In this document: piece after piece, positions 1 through 64,000 of the stretch
Position numbering within the stretch: the first letter of the stretch is position 1
Layout: the number at the start of each line of letters is the position of its first letter
DNA from: Arcobacteraceae bacterium
Lineage (GTDB): Bacteria > Campylobacterota > Campylobacteria > Campylobacterales > Arcobacteraceae
NCBI GenBank assembly: GCA_048268245.1
Contig: JBLWVX010000001.1
Location: 138,327-202,326, forward strand
Length of the DNA stretch: 64,000 nucleotides
Reading direction: 5' to 3'
Notes under the pieces: generated by a model
Database searches by the model: none
The model's input: the letters and a program-made list of their open reading frames with translations, nothing else
What the model was told of the DNA's origin: nothing
Program-made: the position numbers and the translations under genes

Positions 1-300
1 CAAAAAAAACTTGTCTTTATAGTTACAGCAAAAGAAGATAATCATAACAATATTGAATTAATTATTAAAGATAATGCAGGTGGTATTCCTGAAAATATAA
101 TAGAAAATGTATTTAATCCTTATTTTACTACAAAATCAAAAGATGAAGGTACAGGATTAGGTTTATATATTACTAAAACTATTATTACTAAAAAACTTAA
201 AGGCAATATAAAAGTAGAAAATGAAGTATTTGACTTTGAAGGTATAACATACAAGGGTGCAAAATTTACTATAACACTACCACTTGCTGTTCATAATTAG
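1..300 (+). CDS. Sensor histidine kinase, C-terminal HATPase fragment (5' end outside window)
   Basis: My frame-1 translation reads ...IKDNAGGIPENIIENVFNPYFTTKSKDEGTGLGLYITK...GAKFTITLPLAVHN*, giving the G1, F and G2 boxes; stop TAG at 298-300. Confidence 0.9.
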   Translation, partial: QKKLVFIVTAKEDNHNNIELIIKDNAGGIPENIIENVFNPYFTTKSKDEGTGLGLYITKTIITKKLKGNIKVENEVFDFEGITYKGAKFTITLPLAVHN

Positions 301-309
301 CAAGTGGTA
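278..309. terminator. Hairpin between convergent genes
   Basis: TACCACTTGCT / AGCAAGTGGTA 11-bp inverted repeat spanning the kinase stop codon. Confidence 0.55.
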
Positions 310-322
310 TAAAATAGTATTT

Positions 323-1027
323 TTATAAAAAAGTAGAAAGTAAACCAATTAATCCACCAAAAACAGCACCCCAAACAACTAACCATCCTAGATGTTCTCT
401 TATGATTTTTTGAATCATTTCTTTTACCATTTTAGGTGTTAATTCATCTAATCTTTTATTTACAATTGAACTTAATTTATTGTAAATATCATCACTTAAA
501 TCATCTGATTTTAAAGCCTCATTTAAAACAGCTTGAAAAGAATCACTTTTTGAAATATCAACTATTGAACTTCTTAGTTTTTTTGTAAAAGGTTCTTTTA
601 GAGGCTCTAAAGCTTGCTCTCCTCCAAACATTCCAAGCATTCCACCAAAAGATGACTCCATAACTGCACTTTTTAGTGAGTCATAAGCAGGTGTAAAATC
701 TGTTTTATTTAAAATCTTTTCAAAATCAACAGTGTTTTTAGCACTATTTACCTCATCTTCAAAAAATCTTTTTAGATGTTCTTTTGTAAAGAACTGATTC
801 ATAAGTAAATCATGAATTGACTTTTTAAATTGTGAAAATTTATTTTCAATAACACCCGAACCATAAAGATATGGAACTTTTTCAAAAAGCATATGAATTG
901 CAAGTGTATTTGTAAGTGAACCACTTAAAGCAAAAAGTCCTATTGTAAAAATAGTGTCATAGCCATTTGAATAACCATAAGCCATAAGTAACAAAGCAGC
1001 TAAATTTGTAATATCAGATTTATTCAT
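323..1027 (-). CDS. DUF445 family membrane protein
   Basis: N-terminal G.LTN.LAI.MLF and C-terminal HLGWLVVWGAVFGGLIG motifs. Confidence 0.8.
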   Translation of the reverse strand: MNKSDITNLAALLLMAYGYSNGYDTIFTIGLFALSGSLTNTLAIHMLFEKVPYLYGSGVIENKFSQFKKSIHDLLMNQFFTKEHLKRFFEDEVNSAKNTVDFEKILNKTDFTPAYDSLKSAVMESSFGGMLGMFGGEQALEPLKEPFTKKLRSSIVDISKSDSFQAVLNEALKSDDLSDDIYNKLSSIVNKRLDELTPKMVKEMIQKIIREHLGWLVVWGAVFGGLIGLLSTFL

Positions 1028-1030
1028 TTG

Positions 1031-1060
1031 TAAAATCCCCCTAATTAAAAGGGGATTTTA
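1031..1060 (-). terminator. Hairpin downstream of phoX, overlapping the RBS of the DUF445 gene
   Basis: TAAAATCCCC / GGGGATTTTA perfect 10-bp inverted repeat. Confidence 0.5.
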
Positions 1061-1094
1061 ACATAAGTTTTGTAAGAAAAGTTTTTAAGCAGTT

Positions 1095-4000
1095 TTATTT
1101 TATTTCATAAATAGCAGTAGAACCACTTACTTCATAAGCAACCATAAGTAATGCACTTCCAGTTGGACTATTTTCAGCTTTTACAAACTTCATACCCTCT
1201 GGTGAAATATTTTCATTTTTATTTGATTTAATATATTTAACAAATTTAGAGTTTTGAGCATCTGTAATATCATAGATTACAATTGCATTTTGTCTTTCTA
1301 ACCCAACAAAAGCATATGTTCTATCATTTACTTCACCAACAGCTAAAGCTTCTGGTTCAACTCCTTTATTACCACTTCTTCTATCTTTTTCTCCATCATC
1401 TTGATTAAATAAATTTGGCATAAATTTTGCAGTTAATTTTGATAATTCATTTTTACTATCAAATACTAAAGTACCTTCTTCATCCCAAATAGAGAATGAT
1501 CTAGCACCAAAAGTATATAACTTTTCATAATCACCTGAACTATTTTTACCTAATTCATTATTCACTTTTAAATCATTTTCATTTTCATAAGCAAATGCAA
1601 TTGAAGAGTCTAAAGATAATTTACTAATCTTTGTTTCATTTGCATAGTCACCATACTCTCTTCCATCACCCTCATTTGCTGTTACTAAATATGTTTTTGA
1701 ACCTATCTTATAAGAAGCTATTGAATCTGGTTGATACATACCATATAAACCTTTATAAGTTTTAAGCATTGGAATACCTTCTTCTTCAATATCTATAGCA
1801 TTCTCTTCTTTTGAATGGTCTTTAAATCCTAAAGCAACAACTGAGTCAATCTTTTTAGAAGTAATATCAACAATAGCTAATGCATTGTTTTCTTGAAGAA
1901 TTACATAAGCTTTATTTCCTGAAACAGTTACATATTCAGGTTCTAAGTCTAAAGAAGCATCAACACCATCTTTTAATACTACATCACTTGGAATTTCAAT
2001 ACCATCAAAAGTTAAATCAGTATATGAGTAGTTACTGTTAACCTCAATTATTCCTACTGAACCTTTTGGATCATATGAGTAGTCACTATTTGGCTCACCC
2101 TCATTTGCTACAATGATTTTTGAACCATCTTCATTAAATGTAACCATATCTGGTAAATATCCAACCTCTATAGTCTTCATATGTGTTCCATTTGTATCAA
2201 ATACAACAACAAAACCTTTCATTTGTTTTGATGAATCCTGTGAATCTACTTTTTCAACTGCTACTGCAACTTTTCCATTTGCTACTGCAACTGAGTTTAC
2301 ACTATTTCCGTAAGTTGATAAGTTAACTGATTTATAAGATGTTAAACTCATAGTTGTTTTATCTTTATCATAAAAAACTGTATTAATATCTAAAGCATTA
2401 TTAGCTCCATTTGTAGTAAACATTCTATTTGTATCACTATCAAAAGCTACAATCTCGCTTCCACCTTCTATTGAAGTTTCTAATACAGCAAGCTTTTCAA
2501 AAGAGTTTAACTTTGGTGTTTCTTTTAACTCATCTAAGTTTTTAAATGGTCCTATATATCCAATAGTTGATTCTTTTTGAGCAAGAGTAGAAGATTGAGA
2601 CTTCATAGGGTGTTGTGTTACAACAGATAAATATCCATATCCATTTGCTAAATTACTATACCAAAATGGTGAAGTCGTTTCAGAATCAAGAGGAGTTGTA
2701 AATGTTCTAGTTAACTCTTTAGTTTTAACATTATAAGCCCAAACAACATTATTCTCATGTTTACCTGTATCTTCACCAATCATTAGAATGTCAGAGTTCT
2801 CTAAGAAAGTAACATTGTCAGGATTTGAAATACCATTTATGTCACAACTATTATTTGCATAAACAGAACCACTATCATAAGTAGTTGGTATTCCACTTAT
2901 TACTGCATTCATGTTTTTTACTACATACTCAGAGTCAATTGTAGTATCAGCAGTATCTTTTGCTGTTTGAGTATTTACATCTAAAGAGTAAACAGCCCCA
3001 CATTGATTATATGCTACTTTAATATCATTATTTCCACCAATGTCATATTTTGTGTTAGTTGTTCCACTTTTTTTATTATCTTCCATTCCTCTTTCAACTG
3101 AACTCATTGATACATATAATTTTCCTGAGTTTTTATCAAAAGTAATACCCTCTTCTTTTCTAAACTCAGTTGTAGCTCCCATATAAGCAGCGTATCTTCT
3201 AGACTCTAATCTTGAAGCAGCTTTTTGCATTCCTTCTTTTAGGTTTAAACACTCAAACCCAACACTTGTATTAGTTGCAGTATAACCTGTAGGACAAGTA
3301 CCATCACTATTTCCAGCTACTGTATCAAAAATATCTGAGAATTTAATTGCATCATTTGTTGCAATATTTCCATCTTTATCTAAATATTCTCTAATTTCAC
3401 TATCTGTTGCATGACCTAAGTTAACCCATGTAATATCAGCTTCGCCAGCACCAACTCCAACTTGTGAAGTCTGATTCCACTTAGCAGCATATAATGTACC
3501 TGCACTTAAATCTTTTGCTTTATCAGCAACAAACATAAATAGTCCAACATTTGTTCCATCATCTGATAAATATACAGTTTTATTATCAGGCATTACATAT
3601 GCTAACTCATGCGACATTCTTCCCATTGAGTAGTGTTTTGTATATTCTGGTTTACCATCTTTGATTTTTACTTCTGGATTCCAACCATAGTAGTATGGTG
3701 ACATTTTAGTAGCATCACCTTTCCAGAATTTTGCAACCTCATCATAATACTTATTCCCTGTTAATCCAGTATTTGAATCGGCACCTTGCTCCACAGCTTT
3801 AGCATCTGGTTCATACTCTTCTGAACCTAAGTGAGATTCCCAAGGTGTTTTTTGACCTGCACAGTGAACAAAGCCACCAAATTCATCTTTTTGAGAGATA
3901 AACTTCATACTATTTTCTTTTGGACTTAATTCACCAGTTTGCTCATTTTGCTCTAACTCTACCATGTACATAGAGCCAACTTGACACTCAAACTGAGATA

Positions 4001-4859
4001 CCATATATAAATTTCCATCTTTATTTAAAAATGATGTATAATCAAGTCCCGAACCAACTCCACTATTTGTACCATTACAAATATATGGTGAACCATCATC
4101 TATAGCTCCTCTACTAAAAGTAATTACATCATCCATATAATCTTTTGATAAACCAAATACTTCACCATTATTACTATCACCAGTAGCCATAATTGTTTTA
4201 TATGAAATATTTTGAGTTTTACCATTTATTACAACTTCTGAAGATGCTTGTCTAGTTGTTTTAGTAGCATCAGTTGTAGGTGTTTGTATTTCTTTGAATT
4301 TTACATCTACTTTATTTGCAAACTTTTTACTTACATCAATCTTGATTTTTTTGATTTTTTCTTTTATATCTGCATCATCTAATTTCTCAGATAGTTTATC
4401 AATAGATGAAAAATCTAAAGCAGAAGAAGAACTTCCTTCGATATCTTCAGGTAATTCAAAAGTTTCTGGAAGGTTATTTATATCATAATCAATTCCAGTT
4501 TTTTTACTCATTTTTGCAATAATAAATGCAGATAAGGCTGCACTTGAAACATTTTCATTTTGCTCAGCAATTGCAGCAATTGTAAGTTTTGAGCTAGGAG
4601 TTGCTTTTAATTCTTTTCCACCTATCACAAACTTACAAGTTTCACCCTCATTATATTTGTATTCCCCATTACTATTTGTAGTACCATTAGTATCTCCACA
4701 TGTATAATCGATATTTGCTAAATTTGGATTTAGATTCAATGTTCCTGTCGAACTTTGTGAATTGGATGTTTGTGAATAAGAACTTCCACATCCTATAAAA
4801 GTAATTGAAGCTAAAATAGCTGAAGCAACAAAACTCATTCTCAAATAATTTCTTTTCAT
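1095..4859 (-). CDS. phoX: Lipoprotein fusing a PhoX (DUF839) alkaline phosphatase domain to a choice-of-anchor I beta-propeller
   Basis: Lipobox-like FIGC; PhoX motifs HCAGQKTPWESHLGSEEY, MGRMSHE, EFRKEEG, NPDN, IGED, SETTSP, TQHP; C-terminal motifs GYLPDMVTF, ANEGEP, LEPEY, LQENNA, ANEGDGREY, GARSFSIW, KGVEPE, GLER, SPEG. Confidence 0.85.
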   Translation of the reverse strand: MKRNYLRMSFVASAILASITFIGCGSSYSQTSNSQSSTGTLNLNPNLANIDYTCGDTNGTTNSNGEYKYNEGETCKFVIGGKELKATPSSKLTIAAIAEQNENVSSAALSAFIIAKMSKKTGIDYDINNLPETFELPEDIEGSSSSALDFSSIDKLSEKLDDADIKEKIKKIKIDVSKKFANKVDVKFKEIQTPTTDATKTTRQASSEVVINGKTQNISYKTIMATGDSNNGEVFGLSKDYMDDVITFSRGAIDDGSPYICNGTNSGVGSGLDYTSFLNKDGNLYMVSQFECQVGSMYMVELEQNEQTGELSPKENSMKFISQKDEFGGFVHCAGQKTPWESHLGSEEYEPDAKAVEQGADSNTGLTGNKYYDEVAKFWKGDATKMSPYYYGWNPEVKIKDGKPEYTKHYSMGRMSHELAYVMPDNKTVYLSDDGTNVGLFMFVADKAKDLSAGTLYAAKWNQTSQVGVGAGEADITWVNLGHATDSEIREYLDKDGNIATNDAIKFSDIFDTVAGNSDGTCPTGYTATNTSVGFECLNLKEGMQKAASRLESRRYAAYMGATTEFRKEEGITFDKNSGKLYVSMSSVERGMEDNKKSGTTNTKYDIGGNNDIKVAYNQCGAVYSLDVNTQTAKDTADTTIDSEYVVKNMNAVISGIPTTYDSGSVYANNSCDINGISNPDNVTFLENSDILMIGEDTGKHENNVVWAYNVKTKELTRTFTTPLDSETTSPFWYSNLANGYGYLSVVTQHPMKSQSSTLAQKESTIGYIGPFKNLDELKETPKLNSFEKLAVLETSIEGGSEIVAFDSDTNRMFTTNGANNALDINTVFYDKDKTTMSLTSYKSVNLSTYGNSVNSVAVANGKVAVAVEKVDSQDSSKQMKGFVVVFDTNGTHMKTIEVGYLPDMVTFNEDGSKIIVANEGEPNSDYSYDPKGSVGIIEVNSNYSYTDLTFDGIEIPSDVVLKDGVDASLDLEPEYVTVSGNKAYVILQENNALAIVDITSKKIDSVVALGFKDHSKEENAIDIEEEGIPMLKTYKGLYGMYQPDSIASYKIGSKTYLVTANEGDGREYGDYANETKISKLSLDSSIAFAYENENDLKVNNELGKNSSGDYEKLYTFGARSFSIWDEEGTLVFDSKNELSKLTAKFMPNLFNQDDGEKDRRSGNKGVEPEALAVGEVNDRTYAFVGLERQNAIVIYDITDAQNSKFVKYIKSNKNENISPEGMKFVKAENSPTGSALLMVAYEVSGSTAIYEIK

Positions 4860-4911
4860 AATTTTCCTTTATTATACATAATATGTAAACTTTCATGTTA
4901 TTTGTGCGGAA

Positions 4912-4945
4912 ATTTTAATAAAGAAAAATTACAAGAAAGTTACAA
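4912..4945 (-). promoter_or_regulatory. Pho-box-like promoter of phoX
   Basis: Minus strand TTGTAAC-N4-TTGTAAT (4945-4928), then 10 nt, then -10 TAAAAT (4917-4912). Confidence 0.75.
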
Positions 4946-5032
4946 AAAAACAATGGTTACCAAGAAGGTTAAAGCTTTAAAGAAATTATCTTATCTTAGA
5001 TAGTTCTTTCTTTTTTAAAGCTTAAATAGATT

Positions 5033-5347
5033 TTATTTAAACAATTTTACATAATTATGTTCAGGAGTCTTTCGTAAGAAAAAAACAAGCTTAAAGGGCT
5101 TCTTTTCAAGCTTTACGAAAGAGTGTTTCTTTAAAAATGGGTATCTCTTAGTAACCATGATTTTATCATTTTCATCTAGTATATTATAGTTATATAAACC
5201 ACATTTATTTTTACTGTTACTTTTACAAATAACTTTTGCTTTTTGTGTATTTATATCATAAGAAACATCTAAATTTATTGTATAACTAACAGGATGAGCG
5301 ATACCAAAACTAAATAAAAAACTCAATATTAATAAAACTTTATTCAC
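5033..5347 (-). CDS. Small exported hypothetical protein
   Basis: Signal peptide; mature protein begins HP; Cys pair; overlaps the stop of the upstream gene. Confidence 0.65.
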   Translation of the reverse strand: MNKVLLILSFLFSFGIAHPVSYTINLDVSYDINTQKAKVICKSNSKNKCGLYNYNILDENDKIMVTKRYPFLKKHSFVKLEKKPFKLVFFLRKTPEHNYVKLFK

Positions 5348-5825
5348 TTGAAACTCCTAAACAAAAATCATACTCGCTTTTTTGAACATCCAATTTAGTA
5401 TGAGAACTAACTTCATTTAATTTATATGCCATATAAATTTTCTCATCCATTGTACACATTGTAAACACTTCATCTAGTTTTATATCAATATCAAAAGTAA
5501 GAGAAACTCTTCGTTTCTCAAACTTAACATCAATGTTAGAAGGGTTTATTTTGTACTCTTCATTATCAGCTAAGAATATATTATAGTTATTATTCTCAAG
5601 TGTTTTAAAATGTACCTTTATAAACTCTTCTTTTTCATTTAAGTCAAATTTTTTATTAGAGTTTTTATCAAAATCAAAAAGTAAAACCCTTGAATTAAGC
5701 TTATCAAACAACCATTCATTTTTTATTTTTCCATCTTCAAAAAAGATATTTGAATCTATAAAAAAATGAGGGTGTGCCTTTAAACTAACAGTAGCTATAA
5801 ATAAAATAACTAAAATCTTTTTCAT
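5340..5825 (-). CDS. DUF1007 family periplasmic protein (ZevA-like)
   Basis: Signal peptide then AHPHFFID...W.FD; coupled to a NiCoT-like permease. Confidence 0.8.
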   Translation of the reverse strand: MKKILVILFIATVSLKAHPHFFIDSNIFFEDGKIKNEWLFDKLNSRVLLFDFDKNSNKKFDLNEKEEFIKVHFKTLENNNYNIFLADNEEYKINPSNIDVKFEKRRVSLTFDIDIKLDEVFTMCTMDEKIYMAYKLNEVSSHTKLDVQKSEYDFCLGVSSE

Positions 5826-6553
5826 ACTAATAAAAATACTCCTAATCCTAATAATAAAACAATTGCCCCGTAAGTTAAAATATTCATAAACATCTTGTAG
5901 CTATTAAACTTTTTATTTTTAACCTGAGTAGCAAGTATAGCTGCTAATGAAATAGTAAGACCCATACCAATACTCATAGTTATAGCACTTAGAATACCTA
6001 AGTTTATATACCCTAGAATCATTGAAAATAGTACTATTGTCATAACTCCTGGGCAAGGTACTATTCCTATTGATAAACTAACAGCAAAAAGATTTTTATT
6101 CTTTAACTTTTGAGTTTTTTCTTCTTCATTTCTGTCTTTAATTACTTCATATAATAAATACAAAGCAATTAAGATTATAAATACAGCAGAAACCTTATAC
6201 ATATTGGCATTTATCTCTTGAAAATGTTTTGTAACTGACCTTTGAAAAAAAAGATATAAGACCCCAGTTATTAAAAGGGCTGATACTGTATGAATAATTG
6301 AAGTTAAAAAACCTGCTTTAAAAGCCTCTTTTATTTTTGCTTCTTTTGCCAAAAAGTAACTAGCAATTACCATCTTACCATGACCTGGTCCTAAAGCATG
6401 AACTAAACCATAAAGAAATGACACAAATAAAATAGAGAAAAAAATCATACTTTCACCACTTTCTAGCCTATCAAAATAATCAGAAATCAGTAGGTTTAAC
6501 TCTTGTTGTTTTGAAACTATAAAACTTAAAAAACTTGCATAAAACTCTATCAT
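5822..6553 (-). CDS. Nickel/cobalt transporter family permease (RcnA/ZevB-like)
   Basis: YGLVHALGPGHGK and GIVPCPG motifs, multiple TM segments; no His-rich loop. Confidence 0.85.
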   Translation of the reverse strand: MIEFYASFLSFIVSKQQELNLLISDYFDRLESGESMIFFSILFVSFLYGLVHALGPGHGKMVIASYFLAKEAKIKEAFKAGFLTSIIHTVSALLITGVLYLFFQRSVTKHFQEINANMYKVSAVFIILIALYLLYEVIKDRNEEEKTQKLKNKNLFAVSLSIGIVPCPGVMTIVLFSMILGYINLGILSAITMSIGMGLTISLAAILATQVKNKKFNSYKMFMNILTYGAIVLLLGLGVFLLV

Positions 6554-8298
6554 TTTTGAACCTTTTGTAAATGTGTCATTTGAGCATCTTTTATTTTTTT
6601 ATGAACATTTTTTGTAGGTTTAATATGAGTGTCTCTACCATAAATATAACTTTGTTCATCAACTATTACTTTATATGCTTTATTTAATTTTAGAGCTCTT
6701 TGTTTACTTGGTATTATAAGATGAGTGATATCTTCTTTTAATTTTTCTATTTCATTCTTTTTTAATTTCCAATTTTGTTTTAAAACAAGTTCAGGATTTT
6801 CTAGTTTAGATATCAAATCTCTTTCAATATTTTCACTATCTTTTTCCCACTCTTTTACAAAAAACTTATTTATTACTTCTTCATTGGATCTAAACTCATC
6901 TCCTGAACTATTTAACCTTAAATATCTAACATATTCAGTTTGTCCATCATCTAAAACTCTATCTTTTACACCTTTTAAATTTTTTTGACTCCAATGATAC
7001 CAACCATATGACATATCTACTCCTTCAAACTTCCTTTGAAATACAAAAGTAGAATCAGCAGTTGCTCCTATATTACTATGACACCCCATACAAAAAAGTG
7101 TCTCCTCATATGTTTGAGGTCTTAACTCACCTTTTTTATCTTCAATAAACCCTTGATATAACCAACCTCTTTTATTACTTAATCCAGTTTCCATATTTCC
7201 TAAATATACATCAACTCTTTCTGGGAAATCATGTTTTTCTTTTATTTCTGCATAACCTAGATTTAAAAGTTGAGTATAGTTATTCCAGTGATGTTTCTTT
7301 GCATATCTAAACTCTTTTATTCTTGATGCCATTTGTACTTCATTATTTTTAATATCTAAATATCTTACAGTATGAGCAAACTCAGTACCAATAGGATATA
7401 AACCAGGTGCAATATTTTGCTTTCCATCTTCTAAAAGCTTTTTTGCTTCTCCTACATAAGACATAGAAAAATCTTTTAACTTTCTTGTTTTCAAATCATA
7501 TTTAGGTGTCATCCAGTTAAAAACAACTGTTGTTGCTAAATCTAATTTATTATTTTGGTTTAAATCAACTCCATATTTTCTTTCATCTACTTCTTTAATC
7601 AAAATATCTTTTTGTTTTATTAAAGATTCAATTACAGCTAAATTTATAGAATATAACTCTTTATCAAATACGCCTTTTTCATTTAAATAAAAACTCTTAG
7701 AAAGTCTAATCAACACATCATCAAAACTTCCATTTGTAGGCCAAAAAGTTCCTAAAAAAGGATAGTATGCAAAAGCCCTCCAGCCTGTATATTCACCTTT
7801 TTTATCTATATCAAAGCCATCTTTATCAAAAGAAAAAGCTACATCTGGTATGTAACCATCCCATTTACCATTGTTATTAAAATCCCAAGATTTTGAAATA
7901 TTTTCAAGTTTATCTTTTAAAATTACTTTTCCAAATTCATTTTTATAATTGTCCTTTTTTACATAAGCTAATATTTCTTCATCAGAAATATTTTTTATTT
8001 CATTAGTTCTATCTTTAAAAAGATTAGTCCATGGGTTTTTAAAAGCAGAAGATGGAAAATCATATGCTTCTTGTAAATCTGCATCTTCTAAAGTAAAATT
8101 AGGTTCTTTATTTTTTGTATGACAGCTAAAACAGGGATTATGTAAAATATTTTCATTCAAAGCATTTACTGTTTTTGTATAACATTGACTTGAAATATAT
8201 GCTGTTTTATTATATAAACTTTTACTTTTTAAATCTTGTGCAAAACTATAATTTGCAAATAAAAATAGAGTTGTAAAAAGTATATTTTTCTTATTCAT
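6550..8298 (-). CDS. Exported hypothetical protein with two CxxCH haem-c motifs
   Basis: Signal peptide; CFSCH near the N-terminus and CMGCH near the C-terminus; RBS GAGGA. Confidence 0.7.
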   Translation of the reverse strand: MNKKNILFTTLFLFANYSFAQDLKSKSLYNKTAYISSQCYTKTVNALNENILHNPCFSCHTKNKEPNFTLEDADLQEAYDFPSSAFKNPWTNLFKDRTNEIKNISDEEILAYVKKDNYKNEFGKVILKDKLENISKSWDFNNNGKWDGYIPDVAFSFDKDGFDIDKKGEYTGWRAFAYYPFLGTFWPTNGSFDDVLIRLSKSFYLNEKGVFDKELYSINLAVIESLIKQKDILIKEVDERKYGVDLNQNNKLDLATTVVFNWMTPKYDLKTRKLKDFSMSYVGEAKKLLEDGKQNIAPGLYPIGTEFAHTVRYLDIKNNEVQMASRIKEFRYAKKHHWNNYTQLLNLGYAEIKEKHDFPERVDVYLGNMETGLSNKRGWLYQGFIEDKKGELRPQTYEETLFCMGCHSNIGATADSTFVFQRKFEGVDMSYGWYHWSQKNLKGVKDRVLDDGQTEYVRYLRLNSSGDEFRSNEEVINKFFVKEWEKDSENIERDLISKLENPELVLKQNWKLKKNEIEKLKEDITHLIIPSKQRALKLNKAYKVIVDEQSYIYGRDTHIKPTKNVHKKIKDAQMTHLQKVQK

Positions 8299-8324
8299 TA
8301 TTTGTCCTCATCTAAAATTTTGTG

Positions 8325-8420
8325 ATTATAAAGAGATAAAATTACAATTTAGTAACAATTTTATTTATGGTCACTAAAAAAGGTTACTGTTACCTTTTTG
8401 TAATCAAAGAAAACTACAAT
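8325..8420. promoter_or_regulatory. Divergent pair of Pho-box-like promoters
   Basis: Minus: TTGTTAC-N4-TTGTAAT (8358-8341)-N10-TATAAT (8330-8325). Plus: CTGTTAC-N4-TTGTAAT (8387-8404)-N10-TACAAT (8415-8420). Confidence 0.75.
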
Positions 8421-8437
8421 TACATCAAGGAGAATAT

Positions 8438-10150
8438 ATGATTGATGTACAAAAAGAAATAGAAAAAAAGTTTCCAAATATAAATAAAAAACAGAACTTT
8501 TTGAAAAAGTCTTTATTTAAAATAGCTAGAAAGATAGTACATGAAGACTCTATAAACCAATTTTTATCACAAAATTCCCACTTAAAAGGTTTTGAGTTTG
8601 TAGATGCTGTTTTAGACTATTTTGACTTTGACTATACTGTTTCAAGTAATGACTTGCAAAATATTCCTAGTTCAGGAAAAGTTGTGATTATTGCGAACCA
8701 TCCTTTAGGTGGCTTAGATGCTTTATGTTTACTTAGATTAATCTCACAAGTAAGAAAAGATGTAAAAATTGTAGCAAATGATTTTCTAGTTGGATTTGAA
8801 GCTTTAAACTCACTTTTGATTCCAATAGATAACTATAAAATTAGACAATCAAAAAAAGATATTAAAAATATCTATGAAGCACTAAACAATGAGGAAGCAA
8901 TTATTATCTTCCCAGCAGGTGAAGTAAGCCGAGCTACTTCAAAAGGAATAAAAGATCCCGTTTGGAATAAAGGTTTTTTAAACTTTGCACAAAATACAGG
9001 AGCTTCTATACTTCCTATATATTTAGATGCAAAGAATTCTAAGACTTTTTATACAGTATCTGTTTTAAATAAAACCTTTTCAACATTACTTTTATCAAAT
9101 GAAATGTTTAAAAAGAAATCAAAAAGAATTAATATTAAAATTGGAGAGATTATTCCAAATGAGAATATCTTACCAAAAGGTATAAATAAAAAGTTTTTAG
9201 TAAACATTTATAGAAAACATTTATATGCATTAAAAAAAGGAAAAAAATCTTTTTTTCAAACACAATCAGCAATTGCCCATCCACAAAGAAGAGCAGATAT
9301 ATTATCAGAGCTTAAAAATTCACAATTAATTGGTGAAACAAAAGATGGTAAAGAAATATATCTTTATGATTATACAGAAGACTCTGTAGTACTAAAAGAA
9401 CTTGGAAGATTAAGAGAAATATCTTTTAGAAAAGTTGGTGAGGGTATCAATAAAAAAAGAGATACAGACAAGTTTGACATATATTATCAACACATTATTT
9501 TATGGGATAAAAATGATTTAGAAATAGTTGGCTCTTATAGAATTGGCAATTCTGATTTTATCTATAAAAATATTGGAGTTAAAGGTTTTTATTCAAACAA
9601 ACTATTTGATTTTAATGAAGATATGACTCCTTATTTAAAAAATTCACTTGAACTCGGAAGAAGTTTTGTTCAGCCTAAATATTGGGGGACAAGAGCTTTA
9701 GATTACCTATGGTATGGAATTGGAGCTTATCTTAAGAAAAACCCACATATAAAATATATGTTTGGACCTGTATCAATGAGTGCATCTTTTCCAAAAGCTG
9801 CAAAAGATATGATGGTTTATTACTATTCCCATTACTTTAAAACAAAAGCCAATTTAGTAACTGCTAAAACTCCGTACCAATATGCAAATAGTATAAATGA
9901 AGTAAAAGAAATTTTTAACCTAGAAGATAAAAAAGCAGATTTCAAATTTTTAAAATCAACACTTTCAAATATGAACTGTGCTGTACCAACACTTTATAAA
10001 CAGTATTCAGATATTACAGAAGAGGGTGGTGTTAAATTTTGTGATTTCAATATTGACCCTGAGTTTGCAGATTGTGTAGATGGATTTATCTTAGTTGAAG
10101 TTGACAAGATAAAAGAAAGCGCTAGAAAAAGATATATAGATAAGGATTAG
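8438..10150 (+). CDS. olsF: Bifunctional acyltransferase (PlsC-like + GNAT/OlsB-like), probable ornithine lipid synthase
   Basis: N-terminal NHPLGGLD (HX4D) and FPAGEVS; C-terminal GRLREISFRKVGEG, D.FD..Y.H, ELGRSFV, LW.GIG. Confidence 0.75.
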   Translation: MIDVQKEIEKKFPNINKKQNFLKKSLFKIARKIVHEDSINQFLSQNSHLKGFEFVDAVLDYFDFDYTVSSNDLQNIPSSGKVVIIANHPLGGLDALCLLRLISQVRKDVKIVANDFLVGFEALNSLLIPIDNYKIRQSKKDIKNIYEALNNEEAIIIFPAGEVSRATSKGIKDPVWNKGFLNFAQNTGASILPIYLDAKNSKTFYTVSVLNKTFSTLLLSNEMFKKKSKRINIKIGEIIPNENILPKGINKKFLVNIYRKHLYALKKGKKSFFQTQSAIAHPQRRADILSELKNSQLIGETKDGKEIYLYDYTEDSVVLKELGRLREISFRKVGEGINKKRDTDKFDIYYQHIILWDKNDLEIVGSYRIGNSDFIYKNIGVKGFYSNKLFDFNEDMTPYLKNSLELGRSFVQPKYWGTRALDYLWYGIGAYLKKNPHIKYMFGPVSMSASFPKAAKDMMVYYYSHYFKTKANLVTAKTPYQYANSINEVKEIFNLEDKKADFKFLKSTLSNMNCAVPTLYKQYSDITEEGGVKFCDFNIDPEFADCVDGFILVEVDKIKESARKRYIDKD

Positions 10151-10164
10151 TCCTTATCTATATA
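10133..10164. terminator. Bidirectional terminator hairpin
   Basis: TATATAGATAAGGA / TCCTTATCTATATA 14-bp inverted repeat between convergent genes. Confidence 0.7.
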
Positions 10165-10167
10165 AAA

Positions 10168-11784
10168 TTAATCCAATCTACAATACATAACTTCATCAAC
10201 AACTGATTTAGCTATTTGATCAGTTTCTACAATAATATGCTCTAAGTGTAAACCTTCAAGTAGTTTTTTATCTTGTTCACTTGTAACAGTTATAATAGTT
10301 TTCGCATTATGAGTTAACTCATCTACAGCATGACATATAAGCTGCAAGGCTTCTGGGTTATTAACAGCAACAATAACAGCTGAAGCTTTTTTAATATTTA
10401 CAGAGTTTAAGATGTGTCTATGAGCAGCATTTCCAAATACAATTGGCTCACCTCTTTGCTCACCTAACTGATAAAACTTCATATTATGCTCAATTACAAC
10501 ATAATCTTGTCCTAACATTTTTAATTCTTTTACAATTGATTGTCCAAATCTTCCATATCCAAGAACTACAACGTGATTTTTCTTATCTTCATCTACATGG
10601 TGAGTAGAGTTAATCATCATAACATCATCAGGTACAAGTTTAGCTGCAGCTCTTGATAAATTCTTTAGAATAATTGGTGTTAAAACCATAGATATTACAA
10701 TAGTAACAATTAACACTTGAGAATATGTAGGATCTATTAAATCTTTACTTCTTGCAAGTTCTAAGATTGCAAGTGAAAACTCACCAATTTGAATTAAAGA
10801 TAATGCTGTTTTAAATGCAACTCTTTTATTATCTTCAAACTTTACAATTGTATAAATAATTGCATACTTTACTCCCATTAAAAGAGGAAGTAAAAGAAGA
10901 ATTATCCAAATATACTCAGCAATAACTGTAAAGTTAATTTGCATACCAACTGTAATAAAGAATACACCTAATAAAATATTTCTAAATGGTATTAAATCAG
11001 CTTCAACTTGATGTTTAAATTTTGTCTCACTAATCATCATACCTGCAACAAATGCCCCAAGAGAATATGTAAACCCAAAATAGTGAGCCATATAAGATGA
11101 ACCAATTGCAAGTAAAAGTACTGAACCTACAAAAAGTTCATCAGTTTTAGTTTTAGAAACAATTGTTAAGAATGGTTCAAGTAAATACTTTCCTGAAACA
11201 TAAAGTAATGTTAATAAAATAAACGCAGCAACTAATGTCTCAAATATCATATAACCTACACTTTTATCATCTCCCATAGTAAAGAAAGAAATCATTAAAA
11301 GAATAGGAATTACAGCGATATCTTGCATAATTAAAATACCTAAAACTCTTCTACCATGAGGTCTATTTATTTCTTTTGTTTCATTAAAAGTTTTAAGTAC
11401 AATGGCTGTTGAGGACAAGGCAAGTGCAGCACCTATAATAACAGATGTTTCAGTTGGAAGTCCAATTGCAAAATAACATACTAAAAATACAAAGGTAGCA
11501 GTAACTAAAATTTGTAAACTACCTGTTACAAATACTTCCCTTTTCATCTTTTTTAGATGCTCTATGGAAAACTCTAATCCAATAGTAAACATTAAAAAAA
11601 CAACACCAAATTCAGCTATTTCTTTTAATGTATAGTTATTTACAGCATCATGTAATTCAAAAGCATATGCTATAATTGTTCCTGTAAAAATATACCCAAT
11701 AATAGTAGGTAAGTGAAACTTTTTTAGGATTAAATTTACAATTAATGCAATTGCAATTGTTGAGACAATAATCCCTAACATCAA
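10168..11784 (-). CDS. Cation:proton antiporter (CPA2/Kef family) with TrkA-N domain
   Basis: AEFGVVFLMFTIGLE, ALSSTAIVLK, QD, QIGEFS; C-terminal GYGRFG. Confidence 0.9.
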   Translation of the reverse strand: MMLGIIVSTIAIALIVNLILKKFHLPTIIGYIFTGTIIAYAFELHDAVNNYTLKEIAEFGVVFLMFTIGLEFSIEHLKKMKREVFVTGSLQILVTATFVFLVCYFAIGLPTETSVIIGAALALSSTAIVLKTFNETKEINRPHGRRVLGILIMQDIAVIPILLMISFFTMGDDKSVGYMIFETLVAAFILLTLLYVSGKYLLEPFLTIVSKTKTDELFVGSVLLLAIGSSYMAHYFGFTYSLGAFVAGMMISETKFKHQVEADLIPFRNILLGVFFITVGMQINFTVIAEYIWIILLLLPLLMGVKYAIIYTIVKFEDNKRVAFKTALSLIQIGEFSLAILELARSKDLIDPTYSQVLIVTIVISMVLTPIILKNLSRAAAKLVPDDVMMINSTHHVDEDKKNHVVVLGYGRFGQSIVKELKMLGQDYVVIEHNMKFYQLGEQRGEPIVFGNAAHRHILNSVNIKKASAVIVAVNNPEALQLICHAVDELTHNAKTIITVTSEQDKKLLEGLHLEHIIVETDQIAKSVVDEVMYCRLD

Positions 11785-11793
11785 TATTCTCCT

Positions 11794-13908
11794 TTATTTA
11801 TAGTGCATCTGCTTATAGCCTTCAAGCCTTTTTTTGTAAGCAGAGTTTAGCATGGGGTTTTTTGAATCTAAAAAATCAATAGCTAAACACTCTTGATTTC
11901 CTCGACCAATTCTTCCTAAATATTGGACAAGTCTACCATAATATGAAATTGGTGTAGCAAACATTATCGTATTTAGGTGAGGAAAATCTATTCCCTCTCC
12001 AAAATAAGAAGTTGTTGCTAAAATTAAAGATGATTCTCTAACCTTATTCATATTTTCAACTTGCTCTTTTTTATTCATACTTCCATGAATACTCACATAC
12101 TCTATTTTTTCTTCAAATAAAAGATTTTCCAAAATATTTATATGCTCAATTCTATCTGTTAGAATTAAAATCTTTCTAGATATATTATCTTTTATTTGCT
12201 GAATTATTAAGTTATTTCTAGCTTCATCAATACAAAGTTCATTAATTATAGTTGCATAATTATCAGCTTCACTTGTAAATTCAGTTCTTATTATCTTTAG
12301 CTTATTAGTATGAGTTCTTTTCTTTTTATACTCATATGCAACTTCACCTAATTGTTGAAATAAAATAGGTTGTAATCCATCTTTTCTATTTGGAGTTGCA
12401 CTTAAACCTAGAATATATTTTCCCTTGAAATTTTTAATAATTTGCTCAAAAGTAACTGCTGGAATATGATGGCATTCATCAACTATCACAAAAGAGTATT
12501 TGTTGATAATCTCAGGAGCATTTTTTAAACTTTGCATTGTTGCAATATCAATTATTCCATTTAATTTATTTTTTCCTTTACCTAAGTAACCTACATCTTT
12601 TTTATTGTAATCAAAGTAATCAACAAATCTTTCAATCCACTGGTTTAAAAGCATATTTTTATTTACAACTATCATTGTACTAACAGCTCTTTGTTCAAAC
12701 ATCTTAGCACCAATCAATGTTTTCCCAAAACCAGGAGGAGCTACACAAATAGAAAAATCTGTTTTTAAAATCTGTTTTATTGCTTCATCTTGTTCAGGTC
12801 TTAAAGTAAATTTCACTTTTTTTGTATGTATTTGCTCAAAGTGTCTTTTATCATCAATGGTAAACTTAACACCATTTTCATTAAAAAAATCACATACTTT
12901 TGTTTTAAGCCCTCTTGGAAGCATAAGATGATTCTCATCTTCTTCAAAACCTTGAATAACCCTTGGAGTATTATATAAGGGCTTTCTAAGACTTAATAAG
13001 ACTTTGATTTGAGGGTTCTCAAAAGAAGCAAAGGATTTAAGCTTATTTATTAATGACTTTGATAAATTTGCAGTTGGAATATAAATAAAATCAAATAAAA
13101 CCATCTCTATCATATCAAGTGGAAAATCAATATTTCCAAAATCTTTTTCATCATTTGCAGAACTGCTTACTTGAGAAAACTTATAAATAGTCTCTTTATT
13201 TATTTTTGAGACATTATTTAAAACCATCCATTGGTCTTCATAAATCTTATTTGTATTAGTATCAATAAAAACAGTTTTATTCTTTTTTCTATAATTTAAA
13301 TGTAGTGGTAACTCTATACTATTTCCAAGACTAGCTTTTGTAGCAAACTCTTTATTTGGATAAAGTTTTGCAGAAATATTTGCTTTTTTCATTACAAACT
13401 TACCAAAATTGTGTACTATTTTAGAACTAACTGGCTCCTCAAAAAAAATCCATGCAATTAAACTATTATAAGAGTTCAACTCATAATATGCTCTAATATT
13501 TAAAGAGTTTAAAGCAATTTGCAATTTAAATTTATCTTCATCAAGTATTTCAAAAGCTATAAATTTTGAATTATTATTTGAGTCAATACAATAAGTTGCT
13601 AAGTGAACTAAACCTCTTAAATGTGACTCTATGTCATGATTTGTAATAGGAAGGAAATCTTCCCCTTTGAAAGTTTGAGTTACAGGATAAAAGCCTTGTT
13701 TATTTCCATCTTTACTAATCCATTTTTTTGCATAAATATCACTTCTTGCAAGAAATAGAGATTTAAAAATCTCTATCTTTTCATCTTTTGTAAAGTTTTT
13801 CTTTAACTTAGCTTCTTCTTGTATTTGAAACTCTAAGGCTTTAATCTCCTCTTCTATTTGTTTCTTTTGAGAATAAAGTGCTTCTAGTTTTATCTTAAGA
13901 TTTTTCAT
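11794..13908 (-). CDS. SF2 DEAD/DEAH helicase with degenerate N-terminal AEP (TOTE-type) primase-like domain
   Basis: APPGFGKT, DECHH, LSATP, GEGID, QYLGRIGR; likely start ATG 13908 overlapping the bactofilin end. Confidence 0.8.
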   Translation of the reverse strand: MKNLKIKLEALYSQKKQIEEEIKALEFQIQEEAKLKKNFTKDEKIEIFKSLFLARSDIYAKKWISKDGNKQGFYPVTQTFKGEDFLPITNHDIESHLRGLVHLATYCIDSNNNSKFIAFEILDEDKFKLQIALNSLNIRAYYELNSYNSLIAWIFFEEPVSSKIVHNFGKFVMKKANISAKLYPNKEFATKASLGNSIELPLHLNYRKKNKTVFIDTNTNKIYEDQWMVLNNVSKINKETIYKFSQVSSSANDEKDFGNIDFPLDMIEMVLFDFIYIPTANLSKSLINKLKSFASFENPQIKVLLSLRKPLYNTPRVIQGFEEDENHLMLPRGLKTKVCDFFNENGVKFTIDDKRHFEQIHTKKVKFTLRPEQDEAIKQILKTDFSICVAPPGFGKTLIGAKMFEQRAVSTMIVVNKNMLLNQWIERFVDYFDYNKKDVGYLGKGKNKLNGIIDIATMQSLKNAPEIINKYSFVIVDECHHIPAVTFEQIIKNFKGKYILGLSATPNRKDGLQPILFQQLGEVAYEYKKKRTHTNKLKIIRTEFTSEADNYATIINELCIDEARNNLIIQQIKDNISRKILILTDRIEHINILENLLFEEKIEYVSIHGSMNKKEQVENMNKVRESSLILATTSYFGEGIDFPHLNTIMFATPISYYGRLVQYLGRIGRGNQECLAIDFLDSKNPMLNSAYKKRLEGYKQMHYK

Positions 13909-14332
13909 GAGCAATTGCGGATGGACCAACTACAATATTATTGATTTTTTGTTCAATCTCATTATATCTACTTTTTAGCTCAGAATTTTTTCGAATTCCT
14001 CTTCCTTCAAATTTTCCCTTAGGGTCAATTATAAGTTCGTTATATCGCATTTCACCTATAACTCTACCCTCTTCTAAAATCTGAACTTCATTACAATCAA
14101 TTTTACCATCAAAAAGGCCATTTACTACTAGATTATTAGCTTTTATATCGCCAATAACCTCACCTTCTGTTCCAATTGATATAACATCAGCTTCTAAAAT
14201 AACACCTTCAAACTTTCCATCAATATGTACAGTACCTTTTGTACTAATACCACCTATTATACAAGTGCCTGCAGCAACTACTGTTGCTCCATTTGATGTT
14301 GATCTCTTATTAGACTTATTAAAGACTCCCAT
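13895..14332 (-). CDS. Bactofilin (CcmA-like polymer-forming cytoskeletal protein)
   Basis: Beta-helix repeats IDGKFEG, VIGDIKA, GRVIGEM; follows an M23 peptidase as in Campylobacterota cell-shape loci. Confidence 0.9.
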   Translation of the reverse strand: MGVFNKSNKRSTSNGATVVAAGTCIIGGISTKGTVHIDGKFEGVILEADVISIGTEGEVIGDIKANNLVVNGLFDGKIDCNEVQILEEGRVIGEMRYNELIIDPKGKFEGRGIRKNSELKSRYNEIEQKINNIVVGPSAIAHEKS

Positions 14333-15180
14333 TGCACTCTCCTCTCATTTTTAAAGATGTAATCATAATTGTTTAAGTTCCATTTGATAAACTTTTTCGG
14401 ATTTAAAACTTTGTTCGCATATCTTACTTCATAGTGTAAGTGAGGTCCCGAACTTCGACCTGAGTTTCCACTAAGACCAACAATTTCACCTTTTTTTACA
14501 ACTTGACCTACTTTAACCATAGTTTTATTTAAATGAGCAAATACCGTTTTAAAGCCAAAGTTATGACTTATTCTAATAACTCTACCATAAGAGCCTATAT
14601 TTCTTGATTGTACATATTCTATAACACCATCAGCAGTAGCTCTAACTGGTGTTTTTTTATTTGCTGGTATATCTAAACCTCTATGAAATTGCCTTTTTTT
14701 AGTTATTGGATGAATTCGATAACCAAAACCCGAAGAAGTTGTAATTTTATCTAAAGGTTTTCCATTTGGAATAACTCTTAAAGTATATCTTTTTTTATTG
14801 ATATTCATAGCTTCAAGAGTTTTTTTAGTAATCTCTTCTGTTGTAGCATCTTTATCAACACCAATGATAGTATGAATTTCATCAAGTTTTGAACTTAACT
14901 CATCAATATCTTTTATTTTACTTTTTATTTGCATTGAATAAAATTTATTTTGAGCTACTAGTTTTTCCTCTTTTTGAATTAAAACTTTTAATTCATTTTC
15001 TTTATCTTTTCTAACTTCATCTACTTCATTGCTCAAATAAGATATAAAAGCAAAACTTCCTGCAATTATAACTAACACACCTATAATAACAAATAAAAGT
15101 ATTTTCTTTATAAACTGATGTAAATTATAGGACTTTGTACCTTTTATATCTGAAACAGTAATTATTAATCTATTTTTCAT
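14278..15180 (-). CDS. M23 family peptidoglycan endopeptidase (Csd1-like)
   Basis: HRGLD and GPHLHYEV zinc motifs; N-terminal TM segment and coiled coil. Confidence 0.9.
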   Translation of the reverse strand: MKNRLIITVSDIKGTKSYNLHQFIKKILLFVIIGVLVIIAGSFAFISYLSNEVDEVRKDKENELKVLIQKEEKLVAQNKFYSMQIKSKIKDIDELSSKLDEIHTIIGVDKDATTEEITKKTLEAMNINKKRYTLRVIPNGKPLDKITTSSGFGYRIHPITKKRQFHRGLDIPANKKTPVRATADGVIEYVQSRNIGSYGRVIRISHNFGFKTVFAHLNKTMVKVGQVVKKGEIVGLSGNSGRSSGPHLHYEVRYANKVLNPKKFIKWNLNNYDYIFKNERRVQWESLISLIRDQHQMEQQ

Positions 15181-16339
15181 TAAAACCAATCATTGATAAA
15201 AATTTCTCTACAACTAAGAAAGAACCAAATACTAAATACTCTTCATTATCGTTTATTTCTATATTCGGAATAATTATTATATTTAAATCTTTTATAATTT
15301 TCAATAAGTTATTTTTTTCGACCATTCTATTATCATCAATATCTATTATAATTATTTTTTTAATTATAGGTTTTAAAATTTTTAAAACTTCTTCATAATC
15401 TTTATCAGCATAAGAATTATAGATTAAAGTGATTTTTTTATTTTTAAACTCTTCTTTTATAACCCTAGCTGCAAGGGGATTATGACCAACATCAACTGTA
15501 ATATTTGAAGCTACTTTTTGACATCTCCCAAAAAGTTTCACATCATCAAATAAAGATAAATCAATATCTATTTGTAACTCTTCTAAACACTTTATAACTA
15601 AATGTAAATTTCTTTTTAAATATGATGCGAAGCTCTCTTTTAAATTATATTTGTTGAATTCTTCAACAAACTCTATAGTTATATCTTTATTTCTTTCATC
15701 TTTTATTTGCTTTTTAACTTCAAAAGCGCTTTGTTTTACACTATCATGAATTTGATAACCAACTAGCATTTTAGTATCAACTGAACGCATTTTTGTAATA
15801 GCTATTTTCTCAACAGTATTACCTAAAAAACTTTGATGGTCTAAATCAATAGTAGTAATCAAAGATAAATCATTTGGCACTACATTTGTAGCATCAAACT
15901 CTCCTCCAAGTCCAGCTTCTAATACTAAATAATCCATATCTTTTGATAGATAAATAGCAAGTAATGTTGTATATTCAAAATAAGTAAGTTTTGAAAGCAG
16001 TTCTAAATCATATATTTCTTGTAAAAACCTATGAGCTTTAGTTAGTTCTTTATCACTTACATCACTTCCATTTATCCAAATTCGCTCATTAAACTTTATG
16101 ATATGAGGTGAGCTGTAATGTAGTGTTTTATAATTCTTTTTGTATAGATAGTGAGATAAAAACCTTCCTGTACTTCCTTTTCCATTTGTTCCTACAATAT
16201 GTATTACAAAAGGAAGTTTTATTTTTTGGCTTAAAATATCCCAAGAAGTTTTTACTGTACTAAAATCAATTTTGTCATAATAAAGAGTTTTGTATTTCAA
16301 AAACTCTTCAAGGTTAGCTTTTTTTAAATCTGTAGTCAT
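15170..16339 (-). CDS. folC: Folylpolyglutamate synthase/dihydrofolate synthase
   Basis: VGTNGKGST, SPH, ERI, LEAGLGG..DATNV, DVGHNP. Confidence 0.95.
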   Translation of the reverse strand: MTTDLKKANLEEFLKYKTLYYDKIDFSTVKTSWDILSQKIKLPFVIHIVGTNGKGSTGRFLSHYLYKKNYKTLHYSSPHIIKFNERIWINGSDVSDKELTKAHRFLQEIYDLELLSKLTYFEYTTLLAIYLSKDMDYLVLEAGLGGEFDATNVVPNDLSLITTIDLDHQSFLGNTVEKIAITKMRSVDTKMLVGYQIHDSVKQSAFEVKKQIKDERNKDITIEFVEEFNKYNLKESFASYLKRNLHLVIKCLEELQIDIDLSLFDDVKLFGRCQKVASNITVDVGHNPLAARVIKEEFKNKKITLIYNSYADKDYEEVLKILKPIIKKIIIIDIDDNRMVEKNNLLKIIKDLNIIIIPNIEINDNEEYLVFGSFLVVEKFLSMIGFNEK

Positions 16340-16344
16340 AAAAA

Positions 16345-16881
16345 CTACTTATCAAAAGAGTGTACTGCTAACTTTGATAAAAACTCATCTAAAGCATCAT
16401 TTGCAGCACTTTTAATAGCTTCAAATCTTTTTGTATCTGTAATAGTTGTACCATCATCAATAGAGAAGTTATGTTCCCCTTCTAAAGAAATGTTTTTTAC
16501 TTGTTCATTTACTTTATTGTATTGAATATTAAGTGTAACAAGGGCTCTATAAAGCTTGTTGTACCCTTCTTTATCATACTGTAACTCTTGCATATTAACT
16601 GAACCAATTTTTATTTTCATAATAGTATCAGCTAAAGCTTCATCATAAACTAAATTTGTATTTAACTTTTGAAGTAATACTTGATTTAGAGAATCTTTGA
16701 TAATTACAGCATTTCTAGGGTCTTTTAAATCTACAAATAACTTTACAAAAACCTTTTGACCTAACTCTTTTTTAGCATAATATGTTGAGGGTTTGTATCC
16801 ACATCCATTTAAAATAAAAGATGTTGATAATAAAGTGAAAAGTACGAATAGTACTTTCCTTACATTATTCATACTTTTCAT
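16345..16881 (-). CDS. lptE: LPS assembly lipoprotein LptE
   Basis: Lipobox LNGCGY; position directly after leuS. Confidence 0.8.
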   Translation of the reverse strand: MKSMNNVRKVLFVLFTLLSTSFILNGCGYKPSTYYAKKELGQKVFVKLFVDLKDPRNAVIIKDSLNQVLLQKLNTNLVYDEALADTIMKIKIGSVNMQELQYDKEGYNKLYRALVTLNIQYNKVNEQVKNISLEGEHNFSIDDGTTITDTKRFEAIKSAANDALDEFLSKLAVHSFDK

Positions 16882-16887
16882 TATTCT

Positions 16888-19353
16888 TTATCCCTTTATA
16901 ACTAAGTTTACTAATTTATTTGGTACTACAATCTCTTTGATTATATCTTTACCTTCAAGCCATTTAGAAGCAACTTCTTTTGCTTGAGCTAAGATATCCT
17001 CTTTTGAAGTATCAGGTGTTACTTCAATTTCTGCTCTTTTCTTACCATTGATTGTAACAGCAAGTGCAATAGAATCTAAAGCAAATACTTCTTCTTTTAC
17101 TTCTAAAGAGTTATTGAAGTTTTCTCTTTTAAATAAGCCGTTTGCTAAATCCCAACAAGCATGAGGGATAACAGGCTCTAAAATATTTGTAAGAATATAA
17201 TATCCTTCTGCCCATACAGCTTCATTTTTTTGTGCTTGAAGTGCATTCATAGCTTCCATTGAAGCTGCAATTAAAGTATTGAAAGCATAAGTTTTTTCAA
17301 ATACATCATTTGATTTTTGAAGTGCCTCATATACTTTTCTTCTAGCTTCTTTTTCTTCTTTTGATAAAGATGAGTGGTCAATATTTTTAAACTCTTCAAT
17401 ACCTTTAGCAGTTACATTAGAAGCTCTTTCATAGAACTTTTTGATAAATTTGAAAGAACCTTCAACAGCAGAATCATTCCACTCAAGCTCTTTTGTAGGA
17501 GGTGCAGCAAATAAAATAAACATTCTAGCTGTATCAGCTCCATATTTTTCTACAATTAAATCAGGATCTACTACATTACCTTTAGATTTTGACATTTTAG
17601 CACCATCTTTAAGTACCATACCTTGAGTAAGTAATCTTTTAAATGGTTCTCTTGAGTTTGTAAATCCTAAATCATTTAATACTTTTGTAAAGAATCTTGC
17701 ATATAAAAGGTGTAAAATTGCATGTTCAATTCCACCAATATACTGATCAACATCCATCCAATAATCAGAATCAGCTTTAGAAATACCTTCTTCATTCCAT
17801 GATTTTGGATTTGTTGCATATCTTAAGAAATACCAAGAAGATTGTACAAATGTATCTAAAGTATCAGTTTCTCTTACTGCTGGTTTTCCACAACAAGGAC
17901 AAGTTGTATGTTTCCACGTTGGATGTGTATCAAGTGGGTTTCCTTCACCTGTAATTTCAACATCTTCAGGTAAAGCAATTGGTAAGTTTTCTGATTTTTC
18001 AGGAACTAATCCACAGTCATCACAGTGAACAAAAGGAATTGGTGCTCCCCAATATCTCTGTCTTGAAACTCCCCAATCTCTAAGTTTATAATTTACTTTT
18101 TTACTACCAATTGAGTTTTGTTCAAAGTGGTAAATAATAGCTTTTTTAGCTTTTGTATTTTTAAGACCTGTAAAGCTTTCAGAATTTATAAGTTCACCCT
18201 CACCTGTAAAGGCTTCTGATGGTTTTTCAATAAGACCTTCACTTCCTATAATAACTTGTTTGATAGGTAAGTCATACTGACTTGCAAACTCAAAGTCTCT
18301 TTGGTCATGAGCTGGTACTGCCATAACTGCACCACCACCATAAGAAGCTAATACAAAGTTAGCAACCCATACAGGAATATTTTCACCTGTTAATGGATGA
18401 ATTACATCTATCTCTAAAGAAACACCTTCTTTATCTTGAGTAGCTCTATCTCTTTCACTTACTTTTTGCATTGCTTTAATAGCATTGATTTTATTATCAG
18501 GAAGTAATTTATTGTCAACTATATATTTTACAATTGGGTGTTCAGGTGCTAAAGCTGAGTATGAAACTCCGTAAATAGTATCTGGTCTAGTTGTAAATAC
18601 AGAGTATTTTTTAAATTGTCTATCAAGTTTATATCTAGAATCTTTTGATAGTTCAAATTCAAACTCTAAACCTTCACTTCTACCAATCCAGTTTTCTTGC
18701 ATAGTTAAAACTTGAGAAGGCCAAGTATCTTCTAAAGAAGATAAATCATCAAGTAACTCTTGAGCATATTTAGTAATACCTACATAATATCCAGGCATCT
18801 CTTTTTGAACAACTTCAGTTCCACATCTCCAACAACAACCCTCTTCTAGTTGTTCATTTGCCAGAACTGTTAAGTCATGAGGACACCAGTTTACTGTAGT
18901 AGACTTTCTATATAAAAGTCCTTCTTCAAACATCTTGATAATAAACTCTTGTTCCCATCTTGTGTATAATTCATCAGATGTAGCAAACTCTCTTGTTTCA
19001 CTAAAAGATAATCCAAGTGCTCTAAGTTCATCTCTCATGTAATCAATATTTTCATAAGTCCATTTCTTTGGGTGAAGCTTATGTTTAATAGCTGCATTTT
19101 CTGCTGGCATACCAAAACTATCCCATCCAATTGGATGTAAAACATTATAGTTTTCTTTTCTGTAAAATCTAGCAAATGCATCACCTAGACAGTAATTTCT
19201 TACGTGTCCCATGTGGATTCTACCACTTGGGTATGGAAACATACTTAAGATATATTTTTTGTCTTTTGTTTGCTCATCACTTGGTTCAAATGATTTATTT
19301 TCTGACCAAAAATTTTGCCACTTTTGCTCTACTTGTTTTGAATTATACTCCAT
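16888..19353 (-). CDS. leuS: Leucine--tRNA ligase
   Basis: MFPYPSG.IHMGH and KMSKS motifs. Confidence 0.98.
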
Positions 19354-19697
19354 TAAAAGTCGTCCTTCTCTTGAATTTTTGCACTCTCAATTAAAGCTAA
19401 AGCTATTGAGAAAACATTTGCTACTACTGCACCAATTGCAAGTGAAATAGCAAGTGGTAAGTCGTGCATGAAAGTTAATACCATAAATGCTGGAATTAGG
19501 TGTAAGTCAGCAACTAATGAACTTGCCAACAACTCTGCTGCAAGTAGATTTCTAACCCCAATTTTTAGAATCGTTGATATTACATTTACTCCTGCTGCTA
19601 TGAATAATGCAATTGCATTTGGCTCATATAAGAAGCCAGCAGTTGTAGTAAGTGACATTAGTGAAAAGAAAATATAAGTTACTTTACCCCAATCCAT
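19353..19697 (-). CDS. Conserved Campylobacterota membrane protein (DUF6394-like)
   Basis: MDWGKV...[17 protein letters not shown]; coupled to leuS. Confidence 0.75.
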
Positions 19698-19788
19698 TTT
19701 TATCCTTTTATAGTTTCTACTATTTTAATTTTAAGCAAATATAGTATCTAAAAAAAGGTAAAAAATGGCTTTGGTAAAGCTTTTTAAG

Positions 19789-20265
19789 TTATTTTAAAAA
19801 CTTGTGTTTTAAGCCTTTAAACATCTGTACTAAAAGATAAAGCATAATTATTTTTATAAATATCTGAACTACTGTATATGCTGTAAACCCATTTATTTCA
19901 TACTCAAAAGGATTTATAATATTGCGAAATAAAAGATTAAAAGTCATATCATTTGTTATAATAAAATAAGTAATAAGTGCAACATACATAGCTAAAAAGT
20001 AAAACTGATTTTTTTGCATTTCAATAATACTATAAACAAAATGCCATACAAAAAAAGACACAAAAACAGCTATTAAAAGCTCTTTGAAAACACCATCTTG
20101 AATATGAATAACATAAGTTCTTGAATAATCCAAAAATTTATACTCAATTATAGAAGATATAATCTCAAATATAAAAATCCAAGTAAGAGCTAAAAACCAA
20201 TCTGTACCATGTTTTGAAGTAAATTCATTAAATTGATACAAAAATCCTTGTTTGCTTTTTTCCAT
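19789..20265 (-). CDS. Hypothetical membrane protein
   Basis: About four hydrophobic segments; RBS GGAG. Confidence 0.7.
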   Translation of the reverse strand: MEKSKQGFLYQFNEFTSKHGTDWFLALTWIFIFEIISSIIEYKFLDYSRTYVIHIQDGVFKELLIAVFVSFFVWHFVYSIIEMQKNQFYFLAMYVALITYFIITNDMTFNLLFRNIINPFEYEINGFTAYTVVQIFIKIIMLYLLVQMFKGLKHKFLK

Positions 20266-20366
20266 AATTAACTCCGGTTAATAATATATAAATATTTCAA
20301 TAGTATTTTATATAAAATAAGTTTAAAGCCCAATATCATGGGCTTCGTGACTTTTGATATTATTGA

Positions 20367-21608
20367 CTATTTTCTTCTTGTGTTTTGTCTTATAGAGATA
20401 ATAAACTGGTAGATTAAAAAAGCAATAATAATTTTAAAAAGCAATTCAGTAAATGTAAGTTTATCTGCACTAGTCATAATAGAAAATGGATTAATATTTG
20501 TTGCAAAATCATCTAAAGGTGATTTGTCTAAGGATTTCATAAAAATAAAATAGAATCCATAAAAAAGTAAGAACATATATTTTTCAATTTTTGCATAAAG
20601 AAAAGGAATTAAACAAAAGACTACGTTTATATCAAAAGATAAATTAACTTTAAAAACAGTAAGTAGCATTCCAAAAAGTATAATCCAACCTAAAGATAAA
20701 GTCCAATCTTGAGAATGATTTGAAGCTAAGCCATGGGTTTTAAAAACAAGCCATTCAAAAAAGTTTTTTGAAGGTTTTAATTCTTCTTCTCTTTTTTGCA
20801 TTTCAATTGCATAAAATTTATTTGCTTCAATGATATTGTTTTGCTGTTCAAAAGAGTCTTTTATAATTCTTGCAGTTTCACGATTTTTAATATTTACATT
20901 AATTTTTAAAAAGTTTGATTGTCCTTCAAAAACTGTATTAGATAAATCTAATTCATCTTTAGAATGGAATAATAAAAAGTTCACATTTCCTATAAAATTT
21001 GTTTCACGAAAATCAACTGTTGAACAAAATCTTGATTGAAAAAAAGAACAATTTTTAGAAAATTTTGTAAACTGAAAGTCTGAATAGTTTTTAATCGTAA
21101 GAGAACTTAATACTACATCCTCTTTAAAAACAACGCTATTACAATTTATTTCACTAATCTCATCGCTTCCAATAAATGATAATTTTTTTGAGAAAATTCC
21201 ACTTAAATCTATTGATTTATTATCAAATTGACAGGAATTAACAAATTTAAATTCACTATCTATATCTTCAGAGAAACTAACTCCTTCATAAAAAAAACAA
21301 TTATCTAGAAAGAAGCAATTTTCTGTATGATAATTACAAAAACTAAAGGTATCATAAAAATAACATTGTTTAAAAAAAAACTTTCTATTTTCAAATTCTT
21401 CTAATAAATTAAAAGTTTCATAAAAATGAAACTCTTTTATCTCACCATCTTCTGAATTATGACAATAATTTAAAAACTCTTCATTAAACTTTTGCTTTTT
21501 AGTTTCTTTTTCTTCATCATTAAGTTTTTTCCAATCACTTTTCTCACAATGTAATATACATTTTCCATTTTCATATTCATCTAATTTACAATCTTTTACA
21601 TTACACAT
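20367..21608 (-). CDS. Pentapeptide-repeat protein with N-terminal Cys/His motif and C-terminal TM region
   Basis: MC...C...CILHC; F-x4-F repeats (DFQFTKF, SFFQSRF, DFRETNF); RETARIIKDSFE....NIIEANKFY; C-terminal hydrophobic helices. Confidence 0.75.
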   Translation of the reverse strand: MCNVKDCKLDEYENGKCILHCEKSDWKKLNDEEKETKKQKFNEEFLNYCHNSEDGEIKEFHFYETFNLLEEFENRKFFFKQCYFYDTFSFCNYHTENCFFLDNCFFYEGVSFSEDIDSEFKFVNSCQFDNKSIDLSGIFSKKLSFIGSDEISEINCNSVVFKEDVVLSSLTIKNYSDFQFTKFSKNCSFFQSRFCSTVDFRETNFIGNVNFLLFHSKDELDLSNTVFEGQSNFLKINVNIKNRETARIIKDSFEQQNNIIEANKFYAIEMQKREEELKPSKNFFEWLVFKTHGLASNHSQDWTLSLGWIILFGMLLTVFKVNLSFDINVVFCLIPFLYAKIEKYMFLLFYGFYFIFMKSLDKSPLDDFATNINPFSIMTSADKLTFTELLFKIIIAFLIYQFIISIRQNTRRK

Positions 21609-21667
21609 TTTTTTACTTTCATATTTAAATAATTAGTTATATTTTATCTTTTTACTCTTATTAGTAG

Positions 21668-22080
21668 TTTTCTTTATATTCTTTTTTTAGAAAAAAGAAA
21701 CAAAAAATCGTGAGCAGTGTTTCTAAATAGCTAAAAAATATATCGAAATTCTAAAATTTGAAAACTCGGCTCGTTCCTCACCTCAGACAGTTCAAATTTC
21801 TTTACGAATTTAGATAGATTTTTCTTAACACTATTTTCAAAATGCTCACACTTTAGTTTTAACATCCCTATACTCAATGAGATATAGAAAGTTAGCGAAT
21901 AAAAAAAGTATCGCTTTGGATTTTTAGGATAAGATTTTGTGATTGATGAGCGTAAAGAAATTTAAACTATTTGAGCGACAGCGAGTTTTTAAATTTTAGC
22001 GAAGAGTGAGCAAAATCCCCAAAAGTACAACTGGCGATTCGATTTCTTTTTCCTAGTTTTTCTTATAAAAGAAAAAGTAG
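21668..22080. repeat. Pair of inverted, structured non-coding repeats
   Basis: Core CTAAAATTTRAAAACTCG-variable-CTCARAYAGTTYAAATTTCTTTACG at 21751-21806 (+) and 21951-21999 (-), each inside nested stems. Confidence 0.75.
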
Positions 22081-22210
22081 AAAGCATCCTTACAAACAAA
22101 TATAAAAAAAGTAAGGAAAAACTTCCTTTAAATTACAAGTTTTCAAAAACTAAAAAGAAAACCCCAATTTCCAAACAAAAACAAAATAAGCTATTATAAA
22201 CAACATATAA

Positions 22211-23182
22211 CTAATTAAATTCATGCTCTTTTCCTTTCACATCTTTTCTTCTATTTTGAACTAAAGCACATACTTTAAAGGCTGCTGTTTCAATACTGTC
22301 ATATTGAGCTTTACTTATATGATGTACTCTTTTATCTTCTACAATATTTTCTTTCATATGATATTCATCAATAATCTGTTTTACTTTTTTATTTGAGTTT
22401 AAAATAGCAATATGCTCTACTTTTAAACTAAGAGCTGTTTCTATATACTCTTTATTTGAGTTTGCGTTTATCACAACTACTGCATTAAACTCTTTTTCTT
22501 TTAGTTTATATGCACTCTCATATGAATCAAGGATTAGAAGTTCATCAGCTAGTTTATAGTTTTTAAAGATTTTCCTTCTTATATCACAAACTATTGTGTG
22601 CCATCCAAGATAATTTGATACTTTCACTAACTCTTCACTTTGCTTTGATACTCCAAATATAAAAAGTTTTAAAGGAGTTTCTATTCTTTGATAAAATAGA
22701 TTTTTATTTTTATCAAAATGGTTATCTTTTTCATCAAAATTTGGGAAAAAACAATAAGCATTTTTATATTTAAGTGACCTAACTAAAGTGTTGTTTATTC
22801 CACTTTGTACATTTTGTAAAGCTTGTCCTATACATCCATAATCATCTTCATTGTAAAAAGGCTCAATCCAACACTTCACATAACTATCATTTAAAAAGTC
22901 TTTTTCCCAAGTATGAACAACGTTACTTTCACTTTTTAAATCGAAGATTATATATCTTCCTTCTTTTTGTTTTAGTACATCATCAACTAAAATTAAAATA
23001 TAGTTTTCTAATCTCTTTAGATTATCAAAACCTATAGTTTCAAAGTCACTGTTTACAAACATTGAGTATTCACTTTTTTGATGTGTACTATTTTTGTAAT
23101 CTAAGATATTGATACAAACTATGTCTTTTCTATTTTGTTTTGACTTTTGTAAAAATTTTATATATTGTTTGTTGCTAAACAT
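22211..23182 (-). CDS. Divergent XdhC/CoxI-family protein
   Basis: C-terminal Rossmann-like segment PLKLFIFG......LVKVSNYLGWHTIVCD.R resembling XdhC_C; other motifs eroded. Confidence 0.6.
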   Translation of the reverse strand: MFSNKQYIKFLQKSKQNRKDIVCINILDYKNSTHQKSEYSMFVNSDFETIGFDNLKRLENYILILVDDVLKQKEGRYIIFDLKSESNVVHTWEKDFLNDSYVKCWIEPFYNEDDYGCIGQALQNVQSGINNTLVRSLKYKNAYCFFPNFDEKDNHFDKNKNLFYQRIETPLKLFIFGVSKQSEELVKVSNYLGWHTIVCDIRRKIFKNYKLADELLILDSYESAYKLKEKEFNAVVVINANSNKEYIETALSLKVEHIAILNSNKKVKQIIDEYHMKENIVEDKRVHHISKAQYDSIETAAFKVCALVQNRRKDVKGKEHEFN

Positions 23183-23212
23183 TTTATAATTACCCTATTT
23201 ATTTTCTTAGTA

Positions 23213-23266
23213 ATTATAAAATAAGTTTATAGCTTTGTTATAGCCCATAAATAGCTTTAATGTAGC
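23213..23266 (-). promoter_or_regulatory. Promoter with four 11-bp-phased GCTA repeats
   Basis: Plus-strand TATAGC 23228, TATAGC 23239, AATAGC 23250, TGTAGC 23261; -10 TATAAT (23218-23213) 9 nt away. Confidence 0.75.
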
Positions 23267-23271
23267 CATAA

Positions 23272-23303
23272 AAAAAGGGAAGAGTAAAAACTCTTCCCTT
23301 TTT
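23272..23303 (-). terminator. Intrinsic terminator after secF
   Basis: AAAAAGGGAAGAGT / ACTCTTCCCTTTTT inverted repeat with T-tail. Confidence 0.85.
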
Positions 23304-23323
23304 AAAATCAAAACCAAACTATA

Positions 23324-24292
23324 CTAAACTGTACCTTGCTCGTACATAGCTCTTAATTTATCTTTTTCTTTTTGTTTTTTTAATTTTTCTGCTTCTTTAG
23401 CTCTAAAATCATTTATTGAGAACTTTAACTGAACTAAGAAAGATGCAGCAATAAATATAGATGAATAAGTACCAACTACTACACCAATAAGCATTGTAAA
23501 TGCGAATCCATTGATAATTTCTCCACCAAATAAGTATAAAGTGATAACAACAAAGAATGTTGTTAATGAAGTAAGAGTTGTTCTTGAAAGTGTTCTACTT
23601 ACTGACTCATTTACAACCTTATCAAGAACTGTTTCTTTAGATGTTTGTACACCCTCTCTAATTCTATCAAATACAATAATGGTATCATTTAGTGAATAAC
23701 CAAGAATTGTAAGAATTGCTGCTAAGATGTCTAAGTTTACCTCTACACCCACAAGTGCAATAGCTCCTAATGCAATAGTAACATCATGTGCTAATGCTAA
23801 AATAGAAGCTACAGCAAATCTCCACTCAAATCTGAATGATACATATATTAAGATAACAATAAGAGATAAGCCTAAAGCCATTAAACCTTTTTCTCTTAAT
23901 TCATTACCTACTTTAGGTCCAACCATGTCAACTCTTCTTACTTCAAAGTTTCCAGTTGAATCTAAGATTTTATGCATCTCATCACCAATATCATTTGCTA
24001 AGTTAGAAGAAGTACCTGTAATTCTAATCACTACTTCTTGAGGACTACCAAACTCAGTAATAGATGAACCTTTATATTTAGTTTCATTTAATACATTTCT
24101 GATTTTATCAATAGGAGCTTTTTGCTCATATTGAACTTGAACTAAAGTACCACCAGCAAAGTCAATACCAAAATTAAGCCCTTTAGTAAATAGTATTACA
24201 AGTGAAGCAATAACAAGAATTGAAGAAATCCCTAAAAAAGGAAGTCTTTTAGCCATAAAATTATGTATTTTATCTGATTTAAAAAATTCCAT
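23324..24292 (-). CDS. secF: Protein translocase subunit SecF
   Basis: GIDFAGG, VGPKVG.EL, GYSLNDTIIVFDRIRE. Confidence 0.97.
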   Translation of the reverse strand: MEFFKSDKIHNFMAKRLPFLGISSILVIASLVILFTKGLNFGIDFAGGTLVQVQYEQKAPIDKIRNVLNETKYKGSSITEFGSPQEVVIRITGTSSNLANDIGDEMHKILDSTGNFEVRRVDMVGPKVGNELREKGLMALGLSLIVILIYVSFRFEWRFAVASILALAHDVTIALGAIALVGVEVNLDILAAILTILGYSLNDTIIVFDRIREGVQTSKETVLDKVVNESVSRTLSRTTLTSLTTFFVVITLYLFGGEIINGFAFTMLIGVVVGTYSSIFIAASFLVQLKFSINDFRAKEAEKLKKQKEKDKLRAMYEQGTV

Positions 24293-25857
24293 TATTTAAC
24301 TCCAAACCATTTTTTTAAGTCTTTATCTTTTGAGATTTTATTAGCTAAGGCTTCATAAATACCATGTGTACCTAAAATAGCTGTTAACATTGAAGCTAAA
24401 ATACCAATAGAAATAGTAATAGCAAATCCTTTAATAGGACCTGTACCATAAGCATATAAGATTACAGCAACTAATAAAGTAGTAATATTTGCATCTAAAA
24501 TAGCTCTCATTGCATTTGCATAACCATCTTCAATTGCTTTAGCTACTGATACACCTTGTTTTAATAGTTCTCTAATTCTTTCACCAATAATTACATTGGC
24601 ATCAACTGCCATACCTACAGTTAATACAATACCTGCCATACCAGGAAGAGTAAGAGTTGCTCCAAACATCGCCATTACTGAAATGATAATAAATATATTT
24701 GTTACAAGTGCAATATTAGCAATAATACCAGCTCTTCTATAGTAAACAATCATAAAAATAAATACGATTATAAAACCAGAAACTAATGCAATAGTTGAAG
24801 CTTTAATAGAATCAGCACCTAAAGATGGGCCAACACTTCTTTTTTCAAGTAATTTTACAGTTGCAGGTAAAGCACCACTTCTTAAAGCAATAGCTACATT
24901 CCCCGCTTCTTGAACAGTAAAACCACCAGAAATTTGACCACTTCCTCCACCAATTCTTTCTCTAATATTCGGAGCTGAATAAACTTTTCCATCTAAAACA
25001 ACAGCTAATCTTTTTCCTACATTTTTACCTGTAAAATCACCAAAAATTCTAGCTCCACTTGAATTAAGTGTGAAATTAATAATTGCTTGATTAGATTGAT
25101 CGAAAGCAACTTGTGCGTCTATTACTTGGCTACCATTTAAAATTGGTATTTCTTTTACTAGATATTTAACAGCTGCATTTTTAGTATCTTCTAAAATAAT
25201 ATCACCATATTCAGCTGCTTGTGCATCACTCATAGTATATACTTGATCTGCTCTTTGTTCATCAACTGCCATAAGTTCTAAGTTTGCAGGTTTTGAGATA
25301 AGTTCTCTTGCCGCTTTTTCATCTTCTGCTGTTTTAATACCTGGTAACTGAACAACAATATCAGTAGCACCTTGTCTTACAACAGTAGGCTCTGCTAATC
25401 CAAACTGGTCAAGTCTATTTCTAATAGTTTCTACTGCTTGAGATACTGATAAGTCTTTTGTTCTTTCAATTTCTTCACTTGTTAGTTTTACAGTATAATC
25501 TGTATTTACTTTTGAAATTTGTAAACCTTTTATTTTGGCTAACATTTCATCCATTCTCGGTAGTTCATCAGGGTCTAAAACTGTAAATTTAACAGATTCA
25601 GTATCAAGAGATAAGCCATCAATTAATAAATCTTCATCTTCTGCAAAGTATTTAATTGATGTTGCAATTGTTTTTATTTTTGATGTTACTGCTTCATGTG
25701 TATTAACACCTAAAAGCATGTGCAATCCACCTTGTAAATCAAGTCCTAATGAGATTTTTTTACCGCTGTCTGTTTGCATAAGTGAAGGAATTGAAAAAAC
25801 AACACCAAAAATAATACTTAAAGCAAATATAATAAGTCTATAATTAAAGATTTTCAA
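24292..25857 (-). CDS. secD: Protein translocase subunit SecD
   Basis: LGLDLQGG, VGPSLG, GMAVDANVII.ERIRE; TTG start. Confidence 0.97.
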   Translation of the reverse strand: MKIFNYRLIIFALSIIFGVVFSIPSLMQTDSGKKISLGLDLQGGLHMLLGVNTHEAVTSKIKTIATSIKYFAEDEDLLIDGLSLDTESVKFTVLDPDELPRMDEMLAKIKGLQISKVNTDYTVKLTSEEIERTKDLSVSQAVETIRNRLDQFGLAEPTVVRQGATDIVVQLPGIKTAEDEKAARELISKPANLELMAVDEQRADQVYTMSDAQAAEYGDIILEDTKNAAVKYLVKEIPILNGSQVIDAQVAFDQSNQAIINFTLNSSGARIFGDFTGKNVGKRLAVVLDGKVYSAPNIRERIGGGSGQISGGFTVQEAGNVAIALRSGALPATVKLLEKRSVGPSLGADSIKASTIALVSGFIIVFIFMIVYYRRAGIIANIALVTNIFIIISVMAMFGATLTLPGMAGIVLTVGMAVDANVIIGERIRELLKQGVSVAKAIEDGYANAMRAILDANITTLLVAVILYAYGTGPIKGFAITISIGILASMLTAILGTHGIYEALANKISKDKDLKKWFGVK

Positions 25858-25934
25858 TCTTAATCCTTAGTAAGGTTTTTTTGATTTTAAAGATAAAACA
25901 TGTAAGAAACTTACATGTCTTAAAAAAAAGATTT

Positions 25935-26210
25935 TTAGTCTTCTATAAGTTTAGCTACGAACTCTCTGATTAATTTCATTTCAGTTCCATCGCTATTTTT
26001 TACTACAAAGTAGTCATCTTCTACTTTAGTAACTTCTACCATTAAGCCTCCATTTGTTACAATCTTATCACCTTTTTTAAGATTATTAACCATTTCCTTA
26101 TGCTGTTTAGCTTGTTTTTGTTGTGGTCTTATAATCAAAAAGTAAAAAATTGCAAATAATGCAACAAGGGGTAGTAATGAGCTTATTAAATCAGCACTTG
26201 AACCTTCCAT
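25935..26210 (-). CDS. yajC: Preprotein translocase subunit YajC
   Basis: FYFLIIRPQQK, LKKGDKIVT.GG. Confidence 0.95.
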   Translation of the reverse strand: MEGSSADLISSLLPLVALFAIFYFLIIRPQQKQAKQHKEMVNNLKKGDKIVTNGGLMVEVTKVEDDYFVVKNSDGTEMKLIREFVAKLIED

Positions 26211-26238
26211 CAAAATTCCTTTTCAAAAGTAGTTTAGT

Positions 26239-27471
26239 ATGTTTTTAGTAAAACGCGATAATTCTAACAAAAACTTTATAATAAAAGGCTTCATTACGTC
26301 CATATTATTGAGCGCTTTTATATACTTAAGTCATTTTAATATTGAATATTTACTTTTAAATACAGTTTTAGGGCTTTTAGCTATTTATTTTTTAGTTACA
26401 ATTCCTAGAAAATCACTTTTTATTACAGGTTTTACAACAGGTATATTTTGGTTTTATTGGATTGGTATATCCCTCAAATACTATGAGCTTACATACTTAA
26501 TACCAGTGCTTTTGATTGGTATTGGGATAGTATATGGTTTATTATTTTTACTATTAGGACTAATAAATAATATAATTTATAGAGTAATTGCCATATTTGT
26601 ATTTACTTTTATTGCACCATTTGGTTTTAATTGGATGAAATTTGAACTTTTATTTGTAGATTCATATTTTAGTACTACAAAAGAGAGTTTTGCATTAATT
26701 TTAGCTGCTGCTTTTATGGTTTCACAACTAAAAAGATTAAAATTTTTAGCTTTAATCCCACTTTTTATTGCTTATCAATCTCCACAAGGAGAAATAATTG
26801 ATAATCCTAATCTTGATATTCATTTAACACAATTTAATATTCCTCAAGATATAAAGTGGAAAAAAGAGAATAGAAATAAGCTAATAAATAAAAATTTAGA
26901 TGAAATAGATAAAGCAATATCTTTAAATAAAGACCTTATAGTTTTACCTGAGACTTCAATACCAACGATTTTAAACAAGCAAAAAGATTTATTTGATTAT
27001 CTAAAAGAAAAGTCTTATGAAATTACTATTTTTACAGGTGGTTTATACCTAGAGAATCAAAAAATCTATAATGCAACATATCTTTTCTCAAAAGGAGAAG
27101 TGCAAATAGCAAAAAAGGTGGTATTAGTTCCTTTTGGAGAAGAAATACCACTTCCAAAGTTCTTTGTTGATTTAATCAATAATACTTTTTATGGTGGAGC
27201 TTCAGACTATGCAAAAGCTTCAATACCAACTGATCTTATAATAGGTGATACAAAAATAAGAAATGCTATTTGCTATGAAGCAACAACAGATAAGATATTT
27301 GAAAATTTAGCTGATACAAAATACATGATAGCTATCTCAAACAATGCTTGGTTTACACCATCTATTGAACCAACACTTCAAAAATTACTTATGAAATACT
27401 ATTCTAAAAAGTATGGAGTAACTATCTTTCATGTTGTAAATGGAAGCCAAAATTATATTATAAGACCATGA
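26239..27471 (+). CDS. lnt: Apolipoprotein N-acyltransferase
   Basis: LPET, KVVLVPFGE, ICYE (nitrilase E-K-C triad), SNNAWF. Confidence 0.93.
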   Translation: MFLVKRDNSNKNFIIKGFITSILLSAFIYLSHFNIEYLLLNTVLGLLAIYFLVTIPRKSLFITGFTTGIFWFYWIGISLKYYELTYLIPVLLIGIGIVYGLLFLLLGLINNIIYRVIAIFVFTFIAPFGFNWMKFELLFVDSYFSTTKESFALILAAAFMVSQLKRLKFLALIPLFIAYQSPQGEIIDNPNLDIHLTQFNIPQDIKWKKENRNKLINKNLDEIDKAISLNKDLIVLPETSIPTILNKQKDLFDYLKEKSYEITIFTGGLYLENQKIYNATYLFSKGEVQIAKKVVLVPFGEEIPLPKFFVDLINNTFYGGASDYAKASIPTDLIIGDTKIRNAICYEATTDKIFENLADTKYMIAISNNAWFTPSIEPTLQKLLMKYYSKKYGVTIFHVVNGSQNYIIRP

Positions 27472-27484
27472 TTTAAATAAAAGA

Positions 27485-28888
27485 TTAAAGATATTTTTCT
27501 TTAATCTTTTCTAAAATTTTCTCTTTTTCTAGATTCTCATCTATTTGTAAATCCATAGTATAATCCAAAATTCTTTTAAACTCTTTTGAGGGTTTTAGTC
27601 CTAAAGCTATTAAATCTCTTCCTTGAACTAAAGGTTTTAAAGCTTCATTTTCTATATTTAACTCTTTAGCTTTTTCTAAAAGCCAAGAAGTAGCTTTTGG
27701 ACACTTCTCCTTATCTTTTATATCTCTTCCTAAACAATCAGCTAAACATACTAAACATAAATCTTCAATGTTTACTTTTAATGATAACCTTTTTACAGCT
27801 TTTAATGATGATTCTGCAAGATATAATTGAAAAGGAGCTAAATGGTTCTTCACTAGTGGTGTAATTAAATCTATGAACTTTTTTTCATTAGTAAGTCTTG
27901 ATAAAAAACTAATAGTTGGCTCTATACCTAAAGCTTCGTGTTTATGAGAAGTTACTCTTCCCTCATCTGTAATTTGAGTACAAAATGGCTTTCCTAAATC
28001 ATGACAAAGTATCGCATAAAATAGATATAATTTTCTGTATTCATCTTCTATATTAGATTCTTCTAAAATTTTAGCTAACTCATCTACAGTCATTAATGTA
28101 TGAATCCACACGTCACCCTCTGGATGATACTCATTATCTTGTATACATCCCTTTAAAGCTTCTAGTTCTGGAAAATGTTTTAGACAACCCAAACTATCTA
28201 AAAGCTCTAGTCCAATTGAAGGCTTTGAAGATTTTAAAAATAGTTTTTTAAACTCTTCATAGACTCTTTCTTTAGGTAACTCTTCTAAATCACCTCTTTG
28301 AACCATTTGTTTACATAGTTGTGAACTCTTTTTATCTAAGCTTAAATCAAACCTAGCACAAAACTGAATAGCCCTATATACTCTTAATGGATCTTCAATA
28401 AAAGTGTCATCTTTAATATGTCTTAGAACTTTATTTTCTAAATCTTTTATTCCATTGTTTGGGTCTATTAATCTTTTTTCAAAAAAATCATAGGCAATTG
28501 AGTTTATAGTAAAATCTCTTCTTAAACTAGCTTTATCATATTTTAAATTTTTATCATTAGTAACTTCAAAACCTCTATGTCCAGAAGCTACTTTTTTCTC
28601 TATCCTTGCAAGTGCAAAGTCAAAATCATATGAATCAATTTTTAAAGTTAGTACTCCAAAAGATTTACCAACTTGCTTTATATTTCCAAAACGCTTTAGT
28701 ATTAACTCTACGTCATTTAAAGTTTCAATACCAAAAAGTTCTACATCATAATCTTTACAGGGAATTTCTAAAAGGGAGTCTCTAACACAACCACCAACAA
28801 GAAGAGGCTTTATATTCTCTTCTTGTAGGGCTATAAGAATTTGTTTTAATACCTTAGGTATATTAATCGTTGTTGTAGTGGTGAACAT
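27485..28888 (-). CDS. cca: CCA tRNA nucleotidyltransferase with HD domain
   Basis: VGGCVRD, DYDVE, RRDFTINS, EDPLR, HPEGDV..H, CHDLGK; likely start 28888. Confidence 0.9.
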   Translation of the reverse strand: MFTTTTTINIPKVLKQILIALQEENIKPLLVGGCVRDSLLEIPCKDYDVELFGIETLNDVELILKRFGNIKQVGKSFGVLTLKIDSYDFDFALARIEKKVASGHRGFEVTNDKNLKYDKASLRRDFTINSIAYDFFEKRLIDPNNGIKDLENKVLRHIKDDTFIEDPLRVYRAIQFCARFDLSLDKKSSQLCKQMVQRGDLEELPKERVYEEFKKLFLKSSKPSIGLELLDSLGCLKHFPELEALKGCIQDNEYHPEGDVWIHTLMTVDELAKILEESNIEDEYRKLYLFYAILCHDLGKPFCTQITDEGRVTSHKHEALGIEPTISFLSRLTNEKKFIDLITPLVKNHLAPFQLYLAESSLKAVKRLSLKVNIEDLCLVCLADCLGRDIKDKEKCPKATSWLLEKAKELNIENEALKPLVQGRDLIALGLKPSKEFKRILDYTMDLQIDENLEKEKILEKIKEKYL

Positions 28889-29711
28889 CTTGTTGTGGAT
28901 AAGGAATAGAAATTCCTTCTTCATCAAATCTTAATTTAACAGTTTCTGTTAAATCAAATTTAACTGCCCAGTAATCAGGTGTTTTAACCCACGCTCTAAC
29001 TACAAAGTTTACAGAAGAGTCAGCAAGTTCTGAAACAGCAACTGTTACACCTTTGTCTAATAAAACTTTTTCATTTGATTTGATAATGTCATTTAAAACA
29101 TTTTTTGCTTTTTTAATATCATCATCATAACCAATACCTACAACTAAATCAACTCTTCTTGTATCATGAGCATTTACATTTGTGATAGAATCACTTGTAA
29201 TAGCACCATTTGGAACAATAATACTTTGATTATCAGGAGTTGTAAATACTGAATTAAAAATTCCAACTTCTGTTACAGTTCCAGATACACCAGCAGCACT
29301 TACAAAATCACCAACTCTAAAAGGCTTGAATAAAATAATCATAACACCTGATGCGAAGTTTCCTAAAGAGTCTTTTAATGCAAGACCAATAGCTAAACCA
29401 GCTGCACCTAAGATTGCTAAGAATGAAGTTGTTTCAACACCAACTTCAGATAATGCTGTTAAAATAACAACAATCATTAAAACATAGTAAACGATATTTT
29501 CTAAAAACTTAACTAAAGTTTCATCCATACCCTTTACTTTTCTTAATAGTTTGCCTAAAACTGCTGTAATTCTATTTACAAACCATTTACCAATTACAAA
29601 AATTAATATAGCCATTAGTAATGAGAAAGCGTAAGAACCTACAATTTCTACAATATTATCTGGAAGATATGAACTAAATTTATCAGCTATTTCATTTACT
29701 TTGTTTTCCAA
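28863..29711 (-). CDS. mscS: Small-conductance mechanosensitive channel
   Basis: GAAGLAIGLAL...LGNFASG, PFRVGD, IPYPQ. Confidence 0.93.
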   Translation of the reverse strand: MENKVNEIADKFSSYLPDNIVEIVGSYAFSLLMAILIFVIGKWFVNRITAVLGKLLRKVKGMDETLVKFLENIVYYVLMIVVILTALSEVGVETTSFLAILGAAGLAIGLALKDSLGNFASGVMIILFKPFRVGDFVSAAGVSGTVTEVGIFNSVFTTPDNQSIIVPNGAITSDSITNVNAHDTRRVDLVVGIGYDDDIKKAKNVLNDIIKSNEKVLLDKGVTVAVSELADSSVNFVVRAWVKTPDYWAVKFDLTETVKLRFDEEGISIPYPQQDVHHYNND

Positions 29712-29761
29712 ATTGTTCCTTTAAATAATTTATGAAATTATAACATAAATAAGTTTAAAAA

Positions 29762-31468
29762 TTATTCTATAATTTCTAAAAGTTGTGAAACAGCATTTTC
29801 TATTTCAACTTCTGTTTTTTCTAAAGTTTTTCTATTAACAAGTTCTACTTTACCTTCTTTTAGTTTCTTTCCAATTACAATTGCATAAGGGAAACCAATA
29901 AGCTCAAAATCACCCATTTTGAAACCAAATCTAGCATTTTTTCTATCATCTAAAATAGTATCAATTCCATTTGCTTTTAACTCTTCATAGATTTTCTCAC
30001 CTACTTCAAGTTCTTCTTCTTTTTTAGCATTTGAAACAATTACATCAACTAAAAATGGTGCAGTCTCTTTAGTCCAGATACAACCTTTTTCATCATGATT
30101 TTGTTCAATTACAGCTGCAACTAATCTTGAAACACCAATACCATAACATCCCATTTCAAAAGCTTGAGCTTTACCATTTGCATCTAAGAACTTAGCATCC
30201 ATAGCTTCACTATACTTAGAACCTAACTGGAATATATGCCCAGCTTCAATCCCTTTTGTATACTCTAATCTTCCACCACAACAAGAACAAGTATCTCCTT
30301 CTTGAACAGCTACTAAATCATCAAAAGTTAAACCTTCCATAGAAGTTAAATCTACACCTTTATAATGGTAGTTTTCTTCATTTGCTCCACAAACAAGGTT
30401 ATTATCTTCTTTTAATTCATTGTCGATTATAACTTGAATATTTTCTGGAAGTCCAACTATTCCACAGTAACCAGCAACTAAACCAGCTTTTTCTAAATCT
30501 TCATCATTAGCATCTTCTAACTCTAAAGCACCAACTGCATTACAAGCTTTTGTTTCTTCAAGTTCATCTACACCTCTTACAAAGAAAAGTACTACTTCTG
30601 TTCTATCTTCATAAACTGCTTTTTTCATTACAGCTTTCATAGAATAATAAGCATCTGCATTTAAAAATTCACTTACTTCTTCAATAGTTTTACAATTAGG
30701 AGTTTCAACTTTCTCAAGAGCAATAGTTTCTAATGCTTCCTTTTTATTTGGCTTTCTAACTGCTGCTTCAATATTTGCACCATATTCACAATCAGGACAA
30801 ACAACTATAGTATCTTCACCTGAGTTTGCTAATACATGGAACTCTTTTGAACCACTTCCACCAATAGCACCACTATCAGCTTCAACAACTCTAAAATCTA
30901 AACCTAATCTATTATAAACATTTTTATATGTTTCTTCCATAAGATTAAATTCTCTTACTAAATCCTCTTTTGAAGCATGGAAAGAGTAAGCATCTTTCAT
31001 CAAGAATTCTCTACCTCTCATAAGACCAAATCTTGGTCTTGCTTCATCTCTAAATTTAGTATTTATTTGATATAAATTTACAGGTAAATCTTTGTAAGAA
31101 GTAATTCTATTTTTTATCATATTTACAACAGCTTCTTCATTTGTAGGAGATAAAACATAATCAGCATTTTTTCTATCTTTGAACTTTAAAAGTTCATTAC
31201 CCATAGTAGCTGATCTTCCTGATTCATCCCAGTAAGATAAAGGTGTTACAAAACCAAACTGAACTTCATTTGCTCCACTTTTATCCATTTCTTCTTTTAC
31301 AACTGCTCTTATTTTTTCTAAAACAATTTTTCCAAGAGGCATAAAGTCATAAATACCAGCACCTGTTTGAGCTACAAAAGCACCTCTTACTAAATATTGG
31401 TGAGATGCTAAAGTTGCATCTTTTGGAGCTTCTTTTGTTGTTGGAATAAACATATTACTAAATTTCAT
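29762..31468 (-). CDS. proS: Proline--tRNA ligase
   Basis: [37 protein letters not shown]. Confidence 0.98.
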
Positions 31469-31485
31469 TAACTGTTCCCTATCTT

Positions 31486-32781
31486 TTATTTTTTATCTAA
31501 ATGTTCACATTTAAAACTATCAAATACTTCTGAATCATTATTTAATCCAAACATATTTTGAATTGTTCCTACTACTACATCACACTCCATATTTCTAGAA
31601 ATATCTTTTAACTGTTTTGAAGGAGTGTGTAAATACTCAGTAATTACTGTTTGACAAAGTTTTCTAATATTCTCTTCATCTTCTGGATTAATAAAACCTT
31701 TTTTAATGGCATTATCAACTTTTTTATTAATTACTTCATTCCCTTTTAAATAAAGGTTTTTAATAATTGGTTCTATCTCTAATGATTTTAACCAATCAAA
31801 AAATTCAATAGACATTTTACTTACAATTGAGTATGCAGTTTTTGCTTGTTCAGCTCTTAAACTCATATTTTCATTTACAATATCTTGTAAATCATCAACA
31901 GCATAAATCTCTAAATTTGACATTTCAATATCATCAATATCTCTTGGTACTGCTATATCAAACCAATATCGTTCATATGATGTAGGACTTACAATATCTT
32001 CTGTTATAATAGGATATGGGGCAGCTGTTGCTGTAACCATTACCTTTGTTTCTTTTAAAAGTTGTGAAAGCTGTGAATAGTCTTGAACATCAATATTTGC
32101 ATCAAAAGTATCTGCTAATATTTGAGCTTTTTTCTTATCTCTACTTGTTAAAATAACATCAAATCCTGAAGAAATTAAGTGTTTTATTGTAAGTTCACTC
32201 ATCTCCCCTGCACCAATAACTAAAGCTTTAACACCACTAGTATCACCTACAAGCTCTTTTGCTTTTGCAACTGCTGTTGAAGCAACTGATACAGAACCTG
32301 TTCCTAAACTTGTGGCATTTCTAACTGCTGCTGCACATTTAAAAGCAAAATGCATCGCTCTAGTTACATTTGAAGAACAGTACTGTTTTGATTGAGAAAA
32401 TCTAAAAGCATCTTTTAATTGACCTACAATTTGTGTTTCACCAATTACTAAAGAATCTAAAGCAGAAGCAACAGAGAAAAGGTGATGTATTGCACCATTA
32501 TTATCATAGATATCTGCTCTATCATATAATTCATCAAAATCTAAAGAAGAGTATTTTGCAAGTTTTGAAAGAATATCTTTTGAACTTCCATTAATATTTG
32601 AAGACCTTGTAATAATCTCAACCCTATTACATGTAGATAAAACTACTGCTTCTTTAGTGTTTTCATAATCTAAAAGTGATCTTAAAAATCTATCTTTATC
32701 TTCATCACTTCCAAAAGCTAGTTTTTCTCTCATAGAAATATCAGTGTTTTTATGGGAAAAACTAATTATTAAATAACTCAT
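31486..32781 (-). CDS. hemA: Glutamyl-tRNA reductase
   Basis: [34 protein letters not shown]. Confidence 0.97.
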
Positions 32782-33681
32782 CTAAAACTCTCTTTCAATC
32801 ATCGCTTTCATTATAAAAATAAGTGTTTCGCTATCTTTTTCATCTTTTACAGCTTCAATAGCTTCATTACCTAAATCTTTAGCTAATTTTATAGAGTCAG
32901 CAAGAGCATTTGTTTCTTCCATCATCTGCTTTATCCAAGAACTCTCTTCGTGTGTTAACTCTTTTTTGTATAATGACTCTAACTTTGACTTATCTTCTAA
33001 TCTCTCATGAAGTAATAAATAAGGAATAGTAACCTTACCTTCAACAAAATCAAGCATTGCAGGCTTTCCTAAAGTATCACTATCTTGTGTAATATCTAAA
33101 ATATCATCTATCATTTGAAAAGCAAGACCAAGGTTTTTACCATATAAAGCATAATTTTCTTTTGGAAGTCCTGCTAAAATAGCTGCACTTTTTGCACTAG
33201 CTTCTATTAAAGAAGCCGTTTTTTTATAAATCATGTCATTATATTTTTCATATGAAGAGTTAAAACTATTTGTTAAATCTACATCTAACATTTCACCAAT
33301 ACTTAAAAGCGTAACTGCACTTGAAACAGTATGAGCTATTTCATGTGGCATTGAAGTTAGTTCTGTAAAGCCTTTTGAATATAAAATATCTCCAAACATA
33401 ATAGATGTTTTATTATCATATAGAGCATTTACAGAAGGTTGACCTCTTCTAGTATCAGCTTCATCAATCACATCATCATGTAAAAGTGATGCTGCATGAA
33501 TCATCTCAATTATTGCACATAGTTTAACTGACTGTTCAGTAACTCCTGCAATTTTTAAAACTAGTTTAGATCTTAACATCTTTCCCGTTGCTAATTTATC
33601 TAAAAGAACTAAACTCTTTTCATCATTACACTCTTTTACAAATGTTTTTATTTGATCTTTAACTTGTTGTAACTCTTCCAC
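32782..33681 (-). CDS. ispB: Polyprenyl (octaprenyl) diphosphate synthase
   Basis: GKMLR, SLLHDDVID...RRG, AFQMIDDILD. Confidence 0.9.
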   Translation of the reverse strand: MEELQQVKDQIKTFVKECNDEKSLVLLDKLATGKMLRSKLVLKIAGVTEQSVKLCAIIEMIHAASLLHDDVIDEADTRRGQPSVNALYDNKTSIMFGDILYSKGFTELTSMPHEIAHTVSSAVTLLSIGEMLDVDLTNSFNSSYEKYNDMIYKKTASLIEASAKSAAILAGLPKENYALYGKNLGLAFQMIDDILDITQDSDTLGKPAMLDFVEGKVTIPYLLLHERLEDKSKLESLYKKELTHEESSWIKQMMEETNALADSIKLAKDLGNEAIEAVKDEKDSETLIFIMKAMIEREF

Positions 33682-33691
33682 AAATATTACC

Positions 33692-33994
33692 TTATGAGTC
33701 TAATCTACAAATGATCTCACCTGTAAATTCTACATAAAGACCTTTTTTCATAGCTTCTAACTCTTTTTCATTATTCATTTTAAACTCTTTGATCTCTTCA
33801 TTAATATCAAAGTTTTCATCTTTTCCTTGAGATAACATCATCTCTAAAGCTGCTATTTTTTCAACAATTTTATCCCATTCTTCTTCTACGATATCTTGTG
33901 AAGCTTCTCTACTTACATCAAAAAATTTTGATTTTGGACTTCCCATAAAAATATCATCTTCGTCTTCTGTAAACCATTCACCGAACATTGACAT
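33692..33994 (-). CDS. DUF2018 family protein
   Basis: DDIF.GSPKSKFFD motif; usual position upstream of ispB-hemA-proS. Confidence 0.8.
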   Translation of the reverse strand: MSMFGEWFTEDEDDIFMGSPKSKFFDVSREASQDIVEEEWDKIVEKIAALEMMLSQGKDENFDINEEIKEFKMNNEKELEAMKKGLYVEFTGEIICRLDS

Positions 33995-34018
33995 ATTATT
34001 TCCTTTTATTTCTTTTTA

Positions 34019-35311
34019 TTAATTTTTAATTCTAACTCTAACAGATTCTGCGTGTGCTGTTAAACCTTCTGTATCAGCAAGTAATGCACAAGCTTCACCT
34101 AACTCGTCAATTGCATTTTTTGAGAAGTTAATAATAGAGCTTTTTTTCATAAAGTTTTCTACATTTAAAGGACTGTAGAATTTAGCCGTACTTCCTGTAG
34201 GAAGAGTATGATTTGGTCCTGCTATATAATCACCAATTGGTTCAGGAGTATTCTCACCTAAGAAAATTGCACCTGCATGCTTAATATATGGTAATAATTC
34301 AAATGCGTTTTTTGTCATAACTTCTAAGTGTTCAGGAGCTATTTCATTCATAAGTTCTAAGGCTTCTTCCATTGTCGAAGTTACAATAATTGCACCTCTA
34401 TCTTCAATTGATTTTCTAGCTATTTCTTCTCTACTTAAAGTTTTTAAGTAGTTTTCAACTTCAACAGATGTTTCATTTGCAATATTTTCATCAGTTGTAA
34501 TCATAATAGAACTAGCCATTTCATCATGCTCTGCTTGAGATAATAAATCAATTGCTAAATATTTAGGTTTTGCAGTTTCATCAGCTAAAATCCCAATTTC
34601 AGAAGGTCCCGCAATCATATCAATATTTACTTCACCAAAAACTAACTTTTTAGCAGTAGCAACAAAAATATTCCCAGGCCCTGTAATAACATCTACTTTT
34701 GGAATAGTAGCAGTTCCATAAGCCATTGCAGCAACAGCAGAAGCTCCACCTACTTTATAAGCTTTTGAAATACCACATAAGTGACAAGCTGCAAGTAATA
34801 ATTCATTTACTTCATTATCAGGAGTTGGAGTACATACAACAATCTCTTCAACACCTGCAACTATTGCAGGAACTGCGTTCATTAAAAGTGAGCTTGGATA
34901 TGCAGCTTTTCCACCAGGGATATAAAGGCCTGCTCTATCAACTGCACTTACTTTTTGACCTAAAATAGTTCCATTTGATTCAAAATCTAACCATGATTTA
35001 GGAAGTTGCTTTTCATGATAAGCTTTGATTCTGTCATATGCTGTATGTAATGCAGCTTTTAATTTATCATCAATGCTATCATAAGCTTTTTTCATCTCAT
35101 CTTGAGAAATCATTAAGTCAGAATCTTCTTTTACTTCCCACTTATCAAACTTCTCAATATGTCTTTTTAAAGCTTCATTTCCCTCTTCAATAATCTCATC
35201 AATAATTCCTGTAACTATTGAAGATACGCCTTTAATATCACTTTTTGCTCTAGCTAGTATCCCATCAAACTCTTCTTTAAAGTTTGAGTCTTTTGTATTT
35301 ATAATTTTCAT
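34019..35311 (-). CDS. hisD: Histidinol dehydrogenase
   Basis: GLYIPGGKAAYPSS, DMIAGPSE, SQAEHD, APEHL, GPNHTLPT. Confidence 0.98.
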   Translation of the reverse strand: MKIINTKDSNFKEEFDGILARAKSDIKGVSSIVTGIIDEIIEEGNEALKRHIEKFDKWEVKEDSDLMISQDEMKKAYDSIDDKLKAALHTAYDRIKAYHEKQLPKSWLDFESNGTILGQKVSAVDRAGLYIPGGKAAYPSSLLMNAVPAIVAGVEEIVVCTPTPDNEVNELLLAACHLCGISKAYKVGGASAVAAMAYGTATIPKVDVITGPGNIFVATAKKLVFGEVNIDMIAGPSEIGILADETAKPKYLAIDLLSQAEHDEMASSIMITTDENIANETSVEVENYLKTLSREEIARKSIEDRGAIIVTSTMEEALELMNEIAPEHLEVMTKNAFELLPYIKHAGAIFLGENTPEPIGDYIAGPNHTLPTGSTAKFYSPLNVENFMKKSSIINFSKNAIDELGEACALLADTEGLTAHAESVRVRIKN

Positions 35312-35820
35312 TAAATTTGTCCTAATATCTCTTCTACAATATTTTCTAAAGGCTTTTTCTCAACATCTACAACGATATCAGCAACTTCTTCGTACTGAGG
35401 TACTCTTGAATCGTAAAGCTTTGTTGCTTCATCTAAATTTTGTAGTAGTGGTCTTTTTTTAAGTTTATTAGCAGCATTTGGAGCAGTATTTATTCTGTCT
35501 AAAATCCCTTGAAATGAAGATTTCAAATAAACTACTGTACCAATATTTTTAATATTCTCTTGCTTATAAAAGCCACCACCAGTTGAAATAATAGTGTTAT
35601 TCACACTTTGCTCTAACCATAATGCAGTTTTCTTTTCTAATGCTCTAAAGTATGGCTCTCCCTCTTGGGCAAAAATCTTTTTAATTTTTCTATTTTCCAT
35701 ACTCTCAATCAAGTCATCTGTATCAATAGCAAACATATCCGAAGATTTAACTAATCCTCTTGCTACTGTACCCTTACCAACACCCATAAAACCTATTAAT
35801 ATAATATTCTTCTTTTTCAT
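35311..35820 (-). CDS. aroK: Shikimate kinase
   Basis: GFMGVGKGT, GE.YFR..E, STGGG, KRPLL. Confidence 0.93.
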   Translation of the reverse strand: MKKKNIILIGFMGVGKGTVARGLVKSSDMFAIDTDDLIESMENRKIKKIFAQEGEPYFRALEKKTALWLEQSVNNTIISTGGGFYKQENIKNIGTVVYLKSSFQGILDRINTAPNAANKLKKRPLLQNLDEATKLYDSRVPQYEEVADIVVDVEKKPLENIVEEILGQI

Positions 35821-35854
35821 AGTCAAAGATTATATCTAAAAGTTTGTAATTTTC

Positions 35855-37774
35855 TCATAAAGAAAAATTCTTTAAGATTGTTAGTTTAAAACATGCACCT
35901 TTATAGCTCACATCTTTATATTTAAAGCTTTCATTTAAAGCTTCAATATCACCCTTTGCAAATCGTTTTAAAATCTGTCTTGACATGTAAAGTCCAATAC
36001 CTGTACCGTTAGATTTTTCTTTTGTTGTAAAGTGTGATTTAAATATATCTTTTATAATTTCTTGAGGAATTCCTGAAGCATTATCTTTTATTTTTATAAC
36101 TACATTCTCATTTTCTTGTTTTGCTTGAACAAAAATATATCTTTTTTCTATACCTTTTCTTTCAAACTCATCTTTTGCATTATTGAAAATATTTATTATT
36201 ACTTGTAAAAGTTCATTTTCATATCCAGAAACTTGAATATCATCAATATCTTTGATAATTTCAATACCTTTATTTTTAAAATGAACACCTAAAAGTTTTT
36301 CAACTTTTACAAATAGTTCCTCAACTGTAAAATTTACATATTGTTTGTTTGGATTAAAAAAATCTTTAAAATCATCAATTGTGTTAGATAAATACTCTAC
36401 TGTATGAATAATATTTTCCATACTTTCATCTATTTCTTTTTTATCAATTGAACTAAACTCATTTTTAAATTTTAAACCTGAGGATTGTGTTGTGATTGCA
36501 TTTAAAGGTTGTCTCCATTGATGAGCAATATTACCTATCATTTCACCCATTGCTGCCATTTTTGCTTGTTGAGATAAAATTAAATCTTTTTCATTATTTT
36601 TATTGATTTGGCTGATTAACTCTTTTTTATGTTTCAGAAATTTTAATCTTAATTGTCTTGATAAAAAAAGTGAAATTAAAATAAAAATAGAACTTAATAA
36701 AATTCCAAATATAAGAATAGTATATAAGCCATCTTGTTTTCTAAGTTTGGCTTCTCTCTCAATATTTTCTAAATTTGATTCTAATTCATCCATATAAAAA
36801 CCAGTTCCAACTGCCCACTGCCAATAATCAAAACCTTTTACATATGTAGTTTTTTTATAACTTTTACCTGTTTTTGGTTTTACTGTAGAGTTATAGTTTA
36901 AATAACCATCACCATTTTTTGCAGTTTTTATTATCTCTTTTGTAATATAAAAAGAGTTGCTATCTTTTAAATCAAGTCTATTTAAACCTACATAGTTTTT
37001 ATTTATATGAGATAAATAATTACCTTTATAATCAATTACAAATACATAGTTTTTATTAGTGTAATTTATTTTTTGAATATAATCTAAAATCTTTTTCTTT
37101 AAAGTTTTTTCAAAATCATCCACATACTCACCAGTACCAATAAACCAATCATAAGGTTTAAACTTATAATTGTAAGTGATTTTTTTAAACTGTATATCAA
37201 AAATTTTTGGCTTATTCCAATATAGCTCATAAAAGAACTCATCACTTTTACTTAAACCTTTTAAGATATCTTTAGAAATAAAGTTTCCTCTTTTATCTTG
37301 AAATTCTAAAAGACTTTTTCCCTCAAGTTCAGGCTTCAATGGATGTAAAATATTCACAGCATTTAAATTATATATATAAAAATATCCTCTTCCTTTATTG
37401 AAAGTGTGTTTTCTTAAAGCATCTTTTATTTTTGTTACTATCTGTTCTTTTGTATGAGTGTCTTTATATTTGTTATAGATATGCATCATAATTCTATGAG
37501 CTTGTTGCACTTCTTTTTTAAGACTTTTTTTTAAGTTTTCTGTACTACTTAGCTTTTCATAGTTTATGTATTCATAAACTATATCCACTTGATTTTTTAT
37601 ATCTTGTTTACTTTTTTCAATAAAACGCTCTTTTAATTTTTTTATGTCTTCTTTGTTTTGAGCATCTTTTTCTAAAAAATACAAGTAGCTAACTATTGTA
37701 ATTAAAACAATTACAATTAATGTTGGTGCATATTTTATTAAATTTAGTATATTTTTTTCACTTGTTTGTAACAT
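35855..37774 (-). CDS. Double Cache-domain sensor histidine kinase
   Basis: Two TM segments flanking two Cache repeats (GYFY...HP, W.IGTG.Y.D); IAHQWRQPL H-box; GTGIGLY. Confidence 0.9.
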   Translation of the reverse strand: MLQTSEKNILNLIKYAPTLIVIVLITIVSYLYFLEKDAQNKEDIKKLKERFIEKSKQDIKNQVDIVYEYINYEKLSSTENLKKSLKKEVQQAHRIMMHIYNKYKDTHTKEQIVTKIKDALRKHTFNKGRGYFYIYNLNAVNILHPLKPELEGKSLLEFQDKRGNFISKDILKGLSKSDEFFYELYWNKPKIFDIQFKKITYNYKFKPYDWFIGTGEYVDDFEKTLKKKILDYIQKINYTNKNYVFVIDYKGNYLSHINKNYVGLNRLDLKDSNSFYITKEIIKTAKNGDGYLNYNSTVKPKTGKSYKKTTYVKGFDYWQWAVGTGFYMDELESNLENIEREAKLRKQDGLYTILIFGILLSSIFILISLFLSRQLRLKFLKHKKELISQINKNNEKDLILSQQAKMAAMGEMIGNIAHQWRQPLNAITTQSSGLKFKNEFSSIDKKEIDESMENIIHTVEYLSNTIDDFKDFFNPNKQYVNFTVEELFVKVEKLLGVHFKNKGIEIIKDIDDIQVSGYENELLQVIINIFNNAKDEFERKGIEKRYIFVQAKQENENVVIKIKDNASGIPQEIIKDIFKSHFTTKEKSNGTGIGLYMSRQILKRFAKGDIEALNESFKYKDVSYKGACFKLTILKNFSL

Positions 37775-37795
37775 GAAAACATTTTAACATAAGTT

Positions 37796-38656
37796 TCATA
37801 ACTCTTTGTACTTGTTTTTATACCTTTGTAGCATTGATTCATTTCCTATTAATCCACCTTGGTGAATATAAAGGTAATTATTATATGCTTTATTATCATT
37901 ATTTATATATCTTTCAAAAAGCTTCATTCCTAAAGAATCGTATAATAGGTCAAACTTTATGTTTGTCTGTTTTAAAAGCTCTAAATAAATTTCATAAAAT
38001 TCTTTGTATAACTTTCCAAAATGATATTTCTTTACTTTTGGCAGAATTGCTGGATGATTAGATTTTTCTAATTCAAAAAATTGTTTTTTTAAATACTCTT
38101 CATCTCCTACACATGCACAAGTGATTACTTCATAAGGTAAGTACTTTTGTAAATATAATGCTGTTGTTCCTGTACCACTTGGTAAAAATACCTTTAGGTT
38201 TTCTATACTATTTTCTTTGGCCCAAAGTTTTATCTCTTCTGCAAGGATTTTTAAGCCAAATTGAGCTTCTTTTAAAGCTCCCCCTTCTTTTATAAATAAT
38301 TCATCATCATTAAAACTTTCTGGTATTTCTTTTTCATAAATATTCATACCATTTTTAAGAGCATACTTATAGTTTCCAACAGGATTATCTTTTAAAAAAG
38401 AAGCAATATGATCTACATAATAATCAAACTCTAAGCCTTTTAATTTTGATAAAACGGATAAAGAGTACATTGCATTTGATTGAGCAGAGCCGTGGGATAC
38501 TATTTTTTTTATGCCTGTTAAATCTTTTTGTAAAAAATAGTAAAATTTTCTTGCTTTATTTCCAGAAAAATCTTTATGGAGTAAGTCATCTCTTTTTATA
38601 TAAAAACTATTATTGTTGTATTTGATTTTTTCAATTGGAGAGTTTGTATATTTCAT
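37796..38656 (-). CDS. PLP-dependent ACC deaminase/D-cysteine desulfhydrase family protein
   Basis: IKRDDL...FSGNKARK, GSAQSN, PSGTGTT, IHQGG; likely start 38656. Confidence 0.85.
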   Translation of the reverse strand: MKYTNSPIEKIKYNNNSFYIKRDDLLHKDFSGNKARKFYYFLQKDLTGIKKIVSHGSAQSNAMYSLSVLSKLKGLEFDYYVDHIASFLKDNPVGNYKYALKNGMNIYEKEIPESFNDDELFIKEGGALKEAQFGLKILAEEIKLWAKENSIENLKVFLPSGTGTTALYLQKYLPYEVITCACVGDEEYLKKQFFELEKSNHPAILPKVKKYHFGKLYKEFYEIYLELLKQTNIKFDLLYDSLGMKLFERYINNDNKAYNNYLYIHQGGLIGNESMLQRYKNKYKEL

Positions 38657-38723
38657 TTTAAAATTGTACCATTTATTAATAAAATTTATGTACAATAACA
38701 AAAAAACTTACAAGAGGATAAAC

Positions 38724-39194
38724 ATGGATATACTTTTTTATATACAAAAAGGTGGTCTTATTGTCTATATACTAATAGCTTTAAATATTATTGGATTTAC
38801 TATAATTCTATGGAAACTATTTACCCTTCCAAGAAAAAATGCCATGATAAAAAAAATAGATGCTAAACTAGATAAAAACTCTACAAATTCAGTTTTTTCA
38901 CAAATAGAGTACGAAGTAAAAAAACTAGAAAGTGGGCTTACATATATAAAAAATATTGCAACTATTGCACCCCTTTTAGGATTACTTGGAACTGTAATTG
39001 GAGTTTATCAATCTTTTGATGTAATCACAAAAAATGGCTTAGGTGATCCTAGTGTTTTCTCAAATGGTATTTCAATAGCTTTAATTACAACAATTGCAGG
39101 TTTAATCGTAGCAATACCTCATCATATTGCTTACAATCATTTTATCTCACAAATTGACTCTATTGAGTTAAAAGCAAAAAGTACAATTAAATAG
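38724..39194 (+). CDS. exbB: ExbB/TolQ/MotA family proton channel
   Basis: APLLGLLGTV.G, GIS.AL.TT..GL.VAIP; RBS GAGGA before ATG 38724. Confidence 0.85.
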   Translation: MDILFYIQKGGLIVYILIALNIIGFTIILWKLFTLPRKNAMIKKIDAKLDKNSTNSVFSQIEYEVKKLESGLTYIKNIATIAPLLGLLGTVIGVYQSFDVITKNGLGDPSVFSNGISIALITTIAGLIVAIPHHIAYNHFISQIDSIELKAKSTIK

Positions 39195-39195
39195 T

Positions 39196-39591
39196 ATGAA
39201 AAGAAGAGAACCTTTAGGTTTAGACTTAACCCCAATCATAGATGTAGTTTTTATACTACTTTTATTTTTTATAGTAAGTTCTGTATTTAAAAAAGATGAA
39301 CTGGCTTTGATACTTGATTTGCCAAACTCAAATGCTAAAGAGTTAAAAGTAGATGAAGAACAAGTTTTTATAGAACTTAGTTCAAATAAACTTGCAATAA
39401 AAGGAATAGAAGTATCTTTTCAATCACTAGAAGATAATCTAAAAGCTATTGAAAATAAACATAAAGCTGTATTAGTTAGAATTGATAAAAAAGTTGAATA
39501 TCAACGAGTTGTGAAAGTTTTAGATTTACTTCAAAAATATGATTTAACAAATCTAGCACTTGTTACAAGTCAAGAAGAAAAAAAGGATTAA
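39196..39591 (+). CDS. exbD: ExbD/TolR family protein
   Basis: LTPIIDVVFILLLFFIV. Confidence 0.88.
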   Translation: MKRREPLGLDLTPIIDVVFILLLFFIVSSVFKKDELALILDLPNSNAKELKVDEEQVFIELSSNKLAIKGIEVSFQSLEDNLKAIENKHKAVLVRIDKKVEYQRVVKVLDLLQKYDLTNLALVTSQEEKKD

Positions 39592-39971
39592 TTTCCCTCT
39601 TCTTCTTTTTTTAATTGCTCATACTCTTCATCTGTAAAAATTCTAGACTTAGTTATAAACTGATAACCCATATCTATTTCAAGAGAAAAAGAGTTACCAA
39701 AAGCTGATTTTTCTTCTCTTACATCAATTGTAATAAAAGAGTGTCTAAAATATTCGAATTGGTCTTTATCTATAAAAAACTCACATCCACATATTTCACC
39801 AAGCTTTACATTTCTACTTGGCACATAAAAATCATCTTTTGCATAACACATAGGAGCTGTTCCATCACAACAACCACCACTTTGGTTAAATACTAATTCA
39901 CCATGTTCTTCTTGAAGTTTTTTGATTACGTCACAAGCTTCTTTTGTAACGTCTACTCTTTTTATTGCCAT
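39588..39971 (-). CDS. DUF779 family protein (aldehyde dehydrogenase-associated)
   Basis: QSGGCCDGTAPMCY and FSLE motifs; directly downstream of aldB. Confidence 0.9.
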   Translation of the reverse strand: MAIKRVDVTKEACDVIKKLQEEHGELVFNQSGGCCDGTAPMCYAKDDFYVPSRNVKLGEICGCEFFIDKDQFEYFRHSFITIDVREEKSAFGNSFSLEIDMGYQFITKSRIFTDEEYEQLKKEEEGN

Positions 39972-39994
39972 AATTTATCCTTTTTATATATAAA

Positions 39995-40039
39995 ACAAAA
40001 AAGGTACAGAAGGAAAAGGGAGAGAGAACCTTCTGTACC
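39995..40039 (-). terminator. Terminator hairpin with 15-nt C/U-only loop after aldB
   Basis: GGTACAGAAGG / CCTTCTGTACC stem (40003-40039); minus-strand loop UUCUCUCUCCCUUUU; followed by U-run. Confidence 0.75.
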
Positions 40040-40074
40040 ACAATAAGGGGTTTAATTAAGTTTAAAACTATCTA

Positions 40075-41571
40075 TTAAAAGAATCCTAAAGCATCTTTGC
40101 TGTAAGAAGTTAAGATATTTTTAGTGTGTCTGTAAGAGTTTAACATCATCATGTGAGTTTCTCTACCGATACCTGATTTTTTGTATCCACCAAATGATGC
40201 ATGTGATGGGTATAAGTGGTAACAATTCACCCATACTCTACCAGCTTCAATTCCTCTTGAGAATTTATGTAATTGGTGAGCATCTCTTGACCATACACCT
40301 GAACCTAATCCGTAGATAGTGTCATTTGCGATTTCTAATGCTTCTTCTTCAGTTTTAAATGTAGTTACAGATAATACAGGTCCAAAGATTTCTTCTTGGA
40401 AGATTCTCATTTTATTGTGACCTTTGAAGATTGTTGGTTGAATATAGAATCCATTTGGATATTTTTCAGACTCTAAGATATCTCCACCAATTAAACACTC
40501 AGCACCCTCTTCTTTACCAATTTTAATGTACTCAGTAATTTTCTCTTTTTGGCTTAATGAACATTGGGCACCCATCATGTTTTCAGTATCTAAAGGATCA
40601 CCTAATTTAATAGCTTTAACTCTCTCTAATACTCTTGCCATAAATGGCTCATAGATATCTTCATGGATTAATGCTCTTGATGGACAAGTACAAACTTCAC
40701 CAGAGTTAAATGCGAATAATACTAAACCTTCAATTGCTTTATCAAAGAACTCATCATCAGCATCCATAATTGAAGGCATAAAGATATTTGGAGATTTACC
40801 ACCTAATTCTAATGTTGATGGAATAATGTTTTCAGTTGCATATTGCATAATTAACTGACCAGTTGTAGTTTCACCTGTAAATCCAACTTTTTTGATGTCT
40901 GGGTGAGTTGATAAGTGTTTACCAATTTTTCCACCTGCACCATTAATAATGTTGATTGTACCTGCTGGTAATACCTCTGCAATTGTTTCCATTAATACTA
41001 AGATTGACATTGGAGTAGCTGATGCTGGTTTCATAACTACACAGTTACCTGCTGCTAATGCAGGAGCTAATTTCCAAGCTGCCATTAATAATGGGAAGTT
41101 CCAAGGAATAATTTGAGCTACAACTCCGTATGGCTCATATACTTCTTGAGAAATAGTGTTTTCATCTAAATCTGAAACAGTTCCAGACTCAGCTCTAATT
41201 ACAGATGCAAAGTATCTGAAGTGATCTACAACTAAAGGAACATCAGCATTTAATGTTTCTCTAATAGTTTTACCATTATCTAAAGTTTCAGCAATTGCTA
41301 ATGCTTCTAAGTTACCTTCAATAGCATCTGCTATTTTGTTTAATAAATTACTTCTTTCTACTACAGAAGTATGCTTAAATGATTCAAAAGCTTTCATAGC
41401 AGCTGCAACTGCTGCATCAACATCTTCTTCATTTGATCTAGGAATTCTTGTTAAAGTTTCTCCATCTACAGGTGAAATATTTTCAAAATACTCTCCACTT
41501 TTTGGAGCAAGCCATTCTCCACCAATAAAGTTCTCATATTGAGCTTTGTACTGCGGTTTACTATAAATCAT
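40075..41571 (-). CDS. aldB: NAD-dependent acetaldehyde dehydrogenase (AldB/ExaC/AcoD type)
   Basis: QIIPWNFP, FTGETTTG, LELGGKSP, GEVCTCPSR, EEIFGP, GIGRETH. Confidence 0.93.
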   Translation of the reverse strand: MIYSKPQYKAQYENFIGGEWLAPKSGEYFENISPVDGETLTRIPRSNEEDVDAAVAAAMKAFESFKHTSVVERSNLLNKIADAIEGNLEALAIAETLDNGKTIRETLNADVPLVVDHFRYFASVIRAESGTVSDLDENTISQEVYEPYGVVAQIIPWNFPLLMAAWKLAPALAAGNCVVMKPASATPMSILVLMETIAEVLPAGTINIINGAGGKIGKHLSTHPDIKKVGFTGETTTGQLIMQYATENIIPSTLELGGKSPNIFMPSIMDADDEFFDKAIEGLVLFAFNSGEVCTCPSRALIHEDIYEPFMARVLERVKAIKLGDPLDTENMMGAQCSLSQKEKITEYIKIGKEEGAECLIGGDILESEKYPNGFYIQPTIFKGHNKMRIFQEEIFGPVLSVTTFKTEEEALEIANDTIYGLGSGVWSRDAHQLHKFSRGIEAGRVWVNCYHLYPSHASFGGYKKSGIGRETHMMMLNSYRHTKNILTSYSKDALGFF

Positions 41572-41644
41572 TTTTCATCCTTTTTATTATTTTAATTATT
41601 TTGAGAAAATTATTTGCTATGCCATAATTTTTCTGCTTGATGAA

Positions 41645-41698
41645 AGTTTACACGAGAAATATAGCGTGAATTTAGCCTAAGTATAGCCTGAATATAGC
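41645..41698 (-). promoter_or_regulatory. aldB promoter with four 11-bp-phased GCTAWA repeats
   Basis: Plus-strand TATAGC 41660, TTTAGC 41671, TATAGC 41682, TATAGC 41693; -10 TAAACT (41650-41645) 9 nt away. Confidence 0.8.
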
Positions 41699-41790
41699 AA
41701 TGTAGTTTTTTGACACAAAATCCCTAAAAATGGTGCTTTTATTACCTTTTTTTTCTTTGTTTTTTTTGATTTATTTGCTACAATTTTTTT

Positions 41791-43707
41791 ATGAAAACAT
41801 ATAACTATACAATTAAAGACGAATCTTTAGAACTGTTAATAGACTTTGACACTTTAAAAAAAGAAAAAAACATATTAATACAAATTTTTTGTGGTCAATC
41901 AAAAGAAATTATGAAAACTATTCTAAATAAATTGAAAAAAGAACTTCCTCAAGCAATTTGTATTGGCTCATCTACTGATGGAGAGATAGACAATGCAAAT
42001 ATTTCTACAAAAAGAACAGTAATATCTATATCAGTATTTGAAAAAACTCAATTAAAAGTAGCCTATGTACAAAATGACAACTCTTATATAAATGGTCAAA
42101 AACTAGCAAAGCAGTTATGTAATGAAGATACAAAACTACTTATTACATTTACTGATGGTGAAACTACAAATGGGGAAGAGTTTTTAAAAGGTATAAGCTC
42201 TATTAATAGTAAAGTAGTTGTAAGTGGTGGAATGGCAGCAGATAATGCAACCTTTAAAGAAACATTTATTTTATGTCAAGATAAGATTATTACAAAAGGT
42301 GCAGTTGCTGTATCTCTTAACTCTAAAGATTTAAAAATTTGTAATGCTTATAACTTTAACTGGTCACCAATAGGAATAGATCATGAAATAGAAGAAGTTA
42401 AAGATAATAGGGTTTATAAAATCTCAGGATTAACACCTTTAGACTTTTATGAAAAATATTTAGGTGAATATGTTGCAAAAGCCTTACCTGCAACAGGAAT
42501 AGAGTTTCCTTTAATTGTACAAAAGAATGGAATGCCACTAGCTAGAGCTGTAATTCAAAAACATAGTGATGGAAGCTTAAGTTTTGCAGGTAATTTAAAT
42601 AAAGGGGATATTGTAAAGTTAGGCTTTGGTAATGTTGAGCTTATAATGAACAACCCTTTACAATCTTTATTTAATAAGTGTTCAGTAACAGGTGTTGAGT
42701 CATTTTTTATCTATACTTGTATGGCAAGAAGAAGATATATTCCTGATTTAATTGATATTGAAATTAAGCCATTTTCAGAAATTGCAAATACATCAGGATT
42801 TTTTACATATGGAGAGTTTTATCATAATGATGGGCACAATGAGTTATTAAACCAAACATTAACAGTTGTTGGACTTAGTGAAAATAGTGAAATAACTTAT
42901 GAAGAAAAAGAAGAAGTAGAAGAAAAAAATGACAATGATGATATAAGTGAACAAGCAAGAAGCTTACAAGCTTTAACACATCTAATTGAACAATCTTCAA
43001 AAGATTATAGTAATCAATCTAAGAAGTTAGAAGAAGGAAATAGATACGCTCAAAATTTGCTTGAGTCACAAAAACAGTTTTTAAAATATACAATTCATGA
43101 AACAAATACTCCCCTTTCAATTATTATGGGGAATATTGACATGTATGAAATTGAGCATGGAAAAAACAAATATTTATCTAATATTGAAGTTGCTATGAAA
43201 AATGTTTTTAGTATTTACGATGATTTAAGTTACTTAGTAAAAAAAGATCATGTAAATAAAGCAACACATGAAATAAACTTAGTTGATTTTGTAAGAAGTA
43301 GAATTGAGTTTTTTACTCAAACTGCCCTAAAATTTAAATCAACACTAAATTTTATTCATAATATTGATGAAATAAATATAAGTTTCAATGAGATTAAACT
43401 TCAAAGAATAGTTGATAACAATCTTACAAATGCAATTAAATATACATTACCAAATGAAACTATATATGTAAAGCTTATATATAGAAATAATGAGTGTGAC
43501 TTTATAATTGAGAGTCGTTCAGTTCAAATACTAGAACCTCAAAAGATTTTTGAAGAGTATTATCGAGAAGAAGAATCAAAAGATGGTTTTGGACTTGGAC
43601 TAAATCTTGTAAAAAGAATTTGTAGTGAAGAAAATGTTGGAATAAAACTAGAGTCTGGTGAAAACTGGGCTTCATTTACTTATACATTTAAAGGAATTGA
43701 AAAATGA
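41791..43707 (+). CDS. Cytoplasmic FIST-N/FIST-C domain histidine kinase
   Basis: IGSSTDGEI, GGMAAD, W.PIG, C.ARR, GFFTYGE, LNQT (FIST); IHETNTPLS H-box; NAIKY; GFGLGL; no TM segments. Confidence 0.88.
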   Translation: MKTYNYTIKDESLELLIDFDTLKKEKNILIQIFCGQSKEIMKTILNKLKKELPQAICIGSSTDGEIDNANISTKRTVISISVFEKTQLKVAYVQNDNSYINGQKLAKQLCNEDTKLLITFTDGETTNGEEFLKGISSINSKVVVSGGMAADNATFKETFILCQDKIITKGAVAVSLNSKDLKICNAYNFNWSPIGIDHEIEEVKDNRVYKISGLTPLDFYEKYLGEYVAKALPATGIEFPLIVQKNGMPLARAVIQKHSDGSLSFAGNLNKGDIVKLGFGNVELIMNNPLQSLFNKCSVTGVESFFIYTCMARRRYIPDLIDIEIKPFSEIANTSGFFTYGEFYHNDGHNELLNQTLTVVGLSENSEITYEEKEEVEEKNDNDDISEQARSLQALTHLIEQSSKDYSNQSKKLEEGNRYAQNLLESQKQFLKYTIHETNTPLSIIMGNIDMYEIEHGKNKYLSNIEVAMKNVFSIYDDLSYLVKKDHVNKATHEINLVDFVRSRIEFFTQTALKFKSTLNFIHNIDEINISFNEIKLQRIVDNNLTNAIKYTLPNETIYVKLIYRNNECDFIIESRSVQILEPQKIFEEYYREEESKDGFGLGLNLVKRICSEENVGIKLESGENWASFTYTFKGIEK

Positions 43708-44363
43708 AAATATTACTTTTAGAAGATGATATTATGTTAAATGAGATGATTACAGAATATTTAACTTCAACTGGTCATTCTATTACTAATACAACAAAAG
43801 GTGACGAGTGTCTAAATATTTTAGAAGAAGAAAAGTTTGATTTATTAATACTTGATATAAATGTACCAAATATTGATGGATTAACTGTTTTAGAGCAATT
43901 ACATGAAAAGAAAAGAATGATACCAACTATATTTATATCAGCACTTATTGATATTGAAGATATTGATAGAGCCTTTAATATAGGTTGTCATGATTATCTA
44001 AAAAAACCTTTTCACTTAAGAGAGCTAACACTTAGAATAAATAAAATTCTAAAAACAAATATTGCTCCACAAAAACATAAAAGGTTATCAAAAAACTATA
44101 GTTTTGATGCAGAGACTATGACTTTATATTTTAATAATGAGCCTCATATCTTACCTAAAAGACAACTTCAAATTATTGAATTACTAGCTCATAATAGAAG
44201 CTTAGTTGTACAATACGATATGTTTAGAACCTATGTTTGGAATGATGATTTTATAGACAATGCGACAATTAGAGCAGAAGTAAATAGAGTAAAAAAAGTT
44301 TTAAAAGAAGACTTTATTAAAAATATTAGAGGAAGTGGTTATATGGTTGAAAGACCAAACTAA
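43704..44363 (+). CDS. OmpR-family response regulator
   Basis: LLEDD, LDINVP, KPF...EL..RI, C-terminal winged helix I.NIRGSGY; overlaps the kinase stop. Confidence 0.92.
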   Translation: MKILLLEDDIMLNEMITEYLTSTGHSITNTTKGDECLNILEEEKFDLLILDINVPNIDGLTVLEQLHEKKRMIPTIFISALIDIEDIDRAFNIGCHDYLKKPFHLRELTLRINKILKTNIAPQKHKRLSKNYSFDAETMTLYFNNEPHILPKRQLQIIELLAHNRSLVVQYDMFRTYVWNDDFIDNATIRAEVNRVKKVLKEDFIKNIRGSGYMVERPN

Positions 44364-44372
44364 CCCTTACTT

Positions 44373-45242
44373 CTAAAACTTAATAGATACATAAAAGCTT
44401 AAATCAAACTCATTATCATCACTTAGAAAGTTGTTTTTTCTATACTCCACATAAGATGGTTTTGTTGTTGTTTCAAACTCACTTCTAGGTAACCATTCAT
44501 GATAAACCCAATGAATAAACTTTAAAACATCCCCATGTACTCCTTGCAAATCAAATCTAGCATAAACTCCATCAGCTATTTTAAAGTCAGGAAGTCTATC
44601 ACTTTTTACCTCTTCCTTTGTTTCAAGACAAGCAATATATTGACAATCATTTAAAGGAGTTATTGAAGGGTTATCATGAAAAAGCGCAATCTCTTTATAC
44701 TCTTTTATATCATTTGATAATCTCCAAACTTGCATTTTCTGCCACGCTTGTTTTATATTTATGTTATAACCCCTATTTCTAATATAGTATGCTTTTCTAA
44801 AAGGCATCTTTACAATGGTTGGTGTTATTTCATTAAAATTAGCTTTTGACTCCATGGCTTTGGGTGACTGTTGTAAAATATTGTTAGAGTATTCTTTATA
44901 TCCACCCTTTTTCCATTGTTTTGGAGTCATTTCAAATCTCTCTTTAAAAGTTTTAATAAAAGATGATTGAGAGGAGTATCCACACTCATTTGCAATTTCA
45001 GATATTGTTGAATATTTATTTGTAAGAAGTAAATTAGATGCTTTTTGTAATCTAATAGATTTGATACTCTCATAAATATTTTTTCCAAATGCTTCTTTGA
45101 ATATTCTATGCATATGAAATTTACTAATATCTAAATCAATACTAAGCTCTTCTATATCGATGTTTGTTTCAATATGAGTATAAATATAAAACATTATATC
45201 ATTGGCTATTTTTGTTCTTTTTTGTAGTGTCTCTTTTTTCAT
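44373..45242 (-). CDS. AraC family regulator with GyrI-like effector domain
   Basis: SKFHMHRIFK, IANECGYSSQSSF...FKERF.MTP; C-terminal HDNP, G.YA.F, WVY.EWLP; likely start 45242. Confidence 0.9.
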   Translation of the reverse strand: MKKETLQKRTKIANDIMFYIYTHIETNIDIEELSIDLDISKFHMHRIFKEAFGKNIYESIKSIRLQKASNLLLTNKYSTISEIANECGYSSQSSFIKTFKERFEMTPKQWKKGGYKEYSNNILQQSPKAMESKANFNEITPTIVKMPFRKAYYIRNRGYNINIKQAWQKMQVWRLSNDIKEYKEIALFHDNPSITPLNDCQYIACLETKEEVKSDRLPDFKIADGVYARFDLQGVHGDVLKFIHWVYHEWLPRSEFETTTKPSYVEYRKNNFLSDDNEFDLSFYVSIKF

Positions 45243-45382
45243 AAGATAGATTATAGCACAAATAAAATATAAAAGTAGCACTAACAAACAATTTTAACAG
45301 CACTTAAAAAGAAGAATTATTTCTGAATTTTTCATACAATAACTACAATTCAAATATAAGTAAGTATTTTAGGAAGAAAATT

Positions 45383-46039
45383 ATGGACTTAAATAAACAA
45401 ATGAATTTAGTTTTGCAACAATGTGAATCTATTAATTTACAAAAATTAAAATTAGATACACTACTAATTATTGTTCATCATCTACTAAGTGATTATAAAA
45501 AAATGCAATTACCAAAAGATGAAAAAGAAACAAAGTTTATTCATGACAATGTAAAAAATCTAAAAAATTATTTAGACAATAATATTGTAACAAGTGAAAC
45601 ACTTTCATATGTTTTCCAGAACCAAAATAAGTCTTCAACACTTAAAAAAATATCAACTAATTTAGAACCAATGAGGGCTTATTATAAATTCCTAACCTCA
45701 ATCTTTTCTTCCCAACTAAAGAAGGGTTCGTATTGGATTCCTGAACTACTTGCTTTTAGTTTGATTTACAGTTATAAAAAAGAGTTCGAAAAATCTTTTT
45801 GTTCATATACGTTCATTGAAAGCTTCCCTATTGAAAAGATACTAAATATCTACAATGAAAACAATATAGCAGTAAAGAAAAATATATCTCAAAAAGAGAA
45901 TATTCCAACTTGGAAAGTTAAGACAAGTTTGGATGAGATGTATGATTTATCTGAATATATGATAAAAAAGTATCTGACATACAATTTCAAAATAAATACA
46001 AAAAGAGTTTCAAAAACTAGAAAAAAAAGAAGAAGATAG
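45383..46039 (+). CDS. Hypothetical protein
   Basis: 218-aa ORF with RBS AGGA; basic C-terminal tail; no family recognised. Confidence 0.65.
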   Translation: MDLNKQMNLVLQQCESINLQKLKLDTLLIIVHHLLSDYKKMQLPKDEKETKFIHDNVKNLKNYLDNNIVTSETLSYVFQNQNKSSTLKKISTNLEPMRAYYKFLTSIFSSQLKKGSYWIPELLAFSLIYSYKKEFEKSFCSYTFIESFPIEKILNIYNENNIAVKKNISQKENIPTWKVKTSLDEMYDLSEYMIKKYLTYNFKINTKRVSKTRKKRRR

Positions 46040-46050
46040 ATTTAAATCTA

Positions 46051-47184
46051 TCAAGCTTCTAAAAATGAAATAGAATTTTTTCTATTTCTGTAAAAAATCT
46101 TTTGATCGCTATAAGTTATACTATCTTGGATTTTTTGCGTAACAACTGCATGGTCAGGTGATTTAGAACACACAGGATCTGCAGCATTCATCTCTCCTGT
46201 TAGAGCAAAGGCTTGGCATCTGCAACCGCCAAAGTCTTTGTCTCTTTCATCACAAGTACGACAAGGCTCTTTCATCCAACTATCACCTCTAAAATAATTA
46301 AAGGCTTTTGAATCATACCATACTTCTTTTACAGAGTTTTCTTTTACATTTGGAAAATCTAAAGGTAAAGTATTTGCTGTATTACATGGAAGTGCAACCC
46401 CATCAGGATTGATAGTTAAAAAAGTAGTACCCCATCCATTCATACAAGCTTTTGGTCTATCAGCAAAATAATCAGGTACAACTAAAAATACTTTCATAGC
46501 ATCATCTTTTTGTCTATACTCATTTACTTTTGCTTTTGCTTCATCTAATTGCTCTTTTGAAGGAAGCAATGCATTTATATTTTTTAATGCCCAACCATAA
46601 TATTGAATATTTGCAATTTCTAAATAATTTGCCCCAAGAGTTTCAGCAAATTCAATAATCTGCCCTACTTGATGAATATTTTGTCTAGTAATACAAGTAT
46701 TAACTATAAGTTGAAGTCCTGCTTCTTTTACTTCTTTAGCAAAAGCAATTTTTTCTTTATATGAATTTTTATTGTTAGTAATTAAAGTCATAGTATTTTC
46801 ATCATGAGATTGAATACCTAACTGTACTGTTTTAAGGCCTGCATCTTTTAGTTTTTTTACTATTCCTTTTGGAGCACCAACACCTGATGTGATTAAATTA
46901 GTATAAAACTTTAAATCATTTGCTTTTTGAACTATATCAACTATATCTTTATTTAATAAAGGCTCTCCACCTGAAATACCAAGTTGAACAGCACCAAGTT
47001 CTCTAACCTCATCCATTACTCTAAACCAATCATCTTTGCTCATAGCATCTTTTGTATTTACAAAATCAAGTTGATTATAACAATATGAACACTCTAAAGG
47101 ACACTTATGAGTTAATTCTAAAAGTACCCATAAAGGGGGCTTTATATCTAGTTTCTCATTATTGTTTTTATCATTAATCGACAT
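46051..47184 (-). CDS. pqqE: PqqA peptide cyclase (radical SAM/SPASM)
   Basis: PPLW.L.ELTH.CPLECSYC, SGGEPL, QYYGWA, KACMNGWG, DFGGCRCQA; likely start 47184. Confidence 0.97.
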   Translation of the reverse strand: MSINDKNNNEKLDIKPPLWVLLELTHKCPLECSYCYNQLDFVNTKDAMSKDDWFRVMDEVRELGAVQLGISGGEPLLNKDIVDIVQKANDLKFYTNLITSGVGAPKGIVKKLKDAGLKTVQLGIQSHDENTMTLITNNKNSYKEKIAFAKEVKEAGLQLIVNTCITRQNIHQVGQIIEFAETLGANYLEIANIQYYGWALKNINALLPSKEQLDEAKAKVNEYRQKDDAMKVFLVVPDYFADRPKACMNGWGTTFLTINPDGVALPCNTANTLPLDFPNVKENSVKEVWYDSKAFNYFRGDSWMKEPCRTCDERDKDFGGCRCQAFALTGEMNAADPVCSKSPDHAVVTQKIQDSITYSDQKIFYRNRKNSISFLEA

Positions 47185-47443
47185 ACTGCACCCACTTTCT
47201 TTCAAATGCTTCATTAAAAAACGCTTCTATATCTTTTTCTAAACCAGACATTTCAAACTTTTTTTCTAAAGTTTCTACTATCTCATTAAAACTTTTTGTT
47301 CCATCACACTGGTTCATAATTTCACCAGCACTTTGATTTAACTGAACCATACCTTCAGGATACAATAATACAAAACAGTCTTGTGCTTTTTCAAATTGTA
47401 ATTGAAAGTGATTATTCACTACAATTAATTTTTCTTTGTGCAT
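47174..47443 (-). CDS. pqqD: PqqA-binding chaperone
   Basis: QFE.AQ...[16 protein letters not shown]...CDG. Confidence 0.95.
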
Positions 47444-48170
47444 CTTCTACCCCTTCTATATTAAAGTATGGAGGTTGTTTTAATTCATATGCTAGATATA
47501 AAGCATCACACATAGTCCATAAAATATCTAATTTAAATTGTAATATTTCACAAGCTTTACTTTGTAGTTCAACTGTATTAAACTCTTCTAAAGTTAATGA
47601 TAATCCATGTTGGACATCTCTTCTTGCTTCACTTAATCTTTTTTGGAAATATCTTAAACCTTTTGGTTCAATCCAAGGATAATTATCAGGCCAAGTATTA
47701 AGTCTTTGTTGATGAATTTCAGGAGCAAACATCTCAGTTAAAGATGACATTGCAGCCTCTTTCCAAGGTCTTTGTTTTGCAAAATTTATATATGCTTCAA
47801 CTGCAAACTTAACAGATGGTAAAACATATTTATGAGAAATTAAGTCCTGCTTATTTAATCCAACAGCTTCACCTAATTCAAGCCAAGCTTCAATTCCTCC
47901 ACCAACACTATCATGGTCAATAATTCTATCTATCCACTTTCTTCTATCTTCTAAAGGAGGATTATTTGACATGATTGCAGCATCTTTAATAGGAATTGCT
48001 GTTTGATAATAAAATCTATTTGCTACCCATCCTTGAATCTCTTCTTTTGTACATTCACCTTTATACATTCTAATATGAAATGGATGATGTATATGATACA
48101 TCTTACCCATAGCTCTTAATTTTTGTTCAAACTCATCTTTTGAAAGTAATTGGTCAATTTTTTTAGTCAT
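47412..48170 (-). CDS. pqqC: Pyrroloquinoline-quinone synthase
   Basis: [41 protein letters not shown]. Confidence 0.97.
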
Positions 48171-48186
48171 AATATTCTCTCCTTTA

Positions 48187-49104
48187 TTATATTTCTATAC
48201 TCATACCATCATAAGAAACTTCAATTCCATGTGAAATAAGCTCCTTATACTCATCACTACTCTCATCTAAGATAGGATTTGTATTATTTATATGAATTAG
48301 TATTTTTCTTGGTTTTTCTAAACTATCTAAAACTTTGATAAGTCCCTCTTCTCCACTTAATGGAATATGTCCCATATCAGTTCCAAGCTTATTTGAAAAG
48401 TTTCCTTTTATCATTTCATCATTTGTCCATAATGTTCCTTCTATTAAAAGAACATCTGCATTTCTCATTTCTTCAAATACATGGTCTTCCATAACACCAA
48501 GTCCAGGTAAATAAAATAGTCTTTTTCCTGTATTTTTATTTACAACAGTTATTCCTATATTATCACCCTTTCTAGGTTTATCTCTATACTCTGAGTATGG
48601 AGGTGCATTTGAAATTAATGCATGGGCATAAAACTCATAACTAGGCATTACAGGAATTTCAAATTTTGTAGTTGAATCTGGTAAGATTTCATGCCAGGCA
48701 GTTCCTCCACCATCCCAATGTTTTAGCATTTTCATAGTAGGAAATGATGTGTTTAATTCTTCATTTACTTCTTTTGTACAGTAAATTTGATGAGGACATC
48801 CCTCTCTTAACATAAGTAGACCTGTTGTATGGTCAATTTGTGCATCATTGAAAACAATAGCTTTTATTTTTGTTTCTCTTTTTTTAGTTGGGTGTAAAAA
48901 AGGGGAATTATGAATTTGCTCTAAAATATCTGGTGAAGTGTTAAATAAAACCCAGTTTTCACCATCTTCACTTATAGTAATAGAACTTTGTGTTCTTCTT
49001 TTAATAGTTTCTTTACCTTCTCTGTAACCCTTACAGTTATCACAGTTACAGTTAAACTGAGGAAGTCCTCCTCCTGCACCTGATCCTAAAACTTCTATTC
49101 TCAT
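48187..49104 (-). CDS. pqqB: PQQ biosynthesis protein B
   Basis: [39 protein letters not shown]. Confidence 0.97.
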
Positions 49105-49117
49105 AATCTTCCCTTAA

Positions 49118-49186
49118 CTCTTTTTATAATTAAGTCTATTTTAGACTTAATTATAAAAAGAGCAAACTAGCCGAAACTAGTTTACT
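49118..49186 (-). terminator. Tandem hairpins between pqqA and pqqB
   Basis: Perfect 21-bp stem CTCTTTTTATAATTAAGTCTA / TAGACTTAATTATAAAAAGAG (49118-49162) plus AAACTAG / CTAGTTT stem (49164-49183). Confidence 0.75.
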
Positions 49187-49197
49187 CAAATTAGGTT

Positions 49198-49272
49198 CTA
49201 CTCGTTACAAATATACATTGTTACTTCAAAACCAAATCTATTATCTACAAACATAGGTGTTTCCCATTTCAT
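49198..49272 (-). CDS. pqqA: PQQ precursor peptide PqqA (absent from ORF track)
   Basis: My translation MKWETPMFVDNRFGFEVTMYICNE*; E-x3-Y core; strong RBS AAGGAGG. Confidence 0.97.
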   Translation of the reverse strand: MKWETPMFVDNRFGFEVTMYICNE

Positions 49273-49308
49273 AACAATTACCTCCTTTGTAAGATTTTTG
49301 TGTTCAAA

Positions 49309-51099
49309 CTACTTATGTAATTTGAACACGTGTACTGAACCACCTTGGTTTAAAAGCTTAACAGCTTTTGCAACTTCACCACCCCATAAAGGAACGGCTC
49401 CACCCCAACCAGATACTACAGCAATATATTGCTCACCATTTTGCTCCCAAGTAATAGGAGAAGAAACGATTCCAGATCCAACATTAAATGAGTATAACTC
49501 TTTACCCGTTTCATCATCTAATGCTAAAAGTTTACCTTCTGGATTACCTGTAATTACTAAACCACCAGCAGTAGTTAAAACTCCACCCCATAATGGTGCT
49601 TTGTTTTTATAAATCCACTTAATTTTTCCAGTTACAGGATCAACAGCTTTGATAGCACCAATGTGATCTTCGTAAATAGGTTTAATAGTAAATCCAGCAC
49701 CTAAGTATGCTGCACCTTTTTTATAAGAAACAGGTTGATTCCAAATATCCATTCCCCACTCATTTGCAGGAACATAGAATAATCCAGTTTTTTGTGAGTA
49801 TGCCATTGGATTCCAGTTTTTCCCACCTAAGAATGAAGGTACTGAGAATACAGATTTACCTTTTTTCCCATTTACAGGAGCTCCAGGTCTATTATCTTCA
49901 TTTACTATAGGTCTACCATTTTCATCAATTCCTTTAGCCCATGTGATTTTATCAACAAAAGGAGTAGATCTGATGTATTTACCATTAACTCTATCTAAAA
50001 CATAGAAGAATCCATTTTTATCAGCAGTAGCACCGGCTTTTACAACATTTCCATTTTCATCTTTGTAATCAAATGGTATAAATTCAGCCATACCATCGTA
50101 ATCCCATCCATCATTTGGAGTAGTTTGGTAATGCCATACAACTTTACCAGTATCAGGATTTACAGCAACTCTTGAAGCAGTGTATAAGTTATCACCTTTT
50201 CTTAAGTGAGAATTCCAAGGTGCAGGGTTTCCAGTTGGAACATAAATTAAGTCTGTTTCAGGATCGTAAGTTACACCATTCCATGGAGCACCACCACCAT
50301 GTTTCCAAGTATCACCTTCCCAAGTAGCATTTAAAGTACCAGTAATACCATTTTCTTTACCATTTAAGTATCCCATATGTCCTTCAACCATTGGTCTAGT
50401 CCATATTAATTTACCTGTATTTGGGTTTCTAGCCTCTACTTTACCAACAACACCAAATTCACCACCAGATACACCAGTAATTAACATATCTTTTACGATA
50501 AGCGGAGCAGCTGTAAATGAGTACCCATCTTTATACTTAGCAATTCTTTTTTTCCATTTAACTTTACCAGTCTTTCTATCAAGAGCAACTAGTTTTGCAT
50601 CAAGTGTTCCAAAAATAACTAAATCACCATATAATGCAGCACCTCTGTTAATAACATCACAACAAGGTAAAATTGCATCAGGAAGTCTTGCATCATATTG
50701 CCATAACTCTTCACCAGTTAAAATATCAATAGCAAAAAGTCTAGAGTAAGAAGCAGTTACATACATAACTCCATCTTTAACTACAGGTTGAGACTCTTGT
50801 CCTCTTTGTTTTTCCCCACCAAAACTAAAGTTCCATACTGGAACTAAATCTTTAATTGTGTCTTTGTTGATTTGAGTTAATGTTGAGTATCTTTGACCTT
50901 TTGGTCCTAAACCATAACTAACTACATCACCAGGTGTTTTTGCATCATTTACGATTTCATCATATGTAACTGGTGCAAATGATGGTTTTGTAACTTTTGT
51001 TATGCTATTATTTTCTGTGTTGCTAGACATAGCACATCCACTAATTAGTGCAGCTAGTGTAACGGCAACTGCACTAGTTAGCAATCTATTCTTATTCAT
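49309..51099 (-). CDS. pedH: PQQ-dependent alcohol dehydrogenase, lanthanide-type (PedH/ExaF-like), predicted lipoprotein
   Basis: [12 protein letters not shown], vicinal [31 protein letters not shown] (D-x-D), [18 protein letters not shown]; lipobox ISGC. Confidence 0.88.
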
Positions 51100-51151
51100 C
51101 TTCTCTCCTTCTTAATTTTGATAACAAACCTGAAAAATTTGTCTGAAAAGA

Positions 51152-51183
51152 AGTATACATAAGAAATATAGCCTCAGTTTAGC
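51152..51183 (-). promoter_or_regulatory. pedH-pqq promoter
   Basis: Minus strand GCTAAA-N5-GCTATA (51183-51167)-N9-TATACT (51157-51152). Confidence 0.8.
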
Positions 51184-51961
51184 TATGATTTACTTTTTTA
51201 GATTTAAAACCTACAAAGGCCATTATTAGGGTTATTACTAAAGAAATTAGCACAATTATTAAAGAGTTTGCATCAATTTTTAGATATAAAGTAAATCTTA
51301 TAGACTCAACTATATAAGTAAATGGATTATAAGATGATATATTAAATAAAATAAGTGATGAATCTTTTATTTTCCATAAAGGATATAAGGCACTACTTAA
51401 GAAGAACATCGGAAAAATCACAAAGTTCATTACTGTAGCAAAGTTCTCTAACTGTTTAATTACAGAAGAAATAAACAGTGCAAATGCATTTAGTATTATT
51501 GAAGAAATCATAATAATTGGAATTGTTGCTAAAATAGCTAAAAAAGATATATCAACCCCATAAACTTTTGCAATGAGTAAAAAAGTTACCGCTTGTATTG
51601 TAGATACAATTGCTGTTGCAAACATCTTACAAAAAAGTAAATAGTTTCTATTGATATAAGAAGATAGTAAAATTTTCATACTTCCCATTTCTCTATCAAA
51701 TATCATAGTAAGACTACTTTGCATACCATTGAAAAGTAAAACCATTCCAACAAGTCCTGGGACTATGTATGTTTCATAAGTGATATATGTTTCATATGGA
51801 GGAATAATAGCTAAACCTAAAGCCGTTTTAAAACCCACTGAGAAAATAAATAACCATAATAAAGGTCGCACTAGAGCTGAAAAAAATCTACTTTTTTGTT
51901 TTACAAATCGAATTAACTCTTTATAGATAATTCCTTTCATACAATTTATATAAATATTCAT
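51179..51961 (-). CDS. ABC-2 type permease of PQQ-ADH systems (PedC-like)
   Basis: RFFSALVRPLLW, PPYETYITYE.YIVPGL, FNGMQSSL, QLENFA.VMNFVIFPMFFLSSALYPLW. Confidence 0.88.
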   Translation of the reverse strand: MNIYINCMKGIIYKELIRFVKQKSRFFSALVRPLLWLFIFSVGFKTALGLAIIPPYETYITYETYIVPGLVGMVLLFNGMQSSLTMIFDREMGSMKILLSSYINRNYLLFCKMFATAIVSTIQAVTFLLIAKVYGVDISFLAILATIPIIMISSIILNAFALFISSVIKQLENFATVMNFVIFPMFFLSSALYPLWKIKDSSLILFNISSYNPFTYIVESIRFTLYLKIDANSLIIVLISLVITLIMAFVGFKSKKVNHS

Positions 51962-51964
51962 CTT

Positions 51965-52687
51965 TTACCTTACTATTTGATTGAATGTATCAACCAAGTT
52001 ATCTTTTTCATACTTTTTAACAATATCTTTTACAATTCCAGACTCTACTATCTCACCTTTTTTAATAAATGATATATCATCATCTTCTTTTACTTCATCA
52101 AAAAGATGTGTAATCCATAAAACACTTAAGTTTTCTCTTTTTACTAAATCTCTAACATAATCTAAAATATCAAATCTACTTTTTAAATCAAGCCCAACTG
52201 TAGGCTCATCTAAAAGTAATAGCTTTGGTTTATTTATCAAAGCTCTCAAAATTTCAACTCTTCTTCTATGACCACCATTTAATTTTCTAGCAGTAATATC
52301 TAGTGAATCCTGTAATTCAAGCCTTACTATTTCATTTTCTACAGATTTTATAGTATCTTTAAAACCTAAACCTTTAAGTGAACCATAATAATAAAGATTT
52401 TGTCGTACGGTTAAATCTAAATCCAAAGTTGGTTCTTGAAAAACAATACCTATATCTTTTAAGGATTTTGAATAATTTTTTATTGAGTGTTGATTTATAT
52501 TTATAGTTCCAACTTCAAGTTTTAGAAGTCTAGTAATTAGTGAGAATACTGTAGATTTTCCAGCTCCATTTAGTCCTAGCAGAACAGAAAAACTGCCCTG
52601 CTTTATACTAAAAGATATATTATTTAATACCTTTTTAGATCCATAAGAAAAATCTACATCTTTTAATTCTAAGATATTTTTTTCCAT
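51965..52687 (-). CDS. ABC ATP-binding protein of PQQ-ADH systems (PedB-like)
   Basis: GLNGAGKST.FSLITRL, PTLDLDL, LNGGHRRRVEI.RAL, LLLDEPTVGLD. Confidence 0.9.
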   Translation of the reverse strand: MEKNILELKDVDFSYGSKKVLNNISFSIKQGSFSVLLGLNGAGKSTVFSLITRLLKLEVGTININQHSIKNYSKSLKDIGIVFQEPTLDLDLTVRQNLYYYGSLKGLGFKDTIKSVENEIVRLELQDSLDITARKLNGGHRRRVEILRALINKPKLLLLDEPTVGLDLKSRFDILDYVRDLVKRENLSVLWITHLFDEVKEDDDISFIKKGEIVESGIVKDIVKKYEKDNLVDTFNQIVR

Positions 52688-52689
52688 GA

Positions 52690-53649
52690 TTATTTACTTG
52701 GGATTACTGCTAAGCCCCAAGGGTATCTTCCAACTTGAATAGTTTTCTTAACTTTTAAAGATTCTACATCAATAACAGAAACATCACCACTTACACCATT
52801 TGTAGTATAAAGTTTCTTTTCATTATTTGCAAAATCAAGCATCCAAACTCTACTTCCAACTAATAAGTATTTGATTACTTTATATGTCTTTGCATCAATT
52901 ACAGCTACATGATTTGCAGGTCCTAAACCAACAAAAGCATATTTACCATCACTTGTTAATTTAATACCAACTGGTTGAATTAAATCTTTAAAGATTCCAG
53001 GAATTTTAAAAGAAATCTTTGAAAGTGGCTCTTTAGTTTTTGTATCTATAACCATTACAGTTCCACCAATTTCACTTGATGCCCAAATTTTATCACCACT
53101 TTTTGTAAATTCAATATGTCTTGGTCTTTGATCTACTAAAGTATTATGAACAATCTTTTTAGTTTTTGTATCAATCCAATGTAAAAAGTTTGATGTTTCT
53201 GATGTATTAATAGCTATTGATCCATCTGGACTTACAGCCATACCCTCAGGCTCAATACCAACTTCTATTTGAGCAACTACATCTTTTTTTTGAACATCTA
53301 CAACTGTTACAATTCCATCATCTTCATTTGATATGTAAAGTTCTTTACCATCTGGATGTAAAGCAAATTGTTCTGGATCTTCACCTGATGGAAGGCTATA
53401 TAAAATTTCACCAGTTTTTGTATCCATAGCTTGAACTGTATCATCATCACTTGCACAAATATATAGTTTTGAATAATCTTTTGTAAGTAGAATTCCTCTA
53501 GGTCTTTGACCAACCTCATAAGTTTTTATAACTTTATCTGTGTTTGAATCTATAACAGTAATAGTATTATCTTTCTCATTTGAAACAAAAATAGTATCTG
53601 CTAGTAAACTTGTTGATAATAATGCAGATGCTAATAATAATCTCTTCAT
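52690..53649 (-). CDS. YVTN beta-propeller of PQQ-dependent catabolism (PedA2-like)
   Basis: Signal peptide; VSNEKDNT, VGQRPRG, LPSGEDPE, VG.EPEG, SSEIGG, GPANHVAV, VGRYPWG. Confidence 0.88.
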   Translation of the reverse strand: MKRLLLASALLSTSLLADTIFVSNEKDNTITVIDSNTDKVIKTYEVGQRPRGILLTKDYSKLYICASDDDTVQAMDTKTGEILYSLPSGEDPEQFALHPDGKELYISNEDDGIVTVVDVQKKDVVAQIEVGIEPEGMAVSPDGSIAINTSETSNFLHWIDTKTKKIVHNTLVDQRPRHIEFTKSGDKIWASSEIGGTVMVIDTKTKEPLSKISFKIPGIFKDLIQPVGIKLTSDGKYAFVGLGPANHVAVIDAKTYKVIKYLLVGSRVWMLDFANNEKKLYTTNGVSGDVSVIDVESLKVKKTIQVGRYPWGLAVIPSK

Positions 53650-53678
53650 AATAACTTCTCCTAAATTTTAGTTGAAGC

Positions 53679-53710
53679 ATTGTATAAGATGTTTATAGCC
53701 TGAGTTTAGC
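53679..53710 (-). promoter_or_regulatory. Promoter of the beta-propeller/ABC operon
   Basis: GCTAAA-N5-GCTATA (53710-53694)-N9-TACAAT (53684-53679). Confidence 0.8.
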
Positions 53711-53825
53711 AAAGTATTTATTTTGATTTTGTCATTTTAAATAGTAGAATTTATAGGAAGTAAAGATTGTAAAAACAATTAGTATAAAACAGAAATTGCT
53801 TTATACTATATATTTAAACTATTAT

Positions 53826-54242
53826 TTATTTTACAATAAAAGTAGCTCTTTCTCTATCACTTTTAGCTGATGGAAGACCTAATGTATAAGTACCTGGTTT
53901 AATAGGGATAAAAGTAAGTTCAATTTCACCCTCATCATCAAATTCAAAACTATCAATTCCTAATGGTCTTACTTCAATATCATTGATAGATACTTGATTA
54001 ACCCAAATATTTCTAAAAAATTCAGGACCTACAATAGGCACTTCTCTTGAACCATCACTTTTTAATACTAATTTATAGTATTTACCTGCTTTTAAATTAT
54101 AAGGTTTATCTGCCAAAGTTTTACCTGCACCAATTGTAATAGGCTCTAAAGTTGTTCTTGAATGTAATAAGCCCTTTATATTTGCAAAAGCAAACTCAGC
54201 TGTTAAAATTAACATAATTGCAACTGTTAAAAATCTTTTCAT
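53826..54242 (-). CDS. Exported cupredoxin-like protein lacking copper ligands
   Basis: Signal peptide; L.AGKYY.L and ELTFIP.KPG.Y strands; acidic FEFDDEGE; no Cys, and the single His is outside the ligand region. Confidence 0.6.
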   Translation of the reverse strand: MKRFLTVAIMLILTAEFAFANIKGLLHSRTTLEPITIGAGKTLADKPYNLKAGKYYKLVLKSDGSREVPIVGPEFFRNIWVNQVSINDIEVRPLGIDSFEFDDEGEIELTFIPIKPGTYTLGLPSAKSDRERATFIVK

Positions 54243-54269
54243 TTTTTCTCCTAAATTTTAAGTTTCGAC

Positions 54270-54345
54270 ATTGTAATTAATAATTATAGCCTGAGTTTAG
54301 CGATGTTTTTTTTGCTAAACTTAGGCTATAAATCTTATGTATACT
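54270..54345. promoter_or_regulatory. Divergent promoter pair with GCTAAA-N5-GCTATA boxes
   Basis: Minus: box 54301-54285, -10 TACAAT 54275-54270. Plus: box 54314-54330, -10 TATACT 54340-54345. Both spacers 9 nt. Confidence 0.8.
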
Positions 54346-54370
54346 CTTAAAAAATTAAGAAGGAAAATAT

Positions 54371-55519
54371 ATGAGACTATTACCATTATTACTTATATTT
54401 GCAACTTTTCTAAATGCAAATATACTAGAAGTAAATATTTTATACCTAGAGCAGAAGATCAAAAAGCCACCAGTATTATCAAATGTTATAGAAGACCCAG
54501 ATGATTTAGGACTAAAAGGTGCCCAAATAGCCATAAAAGACAGCAATAAAAGCGCAAGGTTCTTAAATCAAAAATACAATTTAGTAGAGGCTATTTCTTA
54601 TAAAAAAGAAGAGCTTATTAGTGCCTATGAGAAGTTTATAAATGAAAACAATAGCTATGTTATTTTAAATGTAGAAGATGATTTATTAAAAGAACTTTTA
54701 ACAAATAAACTTGCTTCAAAGACTCTTTTTATTAATGCAAAAAGTCAAAACTCAAATCTTAGAAAGAACTATTGTCAAGATAATCTTTTACATACTATAG
54801 CAAGTAATGCTATGTTATATGATGGATTGGTACAATTTTTAGTAAAAAGAGACTTTAAAGACATCTTTTTAATTAGTGGAGAACATGAAAAAGATTTACT
54901 TATTAAAGAAGATATTAAAAGATCTATTAAAAAATTTGGTGCAAAAATTGTAGAAGAGAAAGTTTGGGATAATAATAGTGATATTAGAAGAAAAGCAAGT
55001 ACTGAATTTCCATCATTCACACAAGCTTCAAAATATGATTTAATATTACTTGCAGATTATCATGGAGACTTCGGTGAATTTATGTATTTTAATACTTGGC
55101 TTCCAAGACCTGTTGCTGGAACACAAGGTTTAACACCTGTTACATGGCATAAAGTTATTGAGGCTTGGGGAGCTGCGCAAATGCAAAGTAGATTTGAGAA
55201 GTTCTCAAATAGATGGATGCAATCTCTTGACTACTCAAACTGGGTTGCAGTTAGGTCAATTGTAAATGCACTAACTCATACAAAAACAGCAGATTTAAAA
55301 ACAAATATTAAATATATTTATTCAAAAGAGTTTGAACTTGCAGCATATAAAGGAAGAAAACTTACTTTTAGAGACTATAATGGACAATTAAGAATGCCTG
55401 TAGCATTAATTCAACCAAGAGCCTTAGTTTCAACTTCTCCACAAGTTGGATTTTTACATCCAAAAACTGACTTAGATACTTTAGGTATTGCACCATTTGA
55501 AATGGAGTGTAAAAAGTAA
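54371..55519 (+). CDS. LIV-fold substrate-binding protein of PQQ-ADH systems (PedA1-like)
   Basis: GAQ.AI.D.N...RFL.Q, LLHT, KKFGAKIV.EK.W, PRPVAGT.GL.P..WH...E.WGAAQ.Q.RF, YKG.KL.FR...GQLR, SPQ.GFLHP...LDTLG. Confidence 0.85.
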   Translation: MRLLPLLLIFATFLNANILEVNILYLEQKIKKPPVLSNVIEDPDDLGLKGAQIAIKDSNKSARFLNQKYNLVEAISYKKEELISAYEKFINENNSYVILNVEDDLLKELLTNKLASKTLFINAKSQNSNLRKNYCQDNLLHTIASNAMLYDGLVQFLVKRDFKDIFLISGEHEKDLLIKEDIKRSIKKFGAKIVEEKVWDNNSDIRRKASTEFPSFTQASKYDLILLADYHGDFGEFMYFNTWLPRPVAGTQGLTPVTWHKVIEAWGAAQMQSRFEKFSNRWMQSLDYSNWVAVRSIVNALTHTKTADLKTNIKYIYSKEFELAAYKGRKLTFRDYNGQLRMPVALIQPRALVSTSPQVGFLHPKTDLDTLGIAPFEMECKK

Positions 55520-55974
55520 TGAAAAAGCTAATACTTCTTTGTACAATGATTTGTTTTTTAAATGCAAACTACAAGATTGTCGAAAATGAAAATCTTTTTA
55601 GTGTAAAAATAGAAAATGAAAATTTCCAAGAAGTATTAGTAAACCTAAAAGATGAGATAGGTTTTCAAGGTTTTGTGATTGTACATGAACTAAATCTTGC
55701 AAAATCCACATCAAATGTAGCAAAAGCTTTAAAACAAAATGCTGTTTTAACAAATGGAGTGAATCTACTTATGTGTAAAAGTAGTTTTACTTTAGAAATG
55801 ATTCAAGAAAACCCTTCAAATATTACTTATTGTCCTTTAGGTATCTCTGTTTATGAAGTTAAAAATGAAGTTTTTATATCTTATAAGAAATATCATAAAT
55901 TAAACTTTGATGATAAGATTTTTGAAGAAGTAAATGAGAAGTTAAAAAATCTAATATTAAAGAGTTTGGATTAA
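55519..55974 (+). CDS. DUF302 family exported protein
   Basis: GF.IVHE.N, L.C......M, YCPLGISVYE. Confidence 0.75.
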   Translation: MKKLILLCTMICFLNANYKIVENENLFSVKIENENFQEVLVNLKDEIGFQGFVIVHELNLAKSTSNVAKALKQNAVLTNGVNLLMCKSSFTLEMIQENPSNITYCPLGISVYEVKNEVFISYKKYHKLNFDDKIFEEVNEKLKNLILKSLD

Positions 55975-56369
55975 TATTTCCCAAACTCTTTGTAAGTACC
56001 ATTATCTAAAAGTAAATATACTGTTTTTACTTCTTTATCATTTTCATATGAAGGAAGTGAAAGTCCCATTGAACCTTTAGGGATATTTCCTAGAAACTCT
56101 TTCATAGCTTTTGCTGGAACATTTCCTTCAAATACATAATCTTTAAAAATTGTTGTATTACATGATTGAACCTCTCTTGGAACACCAACACTATATTTTA
56201 AACCTTTTACATTTACCATTTGTACTATTTCAACTTCATCGGCTATTTTTTTCATATCATCTAACCAAGATTTAGGACAAGTACTTGTCATAGGTTGGAA
56301 AATCTGCATTTTACTCTCACTTGCAAATACTGCAAGAGCTAGCATTAAACTTAAAACTATTTTTTTCAT
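55971..56369 (-). CDS. DUF411/CopG-like periplasmic protein with altered metal ligands
   Basis: LK..VGVP.EVQSCNT....YVFEGNVPA..M..FL......GLSLP matches the DUF411 pattern SCHT...EGHVP with His to Asn. Confidence 0.7.
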   Translation of the reverse strand: MKKIVLSLMLALAVFASESKMQIFQPMTSTCPKSWLDDMKKIADEVEIVQMVNVKGLKYSVGVPREVQSCNTTIFKDYVFEGNVPAKAMKEFLGNIPKGSMGLSLPSYENDKEVKTVYLLLDNGTYKEFGKY

Positions 56370-57064
56370 ATTTCTCCTTTTAATATATTTGGGTATATCT
56401 CAAACATTTCATTTTTTACCTCATCAACTCTTCGTTGATTGGCTTTTCTGTTTGTATTATTGTCGAATTCTAAAATTGTAGTTGCAGGATTTTTTGATAA
56501 AAAGAAAATCCTATTTGAAAAGTATATTGCTTCACTTAAATCATGAGTTACTAAAACAACTTTTGGAGTAAACTTTTCACACAGTTTTAAAAACTCCTCT
56601 TTTAACTGCATAGCCGTTGGATAATCTAGTGAAATAAAAGGTTCATCTAAAAGTATAAGTTTAGGTTCATTTATAAAAGCTCTTATTAAAGCCACTCTTC
56701 TTTTCATTCCCCCTGATAAAGAGTTAGGATAGAAATCTAAAACTTCTTCTAAATTTATAAGCTTTAAAAACTCTTTGATTTTATTTTCATCTTTATTTTT
56801 TGAAACTAATAAAAGATTTTCTTTTATAGTTAACCATGGTATTAATCTATCATCTTGAAACATAAAAGATATTTCATCACTATCTTTTTTTACTTCTCCA
56901 ATATAATTATCATCTAATGATGCTAAAATATTTAAAAGTGTTGTTTTACCACATCCTGATGGACCTATTATAGATATAAACTCACTTTTTTTTAGACTTA
57001 TATTTATATCTTTTAAAACAGTTTTTTCTTTATAACTTTTGTTTTCAATACAAATTTCTAACAT
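56366..57064 (-). CDS. ABC ATP-binding protein, NitT/TauT type (LutE-like)
   Basis: GPSGCGKTT, FQD.RL.PW, LSGGMKRRVAL, LDEPF.SLD. Confidence 0.85.
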   Translation of the reverse strand: MLEICIENKSYKEKTVLKDINISLKKSEFISIIGPSGCGKTTLLNILASLDDNYIGEVKKDSDEISFMFQDDRLIPWLTIKENLLLVSKNKDENKIKEFLKLINLEEVLDFYPNSLSGGMKRRVALIRAFINEPKLILLDEPFISLDYPTAMQLKEEFLKLCEKFTPKVVLVTHDLSEAIYFSNRIFFLSKNPATTILEFDNNTNRKANQRRVDEVKNEMFEIYPNILKGEI

Positions 57065-57065
57065 A

Positions 57066-57803
57066 CTATTTCCATTTATTTATATATAAATCTATTGGTT
57101 TTAAAAATAGTTTTTCGATTAAAAGTATTACTAATACAAAAGCAAATGAATAAGCTAATATTGAAGTAATATCAAAAAACTGAAAAAACATAGAAATCTT
57201 AAAACCTATTCCATCACTTCTTCCAAGAAGCTCAACCACTAATACAATTTTCCAAATCAAAGATAAACACAGTCTTGTAGAAGCCATAATATAAGGATAA
57301 ATTTGAGGTAAAAAAACTTTGAAAAAAGTCTCTTTATTTGAAACTTTATATACTTTTGCTAATTGCATATATTTTCTATCAATTGCTTTTGTACCTTCTC
57401 TTACATTTACTATTACTATTGGAAGTTTATTTAATATTACGGCTAAAAGTGCAGCAAAATCTGTAAGTCCAAACCAAATATAACAAATAACAATTGTTAC
57501 AAGTGCTGGAATATTTAATCCAAGAATTAAAATAAAATCAAAAATATCATCTATTTTTTTAGACACTCCCATTAAAATACCAAAAACGATACCAAGTAAC
57601 ATAACTACAAAAAAACAAACAAATACTCTATATAAAGTAATTCCTAAATTATAAAGTAAATCTGAATTTATAGTATGATCATATAAACTAGTACCTATTT
57701 GAGTAATAGATGGAAAAGTCAAGCTTGATATAAAAAAAGCTGTTACTTCCCAAATACCTAAAAAAGCTATTATTGATATGATTCTAATATTTTTATTTAG
57801 CAC
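57066..57803 (-). CDS. ABC permease, NitT/TauT type (LutF-like)
   Basis: LNIPALV.I..CYIWFGL, NK.P, REG, L.WKIVLVVELLGRSDG.GF. Confidence 0.85.
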   Translation of the reverse strand: MLNKNIRIISIIAFLGIWEVTAFFISSLTFPSITQIGTSLYDHTINSDLLYNLGITLYRVFVCFFVVMLLGIVFGILMGVSKKIDDIFDFILILGLNIPALVTIVICYIWFGLTDFAALLAVILNKLPIVIVNVREGTKAIDRKYMQLAKVYKVSNKETFFKVFLPQIYPYIMASTRLCLSLIWKIVLVVELLGRSDGIGFKISMFFQFFDITSILAYSFAFVLVILLIEKLFLKPIDLYINKWK

Positions 57804-57815
57804 TTTTTACTCTTC

Positions 57816-58775
57816 TTACTTTTCAAAATTCCAAAAAGTTTTTTCATCTAAGCTTTTAGCATTTGAAAGCAAGTTTTTTCCACCCTCATTTAAAAGTATT
57901 TCAAATACTTTTTTTGAATCTTCTATATTTTTAGATGAAAACTCTTTTATTATTCCTTCTTTAAAGCCTTCCTTCAATGATAAGAAAACTTTTTCATCTT
58001 TTGCTTTCATAAGAGGTCTTATTCTATCCCACTCTTTTTCATCTGATAAAAGGATATCTTTTGCCTCATGACTAGCTTTTATAAATGAGTTATAAAGCTT
58101 TTTATTTTTTAAAGCAACATCTCTTCTAAATGTCCATCCAATTAATGAAATATCTTCTTTTACACCTAATTGTTCTAAAATATCACTCATTTGTATTAGT
58201 GCTTTTGCATCTTTTGCTTTTAGTTTTGCATTAAAATGCCAAAAATTAATAGCACTATTTAATGAACCATCTAATATCTTTTTATACAAGATAACTGGAC
58301 TTGCAAATACAGGAGTTATTAAATCTTTTAAATCTTTTCCATGCTTATATTTACTGTATGCTCTTAAAAGTAACCAACTTTTATCATAAGGTCCACCTGC
58401 AACTCCAAGCTTTTGACCCTTTAAGTCTAAAAGTGTTTTGGCATTTTGCTTTGTATATATTGTACCTGTAGCTTTTGAATATGGATAAAAAGTAAAATCT
58501 TTTCCATTTGCCCTTTGAGTATTTACCCAAAGCCAATCAGTAACTATCATATCTACAGAGTCAGCTTGTATTGCAACAGATGAAGCATTTTTTGAAGCAA
58601 GTTTTAAAACTTCTAAATCAAAACCATACTTTTTATCAAGTTTATTATATTTGATTACATCAAGTTCCCAGTTAACTGTTCCATAAGCTAAAACACCTAC
58701 TTTTAATTTATCTTCTGCATTAACATTTATAATACTTATTATTGTTATTAATAGTGCTACTAAAAATTTAATCAT
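57816..58775 (-). CDS. ABC substrate-binding protein, NMT1/TauA fold (LutA-like)
   Basis: GVL.YGTVNWELDVIK, IVTDWLWV, PYS, GVAGGP.DKSWLLL, NFWHF.AKL; likely start 58775 (RBS GGAG). Confidence 0.75.
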   Translation of the reverse strand: MIKFLVALLITIISIINVNAEDKLKVGVLAYGTVNWELDVIKYNKLDKKYGFDLEVLKLASKNASSVAIQADSVDMIVTDWLWVNTQRANGKDFTFYPYSKATGTIYTKQNAKTLLDLKGQKLGVAGGPYDKSWLLLRAYSKYKHGKDLKDLITPVFASPVILYKKILDGSLNSAINFWHFNAKLKAKDAKALIQMSDILEQLGVKEDISLIGWTFRRDVALKNKKLYNSFIKASHEAKDILLSDEKEWDRIRPLMKAKDEKVFLSLKEGFKEGIIKEFSSKNIEDSKKVFEILLNEGGKNLLSNAKSLDEKTFWNFEK

Positions 58776-58806
58776 GTATTTTTTCTCCAAAGCTTAAATA
58801 TCAAGT

Positions 58807-58892
58807 ATTGTATAGGAGTTTTATAGCATGAATTTAGCGAAAAAAGCTCTATTTTTAATCGCTATAATCAGGCTATAAAAAGTGTTTATAAT
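58807..58892. promoter_or_regulatory. Divergent promoter pair with GCTAWA-N5-GCTATA boxes
   Basis: Minus: box 58838-58822, -10 TACAAT 58812-58807. Plus: box 58861-58877, -10 TATAAT 58887-58892. Both spacers 9 nt. Confidence 0.8.
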
Positions 58893-58924
58893 TTCAAAAT
58901 CTAAAATATACAAAAGGAAGAAAA

Positions 58925-59338
58925 ATGAATAAAATACAAAAATTAGGATTAGCTACACTATTTTCAGCAGTAGTTGCATTTGGTCATGGGAGTGTTACTC
59001 CTCAAGAAGTTGATACAAAAGGTTTAGAGCCATTAGGTGAAGAGTGGTTAGATGAAAATCCATATAAAACAGATAATAAAAAAGCTGTAGAAATTGGAGC
59101 ATATGCTTATAGTGAAAACTGTGCGAGATGTCACGGTTTAAATGCAATTTCAGGTGGTATTGCACCAGATTTAAGAGCTTTAGAAGCTGGTTTTGATGGT
59201 GATGAGTGGTTTATGGAAAGAATAAGACATGGTGCTGTTAGAAATGGTAATGTTTATATGCCTCCATTTGAAGGTGTATTAAACCAAGAAGCTATGTGGG
59301 CTATTAGAACATATATCTTATCTTTACCAAAAGAGTAA
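58925..59338 (+). CDS. pedF: Cytochrome c550 (PedF/ExaB)
   Basis: HG.VTPQ.VDT.GL..LGEEWL.ENPY, NCARCHGL.AISGGIAPDLR, G.VRNG.VYMPPF. Confidence 0.93.
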   Translation: MNKIQKLGLATLFSAVVAFGHGSVTPQEVDTKGLEPLGEEWLDENPYKTDNKKAVEIGAYAYSENCARCHGLNAISGGIAPDLRALEAGFDGDEWFMERIRHGAVRNGNVYMPPFEGVLNQEAMWAIRTYILSLPKE

Positions 59339-59341
59339 GAA

Positions 59342-60208
59342 ATGAATCTGCTTAAATCAACAGTACTTATACTTTTACTTACTTTATTTGCCAATGCAAG
59401 AAGTATTGAGCATATACAAGAAAGTGGAAATGTCGTAATTGCAGTTTATGAAAATTTTCCACCTTACTCTTATGAACAGAATGGAAAACTAAAAGGTATA
59501 GATATAGAACTTGGAAAGATTATTGCAAAATCTCTTAATGTAAAACCTATTTGGTATGTTACAGGTTCTGATGAAAACTTATCTGATGATTTAAGAAATA
59601 CAATTTGGAAAGGAAATCTAATTCATAAAACAAAAGCAGATATTATGTTTAGAATTCCTTATGATTATGACTATTTAAGAATGAGAGATAAATCTACTGG
59701 TGAACTTGAAAACGAAATGGTTACAATCAAAGGACCTTACCAAAGTGAAAAATGGGTTATTGCAACTCATAAAGATATAATTCCTGAGTTTGAAACACTT
59801 GCAACTTTTGCTTATCATACAATTGGTGTTGAGTTAGATACTCTACCTGATACACACATTACAGGTTTTGCAAGAGGTTTAATTAGTAAAAATGTTAAGC
59901 ACTATTTTAAATTTGATAAAGCAATCAATGATTTTAAAAATAGAAAAATAGATGCAATTGCAGGTTTAAAATCACAATTAGAACACCTTTTAGATTATCA
60001 AAATAATAAGGATAAGTACTATATTAGTGAAGCCTTACCAAATGTTAAATCACATTGGGATTTAGCCACAGCAGTTTCTAGTATGTATAGACCATTAAGT
60101 TATCATATAGATGGAGTACTTCATAAAGCTTATAAAGATGGTTCTATCAAAAAAATATTTGAAAAATATGGGGTTGAATATATGCCTCCAATTTCAAAAA
60201 CTCAATAA
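59342..60208 (+). CDS. Quinoprotein-associated periplasmic binding protein (MxaJ/XoxJ-like role)
   Basis: AVYENFPPYS, GIDIELG..IA..L.V, DENLSDDLRN.IWKG, IGVELDTLP. Confidence 0.75.
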   Translation: MNLLKSTVLILLLTLFANARSIEHIQESGNVVIAVYENFPPYSYEQNGKLKGIDIELGKIIAKSLNVKPIWYVTGSDENLSDDLRNTIWKGNLIHKTKADIMFRIPYDYDYLRMRDKSTGELENEMVTIKGPYQSEKWVIATHKDIIPEFETLATFAYHTIGVELDTLPDTHITGFARGLISKNVKHYFKFDKAINDFKNRKIDAIAGLKSQLEHLLDYQNNKDKYYISEALPNVKSHWDLATAVSSMYRPLSYHIDGVLHKAYKDGSIKKIFEKYGVEYMPPISKTQ

Positions 60209-60217
60209 GGATTTATT

Positions 60218-60955
60218 ATGAGATTATTACTTCTATTTATTTCTACTTTGTTAATAAGTTCAAGCCTTTTTGCTAAAAACCCTATTGAATCTCCTACTTT
60301 TGGAGATTTAATAAAACAAATCATTGGTGATGAAAAGTATGTTTTTGATGATAAAAATATACAAATTAAAGTTCCGAACTTTGCAGATAATCCTGTACAA
60401 GTTCCTATTTATGTTAATGCCTCAAAAATAGAAGATGCCCAAAGAATGATTTTATTTGCAGACTTAAATCCGATTCCTAGAATTATAGATATGCAAACAA
60501 CAAAAATCCTTCCTGTGATTTCTACAAATATTAAAGTTGCTCAAGAAACCCCTCTTAGAGCCTTGGTATTAGATAGCAAAGGTACTTGGCATATTGGAAG
60601 TAAAAATATTAGAAGTAATGGTGGAGGTTGTGATGTTTCAAGTCAAGCCTCTACAAATAGTGATTTTGCAAAATTTCTAGGTAAAACAAAGGGTAAAGTT
60701 TTTGAAAAGAAAGATAGAAATAGAATCAAAGCTTCTATTTTCCATCCAATGGAAACTGGCCTAATATTTGGAAATGTTGAATTTTACATAAACACTATTA
60801 CTATAAAAAATGATAATAAACTTATTTCAACTATAAAAACTAGTTCTGCTATTAGTGAAAACCCAAGATTTATTTTTGAAGTAAAGGACAATAGTAAATT
60901 ATATAAAATAAACTTTCTTGATAATGATGGAAATAATTTTGAACTGGAACTGTGA
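60218..60955 (+). CDS. Quinoprotein dehydrogenase-associated SoxYZ-like carrier
   Basis: P.FA.NP.QVP, DLNPIP, internal GGGC (SoxY arm), HPMETGL and AISENP (SoxZ-like). Confidence 0.85.
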   Translation: MRLLLLFISTLLISSSLFAKNPIESPTFGDLIKQIIGDEKYVFDDKNIQIKVPNFADNPVQVPIYVNASKIEDAQRMILFADLNPIPRIIDMQTTKILPVISTNIKVAQETPLRALVLDSKGTWHIGSKNIRSNGGGCDVSSQASTNSDFAKFLGKTKGKVFEKKDRNRIKASIFHPMETGLIFGNVEFYINTITIKNDNKLISTIKTSSAISENPRFIFEVKDNSKLYKINFLDNDGNNFELEL

Positions 60956-61857
60956 TGAAAACTTTACTATTTATCATCACAGCTTTTATTTTTAGTTTTG
61001 CAAATGATTTTGACTATGAAATCAAACCCATAAAACTAAATGAGAACAGCTATTATGTATATGGAAAAGAAGAGTACTTTTCTAAAGAAAATGGTGGAGA
61101 TATTGCAAATAGTGCTTTTATAATCACTAAAAACTCTGTCATTTTAATAGACACAGGTTCAAGTGTTGAATATGCAAAACAGTTAAAAGAGCAAATAAGA
61201 AAAATTACAAATAAACCTATAAAATTTATTTTTAATACACATCATCATCCAGATCATTTTTTGGGTAATTATGCATTTGAAGATGCTAAAATCTTTGCTA
61301 CAGAACATACAAAAGAAGATATAAAAAACAATGGTGAATTATATATAAGTAATATGGTAAATCTTATTGGAAAAGCTGCTTATACAACAAAAGTAAAAGT
61401 TCCAAACAGTTTACTAAAAGAAAAAGAGATTATTTTAGATGGATATAAACTAAAACTTTTATATCTAGATGGACATACAAAAAGTGATGTAGCTATTTTT
61501 GATGAAAAGACAAAAATACTTTATGCTTCTGATTTAGTTTTCAACAAAAGAGCATTAGCAACTCCCCATGCAAACCTTCAAGATTGGATAAAAGCTTTAG
61601 AAAAACTAAAAACTATTGATTTTCAAATCTTAGTTGCTGGTCATGGAAAAGCATCTTTTGACAAAAAAGTCTTAGATGAAAATATCTTTTATTTAAATTA
61701 TTTGGATAAAACACTAAAAAATGCAGTAAATGAAGGCCTAGATACTTTTGAGATTTTAGAACTAGAACATCCAAAAGAACTTCAAGATTATTCTATGTTT
61801 AAAGAAGAGTTTGAAAGAAGTATAGTAAATCTATATCCTAAGTATGAGAATCAATAA
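60952..61857 (+). CDS. Quinoprotein relay system zinc metallohydrolase (MBL fold, SoxH-like)
   Basis: NGG.IAN, IDTG, THHHPDHFLGN, GHT, DLVF..RA..TPHA, GHG. Confidence 0.85.
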   Translation: MMKTLLFIITAFIFSFANDFDYEIKPIKLNENSYYVYGKEEYFSKENGGDIANSAFIITKNSVILIDTGSSVEYAKQLKEQIRKITNKPIKFIFNTHHHPDHFLGNYAFEDAKIFATEHTKEDIKNNGELYISNMVNLIGKAAYTTKVKVPNSLLKEKEIILDGYKLKLLYLDGHTKSDVAIFDEKTKILYASDLVFNKRALATPHANLQDWIKALEKLKTIDFQILVAGHGKASFDKKVLDENIFYLNYLDKTLKNAVNEGLDTFEILELEHPKELQDYSMFKEEFERSIVNLYPKYENQ

Positions 61858-61858
61858 T

Positions 61859-63283
61859 TTATTGATTCTTCACACTTAACTGCTTTAAAAATTCAACTAC
61901 AAGTCTAACTCCTGCACCTGTTGCACCATAAGGATTATAACCCCAATTAGTCTTTCTATATGAAGGCCCTGCTATATCAAAGTGTAACCATTTCTTTTTA
62001 TACTTTTTCTCAATAAAATTATCTAAAAACATACTTCCTATAATAGCTGCACCATTTTTATTTGCACTTGAGTTTAAAATATCAGCAACACCACTTTTTA
62101 AAATATCTTCCATATAAATATTATAAGGCATAAAACCTACTAGCTCACCACTTTTATTTGAAGCTTTTGATATTTGTTTTTTAAGTTTTTTACTATGTCC
62201 TAATACAGCACTAGTATACCCACCAAATGCTCCAATACTAGAACCAGTAAGTGTTGCTAAATCAAAAATATAATCTATATCATTTATATTTTTTTGAGCA
62301 TAAACTAAACAATCAGCAAGAACTAGTCTACCTTCTGCATCAGTATTTGTAATCTCAACAGTTTTATTTCCTATTTTAATCACATCATCAGGCTTATAAG
62401 CATTTGAATCTATCATATTCTCAACTGCTCCTAAAATAGCATGAACTTCAATATCTAAATTTGATTGACTTAAATACTTCATAACTCCTAAAATTGATAT
62501 AGCTCCTGATTTATCAATCTTCATAGAAACCATTCCATCACCTCTTTTAAGACTCAAACCTCCGGTATCATAAGTAACACCTTTACCAACTAAGACCATT
62601 TTTGCTTTTGCCTTTTTGGGTTTATAACTTAAATGGATTAATTGACTTTCATGTCTTGAAGCTCTTCCTACAGCATACATCGCATTTAAAGAGTTTTCTT
62701 GCATATAATCTTCACCATAGACCTTACAGTTCATATTATCTCTTTGTGCTAACTCTAAAGCTTCTTTTGCCATGCTTTTAGGATAAAAATCTTGGGCAGG
62801 AGTATTTACAATATCTCTTACAAAGTTTACACTTTCACATAAAGATAAAACATCTTCTAGTCTTTGTTGTAAGTTCTTAGTTTGCTCTTTAGAGTTTTTG
62901 ATATTTACATAAAGCCTTTTTTGTTTTTTATCTTTCTTTTTATAATTTAAAAACTCATATGAACCTAATATAAAGCCTTGAACTAAGTCTTCTATATTTA
63001 ACTCTTTGTTTAAACTATTTATATTTATATAAAAATTAGGATATTTTTTTAAAGCATTTGCAGCTTTACTAATTGCTATTTTTATAGATTCACTATCTTT
63101 ATTTTTTATATAAACAAAAATCTTTTTAGAACTTATCTCAAAATATGTATTAAAGTTTGAGCTTTTAAAGTTTATATTATTTAGAATTGTTTTTGTTTTT
63201 TTGGGTAGTTTTTCTGTGTTTTTAAGTAAGATGATTTCTATTTCATCATCTTTTTTTTCTCGTGTTTTTAAAACTATATTCAT
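61859..63283 (-). CDS. pepA: M17 leucyl aminopeptidase
   Basis: VGKGVTYDTGGLSLK, MK.DKSGA, NTDAEGRLVLAD, DLATLTG, HFDIAG. Confidence 0.9.
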   Translation of the reverse strand: MNIVLKTREKKDDEIEIILLKNTEKLPKKTKTILNNINFKSSNFNTYFEISSKKIFVYIKNKDSESIKIAISKAANALKKYPNFYININSLNKELNIEDLVQGFILGSYEFLNYKKKDKKQKRLYVNIKNSKEQTKNLQQRLEDVLSLCESVNFVRDIVNTPAQDFYPKSMAKEALELAQRDNMNCKVYGEDYMQENSLNAMYAVGRASRHESQLIHLSYKPKKAKAKMVLVGKGVTYDTGGLSLKRGDGMVSMKIDKSGAISILGVMKYLSQSNLDIEVHAILGAVENMIDSNAYKPDDVIKIGNKTVEITNTDAEGRLVLADCLVYAQKNINDIDYIFDLATLTGSSIGAFGGYTSAVLGHSKKLKKQISKASNKSGELVGFMPYNIYMEDILKSGVADILNSSANKNGAAIIGSMFLDNFIEKKYKKKWLHFDIAGPSYRKTNWGYNPYGATGAGVRLVVEFLKQLSVKNQ

Positions 63284-63344
63284 TTGTTTTCCTTTGGAAA
63301 ATATTATATAGTTTTAATATAAAATTAGATTTTAATTTATAAGC

Positions 63345-63369
63345 TAAAACCAGCAAAAAGCTGGTTTTT
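63345..63369 (-). terminator. Terminator after fbaA
   Basis: AAAACCAGC / GCTGGTTTT inverted repeat. Confidence 0.75.
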
Positions 63370-63376
63370 AGTTTTG

Positions 63377-64000
63377 TTAGTTTTTATTTAAAGAACAAAG
63401 ATCAGAGTATGCTACTTCTAATCTTGCAATCATAGATTCTTGTCCAGCTCTTAACCATTTTCTTGGATCATAGTAAGATTTATTTGGCTTATCTTCACCA
63501 TCTGGATTTCCAATTTGTCCTTGTAAATAATCATGGTTTTTAGCTTCAAAAGCTCTTACACCATCCCAGAATGCCCATTGAGTATCTGTATCAATATTCA
63601 TTTTAATAACACCATACTCAATAGCTTCTCTAATCTCTTCTAAAGCAGACCCTGAACCACCATGGAATACAAAGTCAACTGCTTTTTCTTCAGTTGAGTG
63701 TTTTTCTTTGATAAACTTTTGAGAATTATCTAAGATTTTTGGAGAAAGTACAACATTTCCTGGCTTATAAACACCATGAACATTTCCAAAAGATGCTGCA
63801 ATTGTAAAGTTAGGTCCAACTTCTCCTAACTTTTCATAAGCATAACAAACTTCTTCAGGTTGAGTATACAATAAAGCATTATCTACATCTGTATTATCAA
63901 CACCATCTTCTTCTCCACCTGTAATACCAAGCTCGATTTCAATCATCATATCTAATTCATTCATTACTTTAAAGTAATCAACACATGTAGAAATATTTTC
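63377..64000 (-). CDS. fbaA: Class II fructose-bisphosphate aldolase (5' end outside window)
   Basis: EIELGITGGEEDG, FGNVHGVY, VFHGGSG, KMNIDTD; frame stays open to the window edge. Confidence 0.96.
   Translation of the reverse strand, partial: ENISTCVDYFKVMNELDMMIEIELGITGGEEDGVDNTDVDNALLYTQPEEVCYAYEKLGEVGPNFTIAASFGNVHGVYKPGNVVLSPKILDNSQKFIKEKHSTEEKAVDFVFHGGSGSALEEIREAIEYGVIKMNIDTDTQWAFWDGVRAFEAKNHDYLQGQIGNPDGEDKPNKSYYDPRKWLRAGQESMIARLEVAYSDLCSLNKN

Follow-up and report, generated by a model that had tools for sequence, protein, structure and literature searches.

Eight promoters in the window, i.e., the whole stretch of 64,000 nucleotides analysed here, belong to a gene cluster for alcohol and aldehyde oxidation of a marine Arcobacter and share a box of two direct hexamer repeats whose spacing to the -10 hexamer is constant. 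The OmpR/PhoB-family response regulator encoded at 43704-44363, the predicted partner of the FIST kinase encoded at 41791-43707, likely binds this box in its phosphorylated form; we infer this assignment from sequence comparisons. The regulon is new, its mechanism ordinary. The regulon would exceed the eight units of the window and, with an unlinked NDH-2-like gene included, is predicted to comprise nine.

Geometry of the box and the transcription units of the window

The 32-nt pattern GCTAWA-N5-GCTATA-N9-TANANT, which a preliminary description had located at eight promoters, was recovered by a pattern scan as eight exact matches at precisely those places, and 100 dinucleotide-preserving shuffles of the window gave a mean of 0.00 and a maximum of 0. 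At all eight sites, the hexamer starts are 11 bp apart, and the second hexamer ends 9 nt before TANANT, a putative -10 hexamer recognised from the letters. At the XdhC-like and aldB promoters, further hexamers lie upstream in the same 11-bp phase, giving four each (23228-23266 and 41660-41698), in agreement with the longer coordinates proposed for them earlier. Each site is followed by a gene, with 16-73 nt between the end of the -10 hexamer and the start codon; in the 16-nt case, a better ATG is situated 15 nt further downstream. The NMT1/THI5-like gene probably begins in fact with the ATG at 58775.

When hexamer pairs were counted at spacings of 0-30, a spacing of 5 yielded 13 pairs (10 in the window), compared with 0-4 at the remaining spacings not divisible by 3, making it the sole enriched spacing of this class; the counts at multiples of 3 are raised because of GCT-AAA codons. 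Other arrangements that might serve a paralogous regulator (direct, inverted, or everted hexamers, spacings 0-30) were not prominent beyond codon periodicity. A scan for TTGACA-N16-18-TATAAT returned 88 sites, fewer than the 113.5 in shuffles (the genome is AT-rich), and none of the eight box promoters was among the best 60 of these 88 sites; apart from the missing -35, such a scan says little about this genome. According to the available text of PMC7755780, the -35 is generally poorly conserved in Campylobacterota promoters, so its absence here is weak evidence of activator dependence.

Table 1. Promoters, genes, and other features of the window related to the box
Feature	Position	Strand	Sequence features or basis
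XdhC-like gene promoter	23213..23266	-	GCTACA, GCTATT, GCTATA, GCTATA 11-bp-phased, N9, TATAAT; exact pattern 23213-23244
XdhC-like gene, 323 aa, apparently monocistronic	22211..23182	-	weak XdhC_C Rossmann match, 31.1 bits
aldB promoter	41645..41698	-	GCTATA, GCTATA, GCTAAA, GCTATA phased, N9, TAAACT; exact pattern 41645-41676
aldB/exaC acetaldehyde dehydrogenase	40075-41571	-	NF050026 ExaC 828.6 bits, under 900 cut-off
DUF779 gene, same unit as aldB (39588..41571)	39588-39971	-	PF05610
Cytoplasmic sensor histidine kinase	41791..43707	+	FIST_N + FIST_C fused to HisKA + HATPase_c (Pfam)
OmpR/PhoB-family response regulator (receiver + winged helix), proposed box binder	43704..44363	+	PF00072, PF00486 Trans_reg_C
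pqqB, pqqC, pqqD, pqqE	46051..49104	-	TIGR02108, TIGR02111, TIGR02109
Terminator-like hairpin between pqqA and pqqB	49160..49187	-	12 pairs, then T run
pqqA, 24 aa	49198-49272	-	read from sequence; same unit as dehydrogenase (49198..51099)
PedH-like PQQ alcohol dehydrogenase	49309-51099	-	TIGR03075, 783 bits
PQQ alcohol dehydrogenase promoter	51152..51183	-	exact pattern; box overlaps pedC 3' end
pedA2-like beta-propeller, pedB ATPase, pedC permease	51179..53649	-	TIGR03866, TIGR03864, TIGR03861
Beta-propeller/ABC operon promoter	53679..53710	-	exact pattern; top PWM score, 40.9
138-aa secreted protein	53826..54242	-	without Pfam family
Promoter of 138-aa periplasmic protein	54270..54301	-	exact pattern; back to back with 54314 promoter, 12 nt between
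pedA1-like binding-protein operon promoter	54314..54345	+	exact pattern
PQQ-system ABC substrate-binding protein (pedA1-like)	54371-55519	+	TIGR03863, 422.6 bits
DUF302-like protein, same operon as pedA1-like	55519-55974	+	weak PF03625
NMT1/THI5-like binding protein, permease, ATPase, DUF411 protein	55971..58790	-	profile matches
Second ABC system promoter	58807..58838	-	exact pattern; back to back with pedF promoter, 22 nt between
pedF promoter	58861..58892	+	exact pattern
pedF cytochrome c550, SBP_bac_3 protein, SoxYZ-like carrier, relay-system metallohydrolase	58925..61857	+	TIGR04494, TIGR04557, TIGR04558

The units associated with the box are collected in Table 1. The ped structural genes scored above the cut-offs of TIGR03075, TIGR03861, TIGR03863, TIGR03866, and TIGR04494, and the pedB ATPase, at 282.6, was slightly under the 302.25 cut-off of TIGR03864. 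The best solved relatives of the PedH-like dehydrogenase were 6zcw and 6zcv (E 9e-255), ahead of 1flg, and the protein contains the peptide DGWDYDGM. The box at its promoter was present in 12 of 12 aligned Arcobacteraceae sequences, with invariant hexamer columns. The pqqA gene is taken to ride on this promoter, and pqqBCDE, for which the PWM scan found no box of their own in this genome, are probably read through from it; in some other genera, a box precedes pqqB or pqqC. No consensus RNA fold (0 pairs) emerged for an inverted repeat located in the leader of the dehydrogenase, and the pattern of this repeat was not enriched in the window (4 found vs. 3.4 expected).

In RNA-library data (four runs), assembled contigs from relatives 90-99% alike covered the dehydrogenase gene, and one of them (50567-51247) spanned the dehydrogenase promoter; such contigs carry no information on starts, strand, or level.

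The look-alike clusters of the 138-aa protein were named 'copper-binding protein', a few of them cupredoxin, and its orthologues in four loci (L017, L060, L098, L106) showed 80-87% identity, each with its own box. The label 'cupredoxin-like' used previously for this gene is only a lead, as is 'lutA-like' for the gene with the weak NMT1/THI5-like match.

Specificity in the genome and conservation across Arcobacteraceae

The full pattern occurs eight times in the whole 2,681,560-base genome, and all eight copies are inside the window; frequent occurrence at unrelated promoters, which the preliminary description had named as a possible objection, was not what the scan returned. Without its -10 part, the box occurs 11 times genome-wide, nine of them in the window. 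A PWM built exclusively from sites of other genomes was scored at 5,359,586 positions of this genome. Seven window sites reached 32-41 bits, followed by scores of 23.7, 22.2, and 20.2; the only other values above 14 bits, 17.4 and 16.3, came from two frames overlapping the xdhC and aldB arrays. The 20.2-bit site is that of the XdhC-like gene, the weakest of the eight, which is also present in G001-G003 and was found only within the window's own genus. The XdhC-like protein itself reached 36.8 bits against NF045664 (cut-off 350), and approximately 600 nt of non-coding DNA lie downstream of its gene.

The PWM scan added the unlinked NDH-2-like gene, which carries a conserved box. Another box, at C12:37184 before a Pyr_redox_3 gene, has no -10 at N9, is located directly after TATAAT, and was found in the same genus only; it was not counted as a member.

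Across 28 Arcobacteraceae loci, 82 of 90 relaxed matches preceded a gene homologous to one of the ped, pqq, or aldB genes of the window. Among the 138 unique boxes of these loci (at most one mismatch), TANANT followed at exactly N9 in 82, in line with the constant spacer and common architecture claimed for the window. The next commonest spacing was N7 (20/138), which may reflect overlapping TATATA runs, and every other spacing accounted for four boxes at most. Positions that the pattern leaves unconstrained were also conserved (position 8, T in 92/98; position 10, A in 85/98; position 30, A in 91/98). The box is kept before orthologous genes in many genera, and the flanking sequence diverges.

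The co-occurrence survey covered 151 Arcobacteraceae genomes, of which 76 bear an orthologue of the regulator (at least 72% identity). At least one exact pattern was present in 61 of these 76 genomes compared with 5 of the 75 regulator-negative ones, and at least two in 50/76 and 1/75, respectively, counts that overstate the support because related genomes are not independent. Regulator-positive genomes held 262 of the 269 exact copies, and the reversed-pattern control gave 0 matches in all 151 genomes. The exact pattern is absent in 15 of the 76 regulator-positive genomes, in G007 because of a variant -10 (TAAGAT), and the regulator-negative G258 (91% complete) has three exact patterns. The regulon proposed earlier is thus upheld, in that the box is conserved before orthologous genes and essentially confined to genomes with an orthologue of the regulator.

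The aldB box, located in the divergent region common to aldB and the kinase/regulator operon, is the most widely conserved site and is present even in genomes without the PQQ dehydrogenase. In four genomes with no PQQ dehydrogenase match (G004, G007, G017, and G019; 98-100% complete), aldB, the box, and the kinase/regulator pair still form a single divergent module; since the box is retained there between aldB and the FIST-kinase/regulator pair, aldB would be the core target. The conserved core of the regulon is aldB beside the kinase/regulator pair, not the dehydrogenase.

Proposed mechanism and alternative readings

The best solved relative of the regulator was DrrD (1kgs, E 3e-27). The window regulator is the only response regulator among the 32 window proteins scanned, none of which has a LuxR-type domain. 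D8, D9, D51, and K101 are invariant in the aligned orthologues (six, from six genera), five of which share the recognition-helix stretch IDNATIRAEVNRVKK, with one substitution in the sixth (IDIATIRAEVNRVKK). The FIST domains of the kinase matched PF08495 (130 bits) and PF10442 (71.5 bits), and the match to the NosP equivalog NF041558 was weak (63 bits, cut-off 450). A Pfam scan of the kinase detected no receiver or Hpt domain, and no hydrophobic segment was found, the maximum 19-residue Kyte-Doolittle mean being 1.11.

Two regulator molecules would bind the two hexamers head to tail, 11 bp apart on one helix face. With the -10 hexamer set at -12 to -7, the hexamers would span about -38 to -22, and the bound regulator would help RNA polymerase start at promoters with a good -10 and without a usable -35; at the aldB and XdhC-like promoters, the two extra upstream hexamers could take a second dimer. 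The eight window transcription units and the unlinked NDH-2-like gene would be switched jointly, placing under the box alcohol oxidation (the PedH-like dehydrogenase and the pedF cytochrome), cofactor supply (pqqA and probably pqqBCDE), two ABC systems and small periplasmic proteins, and aldehyde oxidation (aldB), with aldB as the putative ancestral or minimal target. What the FIST domain senses as the signal is probably a cue from alcohol or aldehyde metabolism within the cytoplasm. A tentative and rather doubtful extension is that the kinase-fused FIST domain is itself the cytoplasmic sensor of alcohol/aldehyde catabolism, e.g., of an aldehyde, redox, or linked haem state. If so, the link between FIST and alcohol oxidation would be ancient and general, the nitric-oxide role of NosP would be only one face of it, and Arcobacteraceae would have begun with a minimal aldB switch, under which a horizontally acquired lanthanide-type ped cluster was put by installing the box at every unit.

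We infer that the effect at the box promoters is activation rather than repression. The same regulator could instead act from the same box as a repressor, blocking RNA polymerase at the -35 region until the signal removes it; the -35 region is a classic repressor site too, and a box at about -38 to -22 is compatible with occlusion. This is unlikely, as the promoters have good -10s but no -35-like hexamer at any of the eight (best 60 of the 88 sites), the extra phased hexamers at aldB and xdhC suit cooperative recruitment, and pho-box promoters are activated. Promoters of identical geometry are likewise argued to be activated by PceP in the available part of PMC7755780.

The box might also be bound by a different protein. 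The same genome encodes a paralogous FIST-kinase/regulator pair (C3:95816-98385), whose regulator (C3:95816-96481) is 63% identical to that of the window, has the same IDNATIRAEVNRVKK stretch, and could bind the same boxes. It is quite improbable that this pair is the real or an additional binder, with two sensors converging in this genus: among the matches listed for 41 genomes, paralogue-level kinase matches (46-52% identity) were limited to G000-G005, G010, and G032, and the box is found in many genera without such a kinase. In G005 and G032, which have the paralogue alone, loose boxes do not rise above background level (1 and 5 copies), and the GCTAAAyTyAGGCTATA type is absent among them.

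Less probable still is binding by the AraC/Rob-like regulator (44373-45287), one molecule of which could place its two helix-turn-helix motifs in two major grooves approximately 11 bp apart. The 20-bp sites of Rob and MarA are asymmetric and at some promoters extend over the -35, and the AraC/Rob-like gene adjoins the regulator in G000-G004, G010, and G022. However, six genomes with orthologues of it (67-75% identity; G005, G006, G013, G014, G015, and G016) have no exact pattern, its best match is distant from the cluster in G017 and G021, and G023 (85% complete) yielded no match in spite of its 7 patterns. In G007, G017, and G019, the box lies by the kinase/regulator pair with no AraC/Rob-like gene in the locus, and a pair of near-identical hexamers, like the four-copy arrays, suits identical binding domains better than two different ones. 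A reading of the repeats as the -35-side part of a promoter class for an alternative sigma factor, rather than as a transcription-factor site, fits their constant interval to the -10 hexamer but is hardly credible, as the -10 has the housekeeping form TAnAAT/TAnACT, the repeats are direct and extend to three or four phased copies, no sigma-factor gene was detected among the 32 window proteins scanned, and the box tracks the response regulator across the 151 genomes.

Searches of the accessible literature for Arcobacter found no description of this regulon, and the preliminary description knew of none; the literature searched contained no regulatory data on alcohol/aldehyde oxidation in Arcobacteraceae, which are abundant in marine, wastewater, and animal-associated habitats. 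The OmpR-type regulator and its box would provide a precise, testable wiring diagram of this oxidation, in which a single kinase and a single regulator act through a 17-bp box at nine promoters. The diagram would tie role-less genes to the pathway, namely the second ABC system and the DUF411, DUF302, and DUF779 genes, together with the 138-aa periplasmic protein, the XdhC-like protein, and the NDH-2-like oxidoreductase. The FIST-fused kinase could serve as a simple one-protein system for learning the FIST signal, and the box and regulator could become an alcohol-responsive expression switch for these AT-rich bacteria.

Comparison with known regulatory systems

The window box has the geometry of the E. 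coli pho box, in which two 11-bp direct-repeat units replace the -35 at a fixed short distance from the -10. The pho box is bound by a head-to-tail PhoB dimer, and stronger promoters have further upstream boxes. The hexamer sequence, the signal, and the kinase type differ between the two systems.

In Sulfurospirillum, the OmpR-family regulator PceP binds CTATA/CTATW direct repeats with 6-nt gaps, for which EMSA has been published, and these overlap the -35 at most of eight transcription units, where activation is argued (PMC7755780, available part). As in the window, the regulator belongs to the OmpR family and comes from the same order, eight transcription units lie together in a single gene region, and one intergenic site is common with the regulator's own operon. 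The pceA promoter found in G205 and G046 reads TCTATA-N5-CCTATA-N5-GCTATA-N9-TATCAT, i.e., it has the geometry of the window box, with the proximal hexamer ending 9 nt before the -10 as here; CTATA-type repeats in 11-bp phase over the -35 are found at the window promoters and at the pceA and TCS2 promoters. However, PceP and the window regulator are not close relatives: their identity is only 24-26%, so they resemble each other in mechanism and site rather than by descent. The close homologue expected from the same hexamer was ruled out by this value. There was no match at E 1e-25 or better near pceA, and no kinase match in the 80-kb region. As described in the accessible sections of PMC7755780, PceS sits in the membrane by seven helices and has a periplasmic domain, whereas the window kinase is cytoplasmic with FIST domains, and the PceP site was interpreted as CTATW-N17-CTATW, sigma taking the middle copy, whereas here two adjacent hexamers are conserved. 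The pathway under PceS/PceP is organohalide respiration, in contrast to alcohol and aldehyde oxidation in the window.

When the structural genes were compared with those of Pseudomonas (PQQ dehydrogenase, pedA1, pedA2BC, pedF, aldB/exaC, and pqq), the window had the same set as the Pseudomonas ped/exa and Acinetobacter EmaSR systems, as far as the available parts of PMC12997753 and PMC9603970 describe them. According to the same parts, regulation in these genera is layered and of the LuxR type (AgmR/PedR1, PedR2, and EmaR), with LuxR/NarL-type AgmR/PedR1 and PedR2/ExaE in the Pseudomonas ped/exa network (PMC12997753), whereas the window would combine one FIST-fused kinase and one OmpR-type regulator with a single box at every unit. 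The Pseudomonas cluster likewise encodes a FIST-type (NosP-like) protein by a kinase, PP_2663 with PedS1, but this is a separate polypeptide beside a hybrid kinase in the portion of PMC12997753 available, in contrast to the FIST-fused, non-hybrid kinase found here. The NosP-NahK system also consists of a free-standing NosP and a separate hybrid kinase, whereas FIST in the window is fused to HisKA/HATPase and falls under the NF041558 cut-off. Depending on the phylum, the same ped gene set appears to stand under regulators unrelated to each other: one of the OmpR type here, and several layers of the LuxR type in Pseudomonas.

Gene content and box-promoter pattern of the cluster

The window has a G+C content of 28% and originates from an Arcobacter whose nearest named record is Arcobacter sp. 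YIC-464 (dehydrogenase 97% identical). According to the NCBIfam and Pfam annotation, it carries a ped/exa-type cluster in which genes encoding a PQQ alcohol dehydrogenase of the methanol/ethanol family, a pedA2-like beta-propeller, pedB, and pedC are accompanied by those for a pedA1-like binding protein, the pedF cytochrome c550, a SoxYZ-like carrier, a relay metallohydrolase, pqqBCDE, aldB/exaC, and DUF779. The annotation also identified a DUF302-like protein and a 138-aa secreted protein without an NCBIfam or Pfam family, and a second ABC system comprises an NMT1/THI5-like binding protein and a DUF411 protein. The closest solved chains to the dehydrogenase were 6zcw and 6zcv (E 9e-255), which we take to be PedH, with ExaA (1flg) behind them. 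The dehydrogenase contains a D-Y-D stretch (peptide DGWDYDGM), and PedH is reported to carry an Asp at the position of PedE Ser295 (PMC5487730); the window enzyme is predicted to be lanthanide-dependent. Its 62–71% identity to proteobacterial dehydrogenases suggests horizontal acquisition of the cluster. A terminator-like hairpin is located upstream of pqqB, and three regulatory genes are situated between aldB and pqq. Elsewhere in the window, a candidate defence gene, unrelated to the box finding, encodes a 711-aa protein with a TOTE-conflict-system archaeo-eukaryotic primase domain and a helicase (PF22548, ResIII, Helicase_C).

Locations of the features discussed (window positions unless a contig, C, or single locus, L, is named)
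Feature	Location	Description
Full-pattern matches (first two with upstream hexamers)	23213-23266, 41645-41698, 51152-51183, 53679-53710, 54270-54301, 54314-54345, 58807-58838, 58861-58892	
Primase-helicase gene	11794-13929 (-)	
-10-like hexamer region before kinase gene	41779-41793	
Histidine kinase	41791-43707 (+)	638 aa; FIST_N and FIST_C domains; no hydrophobic segment
Response regulator	43704-44363 (+)	219 aa; OmpR-family
AraC/GyrI-like regulator		third regulatory gene between aldB and pqq
pqqA	49198-49272	24 aa; directly after dehydrogenase
Leader inverted repeat	51124-51142	dehydrogenase gene on - strand
Second kinase/regulator pair	C3:95816-98385 (L112/L129)	52% and 63% identical to window pair
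Box of NDH-2-like gene	C9:46369-46385 (L110)	GCTATATATGGGCTATA
Best non-window matrix match	C10:73873-73904 (L128)	ACTATATTCATGCTATA-N9-TATTAT
Box of Pyr_redox_3 gene	C12:37184-37200 (L111)	
Secreted protein, ~400 aa	L014:4502-5686, L016:91-1290, L020:386-1579, L063:2308-3510	
Second PQQ dehydrogenase	L017:5420, L106:14168	628 aa; 53% identical

The preliminary description had reported eight copies of GCTAWA-N5-GCTATA-N9-TANANT, that is, two hexamers (the 17-nt box) followed by a presumed -10, and the search returned the same eight matches at the same coordinates. The full pattern was absent from 100 dinucleotide-preserving shuffles of the window. Each site has a gene downstream, with 16–73 nt between the end of the -10 hexamer and the start codon; in the 16-nt case, a better ATG lies 15 nt downstream. 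With the -10 hexamer set as -12 to -7, the box hexamers fall at about -38 to -22. Extra upstream hexamers in 11-bp phase bring the arrays of the XdhC-like gene and aldB to four in a row each.

Two further observations concern leader regions. An ACAAA-N9-TTTGT inverted repeat between the -10 and the ribosome-binding site of the dehydrogenase gene is conserved in most of 12 relatives, two of which show changes that appear compensatory. Structure prediction gave no consensus RNA fold for it, and the window shows no enrichment of the pattern. The repeat may serve as a second operator or form a weak hairpin in the leader. The kinase gene has a single -10-like hexamer, TACAAT, only 6 nt from its annotated ATG, and no ribosome-binding site was found there; the alternatives are a leaderless mRNA and a start codon at another position. 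The four-hexamer array at aldB is situated approximately 80 nt upstream of this TACAAT; autoregulation is possible.

Specificity, conservation, and proposed members of the regulon

Across its 57 contigs (2,681,560 bases), the genome contains no full-pattern match besides the eight of the window, and nine of its 11 copies of the 17-nt box likewise fall within the window. Other spacings of hexamer pairs in this genome gave nothing beyond the three-base periodicity of GCT-AAA codons. A position matrix built from sites of other genomes only and scanned over 5,359,586 positions scored seven window sites at 32–41 bits, followed by the sites on contigs C10 (23.7 bits) and C9 (22.2 bits), the XdhC-like site (20.2 bits), and overlapping frames at the xdhC and aldB arrays (17.4 and 16.3 bits); no further position in the genome exceeded 14 bits. 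The C10 site precedes a 113-aa FeS_assembly_P (DUF59-type) gene at the contig end. On contig C12, a box without a -10 at N9 is located directly 3′ of a TATAAT, 26 nt before a Pyr_redox_3 gene, and is present too in G001, a genome of the same genus; its position would suit repression. The C9 box lies upstream of a 400-aa NDH-2-like Pyr_redox_2 gene and is retained before the orthologues in three genera (G002, G023, and G024), and this gene is probably a ninth regulon member outside the window. We propose nine units, the eight in the window and the NDH-2-like gene.

Among 41 related genomes, the exact pattern was present in 15, its copies almost always grouped within approximately 30 kb of the kinase orthologue, and the reversed pattern in none. 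Of 90 relaxed matches across 28 Arcobacteraceae loci (11 named, the other 17 from our genome set), 82 preceded a gene homologous to one in the window, namely those for the dehydrogenase, the beta-propeller, both binding proteins, pedF, the 138-aa protein, and aldB, and in some genera also pqqB, pqqC, pedB, or a second dehydrogenase. The proteins in question share only 52–97% identity. In 12 aligned upstream regions of the dehydrogenase gene, the box and -10 were retained even in those with a different upstream gene; positions outside the pattern constraint (T8, A10, and A30) were conserved in 85–92 of 98 sites, and the N9 spacing was favoured even when left free (82 of 138 boxes). In five complete or near-complete relatives, the box alone was nearly limited to the cluster, with copies at the cluster or xdhC site accounting for 9 of 10 in G001, 9 of 11 in G002, 6 of 9 in G010, and 6 of 6 in both G021 and G022.

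Relatives also show boxes at other genes. A second exact site in G017 precedes pta. In four other Arcobacteraceae of four genera, a secreted protein of approximately 400 aa without a Pfam family (61–86% mutual identity) has its own box inside the ped cluster; no homologue was found in the window genome, and the protein may be a porin, like that of the Pseudomonas cluster. Some relatives carry a second PQQ dehydrogenase with its own box, and two dehydrogenases may there be under one regulator. In the proposed pathway, alcohol would be converted via aldehyde to acetate, and cofactor, electron acceptor, transport, and NADH re-oxidation would be tied to this route.

The FIST-kinase/regulator pair as proposed reader of the box

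Of 151 Arcobacteraceae genomes, 76, belonging to 14 of 22 genera, have an orthologue of the response regulator (72% identity or more, always adjoining the kinase where inspected), and 66 have the exact pattern. At least one exact pattern was present in 61/76 genomes with the regulator and 5/75 in which it was not found, two or more in 50/76 and 1/75, and regulator-positive genomes held 262 of the 269 matches (regulator-negative, 7), counts that are descriptive only because kin are not independent. More telling are G004, G007, G017, and G019 (98–100% complete), which gave no PQQ dehydrogenase match and in which DUF779-aldB, the box, and the kinase and regulator genes, in this order, still form a single divergent module; the box therefore tracks the two-component pair rather than the ped genes. 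The conserved receiver residues are present in the regulator. Of the six orthologues aligned, which represent six genera, five have an identical recognition-helix stretch, and the sixth differs by a single substitution.

We conclude that the phosphorylated regulator would bind the box head to tail and, bound there, would activate transcription; repression instead of activation is the main alternative. A caveat concerns the paralogous pair on contig C3, whose regulator has the same recognition-helix stretch, although G005 and G032, which hold only the paralogue, are without such boxes. The C3 pair is flanked by UPF0102, aminotransferase, and pyruvate kinase genes, which in G017 and G007 flank the aldB-linked copy; this locus may be where the pair originally lay, aldB having since been lost from it. 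No such association with the box holds for the AraC-like neighbour: six genomes without the pattern carry its orthologues, in G017 and G021 its gene is distant from the cluster, and none was found in G023.

Comparison with known regulatory systems

The box finding is real and strongly supported. Within the literature searched, on Arcobacter PQQ/pedH regulation and on FIST kinases, no description of the motif or regulon was found. The regulon is new, its mechanism familiar, and the FIST-fused kinase is the part of most interest. The window boxes, at about -38 to -22, have the geometry of pho-box promoters. The same geometry is found for PceP, an OmpR-family regulator of Sulfurospirillum, for which EMSA and dRNA-seq are reported; it binds CTATA repeats with 6-nt gaps overlapping the -35 in most of eight transcription units, and its authors favour activation (PMC7755780). 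Our own check located the promoter of its target pceA in two genomes as TCTATA-N5-CCTATA-N5-GCTATA-N9-TATCAT. The window regulator and PceP share only 24–26% identity, and the PceP system is therefore an analogue, not an orthologue. In contrast to the OmpR-family regulator of the window, those of Pseudomonas and Acinetobacter are reported to be LuxR-type (PMC12997753, PMC9603970). The Pseudomonas cluster likewise encodes a FIST (NosP-like) protein, beside a kinase (PMC12997753).

Follow-up and report, generated by a model that had tools for sequence, protein, structure and literature searches.

Gene content and limits of the locus

The stretch of Arcobacteraceae DNA analysed here (64,000 nucleotides, hereafter the window) encodes all the genes for PQQ-dependent alcohol oxidation together with those for acetaldehyde-type aldehyde oxidation, as found by Pfam and NCBIfam profile scans (Table 1). 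Each of the components named in the first-pass annotation was recovered at or near its expected position, i.e. a PQQ alcohol dehydrogenase (PQQ-ADH), pqqABCDE, a cytochrome c550, an AldB-type aldehyde dehydrogenase (aldDH) with a DUF779 protein, a carrier, a metallohydrolase, two ABC systems and a kinase/regulator pair. The sequence itself shows which genes and motifs are present, how they are related and distributed, and how the operators are built.

Table 1. Genes and operators of the locus, with their positions in the window
Feature	Position	Strand	Evidence or remark
DUF779 protein, downstream partner of aldDH	39588..39971	-	PF05610 E 1.2e-36; family-core module
ExaC/PedI-like NAD-dependent (acet)aldehyde dehydrogenase (aldDH)	40075..41571	-	NF050026 AcaldDHExaC 828.6 bits, just under curated cut-off of 900; PF00171 E 1e-155
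Operator upstream of aldDH, four tandem 11-bp repeats	41660..41698	-	three overlapping exact matches; divergent aldDH/kinase intergenic region
Cytoplasmic sensor histidine kinase, FIST_N + FIST_C (NosP-like) sensor domains	41791..43707	+	PF08495, PF10442, HisKA, HATPase_c
OmpR/PhoB-family response regulator, proposed operator binder	43704..44363	+	Response_reg + Trans_reg_C
AraC/GyrI-like (Rob-like) regulator	44373..45287	-	HTH_18, GyrI-like
218-aa protein, family-less	45383..46039	+	final gene before accessory block; kept in L001, L005, L048, L142
pqqE, pqqD, pqqC, pqqB	46051..49104	-	TIGR02109 479, TIGR03859 99, TIGR02111 331, TIGR02108 378 bits
Terminator-like hairpin between pqqA and pqqB	49160..49187	-	12-pair stem then T run
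pqqA, 24-aa PQQ precursor	49198..49272	-	translation; Glu-x-x-x-Tyr
PedH-type PQQ alcohol dehydrogenase, predicted lanthanide type	49309..51099	-	TIGR03075, 783 bits vs cut-off 480
Operator of dehydrogenase-pqq operon	51167..51183	-	exact match; overlaps pedC 3' end
pedC (permease), pedB (ATPase), pedA2 (YVTN beta-propeller) homologues	51179..53649	-	TIGR03861 344 bits (PedC) and TIGR03866 502 bits (PedA2), above cut-off; TIGR03864 282.6 bits (pedB-like), just under cut-off 302
Operator upstream of pedA2-pedB-pedC	53694..53710	-	pattern match
Exported 138-aa protein, copper-less cupredoxin-like fold	53826..54242	-	AF2 model pLDDT 85; Foldseek
Divergent operators of 138-aa gene and pedA1	54285..54301, 54314..54330	-, +	
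pedA1-type substrate-binding protein, then DUF302 protein	54371..55974	+	TIGR03863 422.6 vs cut-off 413.6; PF03625
Second ABC importer (NMT1-like binding protein, permease, ATPase) + DUF411	55971..58790	-	PF09084, PF00528, PF00005, PF04214
Divergent operators of second ABC operon and pedF operon	58822..58838, 58861..58877	-, +	
pedF operon: pedF, MoxJ/PedG-like binding protein, fused SoxYZ-like carrier, relay-system metallohydrolase	58925..61857	+	
PedF cytochrome c550	58925..59338	+	TIGR04494, 206 bits vs cut-off 122; CARCH haem motif
Fused SoxYZ-like carrier	60218..60955	+	TIGR04557, above cut-off; GGGC carrier motif
Metallohydrolase	60952..61857	+	TIGR04558, above cut-off
M17 leucyl aminopeptidase (pepA), second copy, island-linked	61859..63283	-	PF00883; inside accessory block

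An island had first been drawn at 39588..61857; its gene content holds, but its boundaries do not. Since a dehydrogenase-negative genome of the same genus (G056) runs collinear with the window to ~46.0 kb and again from 63377, and since aldDH, the operator and the kinase-regulator pair persist in dehydrogenase-free relatives, the accessory block proper spans ~46040-63376. To its left, 39588-46039 is a module conserved across the family, outside the acquired block. Its aldDH and two-component genes, formerly counted as island cargo, thus belong to the family core: aldDH, DUF779, kinase and regulator are kept in all five dehydrogenase-negative relatives compared (G002, G011, G056, G087, G151), with the DUF779 gene adjoining aldDH in each. 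The 218-aa protein that closes this module gave no match in Pfam and NCBIfam scans. On the right side, the block does not stop at 61857 but reaches on to pepA. The pepA-containing block is missing from G056, and a housekeeping leucyl aminopeptidase copy lies on contig 54 of the same genome as the window. The remaining traits ascribed to the island are confirmed, as no tRNA is present in the whole window, no integrase or transposase domain was found among the scanned ORFs of window 35855-63964, and the block is as AT-rich as its host (GC of 0.25-0.32 vs 0.23-0.33 elsewhere).

A PedH-type dehydrogenase and its partners

The dehydrogenase is the sole TIGR03075 match, and hence the only PQQ-ADH found, in a genome of 99.3% completeness. 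Among solved structures, it scores highest against PedH of P. putida KT2440 (PDB 6zcw, 850 bits; also 6zcv), compared with 711 bits for the Ca-type ExaA (1flg) and only ~340-354 bits for XoxF structures. Alignments recover the D-x-D motif reported initially (NDGWDYDG in the window, HDGWDFDG in PedH, NDAWDFSG in Ca-type ExaA), and the enzyme also shares with PedH two vicinal Cys residues as well as the GGEFG (Glu) and GNPAPWN (Asn) ligand motifs. The extra Asp is reported to be necessary, yet insufficient, for lanthanide use. From these motifs, the enzyme is predicted to be of the lanthanide (PedH/ExaF) type and may depend on lanthanides. It displays a lipobox (LISG↓C) and is a predicted lipoprotein.

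The cofactor genes directly follow, with 36 nt between the dehydrogenase stop and pqqA, and with pqqB, pqqC, pqqD and pqqE each exceeding its equivalog cut-off. The hairpin that separates pqqA from pqqB is a single site for 0.1 expected. Homologues of all four PedA1A2BC-type transporter genes are found in the window, and this transporter is reported to be required for growth of P. putida at nanomolar La (PMC6839425). Homologues of the second ABC importer are present in several ped loci of Pseudomonadota, as are those of the small exported protein (34-52% identity). The latter contains no Cys and matched no family in Pfam/NCBIfam scans; its model matched cupredoxin domains in Foldseek at E ~1e-5. 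This protein differs from LanD, its model being a beta-sandwich vs the three-helix fold described for LanD (PMC11551332).

A shared operator and its candidate regulator

The operator consists of two 11-bp direct repeats (GCTAWA-N5-GCTAWA). The GCTAWANTNANGCTAWA pattern has nine exact matches at seven island promoters, and only one more in the rest of the 2.68-Mb genome. With one mismatch allowed, the window contains 10 matches vs 0.35 expected, a number reached in 0/100 shuffles, so that the single promoter motif said to tie the island together is real and far above chance. In 7/7 promoters, the proximal GCTATA lies exactly 9 nt upstream of a TAnAnT -10 box, e.g. TATACT for the dehydrogenase and the -10-like TAAACT for aldDH, whose arrangement is the same in dehydrogenase-negative relatives. 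The motif is found upstream of the dehydrogenase in 27/30 family loci, where its position is the same, and in 9/11 Arcobacteraceae 10-kb loci vs 0/69 Pseudomonadota loci. Where a genome has both enzyme types, the operator precedes the Ln-type and the Ca-type gene alike; the regulon alone can therefore not provide a lanthanide switch.

The repeat is a candidate operator of the OmpR-type regulator paired with the cytoplasmic FIST kinase. Orthologues of the regulator (72-82% identity) adjoin kinase and operator in relatives, and among the loci compared the pair was seen in Arcobacteraceae loci only. The kinase weakly matches NosP (NF041558, E 2e-17, 63 bits vs cut-off 450) and NahK/ErcS (NF041832, E 1e-9, 38 bits vs cut-off 400), scores so far under the cut-offs that they indicate resemblance and not membership. 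No hydrophobic segment was found in its sequence; lacking a membrane segment, it is unable to detect lanthanide in the periplasm in the manner of PedS2. Because FIST kinases occur widely in the family (173/184 Arcobacteraceae genomes at E 1e-40, paralogues included), the kinase alone is no marker of the system.

Distribution and origin

The Campylobacterota host proposed at the outset is corroborated by the 82-98% protein identity of the dehydrogenase and its neighbours to Arcobacter sp. YIC-464, and the assembly groups with Arcobacter, Poseidonibacter and Arcobacteraceae genomes. The survey of Campylobacterota that had been advised found PQQ-ADH in 57/184 Arcobacteraceae species genomes, distributed over 10/22 genera, and in 0/377 genomes sampled from 13 families outside Arcobacteraceae. 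The short, Ln-type enzyme occurs in 52 of the 184 genomes, the Ca type in 9 and both in 4. Being carried by ~28% of species, the Ln-type trait is common in the family and not a rarity of this genome. D-x-D is present in 51/51 readable short-type genes, the remaining one being a fragment. The Ca-type enzymes read WDFSG, and five of their nine genomes lack an Ln-type enzyme.

In the PQQ-ADH phylogeny, another of the checks suggested, the Arcobacteraceae Ln-type sequences form one clade nested in Pseudomonadota, with a support of 100 with both FastTree (50/129 rows) and IQ-TREE quick (23/59 rows) and separate from the Ca-type genes in both trees. Its sister group is gammaproteobacterial (Zhongshania, Halioxenophilus and Stutzerimonas); the Pseudomonadota sequences of the trees are the best 80 of >590 matches, picked by likeness to the query, so the true donor may lie outside. 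A single well-supported clade, its presence in 10 genera and promoters that all carry a lineage-specific operator fit the old, assimilated acquisition initially suspected. We propose that the block was taken long ago from Gammaproteobacteria and put under a local regulator: an ancestor within Arcobacteraceae would have acquired the ped/pqq genes, which then joined a regulon that the family already had for aldehyde oxidation. The suspected novelty for this clade is also upheld, as a full-text literature search found no description in Arcobacter or Campylobacterota; per that search, this rare-earth-type gene set for alcohol oxidation is a trait not yet described in the phylum.

Proposed function and alternative explanations

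We estimate at about 70% the probability that the locus encodes a ped/exa-type periplasmic alcohol-oxidation system of gammaproteobacterial origin, with a single dehydrogenase of lanthanide type and control by the FIST kinase and OmpR-type regulator. In the following scheme, we infer metal dependence, substrate and operator-binding protein alike. The dehydrogenase would be exported, probably lipid-anchored, and loaded with PQQ from the co-transcribed pqqABCDE genes and with a light lanthanide, supplied by the PedA1A2BC homologues as in P. putida. It would convert ethanol or other short alcohols into aldehydes, electrons passing to cytochrome c550 (PedF) and then to the respiratory chain, and the ExaC-like dehydrogenase would oxidize the aldehyde to the acid. 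The cytoplasmic FIST-domain histidine kinase would phosphorylate the OmpR/PhoB-type regulator, which may bind the two repeats at ~-38 to -22 and activate the seven promoters as PhoB does at the pho box.

A substrate other than ethanol, such as longer-chain, aromatic or algal volatile alcohols or aldehydes, has an appreciable chance, albeit well short of even, of being the physiological one, in which case the pathway may mainly yield energy or detoxify and not sustain growth. Profile searches of the genome found neither the glyoxylate shunt enzymes (isocitrate lyase, malate synthase) nor AcsA above cut-off, so that ethanol as sole carbon source is not assured, and the SoxYZ-like carrier, metallohydrolase, second ABC importer, DUF302 and DUF411 proteins are not known to take part in ethanol oxidation. 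Against this, the model closest to aldDH is that of the acetaldehyde dehydrogenase ExaC, and ackA, alone found in these searches, is present for acetate activation. This alternative differs from the main explanation on substrate only and is otherwise compatible with it.

It is rather unlikely that the repeat is bound by another protein, either the adjacent AraC/GyrI-like regulator or one encoded elsewhere. Sites overlapping the -35 region are likewise used by AraC proteins of the Rob/MarA type, and the AraC-like gene adjoins the regulator in the window and in L001, L005, L048 and L142. But this gene is missing from the 20-kb loci of four of the five dehydrogenase-negative relatives, three of which (G002, G011, G151) keep exact operator matches near the kinase-regulator pair (none in G087; 4/5 for the whole set), and identical half-sites with an 11-bp spacing would better fit a head-to-tail winged-helix dimer than a two-HTH monomer. 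A paralogous FIST kinase/regulator pair exists on contig 3 (52% and 63% identity), but operator matches are absent near that pair in L145.

That the dehydrogenase uses Ca2+ or another common metal despite D-x-D, the cluster then being a usual quinoprotein system for ethanol oxidation that needs no rare earth, appears improbable: Ca-type WDFSG paralogues in Ln-free genomes do imply that lanthanide-independent PQQ alcohol oxidation exists in the family, and the habitats suggested for carrier genomes are aquatic or animal-associated, dissolved lanthanides being scarce in waters of this kind, but the enzyme is nearer to PedH than to ExaA with all four PedH ligand positions in common, D-x-D is found in every readable member of a clade apart from the Ca type, and the PedA1A2BC homologues lie under the same operator.

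Relation to known systems

P. aeruginosa ExaA/ExaB/ExaC has in common with the present system the enzyme family, a c550 acceptor and an acetaldehyde dehydrogenase, but ExaA is Ca-dependent (WDFSG vs WDYDG in Arcobacter). The cytoplasmic kinase ErcS' (NahK) takes part in exa regulation, and its gene neighbours that of the FIST protein NosP; in Arcobacter, by contrast, kinase and FIST domain form a single protein. With the ped cluster of P. putida KT2440, as described in PMC6839425, the locus shares PedF c550, the PedA1A2BC-type transporter, aldDH, the MoxJ/PedG-like protein and pqq genes. It differs by the absence of a Ca-type PedE partner from the genome, by the lipobox, by pqqABCDE placed directly 3' of the dehydrogenase and by a host of another phylum. 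No LuxR-type or PedS2/PedR2-type regulator was found in a Pfam scan of the 22 island ORFs (39588-61857), and unlike in P. putida ped, control would apparently be exerted by the cytoplasmic FIST kinase and the OmpR-type regulator through an operator missing from 69/69 Pseudomonadota loci. The lanthanide-type PQQ dehydrogenase combined with a PedA1A2BC/LutABEF-like ABC importer also recalls XoxF and the lut lanthanide-uptake genes of Methylorubrum extorquens AM1 (PMC7391723), the two transporters being reported as homologous (PMC6839425), but the low scores against XoxF structures set the enzyme apart. Among the genes identified at the locus, none encodes a TonB receptor (LutH-type or other), lanmodulin or LanD.

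At the regulatory level, the closest parallel drawn is with PhoB, a class II regulator that likewise combines a receiver with a winged-helix domain. In the pho box, direct repeats with an 11-bp period replace the -35 region, and two repeats of the same period do so in Arcobacter, with a constant spacing to the -10 box. The Arcobacter system differs from PhoB/PhoR by its GCTAWA repeat, by a soluble FIST kinase in place of the membrane-bound PhoR, and by a regulon dedicated to alcohol and aldehyde oxidation.

A PedH-type dehydrogenase in a ped-like gene cluster

The alcohol dehydrogenase of the window is a type I PQQ enzyme of the methanol/ethanol family (TIGR03075, 783.4 bits against a cut-off of 480.05, model positions 4-530). 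When all solved structures were searched, its best matches were the two P. putida PedH structures 6zcw (850 bits) and 6zcv (845 bits), and the Ca-dependent ExaA of P. aeruginosa (1flg, 711 bits) and the XoxF structures (about 340-354 bits) matched more weakly. In the alignments, the active-site stretch reads NDGWDYDG in the window, HDGWDFDG in PedH and NDAWDFSG in ExaA. The D-x-D motif reported by the first-pass annotation is therefore present, with WDYDG standing where the Ca-type ExaA has WDFSG. The vicinal cysteine pair (PCCDVINRG) matches that of PedH and ExaA in the alignments, and the enzyme also shares GGEFG and GNPAPWN with PedH. The role attributed to the second aspartate of lanthanide enzymes comes from mutagenesis work. 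According to an ocean survey of lanthanide PQQ dehydrogenases (PMC11996626), two aspartates of PedH are essential for binding a lanthanide, and MxaF lacks the aspartate that this requires. Both the D-x-D motif and the closer match to PedH than to ExaA support the assignment of the dehydrogenase to the PedH/ExaF type, that is, to the predicted lanthanide enzymes.

The N-terminus of the protein consists of a hydrophobic segment (residues 5-25), a lipobox (LISG/C) and a Ser/Asn/Thr-rich linker. Export to the periplasm is predicted from this N-terminal motif alone, and the hydrophobic segment followed by a lipobox makes the enzyme probably a lipoprotein, anchored by its lipid. A lipobox-like motif is found in 28 of the 50 distinct lanthanide-type sequences of Arcobacteraceae, the remainder having an LISAQA-like site of the signal peptidase I type. 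It also appears in 4 of 69 Pseudomonadota sequences, a count made on untrimmed frames and possibly spurious.

ORF listing and family scans recovered the gene inventory of the first-pass annotation (see table). The cytochrome c550 PedF carries a CARCH motif and scores 206.2 bits with TIGR04494 (cut-off 122). Homologues of all four PedA1A2BC components are encoded in the window: three exceed the cut-offs of their models (TIGR03863, 422.6 versus 413.6 bits; TIGR03866, 502 versus 287; TIGR03861, 344 versus 241), and the ATPase scores slightly below that of TIGR03864 (282.6 versus 302.25).

Genes of the PQQ alcohol-oxidation locus and its surroundings (positions in the window)
Feature	Position	Strand	Basis or remark
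DUF779 protein	39588-39971	-	family scan
ExaC-like aldehyde dehydrogenase	40075-41571	-	NF050026 best model, 828.6 bits, cut-off 900
FIST-domain histidine kinase	41791-43707	+	divergent from the aldehyde dehydrogenase gene
OmpR-type response regulator	43704-44363	+	PF00072, E 1.6e-25; PF00486 (Trans_reg_C winged helix), E 6e-10
AraC/GyrI-like regulator	44373-45287	-	family scan
218-aa protein	45383-46039	+	no family match
pqqE, pqqD, pqqC, pqqB	46051-49104	-	family scan
pqqA (24 aa, Glu-x-x-x-Tyr)	49198-49272	-	translation
PQQ alcohol dehydrogenase	49309-51099	-	TIGR03075
pedC, pedB, pedA2 homologues	51179-53649	-	TIGR03861, TIGR03864, TIGR03866
Exported 138-aa protein	53826-54242	-	no family match
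pedA1-type binding protein and DUF302 protein	54371-55974	+	TIGR03863
DUF411 protein and second ABC importer (NMT1/THI5-like binding protein)	55971-58790	-	family scan
pedF cytochrome c550, MoxJ/PedG-like binding protein, fused SoxYZ-like carrier, relay-system metallohydrolase	58925-61857	+	family scan
M17 leucyl aminopeptidase pepA	61859-63283	-	right end of accessory block

As a PedH-type ped cluster, the locus is a known kind of system, here in a phylum without prior description. It nevertheless differs from the known ped systems in a distinct and conserved control circuit, in the predicted lipid anchor of its dehydrogenase, in the fusion of the dehydrogenase and pqq genes into one operon and in two uncharacterised accessory genes. 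Moreover, the Ca-type PedE/ExaA partner of the ped cluster is missing: the source genome (2.68 Mb, 99.3% complete) contains no second TIGR03075 enzyme of any kind, whereas a Ca-type gene exists in nine other genomes of the family.

Distribution and origin of the lanthanide-type enzyme

The host is a member of the Arcobacteraceae. Indeed, the nearest public locus is that of Arcobacter sp. YIC-464, in which the dehydrogenase is 97% identical and 22 neighbouring genes are 82-98% identical, which bears out the initial placement in Campylobacterota; leuS and proS are also encoded in the window. Both the survey of Campylobacterota genomes and the dehydrogenase phylogeny that had been proposed at first pass were carried out. 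With one genome per species and family members counted at an E-value of 1e-50 or better, a PQQ alcohol dehydrogenase was detected in 57 of 184 Arcobacteraceae species genomes, distributed over 10 of 22 genera (55 of the 57 above the model cut-off). One locus labelled 'Sulfurospirillum sp.' derives from a MAG that belongs to Arcobacteraceae in the taxonomy scheme used. In a sample of 401 genomes from the whole phylum, positives were confined to Arcobacteraceae (4/23, plus the source genome), and none occurred among the 377 sampled genomes of 13 other Campylobacterota families.

Two types of enzyme are found. The short one (about 590-600 aa) is present in 52 genomes and its D-x-D motif could be read in 51; one gene is a contig-end fragment ending before the motif, another is split into two frames and a third is cut by a contig end beyond the motif. 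The longer one (631-648 aa), with WDFSG as in ExaA, is present in nine genomes. Since both types coexist in four genomes and the Ca type stands alone in five, the predicted lanthanide enzyme is the sole PQQ alcohol dehydrogenase in 48 of 57 genomes, including the source genome, and periplasmic alcohol oxidation in those species would be obligately rare-earth dependent. The lanthanide type reaches about 28% of Arcobacteraceae species, among them several cultured isolates, and the named carriers of the PedH-type system include Arcobacter sp. YIC-464, Arcobacter caeni and Poseidonibacter lekithochrous. Of these, Arcobacter sp. YIC-464 has the D-x-D enzyme only, and P. lekithochrous has both types. 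Being so widespread in the family, the system is no oddity of the source genome.

In a FastTree phylogeny of 129 rows (128 different sequences), all 50 lanthanide-type rows of Arcobacteraceae form one clade (support 100). Its sister group (support 100) is made of four gammaproteobacterial sequences, from Zhongshania, Halioxenophilus and Stutzerimonas stutzeri (two), and the combined group branches within sequences of Alpha- and Gammaproteobacteria. The nine Ca-type sequences of the family fall in a separate clade with one sequence of Rhodocyclaceae. A second tree (IQ-TREE quick search, 59 hand-chosen rows, LG+G4, SH-aLRT only) gave the same result, with support of 100 at the lanthanide-type clade and sister nodes, and the lanthanide-type and WDFSG clades are separate in both trees. 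Because the Pseudomonadota rows of both trees were the best 80 of more than 590 matches, this sister group is the nearest only among the sampled sequences. Inside the lanthanide-type clade, members of the same genus are split over both subclades (for example, G168 lies apart from G170 and G172), which suggests later exchange of these genes within Arcobacteraceae.

An acquired block next to a resident aldehyde-oxidation module

The first-pass annotation had drawn the island from 39588 to 61857 and regarded it as an old acquisition. The acquisition of the PedH-type block is supported; the left boundary is not, as the aldehyde dehydrogenase and the two-component module are family-wide. Orthologues of the kinase (55-76% identity) are found in many genomes devoid of the dehydrogenase. 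In the five such genomes compared, the order exbB-exbD, DUF779-aldehyde dehydrogenase and divergent kinase-regulator is kept, with a four-repeat operator in three, a single exact match in one and none in one. Among the loci compared, the kinase and regulator were seen in Arcobacteraceae only. The genes also found around Pseudomonadota homologues are pedF, the binding proteins, the SoxYZ-like carrier, the metallohydrolase, pedA1A2BC, the gene of the 138-aa protein, the aldehyde dehydrogenase and DUF779.

The limits of the block are best seen in G056, a dehydrogenase-negative genome of the same genus. Collinearity of the two sequences extends from about 31.9 kb of the window as far as the gene for the 218-aa protein, after which G056 goes straight on with the aldolase gene found at 63377 in the window. 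This break in collinearity delimits an acquired, variable block at about 46040-63376. The aldehyde-oxidation module and its two-component system are older than this block. As described at first pass, the surroundings bear no obvious mark of mobility and the composition is that of the host: a tRNA scan of the window found none, no integrase or transposase domain was detected among the scanned ORFs of 35855-63964, and the GC content of the block matches the remainder of the window. An Rfam scan of the block returned no family.

The exbB-exbD pair (38613-39591, + strand) adjoins the DUF779 gene without a tonB gene beside it, an arrangement shared by relatives whether or not they have the dehydrogenase.

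One putative operator with one spacing at seven promoters

The intergenic regions of the island share the direct repeat GCTAWA-N5-GCTAWA, in line with the common promoter motif noticed at first pass. The pattern GCTAWANTNANGCTAWA matches the island exactly nine times; at up to one mismatch, the window contains 10 matches against 0.35 expected, a number reached in none of 100 shuffles. Seven promoters carry it: those of the aldehyde dehydrogenase gene (four tandem repeats), the dehydrogenase-pqq operon, pedA2-pedB-pedC, the 138-aa gene, pedA1-DUF302, the second ABC operon and the pedF operon. At all seven, the proximal GCTATA is followed after exactly 9 nt by a -10-like hexamer (TAAACT, TATACT, TACAAT or TATAAT; TAnAnT). 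With this fixed gap to the -10 box, the repeats would span about -38 to -22, the predicted transcript start lying about 7 nt beyond the hexamer. The repeats are direct and have an 11-bp period, a geometry that is also that of the pho box bound by activators of the OmpR/PhoB type. The shared motif is accordingly a putative pho-box-like operator, at which binding of an OmpR/PhoB-type activator is predicted.

In 27 of 30 loci of the family, the dehydrogenase gene is preceded at a distance of about 80 nt by an exact operator. Among 10-kb loci, it is present in 9 of 11 from Arcobacteraceae and in 0 of 69 from Pseudomonadota. The promoters of the acquired block must have gained the resident operator. 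We propose that the block was captured whole by the older, family-wide aldehyde-oxidation regulon, each of its promoters having received the same pho-box-like element.

Four genomes (G155, G170, G168 and G156; loci L112-L115) have a Ca-type WDFSG gene and a lanthanide-type WD[FY]DG gene lying 2.6-12 kb apart. An exact operator precedes both genes in G155, the Ca-type gene only in G156 and G170, and the lanthanide-type gene only in G168. As the operator is found upstream of both enzyme types in such genomes, a lanthanide switch, if any, needs another factor. These four species are the natural candidates for such a switch.

In the whole source genome, a single exact operator match exists elsewhere (contig 12, 37184-37200; locus L111:4185-4201, + strand). 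It stands about 26 nt upstream of a gene for a 338-aa pyridine-nucleotide-disulphide/flavin oxidoreductase (L111:4228-5244), which may be a further member of the regulon.

The kinase and its probable signal

The kinase is composed of FIST_N, FIST_C, HisKA and HATPase domains. As no hydrophobic segment was detected in it, it should be cytoplasmic and unable to read periplasmic lanthanide in the manner of PedS2, for which such sensing is proposed (PMC6839425). A role as lanthanide sensor is also unlikely because relatives that lack the dehydrogenase retain the kinase-regulator pair and the operator next to the aldehyde dehydrogenase only. No LuxR-type or PedS2/PedR2-type regulator domain was found in the 22 scanned ORFs of 39588-61857. 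Since relatives use the pair with the aldehyde dehydrogenase alone, an aldehyde, alcohol or redox cue is a more likely signal than a metal.

A further lead is provided by P. aeruginosa, in which ErcS' (NahK), encoded beside NosP, is among the regulators of ethanol oxidation. The kinase scores far below the cut-offs of the NosP model NF041558 (63.2 versus 450 bits) and the NahK/ErcS model NF041832 (37.7 versus 400 bits); its likeness to these proteins is limited to domain type and is a lead only, not membership. The kinase-regulator pair might be a fused counterpart of the link that NosP-NahK(ErcS') makes to ethanol oxidation in Pseudomonas.

Contig 3 of the source genome (96496-98385; L145:5838-8386, - strand) encodes a second such pair, in which both the FIST kinase (52% identity) and the regulator (63%) are paralogous, and no operator match was found near it.

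Accessory genes of the block

The 138-aa protein has no family match and no sequence match in the PDB. Its model, built from 20 homologues (pLDDT 85), is a beta-sandwich that resembles the cupredoxin domains of copper nitrite reductases and multicopper oxidases (E about 1e-5, query TM-score about 0.53). Cysteine and conserved histidine are absent from the protein. Invariant acidic residues are present, and the Rhodobacterales homologues have poly-Asp stretches at their beginning. On the basis of the model, it would be an exported protein with a copper-less, cupredoxin-like fold. An identity with LanD or lanmodulin was ruled out from the lack of a PDB sequence match and from the beta-sandwich model, LanD being described as a three-helix bundle (PMC11551332).

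The pepA gene of the island encodes a second M17 aminopeptidase, the housekeeping copy being on contig 54; the dehydrogenase-negative genomes G002 and G059 have a single M17 copy each. At a threshold (best E 1e-148 or lower) that was set with the data in view, among scores without a clear gap, island-type pepA is present in roughly 53 of the 57 family genomes with the dehydrogenase and 6 of the 127 without it. No PqqF was detected above cut-off in the source genome, and a leucyl aminopeptidase is among the genes of a lanthanide screen in M. extorquens (PMC7391723). We would guess that the island enzyme trims the PqqA-derived peptide.

A terminator-like hairpin (49160-49187, - strand) directly follows pqqA and precedes pqqB, with a second perfect AT-rich palindrome after it. 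It looks as if part of the transcription ends here, which would give a surplus of pqqA transcripts.

The second ABC importer with DUF411 is preceded by the shared putative operator and has homologues in several Pseudomonadota ped loci. We set aside the possibility that this NMT1-type system is the LutAEF homologue, as it is the PedA1A2BC type that is treated as the Lut homologue (PMC6839425, PMC7391723).

A possible rare-earth-dependent metabolism in Campylobacterota

Pseudomonadota, Verrucomicrobiota and NC10 are the groups in which the biology of lanthanides has been elucidated. Our joint reading, to which we give a probability of about 0.4, is that Arcobacteraceae hold the first lanthanide-dependent metabolism of Campylobacterota, obligate in 48 of the 57 carriers. 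The pathway would have been captured in one piece by an aldehyde regulon that preceded it, and the FIST pair, as a fused NosP-NahK(ErcS') counterpart, would sense an intracellular signal. To this, the block would add a copper-less, cupredoxin-like periplasmic protein and an M17 aminopeptidase that may act on the PqqA-derived peptide. The overall interpretation of the first-pass annotation is thus supported with corrected boundaries, the metal dependence, the substrate and the link between regulator and operator being predicted.

Such a system in this phylum was unfamiliar at first pass, and our full-text search found no paper on PQQ- or lanthanide-dependent alcohol oxidation in Arcobacter or Campylobacterota; the survey of rare-earth alcohol dehydrogenases by Huang et al. 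(2019, ISME J) was outside its scope and may bear on the question. The one metatranscriptome study in which the bacteria and the enzymes are both mentioned assigns the PQQ dehydrogenases to Colwellia (PMC7284936). Neither Arcobacter nor any word beginning with Campylobacter or Epsilon occurs in the main text and six supplement files of PMC11996626 or in a 2024 review (PMC11845868). The genes are already named by public annotation pipelines, and what is new is their recognition and the regulatory rewiring, not the sequences.

If the reading is true, rare-earth-dependent metabolism extends to Campylobacterota. Besides, most carrier species have no Ca-type backup, which predicts a clean lanthanide phenotype with no redundant enzyme to delete. 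The locus would also be a clear case, found in nature, of an acquired multi-operon pathway put under a resident two-component system, a rewiring marked by one operator and one fixed spacing at seven promoters and by the lack of that operator in all the Pseudomonadota loci examined.

Fate of carbon and other genes of the window

The source genome encodes ackA (500 bits), by which acetate can be activated; AcsA, isocitrate lyase and malate synthase A or G were not found above cut-off in this genome. Given ackA and no detected glyoxylate shunt, it is safer to predict that alcohols serve as electron donors, growth on ethanol alone being less certain. Outside the island, the window also encodes a bifunctional ornithine-lipid synthase OlsF (8438-10150, + strand, 839 bits) and a 1254-aa choice-of-anchor I protein (1095-4859, - strand).

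Follow-up and report, generated by a model that had tools for sequence, protein, structure and literature searches.

The window analysed here (64,000 nt of an Arcobacteraceae bacterium; GCA_048268245.1, contig JBLWVX010000001.1, positions 138,327-202,326, forward strand) carries on its minus strand, at 49309..51099, a gene for a PQQ-dependent alcohol dehydrogenase (PQQ-ADH) of 596 amino acids, assigned to the PedH/ExaF type with the aid of TIGR03075, PDB profiles, an AF2 model and Foldseek. The ATG start is preceded by the Shine-Dalgarno sequence AAGGAG, 5 nt upstream. The protein scored 783.4 bits against TIGR03075 (PQQ-dependent dehydrogenase, methanol/ethanol family; cut-off 480.05). In HMMER comparisons with proteins of solved structure, PedH (6zcw) was the best relative with 850.1 bits, versus 710.9 bits for the Ca-dependent ExaA (1flg). 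The AF2 model (pTM 0.85) adopts an eight-bladed beta-propeller fold, as also seen with Foldseek, where 6zcw was the top match (TM 0.89/0.95, 65% identity over 558 columns) and 1flg reached TM values of 0.89/0.91.

The residues expected of such an enzyme were located by translation and alignment, all on the minus strand. The vicinal pair Cys146-Cys147 (50659..50664) is invariant in an alignment of 26 sequences (A1). Metal-ligand positions are occupied by Glu214 within GGEFG (residues 212-216, 50452..50466) and by Asn296 within GNPAPWN (residues 290-296, 50212..50232), as judged from the HMMER alignment and A1. The motif WDYDG (residues 332-336, 50092..50106) supplies Asp333 at the catalytic-base position and Asp335 at the lanthanide-coordinating position, both invariant in A1. 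These motifs, together with a lipobox followed by a Ser/Thr/Asn-rich linker, had been listed in the initial annotation, and all of them are present in the translated gene. The gene encodes a close relative of PedH, an ordinary enzyme and a modest variant of a known one, with a predicted membrane tether of a kind that is under-described.

The dehydrogenase gene belongs to a ped-like cluster that is complete and also comprises pqqABCDE, PedA1A2BC, PedF and ExaC (Ped genes are named as in the table of PMC12997753). A cupredoxin-like ORF, pedA2, pedB, pedC, the dehydrogenase gene and pqqABCDE form one co-oriented string on the minus strand. The first gene of this string (53826..54242) encodes a 138-aa exported, Cys-less, cupredoxin-like protein; it had no Pfam or NCBIfam match, and its neighbours in the Atlas carry the label 'copper-binding protein family' (score 0.97). 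The beta-propeller protein PedA2 (52690..53649; TIGR03866, 502.1 bits), the PedB ATPase (51965..52687; TIGR03864, 282.6 bits, below the cut-off of 302.25) and the PedC permease (51179..51961; TIGR03861, 344.1 bits) come next. Directly downstream of the dehydrogenase gene, an ORF for a 24-aa PqqA containing E-V-T-M-Y (49198..49272) is followed by a terminator-like hairpin (49160..49187) and by pqqB (48187..49104), pqqC (47412..48170), pqqD (47174..47443) and pqqE (46051..47214), which together span 46051..49104; pqqD was recognized as an ORF, and the other three scored 377.6, 331.1 and 478.7 bits, over their cut-offs. The core consisting of pedA1, pedA2BC, the dehydrogenase gene and pqqB-E was present in all 20 related loci compared.

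Genes of the plus strand encode a PedA1-type substrate-binding protein (54371..55519; TIGR03863, 422.6 bits, cut-off 413.6), cytochrome c550 PedF, whose signal peptide is ordinary and whose haem motif reads CARCH (58925..59338; TIGR04494, 206.2 bits, cut-off 122), and a run of three genes (59342..61857) for a PedG-like binding protein (59342..60208), a SoxYZ-like carrier (60218..60955) and a SoxH-like metallohydrolase (60952..61857), identified with Pfam SBP_bac_3, TIGR04557 (161.3 bits) and TIGR04558 (358.1 bits). The cluster encodes both the means of PQQ supply and a cytochrome c as electron acceptor. On the other side of the pqq genes lie, on the minus strand, an ExaC-type acetaldehyde dehydrogenase (40075..41571; NF050026, 828.6 bits, below the cut-off of 900) and a DUF779 protein (39588..39971; PF05610). 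A sensor kinase (41791..43707, plus strand), an OmpR-type response regulator (43704..44363, plus strand) and an AraC-type regulator (44373..45287, minus strand) are named by general type only, since all their profile matches fell below equivalog cut-offs. No TonB-dependent receptor that could serve as a lanthanide receptor of the outer membrane was found in the 64-kb window, while ExbB/ExbD are present (38613..39591). Contigs from RNA libraries (four runs belonging to three studies; 95-99% alike) extend over 17 to 27 of the 30 bins of the dehydrogenase gene, and one of them spans its start and retains the codon of Cys22; they give a weak hint of expression, since such libraries may also contain DNA.

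The closest described system is that of Pseudomonas putida KT2440, whose PedH (6ZCW/6ZCV) is a lanthanide-dependent PQQ ethanol dehydrogenase of the same type as ExaF of Methylorubrum extorquens AM1. The propeller has every residue of the PedH active site. Shared with PedH are the set of metal ligands including the extra Asp, the vicinal disulfide, and the accessory genes for PedA1A2BC, PedF, the PedG-like, SoxYZ-like and SoxH-like proteins and an aldehyde dehydrogenase. Unlike in the PedH system, the dehydrogenase gene is here part of one string with pqqABCDE. The regulators also appear to be of another type than PedS2/PedR2: PedR2 is of the LuxR type, and here an OmpR-type response regulator stands beside a kinase that is NosP-like in its N-terminal part, neither reaching an equivalog cut-off. 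The ABC system PedA1A2BC is described as required for PedH-dependent growth in P. putida (PMC12997753; PMC6839425).

Lanthanide signature and the complement of PQQ alcohol dehydrogenases

In the HMMER alignment, WDYDG is placed over WDFDG of PedH (6zcw/6zcv) and WDFSG of ExaA (1flg), so that Asp335 aligns with the lanthanide Asp of PedH. ExaA of Pseudomonas aeruginosa and PedE, which are Ca-dependent PQQ ethanol dehydrogenases of the same fold and family, possess Ser at this position. Asp was found there in all of the best 120 database homologues. The database search also turned up a protein of 97% identity in a relative that is in culture. In a tree of the bacterial family of the host, a branch with 100% SH-aLRT support separates the 48 sequences with Asp from the nine with Ser; the dehydrogenase falls into the Asp clade, and a Ser-bearing relative matched ExaA best (1014.5 vs 661.6 bits). 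The extra Asp is described as necessary in XoxF1 and ExaF (bioRxiv 10.1101/2020.02.25.964783). The assignment to lanthanide-type enzymes made in the initial annotation thus agrees with the Asp itself, with PedH as the closest solved relative and with the well-supported clade.

The same annotation saw no Ca-type paralogue in the window and proposed a search of the remaining genome for a second PQQ-ADH. Neither the window nor the genome (2.68 Mb in 57 contigs, 99.28% complete, about 0.7% being unassembled by the completeness estimate) yielded one: the TIGR03075 profile gave one match among two scored candidates, and tblastn with the PQQ-ADH protein returned only the gene itself and a single match of 28.5 bits (E 1.4). 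As far as sequence can show, the gene at 49309..51099 is the sole PQQ-ADH of this genome and is predicted to encode a lanthanide-type enzyme. In P. putida, a lanthanide switch is reported to govern PedH together with its Ca-dependent partner PedE (PMC6839425), whereas a Ca enzyme was not found in this genome. Since no Ca-type PQQ-ADH is encoded, PQQ-dependent alcohol oxidation should need lanthanides here, without a Ca/Ln switch.

This situation is not peculiar to the analysed strain. Among 53 genomes of the family, 44 contained only the Ln-type enzyme, four a Ca/Ln pair and five only the Ca type, hence the Ln-only state is the norm in the family. ExaA-like genes (WDFSG, about 630 aa) accordingly occur in nine of the 53 genomes and are absent from the one studied here. 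In a class-level survey, the gene was detected in four of 23 sampled genomes of the host's family vs none of 377 from 13 other families; horizontal acquisition would seem likely. Proteins labelled Sulfuricurvum exist among the database homologues.

The lipobox and its distribution in the family

The N-terminus of the dehydrogenase has the features of a type II (lipoprotein) signal peptide (residues 1-22, 51034..51099, minus strand): Lys3 and Arg5 are followed by an uncharged stretch and by the lipobox I-S-G-C, ending in Cys22 (51034..51036). The lipobox rule in the manner of PROSITE PS51257 is [LVI][ASTVI][GAS]C with the Cys at about position 15-35, a basic n-region and an uncharged h-region, and this sequence conforms to it. 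A Ser/Thr/Asn-rich tether follows (residues 23-44, 50968..51033, minus strand). Mature PedH aligns from residue 44 of the dehydrogenase in HMMER, and residues 1-32 have pLDDT below 50 in the AF2 model. Whereas PedH has an ordinary signal and is listed as periplasmic (PMC12997753), a lipobox and a 22-residue tether are found here. The enzymes of lipoprotein processing are encoded in the genome, with Lgt (228 bits), LspA (102.9 bits) and Lnt (177.3 bits) each over cut-off; the match to LolA is weak (25.9 bits vs a cut-off of 23.6). Among the 81 lipobox candidates of the genome, 42 have G at -1, 15 have S at -2 and 13 have A at +2, and both ISGC-A and the position of the Cys fit this set.

A lipobox equivalent to that at Cys22 was found in 27 of the family's 48 lanthanide-type orthologues, and an ordinary Ala-x-Ala signal in the remaining 21. 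In 26 lipobox orthologues the tether measures 17-22 residues (median 22), of which S, T and N make up 45%. As the Cys occupies the same position in the 27 sequences although their linkers have diverged, the lipobox is more than a chance occurrence. The lipobox pointed out in the initial annotation (LAALISGC) has its counterpart in many relatives, and the annotation's suggestion of a membrane-tethered enzyme is sustained in the form of a predicted lipoprotein, given the conserved lipobox, the low-confidence tether in the model and the presence of Lgt, LspA and Lnt. To the extent that sequence can tell, the dehydrogenase is a predicted lipoprotein.

The Cys is conserved within clades and is not universal, and the family tree requires at least three to four switches between lipobox and ordinary-signal forms. 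The 21 orthologues without the Cys include close relatives that carry an ordinary cleavable signal instead, which indicates that the anchor is dispensable. From this, it would appear to be an evolutionarily switchable extra that is not needed for catalysis. We found no link between the anchor and a Ca-type paralogue, as the four genomes with both enzymes comprise two anchored and two soluble Ln forms. Likewise, no accessory gene tracked the anchored form when 25 window proteins were searched with tblastn against the 20 kb surrounding the gene, using 10 relatives with the anchored form and 10 with the soluble one. The 138-aa ORF, to name one case, occurs in nine of these 20 loci (4/10 anchored, 5/10 soluble), and the 20-kb limit may by itself explain some gene absences in this comparison. 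Two Ca-type relatives (L049 and L050) also pass the lipobox rule; they are left as ambiguous, since a good A-x-A-type site follows the Cys.

Among database sequences, the lipobox rule was passed by 20 of 123 full-length PQQ-ADH representatives at 50% identity and by six of 118 proteobacterial PedH-like neighbours of P0121. Lipobox-bearing PQQ-ADHs are common in sequence databases. Like the enzyme studied here, they combine a lanthanide-type PQQ dehydrogenase with a predicted signal for lipidation. They belong to other clades (XoxF3, quinohaemoproteins, proteobacterial PedH-like enzymes), none of them characterised, and differ from the present case, where the anchored form predominates within a single family and closely related members switch between it and the soluble form. 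We found no paper describing a lipobox-bearing PQQ-ADH, and the word 'lipoprotein' does not occur in a paper on XoxF3 (PMC10875860).

A proposed model for tethered alcohol oxidation

We consider it likely that the gene product is a lanthanide-dependent PQQ alcohol (ethanol) dehydrogenase of the PedH/ExaF type that is made as a lipoprotein. According to this model, the Sec-type signal ending in I-S-G-C would undergo diacylglyceryl transfer and cleavage, leaving a lipidated Cys22 that would hold the enzyme on a membrane face of the periplasm, joined to the propeller by a tether of about 22 residues. Under the E. coli rule, Ala at +2 together with the Lol system leads to the inner leaflet of the outer membrane; if this rule applies in this phylum, Ala at +2 and LolA would direct the enzyme there. 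The Ln3+-PQQ site would oxidise ethanol and similar alcohols and deliver the electrons to the respiratory chain by way of PedF, a soluble cytochrome c550; the ExaC-type dehydrogenase would in turn oxidise the aldehyde. The pairing of such an enzyme with a cytochrome carrier is a textbook case.

Alternatively, the Cys22 motif might be unused and the pre-protein cut by signal peptidase I, giving an enzyme soluble in the periplasm like PedH. The ordinary signals of 21 of the 48 orthologues would fit this, and Gly-Cys-Ala can here also be read as a weak small-x-small signal-peptidase-I site. We nevertheless regard it as improbable: the lipobox is canonical, lies at a position typical for the lipobox candidates of this genome and has been kept across eight genus codes while the tether diverged. 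Moreover, many orthologues read ISGCV, which would leave Val, an unfavourable residue, at -1 of the closest site for signal peptidase I, and the soluble forms have swapped G-C for A-x-A instead of retaining the Cys. That the enzyme uses Ca2+, be it exclusively or interchangeably with a lanthanide, despite its Asp seems very improbable. Such a reading draws on the fact that the Asp is established in other enzymes as necessary and not as sufficient. It is opposed by the lanthanide enzyme PedH as closest solved relative, by the agreement with PedH at every metal-ligand position, and by the Ser-bearing relatives, which form a separate clade with Ca-ExaA as best match. The adjacent PedA1A2BC genes also speak against it, as these are reported to be absent from P. 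aeruginosa, a species without a lanthanide enzyme (PMC12997753).

Another question is whether an anchored, lanthanide-type enzyme would make alcohol use obligately dependent on lanthanides, as the initial annotation had thought possible. The part of this proposal that concerns the PQQ enzymes is favoured by the finding of a sole PQQ-ADH, while the word 'obligate' has to be softened: besides one MDR gene, the genome contains one YqhD-like Fe-ADH gene (430.9 bits), and short-chain dehydrogenases could also oxidise alcohols without lanthanides. It is conceivable, if doubtful, that such cytoplasmic NAD(P) dehydrogenases can replace the PQQ enzyme. The Fe-ADH stays below its equivalog cut-off of 645, and YqhD-type enzymes are mainly NADPH aldehyde reductases; the MDR gene is of the YhdH/AcuI acrylyl-CoA reductase type (428.2 bits, over cut-off), and the gene of the PQQ enzyme is accompanied by dedicated genes for ExaC, PedF and PQQ synthesis (pqq).

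Returning to the anchored lanthanide enzyme, we tentatively suggest a wider interpretation, in which the family may run its lanthanide-dependent ethanol oxidation with a deliberately lipid-tethered enzyme, plausibly at the outer membrane. The tether might prevent the loss of an enzyme that contains a scarce metal, or locate this enzyme close to where lanthanides enter, with two-residue changes of the signal peptide switching the tether as habitats change. These bacteria might then be the first lanthanide users described in the phylum, with no calcium back-up. No report on lanthanide biology in this phylum was found among the open-access papers searched, and Huang et al. 2019 (ISME J) may list the phylum among carriers.

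In annotation, Ln-type PQQ dehydrogenases should not be presumed soluble. The close pairs of anchored and soluble orthologues offer a natural experiment on the reason for tethering a periplasmic redox enzyme. If the predictions made for this gene are right, no PedH-type enzyme with a lipid anchor would have been described before, as far as the papers we found extend. Lanthanide biology would then be extended to this phylum, and these bacteria, which are marine or associated with animals, would depend on traces of lanthanides for their use of alcohols and have no calcium-dependent enzyme in reserve.

A PedH orthologue in a ped-like cluster

The dehydrogenase (49309..51099, minus strand) comprises 596 residues and starts with an ATG at 51099, with AAGGAG located 5 nt upstream. 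It matched the NCBIfam model TIGR03075 (PQQ-dependent dehydrogenase, methanol/ethanol family) with 783.4 bits, the cut-off being 480.05. Among solved structures, the best match was PedH, a lanthanide enzyme from P. putida (6zcw, 850.1 bits, E 9e-255), followed by the Ca enzyme ExaA (1flg, 710.9 bits); XoxF and MxaF structures scored far lower (approximately 265-355 bits). Translation recovered every motif listed in the initial annotation: the 22-residue N-terminus ending in the lipobox (residues 1-22), the 22 residues after the lipobox Cys22, the vicinal pair C146-C147, GGEFG (212-216), GNPAPWN (290-296) and WDYDG (332-336). The last of these was aligned with WDFDG in PedH and with WDFSG in ExaA, and the Glu, Asn and Cys-Cys blocks were the same or nearly the same in both alignments. 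As described in a mutagenesis preprint, the Asp two residues past the catalytic Asp is needed in XoxF1 (D320A) and ExaF (D319S) (bioRxiv 10.1101/2020.02.25.964783). An AlphaFold2 model built on a 26-sequence alignment reached a pTM of 0.85, with residues 1-32 below pLDDT 50, and its top Foldseek match was again 6zcw (TM 0.89/0.95, 65% identity across 558 columns).

The gene belongs to a single string on its own strand, headed by a 138-residue exported protein (53826..54242) and continuing with the PedA2 beta-propeller (52690..53649), the PedB ATPase (51965..52687), the PedC permease (51179..51961), the dehydrogenase, pqqA (49198..49272, 24 aa) and, downstream of it, pqqB, pqqC, pqqD and pqqE. 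A terminator-like hairpin (49160..49187, minus strand; 12 pairs, then a T run) lies directly past pqqA and ahead of pqqB, at the spot where an attenuator would set the ratio of pqqA to pqqB-E. The other strand encodes a PedA1-type binding protein (54371..55519), and cytochrome c550 PedF is found at 58925..59338 (TIGR04494, 206.2 bits). Also encoded, either on that strand or at a greater distance, are a PedG-like binding protein, a SoxYZ-like carrier and a SoxH-like hydrolase, as well as an ExaC-type aldehyde dehydrogenase with an adjoining DUF779 gene, a sensor kinase, and regulators of OmpR and AraC type. The same components appear in the table of the P. putida ped cluster in PMC12997753, where PedH-dependent growth is stated to require PedA1A2BC, and P. 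aeruginosa is given as lacking both PedA1A2BC and the lanthanide enzyme. The dehydrogenase is an ordinary PedH orthologue, and the ped-like cluster around it is both complete and ordinary.

The 138-residue protein has no Cys, one His and an acidic patch, EFDDEGEIE. It had no match in Pfam or NCBIfam, its protein-atlas neighbours bear cupredoxin or 'copper-binding protein family' labels (score 0.97), and it was present in nine of 20 related loci. It may represent a copper-less cupredoxin-like helper, possibly metal-binding. Between pedA1 and pedF (55519..58790) lie genes for DUF302 and DUF411 proteins and for another small ABC importer, made up of an ATPase, a permease and an NMT1-like binding protein, all of patchy occurrence in relatives. 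Elsewhere in the window, a 711-residue protein (11794..13929, minus strand) with a TOTE conflict-system archaeo-eukaryotic primase domain and a helicase is a candidate defence gene.

Calcium and lanthanide types in the genome and the family

The initial annotation had noted no Ca-type paralogue in the window, and this held for the whole genome (2,681,560 bases, 57 contigs, 99.28% complete, 27.9% G+C). TIGR03075 gave one match from two candidates scored, and tblastn with the dehydrogenase against the assembly returned only the query itself, nothing else being better than E 1.4. Within the assembly examined, the dehydrogenase is thus the only PQQ alcohol dehydrogenase. Among Fe-ADH and MDR family genes, other potential alcohol oxidisers were few: one Fe-ADH gene (YqhD-like, 430.9 bits, below the cut-off of 645) and one MDR gene that belongs with the YhdH/AcuI acrylyl-CoA reductases.

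When all 184 species-representative genomes of Arcobacteraceae were searched, matches were obtained in 58. Five of these were left unclassified, their genes being split, truncated at a contig end or present as fragments only, and the family set consisted of 57 full-length genes from 53 genomes. Asp (WD[YF]DG) was carried by 48 genes and Ser (WDFSG, about 630 aa) by nine; a maximum likelihood tree (first 75 alignment columns dropped, quick search, SH-aLRT only) separated the two with 100% support. Since only the Asp type was present in 44 of the 53 genomes and both types in four (the remaining five having the Ser type only), the classical Ca/Ln pair does exist in Arcobacteraceae, the Ln-only state being commoner. 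The Ln-only state of the genome studied here is therefore the norm for the family. In the four genomes with both types (G155, G156, G168 and G170; loci L034 of G155, positions 569..6826, L044, L043, and L053 with L006), the genes lie a few kb apart. In G155, the Ser-type gene (ExaA 1014.5 bits vs PedH 661.6) is followed by a pentapeptide-repeat gene, pedB, pedC and the Asp-type gene; there and in G156, the Ln enzyme bears a lipobox and its Ca partner an ordinary signal. Two Ca-type (WDFSG) genes, L049 (G017) and L050 (G043), are ambiguous as to lipoprotein status, with L-A-S-C or L-T-S-C at residues 17-20 or 16-19 and, just beyond, a favourable site of the signal-peptidase-I type.

Across 401 genomes sampled at class level, four of 23 Arcobacteraceae and the genome under study carried the gene, against none of the 377 from 13 other families. 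The best 120 database homologues, where named, came from Arcobacter, Arcobacteraceae, Poseidonibacter, Malaciobacter, Aliarcobacter and Sulfuricurvum; all carried the Asp, and 50 passed the lipobox rule, three of these being ambiguous. Because none of the genomes sampled from other families has the gene and the closest relatives outside Arcobacteraceae are proteobacterial, horizontal acquisition of the whole cluster is suggested.

A predicted lipoprotein signal, conserved within clades and switchable

Lipoprotein signals were called by a PS51257-like lipobox rule. The N-terminus of the dehydrogenase conforms to it: Lys3 and Arg5 precede an uncharged segment that leads into I-S-G-C, the Cys being residue 22. 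The genome encodes the processing enzymes Lgt, LspA and Lnt, which scored 228, 102.9 and 177.3 bits, each above its cut-off; Lnt lies within the window (26239..27471, plus strand), about 22 kb from the dehydrogenase. When the rule was applied to the 3042 stop-to-stop ORFs that reach 100 aa, 81 passed, an upper bound as some false ORFs are included. Of these candidates, 42 have G at -1, 15 have S at -2, seven have I at -3 and 13 have A at +2, in agreement with the dehydrogenase lipobox; Asp was not within the seven commonest +2 residues. Together with conservation in the family, the most telling of the four lines, this identifies the predicted lipobox as real and favours the membrane tether proposed in the initial annotation. 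No lipobox was seen in the N-termini of the cluster's other exported proteins inspected (PedF, PedA1, PedG-like, SoxYZ-like, DUF302, DUF411 and the 138-residue protein). The window also encodes a 1254-residue predicted lipoprotein (1095..4859, minus strand; …ITFIGC) with a PhoX alkaline-phosphatase region and a choice-of-anchor I domain.

The lipobox was present in 27 of the 48 Asp-bearing genes, under eight of the ten genus codes having the gene, and absent from 21. Its Cys is residue 22 or 23 from the conserved start, two rows being numbered 30 and 42 owing to an upstream ATG taken as start. In the 26 of these 27 genes that matched the anchor motif, the tether from the Cys to the PedH-alignable domain spans 17-22 residues (median 22); 45% of it is Ser, Thr and Asn, and its sequence varies among clades. 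In soluble forms the hydrophobic core is unchanged, but the signal reads ...ALISAQA/NSN or ...SASA/G, A-x-A replacing G-C. Many anchored forms have Val directly past the Cys, a residue unfavourable there for signal peptidase I.

On the tree, the Asp-bearing rows required at least four changes of lipobox state, three of them forced by the starred branches alone, and none of 500 label shuffles needed so few. The method itself makes no distinction between gain and loss. When the tree is rooted on the Ser clade, three anchored lineages and a single soluble row branch from an unresolved base, so that several losses from an anchored ancestor are no less parsimonious than the opposite history. No accessory gene tracking the anchored form was found in the related loci compared, nor did the presence of a Ca paralogue track the anchor among the family genomes.

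Anchored PQQ alcohol dehydrogenases proved less unusual than the initial annotation had assumed. Among the best 150 representatives of the whole enzyme family at 50% identity, 123 reach 500 aa or more, of which 20 pass the lipobox rule. Asp-bearing proteins in this group include the database entries P0154 and P0121, the latter sharing 61% identity with the query. The lipobox was found in six of the 118 P0121 neighbours examined (from 120 matches listed), five with a long low-complexity tether; the named neighbours are Proteobacteria, e.g. Alkalilimnicola, Azospirillum and Marinobacter. In the open-access literature, we found no description of a lipobox-bearing or lipid-anchored PQQ alcohol dehydrogenase, and the word 'lipoprotein' is absent from a 2026 preprint that describes new lanthanide PQQ enzymes, a 2024 review and the 2026 ped-cluster review (PMC12997753). 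Nor did we find a link between Arcobacteraceae and lanthanides or PQQ dehydrogenases. Huang et al. 2019 (ISME J), reportedly a survey of the distribution of such genes, may bear on this point.

Proposed role of the putatively anchored enzyme

Enzyme type, ligand set, lipobox-bearing export signal, tether, accessory genes and the lack of a Ca paralogue can all be read from the sequence. In the mechanism we propose, Lgt, LspA and Lnt would turn Cys22 into a triacylated N-terminus, holding the propeller in the periplasm by a flexible tether some 22 residues long. The Ln3+-PQQ site would oxidise ethanol or similar alcohols, electrons would pass via soluble PedF to the respiratory chain, and the aldehyde would be oxidised by the ExaC-type enzyme. 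By analogy with P. putida, PedA1A2BC would serve in lanthanide handling. In E. coli, Ala at +2 together with LolA directs lipoproteins to the outer membrane; if this rule applies in the present phylum, Ala at +2 and the LolA homologue (a weak match, 25.9 bits) would place the enzyme there. In four RNA-library runs from three studies, contigs at 95-99% identity span 17-27 of the gene's 30 bins, and one crosses the gene start with the Cys22 codon kept. As DNA can occur in such libraries, this is a weak hint of expression.

The observation of the initial annotation is thus confirmed, and its inferences are supported at the sequence level. As far as sequence comparison indicates, the lipoprotein signal of these dehydrogenases, conserved yet switchable, is a real and under-described variant rather than a new kind of system.
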